IMG/VR virus record: IMGVR_UViG_3300023117_001979
Reading direction: 5' to 3' (one strand)
Length of the DNA stretch: 20,000 bases
Origin: an uncultured virus (IMG/VR IMGVR_UViG_3300023117_001979)
Taxonomy: Duplodnaviria; Heunggongvirae; Uroviricota; Caudoviricetes
Shown: positions 1 to 20,000 of the stretch, one piece after another
How positions within the stretch are numbered: position 1 is the stretch's first letter
Layout of the letters: each line of letters begins with the position of its first letter
Translations under genes and position numbers: made by a program
Notes under the pieces: generated by a model
Told to the model about the DNA's origin: nothing
Database searches by the model: none
Seen by the model: the letters and a program-made list of their open reading frames with translations, nothing else

Positions 1-1
1 C

Positions 2-166
2 CAGGTTCTAGCTAATTGGACTGCTAGAATTGCTCCTACGCGAGGAAAGGTATCTATGATAATGTCTTCTCACAAGGAGTTTGTCGCAGTTGATTCCCCC
101 AAAGGCCAACCAATTTCTTATACTCATATTGACCACCGCATGCTTGCAAGTGGTGAAGAAGAGTAA
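2..166 (+). CDS. 3' end of a hypothetical protein, truncated by the window edge (...HIDHRMLASGEEE*)
   Basis: Frame 2 is open from position 2 to TAA at 164-166; same strand and packing as the downstream genes. Confidence 0.65.
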   Translation, partial: QVLANWTARIAPTRGKVSMIMSSHKEFVAVDSPKGQPISYTHIDHRMLASGEEE

Positions 167-169
167 GTA

Positions 170-502
170 TTGAGTAGCAAAAGAAAGCAAAGTAAATCAA
201 CTACATGCTCCTGGGGCGATATAGTGCTTACTACTAAACAACTAGAATTTGCCAAACGGCAAACACTGAAAGAGCTCAAATCTTTGAATCTTTTTGTTAA
301 GAACGGTGTAAACTTACACTCTACTGGCTCAGCAGAAGAAAAAAATGCTGATACGGAGTTAGTAAGGACAGCACTGCAAAGTATTGAAAACATGGATATA
401 ACTCAGTCTAGTGTAGCCATCTTAATTTCTGCTTTACACCGCTTAGGTGTGGAAGCAAAGCTAGATGCTATCTTTGACTTAGAAGATTTGACTCCTGTAT
501 AA
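170..502 (+). CDS. Hypothetical protein (110 aa)
   Basis: ORF with TTG start (uncertain) and GGTGA at 152-156. Its TAA stop is the TAA of the first ATAAGTG. Confidence 0.65.
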   Translation: MSSKRKQSKSTTCSWGDIVLTTKQLEFAKRQTLKELKSLNLFVKNGVNLHSTGSAEEKNADTELVRTALQSIENMDITQSSVAILISALHRLGVEAKLDAIFDLEDLTPV

Positions 503-661
503 GTGCGGAAAGATACACAACCACACAAAATTCGCAAAGATTATGCGGCTAGGCTTGAAGCCTGGCGAACAAAACAAACGCAGCTAGCAGACTACAATAA
601 AGAAATGTCTCGTGCTAAACAGCGTACTCTTACAGATTTTTTCCCTGAACCTGAAGAGTGA
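503..661 (+). CDS. 52-aa microprotein with C-terminal PIP box (QRTLTDFF)
   Basis: Too short for the ORF track. Starts at the GTG of ATAAGTG and fills the 502-665 gap. Translation MRKDTQPHKIRKDYAARLEAWRTKQTQLADYNKEMSRAKQRTLTDFFPEPEE; QxxLxxFF is encoded at 620-643. Confidence 0.8.
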   Translation: MRKDTQPHKIRKDYAARLEAWRTKQTQLADYNKEMSRAKQRTLTDFFPEPEE

Positions 662-664
662 TAA

Positions 665-1357
665 GTGGCCAAAATTAAAATGGACCCGATTACTGGTAAT
701 ATTACCCATATCGATGGAGTACAATTACTGGTTCCAATATCAATGATAGATTGGACAAAGGCGACTCAGACTTATACTTCTTCATGTATTGAATACATAG
801 AAGAAAGCTACAAAGCACAAGAAAAATGGAACAGTGCTATTGGTGATTCTGAGATACTTAGTCTAGTCAAAAAGCATGTTGGAAAAGAAATTCTTGAAAG
901 ATTACAAGAAGAAAAGGGCTTTAGCTTGGTTATCGTCAGACCTACTGAAAAGTGGGAAGAGCCAGGTTATGAAGAGCCTCAAGCAGAAGGATTGGTCAAT
1001 TTAAACGACCTTAGACGAGTTGAGATAATTTGTATCGCAACTGACCTTCTAAAAACTAAAGTACGCCGTCAAAAAACTAGCATAAACAATGCTACTAAAC
1101 GGCGTCAACTTGCTATTTCTGTTGAAGAAATACAAGCAGAATGCAGAAAACAGTTGAGTTTCCCAACGAAAACTGTCTCTAGAGTCAAGGGCGTTAAGGG
1201 TTCTGAAGAACCTCATGACACTGATAATATTGATGAATTTTATCTAGAGAGCATTCCCGATATTCTTATTCAGGAAGGATGGAAACGGTATACAACTGAA
1301 AACTCCTTCGTACCCGAAGTAAACAATCACCCTTTTTGGGGGTCTTTGGATGAGTAA
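665..1357 (+). CDS. Hypothetical protein (230 aa)
   Basis: ORF starts at the motif GTG; no recognisable domain. Confidence 0.8.
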   Translation: MAKIKMDPITGNITHIDGVQLLVPISMIDWTKATQTYTSSCIEYIEESYKAQEKWNSAIGDSEILSLVKKHVGKEILERLQEEKGFSLVIVRPTEKWEEPGYEEPQAEGLVNLNDLRRVEIICIATDLLKTKVRRQKTSINNATKRRQLAISVEEIQAECRKQLSFPTKTVSRVKGVKGSEEPHDTDNIDEFYLESIPDILIQEGWKRYTTENSFVPEVNNHPFWGSLDE

Positions 1358-1772
1358 GATTTGCACCATTAGAGGGTGCAGAAGAAAGGTTCCTTCATTC
1401 ATTAAAAATAATCCTAAGGGCGAGCCGCTTTGTGCAGTTCATCATGGGTTACAAGTTAGAATGGAAGAAGATAGAATCACTTGTACTATTATTGATTGTA
1501 CAAGCATGGCTTATTCAGGCGGTCTGTGCAAAAATCATAGCCACAGCCCGCGTGAACCCCGTATGGACTTAACAAAGTGGCATACAGAAACAAGACAGGA
1601 CAAACTAAAGCTGACTCTAGGTAATGTACTTAGAAACAAGCGTCCTTTGCACTTGCTACAAATGAACGACTTCAATTGTCTTTATTGTAATGGAGATGCT
1701 CATAGCTCTCTTGGCGCAAGTCCCCCTCATTGTTGCCCAGTTTGCTGGGCGAAGATTGAAAAAATTAATTGA
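1350..1772 (+). CDS. Cys/His-rich multi-zinc-finger protein
   Basis: Two C-x4-C...C-x2-H units (CTIRGC...LCAVH; CTIIDC...GLCKNH) plus CLYC...CPVC. 8-nt ATGAGTAA overlap with the upstream stop. Confidence 0.75.
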   Translation: MSKICTIRGCRRKVPSFIKNNPKGEPLCAVHHGLQVRMEEDRITCTIIDCTSMAYSGGLCKNHSHSPREPRMDLTKWHTETRQDKLKLTLGNVLRNKRPLHLLQMNDFNCLYCNGDAHSSLGASPPHCCPVCWAKIEKIN

Positions 1773-1779
1773 GGAATAA

Positions 1780-2004
1780 GTGTTGATGACAATAATTCAA
1801 CTCATTGTGTTTACCAGTATTGCTCTTGGCTTACAGCACCTGTTGTACAAATATCAGGTGCTAGGCACATACACTAGCTGGTATCACCGCATCAAGCACC
1901 GAGGTGCTGGATGGGAATATTGGAGGAACCTGGTTATCCTATGGATAGCATTGGTACTCTCTACTGAAATTACCTACATCATAGGGTTGAGGCTTTATGG
2001 TTAA
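1780..2004 (+). CDS. Small membrane protein, two predicted TM helices
   Basis: Hydrophobic stretches IIQLIVFTSIALGL and LVILWIALVLSTEITYIIGL; motif GTG start. Confidence 0.7.
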   Translation: MLMTIIQLIVFTSIALGLQHLLYKYQVLGTYTSWYHRIKHRGAGWEYWRNLVILWIALVLSTEITYIIGLRLYG

Positions 2005-2527
2005 GGAAATTGAAGGAATTGTAAGTCCACCCACCGTAGTGTGGGACAGGTATACTGACAACTCGTTACGAACCAATAGCTTGGGAAATATCCCTGACGG
2101 TGAGTATCGCGTAGTTGATGAGTTTATTTGTAATTTTGAAAAGACTTACACACCCGGAGGCGATAATGACTGGAAAGAAGGAGATGCTCCTTGCCAGTAC
2201 ATCTATTCCGATACGCGAGTTACTGTCAGGTCAGGAATGTTTGACCTAGGACAACTTTTACAAGCCGCTGAAGAGCTAAAGACAAAATCCCACTATTGGG
2301 GTGTTTATCTTGAAATCGCTAAGTTTGTAAGGAGGCCTCGTGGTTCTGCTCCTAGTGAGTGGAATAACTGTAAAGACCAAAACATGCCGGGAGCTACTCG
2401 GCGTGATGGAACAGTTATACCTCCGTCTGTCATTGTAAGATGCAAGCGCAATCGATACAACGAAATGACAGAAGAAGAAAAACAAATGTGGGCCGAAGGC
2501 CTCATTTACATCGCATGGGGGAGCTAA
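1997..2527 (+). CDS. Hypothetical protein (176 aa)
   Basis: ATG start with GAGG upstream; 8-nt overlap with the previous stop. Confidence 0.75.
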   Translation: MVKEIEGIVSPPTVVWDRYTDNSLRTNSLGNIPDGEYRVVDEFICNFEKTYTPGGDNDWKEGDAPCQYIYSDTRVTVRSGMFDLGQLLQAAEELKTKSHYWGVYLEIAKFVRRPRGSAPSEWNNCKDQNMPGATRRDGTVIPPSVIVRCKRNRYNEMTEEEKQMWAEGLIYIAWGS

Positions 2528-2531
2528 CCTC

Positions 2532-2840
2532 ATGTCAGAACCTCAAATTGTAAGAGGGTCTTGGCCATATGGAGTGGTTGAGATGGATGACGGAAGAATT
2601 TTCGTCAAAGTAATAAATTTCCCTGTAACCGATGATTCGGGATATGCAGGTGAAAGTATGTGGGTCATTTTGACTGAAGGAGATGAATTTAATGGGGTTG
2701 GTACACTAAACAACCAGCCTCGACACTCTTCTATCGAACTTGGCTCATACATTCGATTCGCGGGTGGTACAGAAACCACAGAGCCGCGTTTTGTTCAGGT
2801 GGTAGCTTACCCACCTACTCAAGGTGAGAACCATGAGTGA
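2532..2840 (+). CDS. Possible DUF2314/YegJ-like protein
   Basis: GESMWV...GVGTLNNQP...IELGSYIRF resembles the E-x-MWV...G-x-L-x-N-x-P pattern of that family (from memory). GGGGAG SD upstream. Confidence 0.5.
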   Translation: MSEPQIVRGSWPYGVVEMDDGRIFVKVINFPVTDDSGYAGESMWVILTEGDEFNGVGTLNNQPRHSSIELGSYIRFAGGTETTEPRFVQVVAYPPTQGENHE

Positions 2841-3249
2841 AAGAATCGACTTGACTCAATTTGAAGGGTTAGGAGACTGGGAGGTTGTACCTCAACCAGA
2901 TGGTGAATACGCTATCGTAACAGGAAGAGATAATTCCTCCTTGGAAGAAGCGAATACTATCGCCAAACTACCTACTTTAATTGCTGAGTTGAAGAGATGT
3001 TATGACTTGATTGACAAGTTTCACTTTATGTATGGAGACTCTTTTGAAGAGTCTTTTTGGATTGCGACATGCAAGCCGGATGGCGAAGGCCAGTGCAGTG
3101 TGACTGTCAACTCATATGAAATTCTCATGCAAATGGTAGCCGCCAATGTGGTGGAAATACCAGAATATAGTCATGACCACACAGAACTCATTCTTTTAGA
3201 ATGCGAGTGTGGTGTGACTCATGAAGAATGGCTTGAAAGTAAAAACTGA
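2833..3249 (+). CDS. Hypothetical protein, paralog of 19239-19757
   Basis: Start moved to ATG 2833 behind AGGTGA SD, with ATGAGTGA overlap. N-terminal RIDLTQFEG..GDWEV..IAKLPTLIAELKRCYDLID is shared with 19239. Confidence 0.75.
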   Translation: MSERIDLTQFEGLGDWEVVPQPDGEYAIVTGRDNSSLEEANTIAKLPTLIAELKRCYDLIDKFHFMYGDSFEESFWIATCKPDGEGQCSVTVNSYEILMQMVAANVVEIPEYSHDHTELILLECECGVTHEEWLESKN

Positions 3250-3258
3250 AGGCTATAA

Positions 3259-3975
3259 GTGTCACCATGGAATATTGTTGATAACGATTTGGAGATTCTA
3301 AGACATGAGGATTGCCTCGGTGCTCTTGGTTTCTTCGAGTTCCTCCTAAGTGAGGGACTAAATGAGAACGATGTAATACCAAGTAATCATCGTGAAAACT
3401 TCTATCAAGTTGGTAGGGGTGATAGAGTACCATTTTTGGTAGTGAGCAACAACCTAAGCAAAACTGTTGCCCCCGAAGTTATTCGAGGTTTTGATAACCT
3501 CTTTCAAGAAGGGGTAAATCTAACAGGAGCTATGCTTACTTCTGATGATACTCACAAAGAGCTCAAGAGAAAATTTGAGCAACGGGAGTTCCAGCCTGGT
3601 CAAGAAATGATTGAAAAGGGACTCCTAGTAGAGTGCATTTTTTGGTATAGGGCGCGTCAACTAAGGACTCGTCGACCAAACTTGAAGCACACTGAGATTT
3701 TCGCCACTGTAAATGGTGAAATGGAAATTCTCAAAGAAGATATGAAGAATTTCATTGATTTTACAATTCAAACATCAATGATGAGCTTCGTTAATTATCT
3801 CGAATCGCATGGCTATGAAGGAACTGATGCTAATGCGATTAAGGTCACTATTGTAACTCTTCATTCTCAAGCAGGCGTGATTGTTCACCCTGAAGAAGAT
3901 GCAGAAATGCTTCGTGAAAACGAAAGAAAGGCTGCCAAGAAGAAGAAGACTTACTTTGACCCCTCATTCATGTGA
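3259..3975 (+). CDS. Hypothetical protein (238 aa)
   Basis: ORF starts at the motif GTG. Confidence 0.8.
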   Translation: MSPWNIVDNDLEILRHEDCLGALGFFEFLLSEGLNENDVIPSNHRENFYQVGRGDRVPFLVVSNNLSKTVAPEVIRGFDNLFQEGVNLTGAMLTSDDTHKELKRKFEQREFQPGQEMIEKGLLVECIFWYRARQLRTRRPNLKHTEIFATVNGEMEILKEDMKNFIDFTIQTSMMSFVNYLESHGYEGTDANAIKVTIVTLHSQAGVIVHPEEDAEMLRENERKAAKKKKTYFDPSFM

Positions 3976-3982
3976 GGTATAA

Positions 3983-4774
3983 GTGGGACTAGAAATTAAC
4001 CTACAATTTACTGCAAAATCCGTGGCGGAGCTTAGAGAACAGCTGACAGCTGCTTTGAGTGAGCTCAACGGAAGCGCAGTGGTGGAAACACCAAACAAGG
4101 CTACGAAAACCGAGAGGCCTAGTGCTGAGACTCCTAAAAAGGAAAAGAAGCCTAAAAGGCCTAAGAAAACGGTAAGGCGACCTAAAGCGCCAAAGGCTAG
4201 CTTAGAATGTAAAAGCTGCAAAGCAACGAGCACCCCTCAATGGCGCCGTAAAACGGCTCCTGAAGGGCCTCTTTGTAATGCATGTCACATGAAGCTATAC
4301 AAAGCTGAAAGAGCGGCCAAAAATAGCCCAAAAGAGAGTAGTGCAGAACGGTCTAGGCGGATTCGCCAAGAAAAGATTGGGTCTGCAGCTGCCTCAAAAA
4401 AGAAAAACAAACCTAAGGTAGAGAAGCTAGAGTTTGAACCTGCTGAAAAAATCGAAGCGGATATGTCCACTGAAGCATTTTACTTGTGGGCCCAGTCATA
4501 CTTGCCAGGAATGGTGATGCGTGACAAAACCTTCCTTGTTGCTTCTAAGGTCATTGAGACCTGGTTTACTACCCTAAGGCCACAGTCTGAATATGACAAG
4601 TGGTGTCTTAAAAATTTACAAACATTTACTGATGAAACTCGTAAGATGTTTGAAGTTTACCAAAAGGTACACCCTACCATTTTGATGATTCAAGATGCCG
4701 GGGACAATGTTGTACTTATGGTGAATAACCCGTCGGCCCTGACTTTTTCAAAGTTAGAAGGCCTACTGGAGTGA
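3983..4774 (+). CDS. GATA-type zinc-finger protein with flanking Lys/Arg-rich segments
   Basis: CKSCKATSTPQWRRKTAPEGPLCNAC at 4208-4285 is C-x2-C-x18-C-x2-C with the TPxWRR and LCNAC GATA signatures. Motif GTG start. Confidence 0.85.
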   Translation: MGLEINLQFTAKSVAELREQLTAALSELNGSAVVETPNKATKTERPSAETPKKEKKPKRPKKTVRRPKAPKASLECKSCKATSTPQWRRKTAPEGPLCNACHMKLYKAERAAKNSPKESSAERSRRIRQEKIGSAAASKKKNKPKVEKLEFEPAEKIEADMSTEAFYLWAQSYLPGMVMRDKTFLVASKVIETWFTTLRPQSEYDKWCLKNLQTFTDETRKMFEVYQKVHPTILMIQDAGDNVVLMVNNPSALTFSKLEGLLE

Positions 4775-4778
4775 TTTT

Positions 4779-5126
4779 ATGACTGAAGAAGAGGAAATCG
4801 AAGTTTATTTCCCTAAAGGTGAACACTTAGGTGTTCACATAGAATCCCCTGGAGCAGCCCTTTTGATGGTTACTCCTCTAGAGGGTGAGCGTTTCAGTCA
4901 AAGATTCGTAGTGTTGCTCCATTTTGGCGAAAACACATACAAGCTTGTACTTTCATGGTCCCCTTCCCGCGCAGGGGAGGAACGCATTCCATGGGGGACT
5001 TTAGATGGGAAGGAAATCGACCCAACTAAGCACCCACTATTTGGAACGAAAAATGAACAAGCTGGTTTATATCACAAAACTCTTCCACCGGGCTGTTATG
5101 TAGTCCGAGAAGAAATCAAGGTATGA
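4779..5126 (+). CDS. Hypothetical protein (115 aa)
   Basis: ATG start behind GGAGTGA; C-terminal HKTLPPGCYVVREE. Confidence 0.75.
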   Translation: MTEEEEIEVYFPKGEHLGVHIESPGAALLMVTPLEGERFSQRFVVLLHFGENTYKLVLSWSPSRAGEERIPWGTLDGKEIDPTKHPLFGTKNEQAGLYHKTLPPGCYVVREEIKV

Positions 5127-5133
5127 CCAATAA

Positions 5134-5331
5134 GTGAGTAACGAAAGTACTTTACAAACTAGTCTGCTAGAGGCTTCAAACGAAAACAATCGTCAATTGA
5201 AGCGAATTGCAGATAGCTTGGAAGAACTCCTTTCAATGATAAAGGGCGTTCAACCAGCTGAACTTGCGAAAAAGGCAAAGGAGCACAAAAAAGCTCAATC
5301 AAATCTGAAAAGGAGGCGAAATAATGAGTGA
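5134..5331 (+). CDS. Small basic coiled-coil protein
   Basis: Motif GTG start; LKRIADSLEELL heptads and a basic tail. Confidence 0.7.
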   Translation: MSNESTLQTSLLEASNENNRQLKRIADSLEELLSMIKGVQPAELAKKAKEHKKAQSNLKRRRNNE

Positions 5332-6634
5332 CGAATTATTACAAATGGCCCAAAGTTTGGGTTGTTCACCTACATTCGTTGAATTTGAAATGCTCCCGGT
5401 TACCTATTCGCAAATTGTACTGGTGGCGGGTCTGATTATTACTGACTCTCACCAACAAACTGGACCTAATTATGATGCCAACCAGCGTACAAGGTTTGAC
5501 CTTTGTACTGAAGTAGGTGATAATGGTCTTGCGATTATCTTCAACAACCATAACGGTGGTACTACTGGAGAAATCGTTTTCGACGCGCCAAAGTTTAGGC
5601 GTTCAAGTCGACACATAATTAATGCTCAAATTGACATGTCGCCAGGAGACTTTAGGCCTATGGTTCGTAACCGAAGGGCCACTTTATCTATTGGTGACAT
5701 GGGCTTGATTATTAGCAGTACCGATGACAATGAAATGCTACAAAAATACGGTCAACGAGCGGTTCGACGCTATGGTTATCGTAATTACAACAATCGTAGT
5801 CACTTTACTAGTCTAGGATTTAATGTAAACTGCAACCAAGGAATTCAAATTCAATATTCTTGGAACAAAAATGAGCATGTTTATGGCTGGTCAAATAATA
5901 CAGGTCACGCACAAACTACGGTTATTCCGTTCTTTGGAACAGAAAAGCCGACTAGAATTGAGCCTGTATTTGAAGCCAAATTCCCTTATGACACATTTAA
6001 AAAAATGTTGAACAGTTCGGGAAGAGCCAAAGATAGTGGTGGAGCTCTTTATTGGAGCTACAACCCTAAAACAAAGAAAATGTACACTGTTGGCGCATAT
6101 GCTAACGGTGAAATTTCAAAAGAAGGTCGTACATACAATACTTCAGCTTGGGTACATAACAGTGTAACTGAGCTAATTGCAGGGACAATTCCCTACCGGC
6201 CTTTTGGTGAAGCAATTGTAAACCGATACAAAACAGCTACCCATGCTGGATTTGGCATGGATGCACATGGTCGGCAGTACATTTGTATTTACTACCCATG
6301 GGGTCATATTCGATATAACCATATTACTTTTTCACATGGTGTAATCGAAGATGAGTCTGTGAGTGATATTTCGGGGCCAAAGGTCTCGTTAGAAAAGAAT
6401 GCACCTGCGTTCTTTGAAAACTACGATTTATCATTTGAGTACTCGCCTTATACCGCATCTGAGGAATTATTTCTCAACAAGTGGTACGCAGTATTCAACG
6501 AATACCAAGAAGAGCAACTTTCGCGGCCTAAACTGCCGAAAAAAGGTGAAATTCTTCAATGGTATATTTGTTTTTGTCAGAATGGAGATGTTACTGATGA
6601 GGACGCACTGCTAGCTCAGAAAATTTTGAGCTGA
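5324..6634 (+). CDS. Hypothetical protein (436 aa)
   Basis: Long ORF with AGGAGG SD and ATGAGTGA overlap; no confident domain. Confidence 0.85.
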   Translation: MSDELLQMAQSLGCSPTFVEFEMLPVTYSQIVLVAGLIITDSHQQTGPNYDANQRTRFDLCTEVGDNGLAIIFNNHNGGTTGEIVFDAPKFRRSSRHIINAQIDMSPGDFRPMVRNRRATLSIGDMGLIISSTDDNEMLQKYGQRAVRRYGYRNYNNRSHFTSLGFNVNCNQGIQIQYSWNKNEHVYGWSNNTGHAQTTVIPFFGTEKPTRIEPVFEAKFPYDTFKKMLNSSGRAKDSGGALYWSYNPKTKKMYTVGAYANGEISKEGRTYNTSAWVHNSVTELIAGTIPYRPFGEAIVNRYKTATHAGFGMDAHGRQYICIYYPWGHIRYNHITFSHGVIEDESVSDISGPKVSLEKNAPAFFENYDLSFEYSPYTASEELFLNKWYAVFNEYQEEQLSRPKLPKKGEILQWYICFCQNGDVTDEDALLAQKILS

Positions 6635-6641
6635 GCTATAA

Positions 6642-7046
6642 GTGGCTGAAAAATTGCTAAAAATTGGATGGAGGCATTCTGATGAGTTATGGAAAAATAT
6701 TTCCGACGAGTCAAGGCCTGCAATCCGTGAGTTTGTTGCTGTTATAGCAAATATCAAACCACTAAGAACAAGCGAAGATATTGAGGAGTTACTTGCAAAA
6801 GAGCTCCCTGATTTTTTTGACCAACGATTTAAACAGCTAACTGCTCGTACTACACACCCATTTTGGAGTGGGAACGGGGAGTTTAGTACTGTGACCAACC
6901 GCATCCTTTACCTGGGCCTTATCAATGAAAATATTGACAAGGAGATAGGAATTTTCAACATCATTATGCTACAAGACATTGTGTCTGCGGCTTTGGTGCG
7001 ATATAACGAACACATTATGCGGATGGATTTGGATGTCACTGGATAG
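6642..7046 (+). CDS. Hypothetical protein (134 aa)
   Basis: Motif GTG start. Confidence 0.75.
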   Translation: MAEKLLKIGWRHSDELWKNISDESRPAIREFVAVIANIKPLRTSEDIEELLAKELPDFFDQRFKQLTARTTHPFWSGNGEFSTVTNRILYLGLINENIDKEIGIFNIIMLQDIVSAALVRYNEHIMRMDLDVTG

Positions 7047-7542
7047 GTTAAATGAAGCCTTTACAGACGAAGTACCTCCATCCCAGGTCATAGTTAACAC
7101 CACAACTTACATTCGAAGCGAATATTTCAAAGACGGGTCGAGAGTTTTCTTCAGCCCGCTTGACTTCGCGTTGAATGGTCCAAAAGAAGGAACGATAATG
7201 GAAAGAGACTGCCCAAGCATGGGCTTATGCAAAGTAAAGGTGCTGAGTAAGCATTATGAGCATAATTCTGAAACCCCGTCCTTCGTGGAATGTCTCGTTA
7301 CTAAAAATAGTCGAGAATACAAAGTGTGGCTCATTGTTAGAGCTACACCGACCGTTATTGATAAATTTCGATTCCAATACATGGCAAGGATGCCTAATCA
7401 CAATTTTGCTATTATTCCTGACTATGTACTTGAAAACAAACTGCCGAAAAATCCCCACACTCCCTACAATGATGCGAGCTTTGGGTTCGCCGCAGTTACT
7501 GGAATTTCCATTGGAACACGAATCCCTGAGGATTTAACATGA
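7033..7542 (+). CDS. Hypothetical protein (~169 aa)
   Basis: Start probably ATG 7033 (MSLDRL...), which overlaps the upstream stop, rather than 6979. Confidence 0.7.
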   Translation: MSLDRLNEAFTDEVPPSQVIVNTTTYIRSEYFKDGSRVFFSPLDFALNGPKEGTIMERDCPSMGLCKVKVLSKHYEHNSETPSFVECLVTKNSREYKVWLIVRATPTVIDKFRFQYMARMPNHNFAIIPDYVLENKLPKNPHTPYNDASFGFAAVTGISIGTRIPEDLT

Positions 7543-8003
7543 CAATGAAAGATGATAACGAAAGAATTTTGGAGTTAATCCAAGAGCGAATGAAAGTAGG
7601 CGTAAAGCGCTACGGACATGGTCTCAAAAAAGAAGATGACACAACGCAATATGGCACTAAGACTGATTCTTGGACCGAAATGGGACTAGAAGAGGCTCTT
7701 GACTTGTCTATTTACTTGTCAACACAATTGCTTAGAATCCTCGACCGAGAGGCTAAGCAAAATGTTGCTATGATAAAAGAAGCGAATGTTGTCATGAGAA
7801 AAAAAATACAACGGTATGAAATGATTCATGCAGAAGCTATTCAAGACGAAACCATGCCTCACCCACACGAATGTACTTGTGGGGGAGATACGGGCTGTCA
7901 AATGATAAAGCCTGGCTGCTTGAATATTCGATTTCATGAAGCGGATATTTGTGACAAAGATTGTCACATCTGTCAGAATCCTGACGACTTCCCGCTTCTT
8001 TAA
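7539..8003 (+). CDS. Possible all-alpha NTP pyrophosphatase (MazG-like) domain with Cys-rich C-terminal tail
   Basis: ER...G.KRYG...W.EM.LEEALDLSIYL has the EExxD helix typical of virus-encoded all-alpha NTP-PPase-like proteins. Tail HECTC...C...C...C...CHIC. ATGA overlap. Confidence 0.5.
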   Translation: MTMKDDNERILELIQERMKVGVKRYGHGLKKEDDTTQYGTKTDSWTEMGLEEALDLSIYLSTQLLRILDREAKQNVAMIKEANVVMRKKIQRYEMIHAEAIQDETMPHPHECTCGGDTGCQMIKPGCLNIRFHEADICDKDCHICQNPDDFPLL

Positions 8004-8011
8004 GCCAATAA

Positions 8012-8491
8012 GTGTTACCTCGTATCACAAACCATATTACCCGTTTGTGGGGCCACAGGAAAAATGTCACTGATGACAGTAATCCTGGGCAAATGAAGAG
8101 TGTTGAAGTTAGTGAAGTCAAAATCACTGAACAAACGCTCGCTAACTTGAAGGAAGCAGTAAATCGAGCTGAAGAACGAATTGCTGCTTGTCGAAAGCGC
8201 TTCGGAAAAGAAGCACTAGAGGACATGGACCGTCGCTATGCTGAACGGAAAAATCCTCTCCCAAAGGAAGAGCAAGATGCACTATCTAAGGCACTTCCTA
8301 GGCTGCAATTGTGGCCTAGTAACCGACAAGGTGAACATCAATTGAAGATTTTTGCTTTTGAGGTAAATGACATGGACCCTGCAACTGAACCTAGTAAGCC
8401 TATTCTTGACGCTACTAAAAAATCAGTTGAAAGTAACCTACCTGACGAAAGGAAAGGTGGCTTCGACGGTCTAGGTTCACTCTTTGGGTGA
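8012..8491 (+). CDS. Hypothetical protein ending in an archaeal ribosomal-stalk-like tail (GLGSLFG*)
   Basis: Motif GTG start; extreme C-terminus ...GGFDGLGSLFG. Confidence 0.75.
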   Translation: MLPRITNHITRLWGHRKNVTDDSNPGQMKSVEVSEVKITEQTLANLKEAVNRAEERIAACRKRFGKEALEDMDRRYAERKNPLPKEEQDALSKALPRLQLWPSNRQGEHQLKIFAFEVNDMDPATEPSKPILDATKKSVESNLPDERKGGFDGLGSLFG

Positions 8492-8499
8492 ACATATAA

Positions 8500-10269
8500 G
8501 TGGAAGAATTTGATATTTTTCTTAACTACCCTAACTTGTTTCAGAGCAATGTGAGGCCTAGCAACTGTGTTATTGGAACTATTCCAGTGACTCGTATGGC
8601 CGCTATGCTTGGACAAGAAAGGAGCGAAAGCGAAATAGTTGCAGCCCCCGTTGAAGAAGATAGTTACTATCTTTCTTGGGGTTCTGCCGCAGATGGACAA
8701 CACCGATGGCAAAACCGTGGCTCAAAAGCCTGTGTAAGAACCTTAGGTCCCATTAAAAGGTTAGAAAATGATAGTTACCAATTTAAGGTATTAACCCAAT
8801 TGGGAATAACTAAGGCAAGTGACTCTGGCTACTATTATGGTAGTCACAATAACAAAAATGCGTTTGGCGATATAGTCTGCCGAGACCGAATTAACCAAAT
8901 ATGGCTTGATTGCGTCCCTGGACTAGAAGATGCTATGAAAGAATTTGTAAGAAATGCTCACACACGAAGAGAGAGACCACCTTTGGCAGGTTCAACTCCG
9001 GGCTCTATTACAATTCATAATAACGGTGAAGATACTTGTAGGGTTGCTATTACTATCACTTCTGAGCAAGCAGCTATTTTGAGTCAAAGGTTGACTCAAG
9101 AATATACTTCGCTAAAAGATGAAAAAATGAGTGAATACACATTAATTACTCATGAAAGGCTAGGAATGAATTCGGGTAAAATCCCTTATCGTTACAACAG
9201 GCCTGAACAATATAGGAATGAATATTTTCGTAGTGAGTCCTATGACCGTATGAACATTAAAACGCTCATAGTGAAACAAGATGGAAAGAAGCGCAAAGCT
9301 GGGCATTCTGAATCGCTCGGTATTATTGGGCTTTCTCACGGCGAAAGAAAACAAAATTTTCCTATTGACCTATACTACAATGAAGAGCAAGAAGTAAGTC
9401 TTGAAGCTGTGTTATCATTTAAGCAGTATTCCATTGTAGTGTCTGTTGACAGAACCGGAAGAACCCAGATTTCGTCTACACGAAACATGGTTTTTCTGCC
9501 ATATGTTAGCGGACTCGTGCTTGTAGCAAAGCCGAAAAAAATAACCCCTGGTGCTACTTTTCAGAGTGAGCTTCTTACTAGAGTCCTTGACCAAACTAAG
9601 AAGCGACAAATCAAGGGTGGATATAGAGGACCTTATCAAGGTCTATCTAAACTAACATACGGAGAAGAGACTTTGTTTCAAGTACGCTTTGCAAGTGGAC
9701 TTAAAGCAATTGCCAGCGGGGAACCAATTAAGAAATTTAAGCTGGATATTCCCCCTCGACTTCCTCTCAGTATGGAAGACTATGTCGAAATCGAAAGGCC
9801 AATGACCAATATCAAACCGATTGAAGTTGGGCATTTGAACCTATACCGTATTTCTGAATCGCCTAGAAAGCTGGTTACAGGAGAAATCCTTAGTGACTTA
9901 CAGCTACCTAGTATGCCTGATTTTATGCTAGCTATTGACACCGACATTCGTATCGAAAGTAACGACGAATATGTTGGTGGTAGCGAGTGCTCAGGCGATT
10001 GTCAACATGAGAATGTCAACATGCCTATTCCTCCTGGCCTTTATGTGGTCAAAAAGAAAGAGCGATGTGTAATTTCTCACGACCCTGGGCGACCAGAGTA
10101 CAATGTTGGATTTGGAAGCATTTGTAATGATGGTATTACGATTCGACGCCTACTATCACAACTAAACATTCACTATGACCAATTTAGAGGGAACATGGTT
10201 GGGGACGGCACAAAGGTTCAGGAAACTGACCTGTCTGTTTCTGCTGGTTCTTTGCTTGGTCGTTTCTAG
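8500..10269 (+). CDS. Large hypothetical protein (589 aa)
   Basis: Longest ORF in the window, motif GTG start; contains HENVNMPIPPGLYVVKKKE. Confidence 0.85.
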   Translation: MEEFDIFLNYPNLFQSNVRPSNCVIGTIPVTRMAAMLGQERSESEIVAAPVEEDSYYLSWGSAADGQHRWQNRGSKACVRTLGPIKRLENDSYQFKVLTQLGITKASDSGYYYGSHNNKNAFGDIVCRDRINQIWLDCVPGLEDAMKEFVRNAHTRRERPPLAGSTPGSITIHNNGEDTCRVAITITSEQAAILSQRLTQEYTSLKDEKMSEYTLITHERLGMNSGKIPYRYNRPEQYRNEYFRSESYDRMNIKTLIVKQDGKKRKAGHSESLGIIGLSHGERKQNFPIDLYYNEEQEVSLEAVLSFKQYSIVVSVDRTGRTQISSTRNMVFLPYVSGLVLVAKPKKITPGATFQSELLTRVLDQTKKRQIKGGYRGPYQGLSKLTYGEETLFQVRFASGLKAIASGEPIKKFKLDIPPRLPLSMEDYVEIERPMTNIKPIEVGHLNLYRISESPRKLVTGEILSDLQLPSMPDFMLAIDTDIRIESNDEYVGGSECSGDCQHENVNMPIPPGLYVVKKKERCVISHDPGRPEYNVGFGSICNDGITIRRLLSQLNIHYDQFRGNMVGDGTKVQETDLSVSAGSLLGRF

Positions 10270-10282
10270 TTGAGATATATAA

Positions 10283-11659
10283 GTGACTGATGAAAATTCA
10301 GAACAAATTGATGCTAACTCCCAGGAGGGAGTAGTATTCGCTAATAGCAAAATGCCTGCTCTAGGATGGCTTGTTAACTATGCTATCTATGACGGCAGCG
10401 TTCCATTGGCTGACTTTGTCAGCGGACTATACCGACATGGTTATTCTATCAATGGTGAAGGCTATCGCGAAAACAACGAGCAAAGCGCGCACTTTAGGAG
10501 TATGGTTCGTTCATTTATTCCTAAGCCCCGACATGGTGGTAGTGCCTTTGCACATGCTGTTCGTTCACTGCAAACGAAAGCACAAAGAGTCGTCTATGAC
10601 GACCCTGAAGGCCCGCTCTCTAACAATAAAGAAAAGATGCGGGTAAAGCCTGGAGACCGATATGGTTACACTGTTCAGTGGACCATTATCACTATCCGTA
10701 AAAATAGAGAATATGCTTTGCAACGAGTCCGTCGTGGCTATGTTGAAGGGCAGTCTCGCCAACAAGTAGCTATGGAAACCCCGTATCGAGTAAGGATTGA
10801 TAGTCAAAATACCAATACTTTTACTCGCAAGTGGTTGACCACTCTACTAAATCATATTTGGGATGGAGAAGCTGCTCCGAATACTAGCGAACTACGCAAT
10901 TCTGTATTCGTCGAGCCTATGGAAGATTCTGCTCTCCCTGAAGACGGTCGCTTTATGCGTCAAGCACAAGAGCGACTTCGAAATGCATATGTTAATGCGT
11001 CAACTTGTATTGACGATGACAGCATTCGAAAAATGGCTAGAGAGTCACTATGTAGGATGGGTGGTATTTTACCACATGCATCTAGTGGTGGCGTTTACTT
11101 TATCCACGACCCTGAAAAGACACGAGAAGGGCTCTTGAACAACTTGAGCACTGTTATTGAATACTTTGCTGAAGTGGCCAATCAACGCAATCGTGATGCT
11201 ATGTGGGTCGAAAGAGCCGTTCCTTGGTGGGAAACCATTAACGAGGAACAGGAAGATGAAGTCCCAATTACTGCTCATTATGAGTCAGGTATGCGTACTC
11301 TTACCTATGGTTCGTCAGCAAAGCAGCTAGACGACATTAGGAAAATGTATATCTCGACCATGCAAAATGCACAGGCTAAGTATTATGGCCTTGTTCACAA
11401 AATGCTACGAGAAGGAGTAATTGATGAAGAATTACTTGCGACAAAGAAAGTTGAAGCCATGAGTGCGCTTAACAAGACCGAAAGGGACCTTGGGAAAGAC
11501 ACTGTTGAGGCTGCGACTGCTCAATATGAAGAAGTTGTCGTAGGACTTACCTCTCGCTTTAACGATATTTGGACGCCTGATGAAAGAGCTTCCGAAGAAG
11601 AGCGAAAGCGAGTTGATGACCGCATTCACAACTTGTTGAGTTTGCGGTTGTCGTCTTGA
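10283..11659 (+). CDS. Possible DUF6744-like protein (458 aa)
   Basis: LGWLVNYAI...P.P....SAFAHAV...GGVYFI pattern recalled from that family of mobile-element proteins; motif GTG start. The ORF is solid, the family assignment tentative. Confidence 0.55.
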   Translation: MTDENSEQIDANSQEGVVFANSKMPALGWLVNYAIYDGSVPLADFVSGLYRHGYSINGEGYRENNEQSAHFRSMVRSFIPKPRHGGSAFAHAVRSLQTKAQRVVYDDPEGPLSNNKEKMRVKPGDRYGYTVQWTIITIRKNREYALQRVRRGYVEGQSRQQVAMETPYRVRIDSQNTNTFTRKWLTTLLNHIWDGEAAPNTSELRNSVFVEPMEDSALPEDGRFMRQAQERLRNAYVNASTCIDDDSIRKMARESLCRMGGILPHASSGGVYFIHDPEKTREGLLNNLSTVIEYFAEVANQRNRDAMWVERAVPWWETINEEQEDEVPITAHYESGMRTLTYGSSAKQLDDIRKMYISTMQNAQAKYYGLVHKMLREGVIDEELLATKKVEAMSALNKTERDLGKDTVEAATAQYEEVVVGLTSRFNDIWTPDERASEEERKRVDDRIHNLLSLRLSS

Positions 11660-11668
11660 GGACTATAA

Positions 11669-12787
11669 GTGTGGATTACACAAAACACAAGATGTAAGGC
11701 TATCAAGAAAGATGGCCTCAGGTGTAAGCTGGTAGCAAAACCAGGAGATGTTCGTTGTGAACATCATGCCTATGAGGTAATGTCGTTCTTACGAAACCCC
11801 TTTCTTGCTATCGGACTTTACACTCAATATTTTCCAAAGAATCACCATCCGGCTTGTGACAGAACGGGCCAAAATGATTGTGATTGTGAAAATAAAACGG
11901 TAGGACAACTACTGTTAGAAAGTTTCAATCGTGCGCTCCAAGCTTCACTTGAAGACACACCGGAGTTTAAGCGAGAATATCGCTCTCGGCATGAATTGAT
12001 AACTCAAATTGTAGGAATGACATATGACGACATGACTGTTGACGATATGTGGCTTCCTCCTGAATCCCATTGGAGGCAATTTCGTTTTCAAATATGGGAC
12101 TCAAGGGCTAATCGTCTTGTATGGATTAAGTGCTTCGATAACTTTCGAAACAACGACCATGGCAAGGGTGCCCTACTACAACGCCTTAGGGAAACAAAAC
12201 CTATCAAGGTGTTTTACATGACTTCTAAGTTTCTCAATCCAAGAAATGTTGGGCCTGACCCTACTTCTAAAATGGGAGTAAAGAAGTTTAAGAAAAAGAA
12301 TCTAATGAGACATTACAACAACAATTTCCTTGGACAGGAGTTGTATTTTGATGTTGATTTCAAAATGGATTCTTTTGATGACTCGGCTCAAATGACAAAA
12401 AGAGTCGTTGACTGGCTGGGTCGTAAATTTGGCGTTACTCCTGAAGACCTTACTATCGTGTTTAGCGGGGGTAAGGGCTTCCATGTAATTTGGTACGGAT
12501 GGGATATTTCTCATGCTGAACCTCACCATCGGCAAACCTATGAAAATATAATTTCAGGTAAAGCTGGTAGGGTTCCATCTGTCTATCTTCAAAGATTACA
12601 CAAGAAGATTAAGACGGAATACATTGAAGAATTAAAATCGGAAGGAATTCTAGTTGACTATGAAGTAACTAGAGACCCAAGAAGAATCATTCGATTACCA
12701 GGAAGCATTCACCACAAAGGAAGGCTATGTAAGATAATTAGCTATGAAGAGCTTGATAACTTCGTGCCTCCTGAGCCAATATGGTGA
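11669..12787 (+). CDS. priS: Archaeo-eukaryotic primase (PriS-like catalytic subunit) with N-terminal CCCH-type Zn finger
   Basis: AEP motif I ELYFDVD, motif II VFSGGKGFHV, motif III and downstream VDYEVTRDPRRIIRLPGSIH. N-terminal RCKAIKKDGLRC...RCEHH. Motif GTG start. Confidence 0.85.
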   Translation: MWITQNTRCKAIKKDGLRCKLVAKPGDVRCEHHAYEVMSFLRNPFLAIGLYTQYFPKNHHPACDRTGQNDCDCENKTVGQLLLESFNRALQASLEDTPEFKREYRSRHELITQIVGMTYDDMTVDDMWLPPESHWRQFRFQIWDSRANRLVWIKCFDNFRNNDHGKGALLQRLRETKPIKVFYMTSKFLNPRNVGPDPTSKMGVKKFKKKNLMRHYNNNFLGQELYFDVDFKMDSFDDSAQMTKRVVDWLGRKFGVTPEDLTIVFSGGKGFHVIWYGWDISHAEPHHRQTYENIISGKAGRVPSVYLQRLHKKIKTEYIEELKSEGILVDYEVTRDPRRIIRLPGSIHHKGRLCKIISYEELDNFVPPEPIW

Positions 12788-12793
12788 GAATAA

Positions 12794-13480
12794 GTGACTG
12801 ATAAAAATTGGCACAAAGTTTCACAGGAAGTAACCTGTGCTCTATGCGACAAGGTCGTAAAGAGAAACGCTAACAATCAAAAATATTGTTCAGTTAAATG
12901 CCAACAAAAGGCCTTTGTAAAGGAATACCAATACCGACTTAAATGCGAAGTTTGTAATGAACATTTTCTATCGCAGCATAGTACGACTCCAACTTGTAGC
13001 AAATTTTGCGGACATGTACTGAATATGACTAACCGGCAGTTATACACCGACGAGGAAATTATTCACCTTGCTTTATTGAACCCTGGATATGGGTTTCGGG
13101 CATTCTGTGAAAAGGTTAAGTGCTCATCAAATAACAACACTCCGTATGAGCTACAAAGAATTCCTTATATTTTTGAACAATGTAAAAAAGAACTAAAGCT
13201 TGATTTACACGCACATTTGAATAACCCTGATTACATGGAAACCATGTACATAGATGAATGGATTGCTAAAGGAAGGCCTCGTGCTGGTACTAAGCATGTT
13301 GGTCAGCAAGGGTCTCGGATGAATCAGCGTAAAATTATGGCTACTTACCGTGAGTACGAAAAAACGAAAAAATATGACGGTAATAACCGCCGTACACACA
13401 GGAAAGTAAAGGTGTTCCCTGAATTTAACTGGGGGAGCATTGAAGAACGCACTCCCTCCTCCGATAACGAAGAGGAGTGA
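12794..13480 (+). CDS. Protein with two tandem treble-clef-like Zn fingers
   Basis: CALC...KYCSVKC and CEVC...TCSKFC; no HNH catalytic motif seen. Motif GTG start. Confidence 0.75.
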   Translation: MTDKNWHKVSQEVTCALCDKVVKRNANNQKYCSVKCQQKAFVKEYQYRLKCEVCNEHFLSQHSTTPTCSKFCGHVLNMTNRQLYTDEEIIHLALLNPGYGFRAFCEKVKCSSNNNTPYELQRIPYIFEQCKKELKLDLHAHLNNPDYMETMYIDEWIAKGRPRAGTKHVGQQGSRMNQRKIMATYREYEKTKKYDGNNRRTHRKVKVFPEFNWGSIEERTPSSDNEEE

Positions 13481-13487
13481 TGTATAA

Positions 13488-14060
13488 GTGAGTTTAGACC
13501 GACTAGACCAAGTTGCTGATAACGGAATCATGAATGAGACCATTCAGCGTTACAGGGAAGAATCAGCGCAGCTCTATGCAGCTATTGACACCCTTAAACA
13601 AATTGGTAAGAGAGAAAATTACATAAAAGCACCTAAGTTTGCTGAAATTATACTTAGGCCTTGGCTAACTGACTGTGGTTATATTAACCTAGAAGATGTT
13701 GTCAAGCGCCTTACAGAGCTTGGTGTTGATGCTAATACTATCTTTGAACACTACGGTCATCAACTGTCGGACGCAAGGCCGGCACAATATGATGAAACTA
13801 CACTTGCAAGAGTGATTCGCAACAGCTATCGAAATTATAGTGGCATGCGAAAACTGAATAAAACTGATTACATAAAGGTAAACCCTGATGGTGACGGAGA
13901 CCTAAGTATCAGTAATGTACTTTCAGAGCTTGCAAGAATAAGGGCTGAGTATGACGCTTGGCATGAAATTAAGACTCTGCTTCGAGTAGGAAAAGTCGAA
14001 ATTTCAGTAATTGAAAATCCTTCACCACCCATGCGTAAAAAACTGGGTTTGGAGGACTAG
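13488..14060 (+). CDS. Hypothetical protein (190 aa)
   Basis: Motif GTG start. Confidence 0.8.
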   Translation: MSLDRLDQVADNGIMNETIQRYREESAQLYAAIDTLKQIGKRENYIKAPKFAEIILRPWLTDCGYINLEDVVKRLTELGVDANTIFEHYGHQLSDARPAQYDETTLARVIRNSYRNYSGMRKLNKTDYIKVNPDGDGDLSISNVLSELARIRAEYDAWHEIKTLLRVGKVEISVIENPSPPMRKKLGLED

Positions 14061-14068
14061 TAAAATAA

Positions 14069-14473
14069 GTGAGCACAATTATTGTGAACATAGAATTAGC
14101 CGAAGGATGGACAGTTTTTACTGACCCCAAAACCGGCTCAACCCACCTAGAATACATTCTAGAAGAGGGTGATAAAGAATGGATTACTGCCAAATTTTCG
14201 ACTCCTGGTCGAGATGACTATGGCACTGAACACCATAACAGCGCTAGTATCATTATCGAAAATGAAGAGCGCGAAGAATCGGTCAAGACTAGAATTTCAG
14301 TCGCTGACCCAAGAGGTGGGTTCTTGATGGAGTCTCGTGTAAACGAAACCGGGCACTATCTGAGCGTACCTACTGCTAAAGACTCTCTTCCCCATGTTGA
14401 TGACATGGAAGAAAGAGGAAGAGGTTTTTACAAGCTTACTTACGCCCCTGCAAAGGGGGAAAGAAATGAGTAA
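14069..14473 (+). CDS. Hypothetical protein (134 aa)
   Basis: Motif GTG start; contains ISVADPRGGF. Confidence 0.75.
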   Translation: MSTIIVNIELAEGWTVFTDPKTGSTHLEYILEEGDKEWITAKFSTPGRDDYGTEHHNSASIIIENEEREESVKTRISVADPRGGFLMESRVNETGHYLSVPTAKDSLPHVDDMEERGRGFYKLTYAPAKGERNE

Positions 14474-14828
14474 GAAAAGAATAACTGCTGACTTTACAAA
14501 CGCACTAACTGGTTCGTTTGAAACTGAAGTTACTTTGTATTCTCAAACCAAGCATGAATGGGGGTTTACTACAATGGCAAAAATCGATACGGGCGCTGAC
14601 CGCTCATCAATTGATTTGCGTCTTGCTAACGCACTAAGACTCCATCAAATCGGTGAAATTACCGTAAGAAATGCTATGGGTAAACAAAAAAGAAGGACTG
14701 TGCTGTTGTCACTGAAAGTTTTCGGCTCAAAGAAAATAGTTGAAGTGACGGTGGCTAACCGTCGAAAGATGACCACTCCCTTCATCATTGGCATGGATTT
14801 AGTCATGGAGGATGAAGATAGTGAGTGA
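14466..14828 (+). CDS. Retropepsin-like aspartic peptidase (RimK/LysX-associated 'ATP-dependent Zn protease' type)
   Basis: AKIDTGADRSSID catalytic motif, VRNAMG..KRRTV, and ANRRKMTTPFIIGMD. Start probably ATG 14466 behind GGGGGA, with ATGAGTAA overlap. Confidence 0.8.
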   Translation: MSKKRITADFTNALTGSFETEVTLYSQTKHEWGFTTMAKIDTGADRSSIDLRLANALRLHQIGEITVRNAMGKQKRRTVLLSLKVFGSKKIVEVTVANRRKMTTPFIIGMDLVMEDEDSE

Positions 14829-15006
14829 ATTCCCTTACGAAGAATCCTATGGACCTGCTTACAACTACGAAGTAGGCTACCTTGAAGGATTGAAGGAGGC
14901 GCATCGTCTCGCATTGAATCAACAGAACACAGTTCTAGCTGATTTTCTCAAGAAGAGAATCGAAGAGCAAAAGAAGTCTGTAAAGGAGGAGATGCCTGAT
15001 GAGTGA
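14821..15006 (+). CDS. Small hypothetical protein
   Basis: Start GTG 14821 or ATG 14812 behind GGAGGA; YEVGYLEGLKEA; overlaps the upstream stop. Confidence 0.6.
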   Translation: MSEFPYEESYGPAYNYEVGYLEGLKEAHRLALNQQNTVLADFLKKRIEEQKKSVKEEMPDE

Positions 15007-15166
15007 CTACTTAATTGAAGGAAGTAGTTCGTCGCAAATAAGCCCTCACAGCTCTTCTTGGAAACTGTATGGTAGGACTGATAACCTACAAGAAGCTCGT
15101 GAAATCGCCGCAAAGGCATTCATGAAAACCAACTACCGCATTATTAGGATTCGAGAGAAGTCCTAA
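14999..15166 (+). CDS. 55-aa hypothetical protein, below the ORF-track cutoff
   Basis: AGGAGGAG SD, ATGAGTGA overlap, fills the gap before the motif at 15174. Translation MSDYLIEGSSSSQISPHSSSWKLYGRTDNLQEAREIAAKAFMKTNYRIIRIREKS. Confidence 0.65.
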   Translation: MSDYLIEGSSSSQISPHSSSWKLYGRTDNLQEAREIAAKAFMKTNYRIIRIREKS

Positions 15167-15177
15167 AGCGAGTATAA

Positions 15178-15777
15178 GTGTCTAGAAACCCTGGCGCAAA
15201 GATTCTTCGTGAAAACGAAGCTGTAACCAAGGCCGCTATGGCCTATGGTGCGGAAAAGGATATTGAGACCACCCAAACCGTCATGGTTCAAGGTTGGGCT
15301 CAAGAAATCCCTGAAGTTAACGGAGTGTTCAACGCTCTTGTTGCTATGCAGAAAGAAGAGCATGGTCGTGCGCAAGCACTACTGGCTGAGTTGGAAGAAA
15401 CGACTGATGGTCGCCGTCGAGGTGAAATCCGTCGTCACTACAACACTATCTCGCGCAACATGGAGCGAAACAACGAAGTTATCAATTCCTTGATGGACAA
15501 GAAAATTGGTAGCGCCGTTAAGAAAAAGAAGGCTGAACAGCCCAAAGAAGTGGCTAAGGAGGAAACTCCTAAGCCTGCTAGGAAAAAGAAGCGTGTCACA
15601 CCAGCTGAGGTGAAGGCTGCTGCTTCTAAGCGAACTAGTGGTGGAGGTCGTTCACGACGAGCCACCCTAGAATCGTTGAGTTTTAAGGAACTTCAACAAT
15701 GGGCCAAGAAGCGCGGTTTTAGCGGTGCTGGTTCACGAGAAGCGATTATCAATCGTATTCTCAACAACGGCGAATAA
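15178..15777 (+). CDS. Coiled-coil/basic protein with C-terminal SAP/HeH nucleic-acid-binding domain
   Basis: LESLSFKELQQWAKKRGFSGAGSREAIINRIL at 15667-15762 fits the SAP/HeH pattern L..L...EL......RGL...G.K..LI.RL. Lys/Arg-rich linker. Motif GTG start. Confidence 0.75.
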   Translation: MSRNPGAKILRENEAVTKAAMAYGAEKDIETTQTVMVQGWAQEIPEVNGVFNALVAMQKEEHGRAQALLAELEETTDGRRRGEIRRHYNTISRNMERNNEVINSLMDKKIGSAVKKKKAEQPKEVAKEETPKPARKKKRVTPAEVKAAASKRTSGGGRSRRATLESLSFKELQQWAKKRGFSGAGSREAIINRILNNGE

Positions 15778-15836
15778 TCGCCTATAAGTGAAACCATGGA
15801 AATAGAAACATGGAAACAAACTTTGGAGGAAGGAGA

Positions 15837-16142
15837 GTGACAAAGCGCATTTGTCCCACTTGCAGTACTCCGGCTTGCCGTGTATGCGGCGGGCGTAAAT
15901 GTAAATGTGACCCCAAAAGTATGGAGATAGCAATTTATTGCAATTGTCCTCCGATTGATTTTTTGGAGTTCATGAGAAAACAGCTCGATTTGCCCCAGTC
16001 TGAGATAGACCGGATTCACGAAGCGAGTAAGAAAAACCTAAAAAAGTGGCTAATGAAGAATGGGCACTTAGACAAAATTTTTGACACTCTTAGAGATGAA
16101 GGGCACTTTAACAAAAAAACAGAACCTGATGAAGAAGAGTGA
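15837..16142 (+). CDS. Cys-rich Zn-finger protein
   Basis: CPTC..PACRVC...CKC...YCNC. Start either ATG 15810 or GTG 15837 (behind GGAGGAAGGAG). Confidence 0.7.
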   Translation: MTKRICPTCSTPACRVCGGRKCKCDPKSMEIAIYCNCPPIDFLEFMRKQLDLPQSEIDRIHEASKKNLKKWLMKNGHLDKIFDTLRDEGHFNKKTEPDEEE

Positions 16143-16149
16143 CTAATAA

Positions 16150-16317
16150 GTGACGGTAACAAAAGGCCGATACATTCACCTTTGGGGACAATACAAAGGT
16201 GGCGAATGGGAATGGATAGACACTGCTGATGAAAGCAACAGTAAATCCTTCTTATATGCAAACTATCGTGATGCTTTTGGCGAGGGCTGGAAATTTTGCT
16301 GGAGGAAAAGTCGATGA
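16150..16317 (+). CDS. 55-aa aromatic-rich hypothetical protein, below the ORF-track cutoff
   Basis: Motif GTG start; translation MTVTKGRYIHLWGQYKGGEWEWIDTADESNSKSFLYANYRDAFGEGWKFCWRKSR; ATGA overlap with the next gene. Confidence 0.75.
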   Translation: MTVTKGRYIHLWGQYKGGEWEWIDTADESNSKSFLYANYRDAFGEGWKFCWRKSR

Positions 16318-16520
16318 AAAAATTCGAAGCGCCTCCTGGATATTTTGAAAGCCTGCCAACTGAAAGACGAATAGCATACTTACAACTGACTGCTAGGCAG
16401 ATTGGGGAAAAGCTCAAAGTAGAGCGTGAGCGCCTCAATTATATTAAAGAAGAAATCAAGAATATTGACAAAAAGCTTGATTCTGCTAATAAAAAGCTAG
16501 CTGGTGAACATGCCGACTAA
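16314..16520 (+). CDS. Small coiled-coil protein
   Basis: ATG 16314 behind GGAGG (16301-16305); heptad-rich C-terminal half. Confidence 0.7.
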   Translation: MKKFEAPPGYFESLPTERRIAYLQLTARQIGEKLKVERERLNYIKEEIKNIDKKLDSANKKLAGEHAD

Positions 16521-16785
16521 GGAATTGACTCGGTTTGAGCAAAGAACAGTTAACTTGCTTTTGAAGCAAGAAGCAGTTAAACGCGGCGAAGCGTTTACTG
16601 CTGGTAAAGCTATAATTTGGATGGAAAATACGCCCAGTAGGGAAAGAGCAACCCGCTGGCCTGCTTCCATTCCAAACAAATATCGCTTAACATACATTCT
16701 GAAGAAATGTGATTGTTTTAAGCGCACTTTCGCTAATAATGGTGTTAGTGAATGGGTTTACTTAGGTGAGACAAATGCCGAATAA
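16510..16785 (+). CDS. Putative winged-helix-like DNA-binding protein
   Basis: ATG behind GGTGA; FTAGKAIIWMENTP...PNKYRLTYILKK...beta wing ending SEWVY. Similar to the next gene. Confidence 0.6.
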   Translation: MPTKELTRFEQRTVNLLLKQEAVKRGEAFTAGKAIIWMENTPSRERATRWPASIPNKYRLTYILKKCDCFKRTFANNGVSEWVYLGETNAE

Positions 16786-17041
16786 ACCTGAAATAGAAAT
16801 ATGGATTGATATTCTTGAAGATAGCCAAATAGAGCGTCCATTTACAGCGCGGAGAGCTTACGATGTAATCGTAAATACTCCAGCTAAGAATGGGCGGAGA
16901 AGAAGAATGGTACCTAAGGGCACTTATCAGCTGTCTAGAAAACTGGCTCTATCGAGCCGAATTAAAGTAGTCGGAACGACTAGGAATCAATCAATTCTAT
17001 CTAACGGAGGGGGCAAAATTGCCCAATATGACTTCGTTTAA
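16775..17041 (+). CDS. Putative winged-helix-like DNA-binding protein, tandem paralog of 16510-16785
   Basis: ATG behind AGGTGA; FTARRAYDVIVNTP...PKGTYQLSRKLAL...AQYDF. Confidence 0.6.
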   Translation: MPNKPEIEIWIDILEDSQIERPFTARRAYDVIVNTPAKNGRRRRMVPKGTYQLSRKLALSSRIKVVGTTRNQSILSNGGGKIAQYDFV

Positions 17042-17047
17042 TAATAA

Positions 17048-17659
17048 GTGGACATTAAGGTTTACAAAATTTATATCGACGGTGCCTGTCCTGGAAATGG
17101 GACAGATGAAGCTGTCGGTGGAATGGGCTTCGCGCAAGAAAATGTGCGACCAGTGTCTGTTCCTTATACAGACCATATGCTACAACGCTATGGTATACCA
17201 ACGAATCAAAAAACTGAGCTTTTAGCAGCACTGATAGCCGTTGCTACTCTGTGCCAAGCTCTCAAGGAAGATGAGGAGTTTGCGATTCAAGCTAAAGCTA
17301 AACTAATTATCATTGAGGTTTACAGTGATTCGAAATATGTAGTCGATGGAATTAATATTTGGCTACACAACTGGAAGGCTAATGGTTGGTACAATAGTAA
17401 AAAACAACCAATAGCAAATTTACAAATGTGGAAAGACATTGACGCAATTTTGTCATATGGAGACCACCGTGGTCTCTTTTCTTTTTTCCATGTCGCTGGT
17501 CACTCCGGAAACAAACTAAATGACCAAGCTGATGAAGCAGCTGTTTATGCTACTTCGAATAACAGGGGTGACGAAAACCATTTGATGCTGAGTATGACCT
17601 CAGATGACTGGTCGTCGTTCTTGGAGATGCTGGCTTCTTGCTATGCTATCCAATTTTAA
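17048..17659 (+). CDS. rnhA: Ribonuclease HI
   Basis: IYIDGACPGNG, TNQKTELLA, VYSDSKYVVDGI, WLHNWKANGW...PIANLQMW, HVAGHSG..LNDQAD: the full D-E-D-(H)-D catalytic set. Motif GTG start. Confidence 0.93.
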   Translation: MDIKVYKIYIDGACPGNGTDEAVGGMGFAQENVRPVSVPYTDHMLQRYGIPTNQKTELLAALIAVATLCQALKEDEEFAIQAKAKLIIIEVYSDSKYVVDGINIWLHNWKANGWYNSKKQPIANLQMWKDIDAILSYGDHRGLFSFFHVAGHSGNKLNDQADEAAVYATSNNRGDENHLMLSMTSDDWSSFLEMLASCYAIQF

Positions 17660-17667
17660 CCCAATAA

Positions 17668-18060
17668 GTGAACCGTGAAAAATACGGATGCGTTACGAAT
17701 GAAAACTTTGTTACCAGAATAAAGAGCTCTAGAAACGATACTGTCTATGAAGTTAGATATGGCAAGTTTCCTGAATTAGACTCTAATGGTGACATTAAAG
17801 AAATTTGGAGATGGAACTGCGAATGTCCTTCTTGGACAATGCGCAGAAACCCATGTAAACATTTGAGCCAAGCTAAGCAAGAATATTGCGGCTGGCAAGA
17901 AAATTTAGTCTATGAGCCACCATTAGAAATGGAATATCTAGACGAAAAAAGCGGAGAGGCATTGTGTCCTCTTTGTGACCGGTTAGCGTACCCGCTATCG
18001 GTTTTGAAGAACAAGTATGACCATAATTCAAGTGTCTTAGGTGATGAAAATGCCGACTGA
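17668..18060 (+). CDS. SWIM zinc-finger protein
   Basis: YEVRY...WNCECPSW...PCKHL (CxC-xn-CxH), followed by CGW...CPLC. Motif GTG start. Confidence 0.8.
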   Translation: MNREKYGCVTNENFVTRIKSSRNDTVYEVRYGKFPELDSNGDIKEIWRWNCECPSWTMRRNPCKHLSQAKQEYCGWQENLVYEPPLEMEYLDEKSGEALCPLCDRLAYPLSVLKNKYDHNSSVLGDENAD

Positions 18061-18472
18061 TAGATTGGGTGATACAGGTGAGCCACTAACGAAGGCTCGA
18101 AGAAAATACTTAACGAAAATGCGGAAGAAATGGAATCGTAGAATTTTAATTGCTAGAATTAGCAAAGAATTGACTTTGGCACATGTCAGGAATGGATATG
18201 ATGAATTTTGGCTAACCTGGGAAAATATTCTCGACTATATTCGAGAAAGACCTGGTAGCAAAAGACATGACATGAGTCTTGACGAATTAACAAACCGTGC
18301 CCAGTATATGCTGGGACAGGATTTCATCGTTCAAGAAGAACACGACCGTCAGATTACTCGTGGTGGAATATCACGACGCTGGCGAGGGATTATGTTTCGC
18401 ATTGTGGATATGGATGCTTTAGATGAGTTTATTGACATGTGTCAAAATAAACGCGATAATGTAGGGCTCTAA
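18050..18472 (+). CDS. Basic hypothetical protein, possibly wHTH-like
   Basis: ATG 18050 behind AGGTGA; 11-nt overlap with the upstream stop. Confidence 0.7.
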   Translation: MPTDRLGDTGEPLTKARRKYLTKMRKKWNRRILIARISKELTLAHVRNGYDEFWLTWENILDYIRERPGSKRHDMSLDELTNRAQYMLGQDFIVQEEHDRQITRGGISRRWRGIMFRIVDMDALDEFIDMCQNKRDNVGL

Positions 18473-18479
18473 AGTATAA

Positions 18480-18701
18480 GTGACCGGTAAAAATCACAAC
18501 GAAAATTCGAATGACTGGCTAACTCCTGATGAGTTAGCTTCCATAATTTGGGTAAGCTTACCTGAGGATAAGCTTGCAGTCAACCGAGAGTTCCTAAAAA
18601 TTGTATTTAGGAAATTAAACATTGGCGATGTATGGATGTGGCCTGAGACCCAACGGGTTTTTAGGCGAGTATCAGAACATCACTTCATGGAGGTGAAGTA
18701 A
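18480..18701 (+). CDS. Small hypothetical protein (73 aa)
   Basis: Motif GTG start; TAATG overlap with the next gene. Confidence 0.7.
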   Translation: MTGKNHNENSNDWLTPDELASIIWVSLPEDKLAVNREFLKIVFRKLNIGDVWMWPETQRVFRRVSEHHFMEVK

Positions 18702-19231
18702 TGGAACTAGGAAAGGAGTTTGACAAATTTGTCCAAGACCTGCAAGAGAGAGCTATCAAAGAATTTGAAGAAAATGGCTCTGTTGGGCATAGCACTGTTA
18801 TGCTAACAATGAATGCTGGAAAGCTTGCTCGTGGGGCAGTAATTATGCCTGAGGAAGTAATCAACAATCGTGACTTGTACTATGCGCTAATCAAGCAACT
18901 TGTACAACAAACTCGTGCAATAGCGGTATGCTTTACTGCTGAATCTTGGGTAGGAGGGAACAAAGACATTAGCGCGTCAGAAGACCCTAATCGAAGGGAA
19001 GCAGTAATAATAAATGCTACACGCTATAATCCCTCTGGCGCCGTAATCGATAGTAGAGTAATTGCTCTAATGATAAATCGAGATGTTGAGCCACCAGTTT
19101 TGCTAAATGAAGAGGAAACTTTGAGAGTTATGGCAGAACGAGCAGGTGAAGACGATATTGAAGGCTTCATTTTCAACGAAAACCGCCTTGCAAATGACAC
19201 CGGTTCAGGTCCTGATTACTTTAGGGCTTGA
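18701..19231 (+). CDS. Hypothetical protein (176 aa)
   Basis: GGAGGTGA SD; contains AVCFTAESW...DPNRREAV. Confidence 0.8.
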   Translation: MELGKEFDKFVQDLQERAIKEFEENGSVGHSTVMLTMNAGKLARGAVIMPEEVINNRDLYYALIKQLVQQTRAIAVCFTAESWVGGNKDISASEDPNRREAVIINATRYNPSGAVIDSRVIALMINRDVEPPVLLNEEETLRVMAERAGEDDIEGFIFNENRLANDTGSGPDYFRA

Positions 19232-19238
19232 CTAATAA

Positions 19239-19757
19239 GTGGAAGAAGAAATACCACAAGATTTGGACGAGAAAAGAATTGACTTGTCCCAATTTGATGC
19301 AATTACTCCCGGAAACTGGGAGGTAATAGAAACCCCTAATGGAGGAATTGACATTGGGGTTAGGATAGGAGATAATGCACATCGGCATATCATCACCTTT
19401 ACTGAATCTCTTGGCAACCAAGCCAAGAAAATCGACAGGGATGTTGCTGACATGAACGCTATTGCAGCGGTTCCTAGTTTAATTGCACAATTGAAAATTT
19501 GCTATGAAGCAATTGACCAAATTAAGGATGCATTGCTAGAGCAAACACAAACGAATATCTTTTTAGAGAAGGTCAGGGAGGCCAAAAGTGGCCTTATTAA
19601 AGAAGACCTTAGTGCCTTCAAAGAAGATTTGTGGCGCGAAGCAATTTGTGATGAATCTGAGAACCTAATTCACAATAGAGGTGAAGAAGGGTTCTTTATT
19701 TCTGCAAAATTGGTAAACAAAATGTACAACTACTTCTCGTCGATGACTAGGGGTTGA
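19239..19757 (+). CDS. Hypothetical protein with Ead/Ea22-like N-terminal pattern, paralog of 2833-3249
   Basis: RIDLSQFDAITPGNWEV...ADMNAIAAVPSLIAQLKICYEAID; motif GTG start. Confidence 0.7.
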   Translation: MEEEIPQDLDEKRIDLSQFDAITPGNWEVIETPNGGIDIGVRIGDNAHRHIITFTESLGNQAKKIDRDVADMNAIAAVPSLIAQLKICYEAIDQIKDALLEQTQTNIFLEKVREAKSGLIKEDLSAFKEDLWREAICDESENLIHNRGEEGFFISAKLVNKMYNYFSSMTRG

Positions 19758-19772
19758 TTGATATAAGTGAGA

Positions 19773-19802
19773 GAGGAACCGAAAGGTTCCTCATTTTTTT
19801 TT
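19773..19802 (+). terminator. Intrinsic terminator: 8-bp stem, GAAA loop and T9 tail; possibly bidirectional
   Basis: GAGGAACC (19773-19780) GAAA GGTTCCTC (19785-19792), then A and nine T. Lies between convergent genes. Confidence 0.85.
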
Positions 19803-19805
19803 GTC

Positions 19806-20000
19806 TTATTGTGAGCACAATAGGGCATAAGCAATGTGTTTTGACACCTTATGCTCGCCGGGCTCATAGACGCCGTAGTAAGTATTAGCAGTCTTGGAAA
19901 TAGAGACCTCTACTTCTTCGTCGCCTAGCAATTCCTTTTGCAAATCGAGAACCCATGACATATCAGTTAGGTGCTGGATGCTTGGGACTTTGCAACATAC
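19806..20000 (-). CDS. 3' end of a convergent hypothetical protein, truncated by the window edge
   Basis: Minus frame open from 20000 to TAA ending at 19806 (...VYEPGEHKVSKHIAYALLCSQ*); stops just before the terminator. Confidence 0.6.
   Translation of the reverse strand, partial: VCCKVPSIQHLTDMSWVLDLQKELLGDEEVEVSISKTANTYYGVYEPGEHKVSKHIAYALLCSQ

Follow-up and report, generated by a model that had tools for sequence, protein, structure and literature searches.

Gene Array and Its ATAAGTG Junctions

The window, the whole stretch of 20,000 nt analyzed here, carries a co-directional gene array in which genes that come first in a module begin at the heptamer ATAAGTG and later ones at an ATG behind an SD-like GGAGG or GGTGA. 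Internal genes of modules often overlap by 4 or 8 nt. The GTG of the motif opens an ORF of 52–589 codons in 20 of the 22 copies, as a sequence-only reading of this DNA had claimed, the exceptions being the copies at 15784 and 19763; a TAA stands in frame directly before every motif GTG. The array begins 2 nt past a hairpin followed by T10, which leaves no space for another promoter. The features are given below, and the starts, ends and bridging are those of the RNA contigs listed for four metatranscriptome runs.

1..19802, + strand: co-directional array of ∼39 genes in modules of 1–4 (ORFs, Pfam/PHROGs)
499..505, + strand: motif; GTG at 503 opens 52 codons; its TAA is the stop of the upstream gene
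661..667, + strand: motif; GTG at 665 begins a frame of 230 codons; contig starts at 657, 681, 678 and 683 in 4/4 runs mark a strong RNA boundary
1776..1782, + strand: motif; GTG opens 74 codons; contig starts at 1790 (2 runs), ends at 1773 and 1748; bridged by an X12 contig
3255..3261, + strand: motif; GTG opens 238 codons; contig ends at 3232, 3247 and 3250, start at 3270; bridged by an X14 contig
3979..3985, + strand: motif; GATA-type zinc-finger protein of 263 codons from the GTG; hairpin CCTCA..TGAGG around the upstream stop, covarying in relatives; adapter-joined fragment end at 4001
5130..5136, + strand: motif; GTG frame of 65 codons; RNA boundary weak, bridged in 3/4 runs
6638..6644, + strand: motif; GTG opens 134 codons; 7-bp hairpin upstream; strong RNA boundary, contig ends at 6611, 6617, 6618 and 6619, starts at 6644, 6647 and 6650, 0 bridging
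8008..8014, + strand: motif; GTG opens 159 codons; one contig end at 8005; bridged in 3 runs
8496..8502, + strand: motif; conserved ORFan of 589 codons from the GTG; contigs begin at 8508, 8512 and 8519 (the last adapter-joined) and end at 8471 and 8474
10279..10285, + strand: motif; GTG frame of 458 codons; contigs end at 10274 (2 runs) and 10281 and begin at 10291 (3 runs), no listed contig bridging this strong RNA boundary
11665..11671, + strand: motif; GTG opens a 372-codon AEP primase; contig ends at 11657 and 11660, start at 11681
12790..12796, + strand: motif; GTG opens 228 codons, HNH-like; next ATG at 13025
13484..13490, + strand: motif; GTG opens 190 codons; upstream hairpin CTCCTC..GAGGAG
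14065..14071, + strand: motif; GTG opens 134 codons; contig starts at 14083 and 14085
15174..15180, + strand: motif; GTG opens 199 codons, SAP-like C terminus; bridged in 3 runs
15784..15790, + strand: motif; GTG frame of 5 codons, then stop; the gene starts at ATG 15810; kept in relatives, ATAAGTA in L006
16146..16152, + strand: motif; GTG opens 55 codons; contig starts at 16145 and 16170, end at 16119
16921..16927, − strand: lone antisense copy, within a + strand gene
17044..17050, + strand: motif; GTG opens a 203-codon RNase HI
17664..17670, + strand: motif; GTG opens 130 codons, SWIM finger; next ATG at 17839
18476..18482, + strand: motif; GTG opens 73 codons
19235..19241, + strand: motif; GTG opens 172 codons; strong upstream hairpin, −15.2 kcal/mol
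19763..19769, + strand: terminal motif copy without a gene behind it, 15 codons running into a hairpin and T9; a ∼95-nt strain indel ends exactly at its 5′ edge; loose RNA contig end at 19762
19773..19802, + strand: end of the array, hairpin GAGGAACC-GAAA-GGTTCCTC and T9 run, identical in sequence in relatives L004 and G001:C21

That GTG is the true start, as had been proposed, is supported by protein comparison in two cases: the Pfam domain of RNase H begins at residue 6 counted from the motif GTG, and 9 of 12 homologues of the 589-aa protein retain its N terminus (MEEFxIFL). Several motif genes have no alternative start codon for 50–230 nt after the GTG.

Frequency and Context of the Motif

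A count over the window returned 22 exact copies on the + strand, at the positions previously reported, and 1 on the − strand. The chance expectation is ∼1.6 copies per strand, and 200 dinucleotide shuffles gave a mean of 3.17 and a maximum of 10 copies for both strands together, with 0/200 reaching 23. The antisense copy is probably due to chance. All 22 + strand copies sit at gene junctions, with a gap of −4 to +9 nt (most commonly 3–4) between the end of the upstream stop codon and the motif, and the preceding base is A or T in 21 of them (661 has G), again as first described. One-mismatch variants are not enriched (35 observed versus ∼64 expected). When L002, L004 and L006 are added to the window, 81/81 copies lie at junctions, and their logo consists of 7 invariant positions with no −10/−35 and no TATA around −26. 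Sigma-70-like sites are not in excess (29 versus 37.6 in shuffles).

The antisense core ACTTAT is depleted in coding sequences (14 observed versus 28 expected, z −3.8), the lowest value among 60 words of the same composition, and sense-strand ATAAGT within genes is unremarkable (6 versus 11.7 expected, rank 18/60). The 36 nt upstream of the motif fold more stably than background (−7.4 versus −5.2 kcal/mol, p = 1.5e-9), and these hairpins covary at orthologous junctions in relatives. No T-runs or obvious terminators were found at motif junctions. At some of them, an SD-like GAGG overlaps the upstream stop. ATAAGTG looks like a transcription signal private to this element.

Conservation of the Motif in Relatives

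In relatives with proteins just 35%–40% identical, the motif is as invariant, as dense and as strand-specific as in the window. Sense/antisense counts at 35%–38% protein identity were 21/0, 17/0, 21/0, 6/0, 4/0 and 2/0. Gene order and motif status are conserved, and relatives differ by whole motif-bounded modules, such as two extra mini-modules in L006 (13251–13783).

The motif is independent of the start codon. Copies that open no ORF are still conserved (19763 and 15784 in the window; L002:389; C21 461, 3306, 3433, 4603 and 9690; L015:1938). The motif is also kept ahead of 5′ UTRs with SD-ATG (C21 461, C15 9587), and it persists where only a short dead frame or a terminator follows. The gene at 16146 reads ATAAGT-ATG in L002 and L006 versus ATAAGTG-ACG in the window, L004 and C21. 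Copies also follow the last gene of co-directional groups, ahead of terminators or convergent genes, an arrangement seen at three kinds of place and conserved.

RNA Boundaries at the Motif

The RNA evidence consists of assembled contigs, not reads, from four metatranscriptome runs of the same year and habitat, and the figures for contig ends rest on the 32 contigs listed of 77. Transcript ends, which the sequence-only reading had suggested mapping, do gather at the motif: 46 of the 64 ends of the contigs listed fall within 30 nt of it, and 0/64 lie that close to any of the 16 internal SD-ATG junctions. Starts lie at −5 to +25 from a motif in 23/32 listed contigs (∼1.1 under random placement) and ends at −30 to +3 in 20/32 (∼1.2 under random placement), so that RNA 3′ ends too coincide with the motif. 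Among the contigs listed, internal junctions were bridged in 51/51 cases and motif junctions in 20/31; all 31 are flanked by contigs on either side, and RNA is discontinuous at 11 of them. Together with the conservation and the ORF independence, these RNA ends support the earlier view that the word is a functional nucleic-acid signal.

Identity of the Element and Its Polymerase Genes

Two contigs of the G001 bin, C21 and C15, belong to a close relative, whose primase shares 81% identity with that of the window, and contain 31 and 10 sense copies; the motif is at background in the rest of the 1.2-Mb bin. C15 encodes a 1672-aa Rpb1-type protein, an archaeal-type RNA polymerase A′/A″ fusion whose top PDB matches are archaeal Rpo1N (4e-70), with an RpoH-like gene adjoining. 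PolB, MCM, resolvase and thermosome genes are present in the relative as well, and it encodes serine recombinases. RNA polymerase subunits and a recombinase, both proposed as search targets, were found in this relative. The window's own genome, of which 21.5 kb were examined, presumably carries polymerase genes as well. Other genes of the relative belong to a TATA-type class of archaea, with AATGTT(T/C)ATA 24–26 nt ahead of an ATG that has no leader; the motif genes therefore form a separate class.

The element is a ∼135-kb virus-like replicon of marine archaea, and its earlier assignment to archaeal viruses holds up. Magrovirus group D comprises marine scaffolds with PolB, thermosome, resolvase and RNA polymerase A, all four closest to archaeal homologues, and no morphogenetic block was found in it (Philosof et al., 2017, PMC5434244). 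All four genes are present in G001 C12/C15/C21, and by gene content rather than sequence comparison, the relative likely matches this group. The passages of that report examined here describe no promoter, motif or leaderless starts, and the words "promoter" and "leaderless" are absent from its text (PMC5434244).

Discussion

The explanation that we prefer, with a probability of roughly 0.45, is that the element marks the boundaries of its transcription units with a signal of its own, ATAAGT(G), a TATA-independent initiator with a stop-start function that is read by a virus-modified polymerase and gives rise to leaderless GUG mRNAs. The polymerase would need no TATA box to initiate at this AT-rich word, and the contig starts may mark primary 5′ ends. 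The RNA would begin at the G of GTG or 1–2 nt before it and be translated as a leaderless mRNA; GUG would be the sole start codon possible at such a 5′ end because G and T (positions 5–6) belong to the signal. Later cistrons of a module would be translated via SD and AUG. The motif may also end the upstream RNA, and a stop-start role would explain the copy behind the last gene of an array. An initiator for leaderless GUG mRNAs and an RNA boundary or cleavage site were both among the four models originally proposed without a choice between them, and both are favored by RNA contigs that start and stop at the motif, the former also by the relative's polymerase subunits.

Several observations disfavor the initiator reading. 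A pure promoter is useless after the last gene, before terminators or convergent genes. The gene that comes first after the inter-array terminator has ATTAGTG rather than the exact motif in L002, L006 and C21. No second-largest polymerase subunit was found in the G001 bin outside the host-like operon.

A possible but less probable alternative is that a sequence-specific endoribonuclease of the virus or its host cuts long array transcripts at or in AUAAGUG (e.g., AUAA|GUG). Every cut would leave a module with its 3′ end and the following module with a leaderless 5′ end. One cleavage event would explain both RNA ends more simply than an initiator. Indeed, ends and starts in the contigs listed meet at one motif at 10279 (10274/10281 versus 10291) and face each other at 6638 (6611–6619 versus 6644–6650), and terminal copies follow last genes and precede terminators. 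The upstream stop is nearly always 2–7 nt ahead of the motif, so that an RNA cut there retains its stop, and stable, covarying upstream hairpins are expected of 3′-end protectors. Strict invariance of all positions fits nucleases with 5–7-nt specificity, such as the MazF family. However, the search for an endoribonuclease, also suggested earlier, gave no candidate in ∼100 kb of element sequence, where Pfam identified only RNase H, HNH, PD-(D/E)XK and GmrSD. Each array would need an additional promoter, yet only 2 nt separate the start of the array from the preceding terminator. The antisense core is depleted at least as much as the sense core, which would not be expected of an RNA-level signal; RNA depth along the array rises as well as falls, and listed contigs bridge many motif junctions.

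The remaining readings are far less probable. Ribosomes re-initiating at a GUG 7–8 nt downstream, with ATAA as required context, would suit the tight 2–7-nt gap between stop and motif, the GAGG over some stops and the in-frame TAA. This is improbable: internal genes already couple by ordinary SD-ATG overlaps, and the motif heads an array without an upstream gene. As a sole function, re-initiation is largely refuted by the conserved ORF-less copies and by RNA that, in the contigs listed, is broken at 11/31 motif versus 0/51 internal junctions. Even less credible is a recombination core of 7 bp at the borders of mobile gene cassettes. The strain indel at 19763, the whole-module gains and losses and the serine recombinases are in its favor; overall it is not supported. 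Gene order and motif status are stable across relatives, inverted repeats and an extended core are absent, and RNA boundaries and GTG starts are left unexplained. Indels are tolerated at junctions alone, so a breakpoint there is expected anyway. A TATA-like box with a start site ∼25 nt downstream, already rejected by the sequence-only reading, is the least probable of all, its AT-rich core and the adapter-joined fragment ends at +22 and +23 (4001, 8519) notwithstanding. Contig starts at +6 to +17 in 13/32 listed records contradict it, and those as early as +6 exclude a TATA box placed 25 nt ahead of the start site. Conserved protein sequence and Pfam domains begin right at the GTG, several genes lack another start for a long distance, and the element's real TATA class looks different.

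Comparison with Known Systems

No earlier description of such a signal was found in the literature, in agreement with what had first been stated, and the closest parallels are partial. The late promoters of baculoviruses, (A/G/T)TAAG, and poxviruses, TAAATG, are of the initiator type, in viruses that bring their own polymerase. ATAAG forms the first five letters of the present motif, and TAAATG, like ATAAGTG, includes the start codon. These viruses have eukaryotic hosts, ATG starts, genes on both strands and mRNAs that are capped and polyadenylated or poly(A)-headed, and, unlike what is proposed for the motif, their promoters are not known to play a role in the upstream RNA end.

In Sulfolobus and haloarchaeal transcriptomes, the first cistron is leaderless and internal cistrons are SD-led. 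The modules follow this rule, with leaderless first genes and GGAGG-type SDs within, and the relative also has TATA-type promoters before leaderless ATGs. Host-type leaderless genes rely on a TATA/BRE at about −27 and have an AUG start, whereas genes of the motif class lack any upstream element and invariably begin with GUG.

Analogous to phages in which intercistronic RNA is processed (T7 early RNA by RNase III, T4 RNA at GGAG by RegB), a polycistronic array would be split here into discrete mRNAs at conserved intergenic sites with hairpins left at 3′ ends. The phage sites are structures or 4-nt words rather than an invariant heptamer, and they are not known to include the start codon or to create leaderless mRNAs. 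The yeast mitochondrial nonanucleotide promoter, ATATAAGTA(+1), is complete in <10 bp, is read by a single-subunit T7-like polymerase and contains ATAAGT followed by a purine start. Initiation at its final purine would leave the GUG out of the RNA here, and this likeness is probably coincidence.

The late promoter of phiKZ, 5′-TATG-3′ with G as +1, is recognized by the non-virion multisubunit RNA polymerase that the phage encodes (PMC4666361). Both systems would use a very short AT-rich word over the start site, without −10/−35 or TATA, and a virus-encoded relative of cellular multisubunit polymerases as reader. The phiKZ word has 4 nt and needs further undefined downstream sequence, versus 7 nt here, and in the passages of that source examined here, neither the start codon nor RNA 3′ ends are linked to TATG (PMC4666361). 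phiKZ infects bacteria, and the subunits of its polymerase are split and highly diverged (PMC4666361), whereas the A subunit found in the relative is clearly archaeal-type.

Distribution of the Motif

The heptamer ATAAGTG occurs 22 times on the plus strand and once on the minus strand of the 20-kb window. Dinucleotide shuffles gave a mean of 3.17 copies over both strands, and none of 200 reached 23. The recount and the shuffles bear out the 22 plus-strand positions and the single minus-strand copy reported by the sequence-only reading, and its placement of the motif at gene junctions holds for all 22 copies. An artefact of chance or of a repeat was rejected, as the shuffles fall short of the count and an assembly built on 31-mers is not broken by a repeat of only 7 nt. 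The upstream stop ends 2–9 nt 5′ of the motif, with overlap at 499 and 661. As had been claimed, the GTG opens the next ORF (52–589 codons) in 20 of the 22 copies. The exceptions are the copy at 15784, where the GTG frame has 5 codons and the gene starts at the ATG at 15810, and the copy at 19763, which is followed by a hairpin and T9 and by no gene.

Variants with one mismatch were seen 35 times against ∼64 expected, and this lack of enrichment indicates that the signal is exact. Across 81 sites from the window and its relatives, every copy lies at a junction, with a modal stop-to-motif gap of 3–4 nt. The logo of these sites has seven invariant positions and essentially nothing beyond them: neither −10/−35 elements nor a TATA near −26 were found, and it is flat from −45 to −10, where a host-type upstream element was sought. 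Sigma-70 sites showed no excess, and a bacterial promoter was rejected on this ground. On the antisense strand of coding sequence the hexamer core is the rarest of 60 words of the same composition (14 versus 28 expected, z −3.8, rank 1/60). Within genes, sense-strand ATAAGT was counted 6 times versus 11.7 expected (rank 18/60). The only clear intragenic sense copy of the motif seen lies in a palindrome, ATAAGTGCATTGCACTTAT, that bears it on both strands (17002–17020 of C21, a contig of the relative in bin G001; locus L009).

GTG Starts and Module Layout

From the encoded proteins, the GTG starts at the motif are judged to be genuine. The Pfam domain of RNase H begins at residue 6 of the GTG-initiated frame, which supports the earlier argument that the GTG of this gene is its true start. 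The 589-aa protein encoded from the motif at 8496 has the N terminus MEE(F/I)xIFL right after the initiator in 9 of 12 homologues; the family entries that lack it are P0002 and P0003, both called from an internal ATG, and P0011. Several motif genes have no alternative start codon over 50–230 nt. For such genomes, the annotation rule would be to place the start at the GTG directly at the motif. Non-motif genes start with ATG behind a Shine-Dalgarno (SD) sequence of GGAGG/GGTGA type, often with 4- or 8-nt overlaps, and the status of a gene as motif-first or internal is mostly kept between relatives. AlphaFold modelled the 589-aa protein poorly (mean pLDDT 47.5), and a PDB profile search with this protein returned nothing meaningful.

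Conservation in Relatives and Copies without an ORF

The 589-aa protein has relatives at seven metagenome loci, one of them 100% identical (on a 135,676-bp contig) and six 35%–38% identical. The latter six carry 21, 2, 17, 6, 21, and 4 copies of ATAAGTG on the gene strand and 0 on the other, so that the non-coding strand, named in the sequence-only reading as a test of the signal, is free of it there. The heptamer is unchanged in relatives while the flanks have diverged. Several copies open no gene directly (L and C numbers denote related loci and contigs of the relative):

window 15784; L002 16651: motif before a 5-codon dead frame
L002 389: motif as GTG-TAA
window 19763, L004 17347, C21 29911; L001 41, L002 389, C21 9690: motif before terminators, at the ends of two arrays
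C21 461; C15 9587: motif before a 5′ UTR with SD and ATG
L015 1938: motif after the last gene of a co-directional group

These copies argue that the motif is more than a start codon, being kept where its GTG cannot start a protein. In one gene, the window, L004, and C21 have ATAAGTG-ACG-GTA where L002 and L006 have ATAAGT-ATG-GTA; a non-start copy in L006 reads ATAAGTA, and a decayed copy in C21 reads ATAAGTT, with a new ATG behind it. These natural variants reduce the nucleic-acid signal to ATAAGT followed by a purine. GTG is the constant start codon because the G and T fixed at positions 5 and 6 allow no other directly on the signal. The first gene past the inter-array terminator has ATTAGTG in three lineages, and the array head begins 2 nt after that terminator. 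The inter-array region has the same layout (hairpin, motif, 4-bp GCCC hairpin, and a hairpin with T8–10) at:

L001 20–100
L002 370–450
L006 255–335
C21 9660–9760

Its DNA is far more conserved than the flanking genes, and it may represent a ∼55-nt small RNA or an attenuator. A strain variant has ∼95 extra nt exactly 5′ of the terminal motif (window 19762/19763; L001 21264–21358), within which are an SD-like AGGA and an ATG frame of 18 codons; this variant is also present in an RNA contig of metatranscriptome run X12. C21 further contains an ORF-poor 2-kb stretch (3120–5100; L009) with a twice-repeated segment of ∼45 nt and five motif copies, one pair of which is spaced by 8 nt. This stretch may encode non-coding RNAs starting at the motif. 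An Rfam search of it gave no match, and neither Rfam gathering scans nor ARAGORN found RNA genes in the window or nine loci.

RNA Ends at the Motif

The stretch is present in 11 DNA and 13 metatranscriptome runs labelled salt marsh metagenome. RNA contigs from four metatranscriptome runs of one year and habitat were mapped on the window; the figures rest on 32 of 77 contig records listed, and the ends are those of assembled contigs, not of reads. Among the 32 listed contigs, 23 start at −5 to +25 from a motif (∼1.1 by random placement) and 20 end at −30 to +3 (∼1.2 by random placement). In all, 46 of their 64 ends lie ≤30 nt from a motif, and none (0/64) within 30 nt of the 16 SD-ATG junctions internal to modules. 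Listed contigs bridged internal junctions in 51 of 51 cases and motif junctions in 20 of 31, the RNA being broken at 11 of 31. The boundaries at 661, 6638, 10279, and 16146 were bridged by no listed contig, and listed contigs start or end there in 4, 4, 4, and 3 of the 4 runs, respectively. Break points vary by a few nucleotides from run to run, which is what a gradual loss of coverage towards RNA ends would give. At contig resolution, ends in the listed records reach −3/+2 and starts reach +6 of the motif; one end/start pair overlaps by 15 nt (16145–16159), and, counted from the motif start, adapter-joined fragments end at +22 in one case and at +23 in another. Strain microdiversity was judged unlikely to cause the breaks, given the few-nucleotide differences between runs and the 135-kb DNA assemblies that pass through. 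Upstream hairpin stability had no visible relation to bridging of the junctions. The motif very probably marks a transcript boundary.

Within the RNase H gene, positions 17459–17487 (+) of the window hold a terminator-like hairpin, GGAGACCAC-CGT-GGTCTCT, with a T-rich run behind it. At 17474, also in this gene, one RNA contig from run X15 shows a loose end of 110 nt.

Element Identity and Polymerase Genes of a Relative

The window primase resembles tailed-virus clusters in the ESM Atlas. IMG/VR scans with the primase, the 589-aa family, the convergent primase fragment, and a 30-nt pattern returned no relative; a 30-nt array-end pattern matched one species-genome contig, in bin G001. In this 1.2-Mb bin the motif is at background (138 copies versus 197 of the reversed word), except on two contigs whose ends overlap, C21 with 31 sense copies and C15 with 10. 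The primase of this relative is 81% identical to that of the window. Outside the motif arrays, C15 encodes a 1672-aa Rpb1-type protein, an A′/A″ fusion that has all five Pfam domains and an A″-like C terminus and matches archaeal Rpo1N best (4e-70):

L012 11367–17089 (+): cluster of RpoH-like (87 aa), RNase H (148 aa), and RpoA′/A″ fusion (1672 aa) genes

In this cluster the first two genes immediately precede that of the fusion; the RNase H gene occupies the place of rpoB in archaeal operons, and no gene for the second-largest subunit (rpoB) was found in the bin besides that of the host-like operon. Of the polymerase, nuclease, and recombinase genes for which the sequence-only reading suggested a search, the relative has those of the A′/A″ fusion, the RpoH-like protein, and a serine recombinase; no element-borne B subunit was found, nor a cognate nuclease family among the proteins scanned. 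It also encodes PolB, MCM, a second AEP primase, a Rad52-like protein, and GmrSD. The polymerase protein falls in a discrete family of at least 22 clusters, several on contigs of 117–138 kb, and its next relatives are only ∼25% identical.

PolB, RpoA, and a Resolvase-domain protein are encoded on C15, and a thermosome gene on a further contig, C12, which has the complete lack of GATC and ACGT common to the element. Both words are absent from the 20-kb window and every related locus (L001–L007, L015), and GATC from the 45 kb of C21 and the 36 kb of C15. For every 20 kb, the host-like contigs of bin G001 contain 45–47 GATC and 20–29 ACGT. The element thus seems to avoid two restriction sites altogether, and their absence, combined with ATAAGTG, provides a sequence tag for finding such elements in metagenomes. 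By gene content, the relative matches magrovirus group D as described in PMC5434244, with PolB, thermosome, resolvase, and RNA polymerase A of archaeal affinity; Philosof et al. left group D undetermined as virus, provirus, plasmid, or cell. For the window, membership would follow only from the 81% primase identity and the synteny with this relative. No later paper on magrovirus group D was found. The convergent gene past the array is a second AEP primase (PF01896, 8.8e-11 in C21), whose DNA is far more conserved between relatives than the array genes:

window 19806–20000 (−)
L004 17389–18006 (−)
C21 29958–31259 (−)

A Second Promoter Class

Non-motif genes of the relative are either SD-led or have AATGTT(T/C)ATA 24–26 nt before a leaderless ATG. 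Genes of the latter kind, which include the second primase, are found in loci L010, L012, and L013:

C21 35286 (−), 31285 (−): AATGTT(T/C)ATA before ATG
C15 24384 (+), 21399 (−), 28559 (+): AATGTT(T/C)ATA before ATG

Archaeal TATA promoters of leaderless AUG genes have this spacing. In coding sequence, TTTAAA and TTATAA rank with the most strongly depleted hexamers (z ∼−5.8 versus synonymous-codon shuffles; window, L002, L004, L006, and C21), consistent with avoidance of spurious archaeal TATA boxes. Thus, from this leaderless class and the avoidance of TATA-like words, the host system appears archaeal and able to translate leaderless mRNAs. The TATA class of the relative is absent from the sense strand of the window, no archaeal host-type TATA/BRE was found ∼26–27 nt upstream of motif-gene starts, and the motif genes appear to be a separate, TATA-less class.

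Two GATA-type zinc-finger proteins are encoded (PF00320):

window 3983–4774 (+): 8.9e-8
L013 7352–7747 (+): 2.6e-8

They are candidate readers of the motif because the classical GATA site, WGATAR, overlaps its core, ATAAG.

Possible Mechanisms

We favor stop-start transcription at a TATA-independent initiator read by a virus-modified polymerase, with a probability of roughly 0.45. This reading is favored by the polymerase genes of the relative, the separate promoter class of the motif genes, the array head 2 nt after a terminator, the antisense depletion of the core, and precedents such as the phiKZ TATG promoter. A marine-archaeal virus-like element would swap its own A and H subunits into the host RNA polymerase, and the re-programmed enzyme would start without TBP or a TATA box at the 6–7-nt initiator ATAAGT(G). 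The initiator would also halt the preceding transcript and encode the start codon, the whole array being expressed as a chain of leaderless GUG mRNAs. That subunit replacement, TBP/TATA-free start, arrest of the prior RNA, and the leaderless-GUG chain all hold jointly is a tentative proposal. In a bolder variant, the RNase H encoded between rpoH and rpoA would cut the nascent RNA at the motif during transcription.

Cleavage of RNA at the motif, the main rival and somewhat less likely, would account for 5′ and 3′ RNA ends that meet at the motif without T-runs, for terminal copies with no gene behind, and for stop codons kept 2–7 nt upstream. It is also in keeping with the enriched upstream structure (−7.4 versus −5.2 kcal/mol, p = 1.5e-9), a covarying hairpin at the 3979 junction, and the ATTAGTG past the inter-array terminator in three lineages. 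However, no MazF/PemK, RegB, HEPN, or Cas6-like family was found among the scanned proteins (38 + 30 + 48), and avoidance of the word is not confined to the transcribed strand (sense rank 18/60, antisense rank 1/60). A pure signal for translational re-initiation is very improbable, as some copies have no ORF behind them, others stand at the head of an array, and the RNA itself is broken at 11 of 31 motif junctions among listed contigs. As for a TATA box, contig starts reach back to +6, which leaves too little room for one serving a start 25 nt downstream; the earlier statement that the motif is no ordinary TATA box is borne out, and this reading was rejected as scarcely credible. A recombination core is likewise very improbable.

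Comparison with Known Systems

We know of no archaeal virus reported to have a multisubunit RNA polymerase or a promoter code of its own, and no description of the motif was found, either under the word itself as DNA or RNA or in the literature on leaderless GTG-start phages, magroviruses, group D, or Poseidoniales viruses. If the joint reading with the A and H subunits is true, archaeal viruses would have here their first virus-specific transcription system. Should the heptamer be a private initiator, it would offer direct access to the element on which Philosof et al. did not decide between virus, plasmid, and cell. It would offer a natural model system, with promoter, terminator, and start codon packed in seven bases, and bears on the recognition of leaderless GUG mRNAs by archaeal ribosomes.

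Viruses with their own polymerase have initiator promoters such as ATAAG in baculovirus and TAAATG in poxvirus. The TATG promoter of phiKZ has its G at +1 (PMC4666361). The motif described here would work like these three initiators. Unlike them, it is an invariant heptamer in an archaeal-type system, forces a GUG start, and also marks the 3′ ends of RNAs.

Follow-up and report, generated by a model that had tools for sequence, protein, structure and literature searches.

Genes and features at the locus

The window, i.e., the whole stretch of 20,000 nucleotides analysed here, belongs to a parent contig of 135,676 bp, of which 26 kb were examined directly. It contains the gene of P0001, a protein with a GATA-type zinc finger, followed by a short ORF that was syntenic in every relative examined (Table 1). 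The first base of the GTG start codon of the P0001 gene is at the same time the G of ATAAG in TATAAGTG (3978-3985), i.e., the copy of the junction motif that the first-pass annotation had placed at the gene's own start is present. The gene start read ATAAGTGG in the 25 relatives whose match began at residue 1, the preceding base being T, C, G or A. Two RNA contigs, X3 (4001-5125) and X4 (3994-5125), ran over the GATA gene and the 115-aa ORF, which would form one message unit (3983-5125). The 12 aligned orthologues of the 115-aa protein (A5) matched no Pfam family, and a complex prediction for this protein and the C-terminal domain of P0001 (residues 150-263) scored 0.01 (mark, 0.32), values that speak neither for nor against a contact. 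The GATA gene belonged to a conserved block in which genes for an AAA+ ATPase, an AEP primase and RNase H also occurred, and a region of 2.1 kb, poor in ORFs and rich in hairpins, was located 9 kb upstream.

Table 1 Features of the P0001 locus and of the end of the gene block, in window coordinates
Feature	Position	Strand	Evidence or remark
Junction motif TATAAGTG	3978..3985	+	Ends in the GTG start codon of the GATA gene
ORF of the GATA-finger protein P0001	3983..4774	+	263 aa, stop included, frame open
N-terminal segment (residues 1-30), conserved helix 14-29	3983..4072	+	Conservation in alignment A1; AF2 model
Lys/Pro-rich disordered linker (residues 31-72)	4073..4198	+	pLDDT <50 for residues 31-71; net charge +11
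GATA-type zinc finger CKSCKATSTPQWRRKTAPEGPLCNAC, C-x2-C-x18-C-x2-C	4208..4285	+	Residues 76-101
Basic helices after the finger (residues 102-145)	4286..4417	+	Helices 99-113 and 120-140 (AF2 model)
Acidic conserved C-terminal domain (residues 155-263), winged-helix-like	4445..4771	+	VIA-align; net charge -4
115-aa ORF, ATG start	4779..5126	+	Downstream of the GATA gene; shares its RNA contigs
Next junction motif AATAAGTG	5129..5136	+	RNA contigs of the GATA gene stop 4 nt 5' of the motif
Last motif of the + strand block, then hairpin GAGGAACC-GAAA-GGTTCCTC and T run	19762..19800	+	Terminator-like, no gene after

P0001 carries a genuine GATA-type finger

The Pfam GATA profile (PF00320) matched P0001 with an E-value of 8.9e-8 and 32.0 bits, above the gathering cut-off of 26.8, and residues 76-103 were aligned to positions 1-28 of the 36 in the model. 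The four cysteines (C76, C79, C98 and C101) showed the x18 spacing, inside the membership range of x17-20. The first-pass annotation had read a C-x2-C-x18-C-x2-C GATA finger at 4208-4285 with a basic region after it; position, spacing and charge agreed, and the profile search that it proposed bore out the domain call. In the 22 family sequences of alignment A1 the residues C76, C79, T84, W87, R88, C98, N99 and C101 were invariant. The third position of C-N-x-C was A, R or K, and the second Arg of WRR varied (R, H, K, M, D or E).

A PDB search with the profile of the 22-member family returned 17 sequences at E≤1, 16 of them GATA-type fingers, the best being GATA-3 (4hc7, 1.9e-12) and GATA-1 (3vd6, 1.2e-11). 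The modelled finger (pLDDT ~72-81) was superposed locally with Foldseek on AreA, GATA-1, GATA-3, GATA-4 and AtGATA18 at 1.8-2.6 Å over 33-38 columns, with probabilities of 0.93-0.99: on AreA (2vus) at 2.1 Å over 34 columns with 50% identity, on GATA-1 (3vd6) at 2.1 Å over 36 columns, and on AtGATA18 (8j48) at 2.5 Å over 38 columns with 50% identity. A Foldseek search with the whole P0001 model gave nothing at E≤0.001 and E-values of 0.2-1 for GATA fingers, because the finger makes up a small share of the model. Outside the family, the best matches among 1.84 billion proteins searched were plant multi-finger GATA proteins with TPQWR and x18, in keeping with the earlier assignment of the finger to the x18 type of plants and fungi. 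The P0001 finger is therefore confirmed as a genuine GATA-type zinc finger of the x18 type.

Modular architecture and exchange of the DNA-binding module

P0001 is a modular protein in which an N-terminal helix, a basic linker, the finger with its basic helices and, at the C-terminus, an acidic domain of winged-helix-like fold follow one another. The N-terminal segment had a net charge of -2, and its helix block was modelled (AF2) with a pLDDT of 66-74. The basic helices, in which R123 and R128 were invariant in 22 sequences, are the counterpart of the GATA basic tail, and the segment 73-145 contained 20 K+R against 6 D+E, a net charge of +14. The C-terminal domain was modelled with a pLDDT of ~84-91 over residues 161-260. 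VIA-align comparisons of this domain with winged-helix domains gave Z scores of 5.0-6.3, middling values which can reflect a common arrangement; they included E2F8 (4yo2; Z 6.3, 3.7 Å, 83 aligned residues) and F-112 of SSV1 (2vqc; Z 5.9, 2.7 Å, 70 aligned).

The homologue search recovered 22 cluster representatives including that of the query (21 homologues), all with PF00320 and all from metagenome sources (JGI, Tara, ENA, Logan and NCBI). PF00320 scores of the relatives ranged from 21 to 35 bits, one orthologue (21.3 bits) falling under the cut-off. The gene occupied a single syntenic slot, in which the finger was present in 25 of 30 metagenome loci and absent from the other five and from a contig of a metagenome-assembled genome (MAG). 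The finger-less orthologues presented one or two recombinase-type DNA-binding domains (PF07508) between the same N-terminal helix and C-terminal domain, and one of them additionally HTH_23. An insert of this ~100-aa domain was also found at the linker position of many relatives, and distant relatives carried two or three fingers on the same C-terminal domain (hhalign probability 98.7%). Thus, the recombinase-type domain can be added to the finger or stand in its place, or the finger can be multiplied: the DNA-binding module is swapped within the family and both ends are kept.

A homologue search limited to residues 68-128 yielded, besides the cluster of the query itself, just two close relatives. 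Pattern scans of IMG/VR, with a 589-aa protein and with the 22-member alignment A1, gave no relative, and the phage collection gave neither a DNA match nor a tblastn match. Among 301 genomes of the host's class, the sole PF00320 match above the cut-off lay on the element contig itself, and none was found in 14 control genomes.

Some GATA-type fingers contact proteins, as the N-finger of GATA-1 does with FOG (PDB 1y0j), and the P0001 finger might likewise have a structural role or bind protein or RNA, in a protein devoid of specific DNA binding, which would agree with the finding of no target site in the 26 kb. We consider this very improbable given the invariance of the DNA-facing signature residues T84, W87, R88 and N99, the strongly basic tail after the finger, and the fact that the modules replacing or accompanying it (PF07508, HTH_23) are themselves DNA-binding domains.

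The ATAAGTG junction motif

The first-pass annotation had taken WATAAG as the repeated unit at gene junctions. This word was found 33 times for 27.5 expected, and 28 of 200 shuffles reached 33, i.e., it is not enriched. The non-random unit is WATAAGTG, with 21 sites, all on the + strand, for 1.7 expected; none of 200 shuffles reached 21. The core ATAAGTG was strand-specific in all 30 loci and its GTG was as invariant as ATAAG. In a logo of 272 sites the base before it was A in 46%, T in 22%, C in 18% and G in 14%, and no upstream promoter element appeared. In the 1.2-Mb MAG, 41 of the 138 copies were situated on two element contigs totalling 81 kb. Codon shuffling for strand-specific avoidance of the motif within genes gave 7 copies of the reverse complement for 17.5 expected, a deficit to be read with control words inflated two-fold; among 210 words of the same composition, ATAAGTG ranked 19th and CACTTAT 27th-51st, counted from the lowest. 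In the literature, ATAAGTG met with incidental primer-type matches only.

The RNA evidence consisted of assembled metatranscriptome contigs under one habitat label. Among the 32 listed of 80 RNA contig pieces, 23 began 2-21 nt after the G of the motif's GTG, where 0.9 were expected at random and the maximum in 10,000 trials was 6; 18 ended 0-35 nt before the next motif (random, 1.2), and several bridged motifs. RNA contig breaks, in short, fall at the motif. The motif was found directly 5' of a terminator-like hairpin and T run at the end of the + strand block of the window, a stretch (19762..19800) 88% identical to the corresponding place of the MAG contig, and, in seven loci, after the AAA ATPase gene. 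From the contig breaks and the position directly before terminators it follows that the motif marks RNA ends, produced by initiation or by processing; its place before terminators and the upstream RNA ends that abut it make endonucleolytic cleavage of long precursors an equally possible source.

Two simpler readings were rejected. A TATA box, with the start ~25 nt downstream, disagrees with RNA contigs starting as near as +2 to +13 after the G of the GTG and with the conservation of the N-terminal residues of P0001 from the first codon on. A pure translation-start context disagrees with the 41 of 266 sites at which the GTG opens no ORF of at least 40 aa (at least 11 of these meet a stop codon within five codons, and several lie before conserved hairpins or terminators), and with the host MAG, which did not share the motif.

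The finger and the motif

The first-pass annotation had speculated that the finger might bind the junction motif, WATAAG and GATAAG differing in the first base alone. WGATAR occurred 77 times in the 26 kb examined (78 ± 8 expected), with no cluster, and no repeated binding sites were found there.

If the finger did read (W)ATAAG(TG) as double-stranded DNA, P0001 would confer promoter specificity on the RNA polymerase of the element. ATAAG equals GATAAG less its G; an element with genes for A and H-like subunits of RNA polymerase needs a means of its own to recognise promoters; the motif is element-specific, as seen from its share on the MAG contigs, and the logo offers no upstream element in its place. 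A second, small GATA protein is encoded on contig C15 of the MAG element, in a motif-free region near the polymerase gene, where a factor made early would be expected. Nevertheless, G is the rarest preceding base in the logo and in finger-less loci (2 of 36 sites), and in finger-bearing loci it is roughly as frequent as C and T (32 of 197 sites; 34 of 233 over both classes of loci). A GATA core also leaves the invariant TG after ATAAG unexplained, the second Arg of WRR varies while the motif does not, the GATA gene is itself motif-led, and both the gene-less motifs before terminators and the abutting of upstream and downstream RNA ends are better explained by a signal at the RNA level, or of the stop-start kind, than by a plain promoter.

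The motif stays where the orthologue drops the finger or swaps in other DNA-binding domains: it was kept in the five finger-less loci and on the MAG contig with a finger-less orthologue. This is not a clean case of the motif without the gene, because in the finger-less subgroup another part of the element encodes a further, small GATA protein (the one on C15 in the MAG), so that co-occurrence is compatible also with a GATA reader. Judging from the rarity of G before ATAAGTG, the invariance of GTG and the persistence of the motif beside finger-less orthologues, the P0001 finger probably does not read the junction signal, and we regard a role as reader of the motif as quite unlikely.

The element and its presumed host

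The window was syntenic with MAG contig C21, 66-82% identical in segments, and C21 overlapped C15 of the same MAG over 3.56 kb at 99.8%. Together the two contigs contained genes for PolB, MCM, two AEP primases, Rad52, RusA and an RpoH/Rpb5-like protein; the PolB (916 aa), the Rpb1-type subunit and a serine recombinase were on C15. This subunit, of 1672 aa, was closest to archaeal Rpo1N (E 4e-70), and the archaeal MAG had its own rpoB and split rpoA' on another contig (C1). Further domains on the element were SAP, SWIM and retropepsin-like. No Pfam or PHROG match to structural genes was obtained in the parts scanned, including PHROG across the window; no thermosome gene was seen in ~100 kb scanned (about half of the element being reachable), no tRNA in the window, and neither the window nor locus L001 reached the gathering score of any Rfam family. 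On sequence evidence the element is archaeal-associated and not a phage, the presumptive host assignment being based on one MAG bin, archaeal-type genes and the literature.

Group D of the magroviruses of marine group II archaea comprises scaffolds of marine origin that encode PolB, RNA polymerase A and a resolvase, all most similar to archaeal homologues, and the passages on it in Philosof et al. 2017 (PMC5434244) and in PMC10160649 recognise no structural genes and leave undecided whether it is a virus, a plasmid or something else. The MAG contigs syntenic with the window resemble it in carrying PolB, an RpoA-like gene and a serine recombinase; archaeal-type PolB, RNA polymerase A and resolvase occur together with no recognisable structural module, a gene set compatible with group D. 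The word 'GATA' is absent from the main texts of both papers, and 'promoter' and 'zinc' from that of PMC5434244.

Calling the element prokaryotic in style, as the first-pass annotation did, was right in kind; synteny with C21, which overlaps C15, and the Rpo1N-like polymerase place it with archaea and not with phages. 'SD-using' holds in part: SD-like words at -16..-5 were two- to three-fold enriched over random (549 of 4500 random places had one, compared with 26 of 94 GTG starts led by the motif and 42 of 115 remaining starts), but RNA ends lie at the motif itself.

Several genes have a eukaryotic flavour (GATA, SAP, SWIM, retropepsin-like, the fused Rpb1-like subunit, MCM and Rad52), and BFVD gave a weak match (E 0.09) to a protein from a Marseillevirus metagenome bin that is named as a GATA zinc finger. 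These would suit a eukaryotic element, i.e., a small agent of protists resembling giant viruses; the finger would then be in its usual setting, and the link to archaea would come from faulty binning. Such an origin is highly unlikely: the genes are packed on one strand and overlap stop to start, most starts are GTG or TTG (94 GTG at motifs, and 27 GTG and 21 TTG among 115 others), SD-like words are enriched, archaeal Rpo1N is the nearest match of the polymerase, the genome with which the contigs were binned is archaeal and has split rpoA, and group D is reported, in the passage concerned of PMC10160649, as enriched in the cellular fraction alongside MGII.

Proposed role of P0001

With a probability of roughly 0.6, taken jointly, P0001 is a modular GATA-finger DNA-binding regulator encoded by a large element (~135 kb), extrachromosomal or viral, that is associated with planktonic archaea of the sea, and ATAAGTG marks RNA ends and is probably not its target. 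DNA binding, a regulatory role and partner binding by the C-terminal domain are what we infer for P0001, as is the mechanism at the motif. The basic middle of the protein (linker, finger and basic helices) would bind double-stranded DNA, and the N-terminal helix and acidic C-terminal domain would make protein contacts, either for oligomerisation or with a conserved partner of element or host. Because family members exchange their DNA-binding module, P0001 probably recognises a site particular to its lineage, e.g., an operator, a regulatory region or an origin. ATAAGTG, in turn, would mark the points where RNAs end and begin in a unidirectional gene block, giving leaderless or near-leaderless mRNAs started by GUG.

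P0001 might instead be a replication or partition adaptor whose module reads an origin or centromere-like site and whose C-terminal domain recruits the MCM or AAA+ machinery of the element, like the C-terminal winged helix of Cdt1. The conserved gene block and the upstream hairpin-rich region described above would suit this, the element encodes an MCM, the acidity of the C-terminal domain is as expected for a protein-binding winged helix, and the top Foldseek matches (E 0.2-0.9) included Cdt1 C-terminal domains (2rqq, 3a4c) and OCCM loading complexes. These matches are weak and mixed with many transcription-factor winged helices, and no repeated binding sites were found in the sequence examined; we hold an adaptor to be unlikely.

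A bolder proposal, which we also think improbable, is that the element runs a self-contained eukaryote-like expression system, with its own RNA polymerase subunits of archaeal/eukaryotic type, a 7-nt word at every message end and the GATA proteins (the 263-aa family and, beside the polymerase genes, the small paralogue encoded at L036:7352-7744) as dedicated transcription factors. The archaeal mobilome would in that case contain functional GATA transcription factors, either captured from algae or representing a pre-eukaryotic reservoir of a family held to be eukaryote-specific.

Comparison with known systems

GATA fingers are treated as a family of eukaryotic transcription factors, and our full-text literature search found no report of them in phages, archaea or archaeal elements. 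Here a conserved GATA-finger family resides in intron-free genes of an abundant marine archaea-associated element and uses the finger as an interchangeable DNA-binding cassette beside prokaryotic ones. P0001 is a small, tractable protein for studying GATA-finger recognition outside eukaryotes, and its context, an archaeal element that has both a junction word at RNA ends and its own A and H-like polymerase subunits, raises a larger question that can be tested.

The finger resembles those of eukaryotic GATA factors (AtGATA18, 8j48; AreA, 2vus and 4gat) in its four cysteines with x18, T-P-Q-W-R, C-N-A-C and basic tail, and shares 42-50% identity with plant and fungal structures at about 2 Å over 33-38 residues. 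Unlike eukaryotic GATA genes, that of P0001 is one continuous ORF with a GTG start in an archaeal-associated element, and the helix after CNAC reads H-M/L-K/R in the P0001 family and G-L/V-Y/R in eukaryotic GATA proteins. The N-terminal helix and the acidic winged-helix-like domain that flank the finger are known just from its marine family, where the finger, again unlike eukaryotic ones, is interchangeable with prokaryotic DNA-binding domains. In using PF07508 (one or two copies) and, in locus L027, HTH_23 at or beside the finger position, the relatives are similar to modular DNA-binding proteins of phages and mobile elements, which are assembled from recombinase domains of large serine recombinases and HTH modules; the relatives have no resolvase catalytic domain, and their constant part is the novel N-terminal helix and C-terminal domain.

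Short initiator-type promoters overlapping the message start are found in baculoviruses (late TAAG), poxviruses (late TAAAT(G)) and yeast mitochondria (ATATAAGTA), and non-segmented negative-strand RNA viruses have stop-start gene junctions. ATAAGTG is like these signals in being an element-specific word of 7-8 nt at gene starts, with RNA ends there and polymerase genes on the same element, and unlike them in that it contains the GTG start codon, precedes terminators and has upstream RNA ends abutting it.

The GATA finger and its protein family

The ORF at 3983-4774 (+) is open throughout and encodes a protein of 263 residues (P0001). The C-x2-C-x18-C-x2-C spacing that the first-pass annotation had read in it was borne out. 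The Pfam GATA model (PF00320) scored 32.0 bits (E 8.9e-8) against a gathering cut-off of 26.8, and a profile of 22 family members found 17 PDB sequences at E<=1, 16 of them GATA-type fingers, with GATA-3 (1.9e-12) and GATA-1 (1.2e-11) on top. In an AlphaFold model built from the family alignment (mean pLDDT 70) the finger superposed on AreA (2vus; 2.1 Å, 34 columns, 50% identity), GATA-1 (3vd6; 2.1 Å, 36 columns) and AtGATA18 (8j48; 2.5 Å, 38 columns, 50% identity); a structure search with the whole model gave nothing at E<=0.001. The domain call is therefore confirmed by the Pfam score, the PDB profile matches and the superpositions. GATA factors are generally regarded as eukaryotic.

The homologue search gave 22 cluster representatives including that of the query, all metagenomic (JGI, Tara, ENA, Logan, NCBI), on contigs as long as 143 kb, and with PF00320 precomputed for 22/22. 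Residues C76, C79, T84, W87, R88, C98, N99 and C101 were invariant in these sequences, as were many positions in the last 100 residues. The AlphaFold model and charge counts divided P0001 into four parts. In structure comparisons the top matches to the C-terminal domain were all winged-helix domains (E2F8, SSV1 F-112, SelB, kleisin and MarR) at Z 5.0-6.3, a level that may simply reflect a common arrangement.

Thirty metagenome loci carried a relative of P0001 at the same syntenic slot, 25 of them with the finger, and many finger-bearing relatives had an extra PF07508 'recombinase' DNA-binding domain of ~100 aa within the linker. The finger was absent from the other five (L026-L030) and from an archaeal MAG contig (see below); their proteins kept the N-terminal helix and C-terminal domain and had one or two PF07508 domains in the finger's stead, L027 also HTH_23. 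The finger profile, run against 1.84 billion representatives, revealed more distant marine relatives that have two or three fingers and keep the same C-terminal domain (P0053, P0059, P0065; hhalign probability 98.7%, E 2.4e-16). The best matches outside the family were plant multi-finger GATA proteins, which have TPQWR and the x18 spacing in common with the P0001 finger; fingers with this spacing occur in plants and fungi. Across the family both protein ends are constant, and the putative DNA-binding middle is a cassette.

Coordinates of the features described in the text
Feature	Location	Strand	Remarks
N-terminal helix	P0001 residues 14-29		net charge -2 over 1-30
Lys/Pro-rich linker	P0001 residues 31-72		disordered, net +11
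Finger and two basic helices	P0001 residues 73-145		net +14
GATA-type finger CKSCKATSTPQWRRKTAPEGPLCNAC	P0001 residues 76-101; window 4208-4285	+	C-x2-C-x18-C-x2-C
C-terminal domain	P0001 residues 155-263		confident fold in model, net -4
Last motif, hairpin and T run	window 19762-19800; L033:9907-9950		faces converging minus-strand gene
Post-ATPase motif, two small hairpins, T7-8	L001:4558-4640; also L003, L009, L014, L023, L025, L032		one hairpin with compensatory change
Fused RpoA/Rpb1-type subunit, 1672 aa	L035:11367-17086 (MAG contig C15)		all five Pfam domains
RpoH/Rpb5-like protein, 87 aa	C15, just upstream of the 1672-aa subunit gene
Second GATA-finger protein, 131 aa	L036:7352-7744 (MAG contig C15)		C-x2-C-x16-C-x2-C, TESPLWRK, Pfam E 2.6e-8

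The element carrying the gene

The window is the end part of a 135,676-bp metagenome contig. It had almost no PHROG matches, no match to 50,697 phage records and no tRNA in a tRNA scan; its Pfam matches were an AEP primase, RNase H, SAP, SWIM and a retropepsin-like domain. Conservation within the block was highest for a 436-aa ORFan (5324-6634), which had 77% mean column identity over 12 elements and very many invariant residues, yet no Pfam or PHROG family. Immediately 5' of the window, the contig has 2.1 kb (L001:480-2620) without an ORF of at least 100 aa, rich in long perfect hairpins (MFE -341.6 kcal/mol per 1001 nt, a raw value without shuffle control). No Rfam family was found there, and the only tandem repeat was a 13-mer of 2.8 copies; such a region could serve as an origin or encode several structured RNAs.

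In the species genomes that were scanned there was a single relative, on a 44,948-bp contig (C21) of a Methanobacteriota archaeon MAG that is syntenic with the window at 66-82% identity in segments. The same bin has another contig, C15, which the first 3.56 kb of C21 overlap at 99.8%, and the two add up to about 78 kb. The 1672-aa polymerase subunit encoded on C15 best matched archaeal Rpo1N in the PDB (4e-70), then Pol II/III, ASFV (1e-30) and bacterial beta' (1e-22). The two contigs also encode PolB, MCM, a second AEP primase, Rad52, RusA, a serine recombinase, GmrSD and the small second GATA-finger protein. An Rpb2-type gene was not found on these 78 kb, which raises the question of a subunit swap into the host polymerase. 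A separate contig of the MAG carries its own rpoB and a split rpoA'. A eukaryotic origin of the element is unlikely because of stop-start gene overlaps, GTG/TTG starts, SD-like words at 28-37% of starts (12% at random), a polymerase nearest archaeal Rpo1N and contigs binned as archaeal; the host link rests on binning and the literature. The GATA family does not belong to the host: when 301 genomes from the class of the MAG and 14 control genomes were scanned, only the element contig passed the Pfam GATA cut-off.

The small paralogue has an additional cysteine-rich stretch at its N-terminus. Its family comprised 14 proteins on contigs reaching 145 kb, one of which (133,848 bp) is of the same size as a contig with a large-family member.

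The junction word and RNA ends

The first-pass annotation had pointed to a repeated WATAAG. This 6-mer was not enriched in the window (33 found, 27.5 expected), and the non-random word proved to be WATAAGTG, with 21 copies, all on the + strand, versus 1.7 expected. Across the family the core was ATAAGTG, strand-specific in all loci, with 22 + strand copies in the window from 499 to 19769. A logo of 272 sites had A (46%), T (22%), C (18%) or G (14%) before the core and no conservation further upstream. In 225 of 266 sites an ORF of at least 40 aa had the GTG as its first start codon; among the remaining 41, a stop followed within 5 codons in at least 11. At 15783-15812 the GTG opens just a 5-codon frame and the real ORF begins about 22 nt later, at ATG 15810, so a short leader is expected on that message. 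Within the MAG (1.2 Mb), the two element contigs (81 kb) accounted for 41 of 138 copies, which were confined there to the unidirectional gene block and absent from the regions with the polymerase, PolB, MCM and recombinase genes. The word is specific to that block and is not one that the host MAG shares.

Part of the stretch 3000-12999 was present in 24 metatranscriptome runs, and at least half of its words in 18. In assembled contigs from four runs of one habitat label, 23 of the 32 RNA pieces listed (of 80) began 2-21 nt past the G of the motif GTG (0.9 expected at random, maximum 6 in 10,000 trials), and 18 of the 32 stopped 0-35 nt ahead of the next motif (random 1.2). Several pieces spanned motifs, and therefore longer RNAs (or DNA) exist too. 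A single piece joined the GATA gene and the 115-aa ORF 3' of it in two runs (4001-5125 and 3994-5125). In RNA contigs, sequencing-adapter letters stood immediately 5' of 4001, 5155 and 8520, 18-21 nt after the G of the motif GTG; they suggest many fragments sharing one end and could have arisen in library preparation close to true 5' ends.

The block's last motif is directly followed by a perfect GC hairpin, GAGGAACC-GAAA-GGTTCCTC, and a T run; this stretch is 88% identical to the MAG contig, against 66-74% for the genes of the same two elements. In run X1 an RNA contig matched up to 19762, the first base of this motif, and continued with 29 unrelated AT-rich letters, possibly reflecting strain variation or a junction. 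In seven loci a motif lies 3' of a 637-aa AAA+ ATPase gene. Two hairpins and a T7-8 run follow it, after which the variant word TATTAGTG, or TATAAGTG in two loci, begins the next gene; the unit is either a conserved RNA of ~50 nt or a terminator. Since motifs directly precede hairpins and T runs, the word is more than a gene start; together with the contig breaks, this indicates that ATAAGTG marks where one RNA stops and the following one begins. These ends could reflect an initiator-type promoter for the element's polymerase or long precursors that are cut endonucleolytically into leaderless GUG messages, and the pattern of the assembled contigs fits both. Baculovirus, poxvirus and mitochondrial promoters are analogues of such a word.

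Finger, word and role of P0001

The proposal that the finger reads the junction word draws on the word being element-specific, on the element's need for a specificity of its own and on the small paralogue lying in a motif-free region near the polymerase gene. We consider it improbable. G at the GATA position was not favoured (present at 32 of 197 sites where the locus has the finger and at 2 of 36 where it lacks it), the invariant TG 3' of ATAAG is unexplained by a GATA core, the word stays constant although the residue following W-R may be R, H, K, M, D or E, WGATAR sites in 26 kb were at chance level without a cluster, and the word acts partly as an RNA 3'-end signal. The word was also kept where the finger was lost or exchanged, which tells against the link; this co-occurrence test is not clean, because the finger-less MAG element still has the small GATA paralogue.

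P0001 is predicted to be a sequence-specific DNA-binding regulator of the element. An exchangeable basic module, here the plant/fungal-type finger, would find a lineage-specific site, and the conserved N-terminal helix and acidic winged-helix-like domain would oligomerise or contact a conserved partner. Transcription control is its most likely role, an origin or partition adaptor being the main alternative.

In the sections of Philosof et al. (2017) on 'magrovirus group D', the group consists of Tara scaffolds with PolB, thermosome, resolvase and an archaeal-type RNA polymerase A, for which no morphogenetic genes were found and whose nature was left undecided. The corresponding text of PMC10160649 describes group D as without structural genes, enriched in the cellular fraction and possibly plasmid-like. 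The gene content of the element studied here fits this group, of which it is a candidate member.
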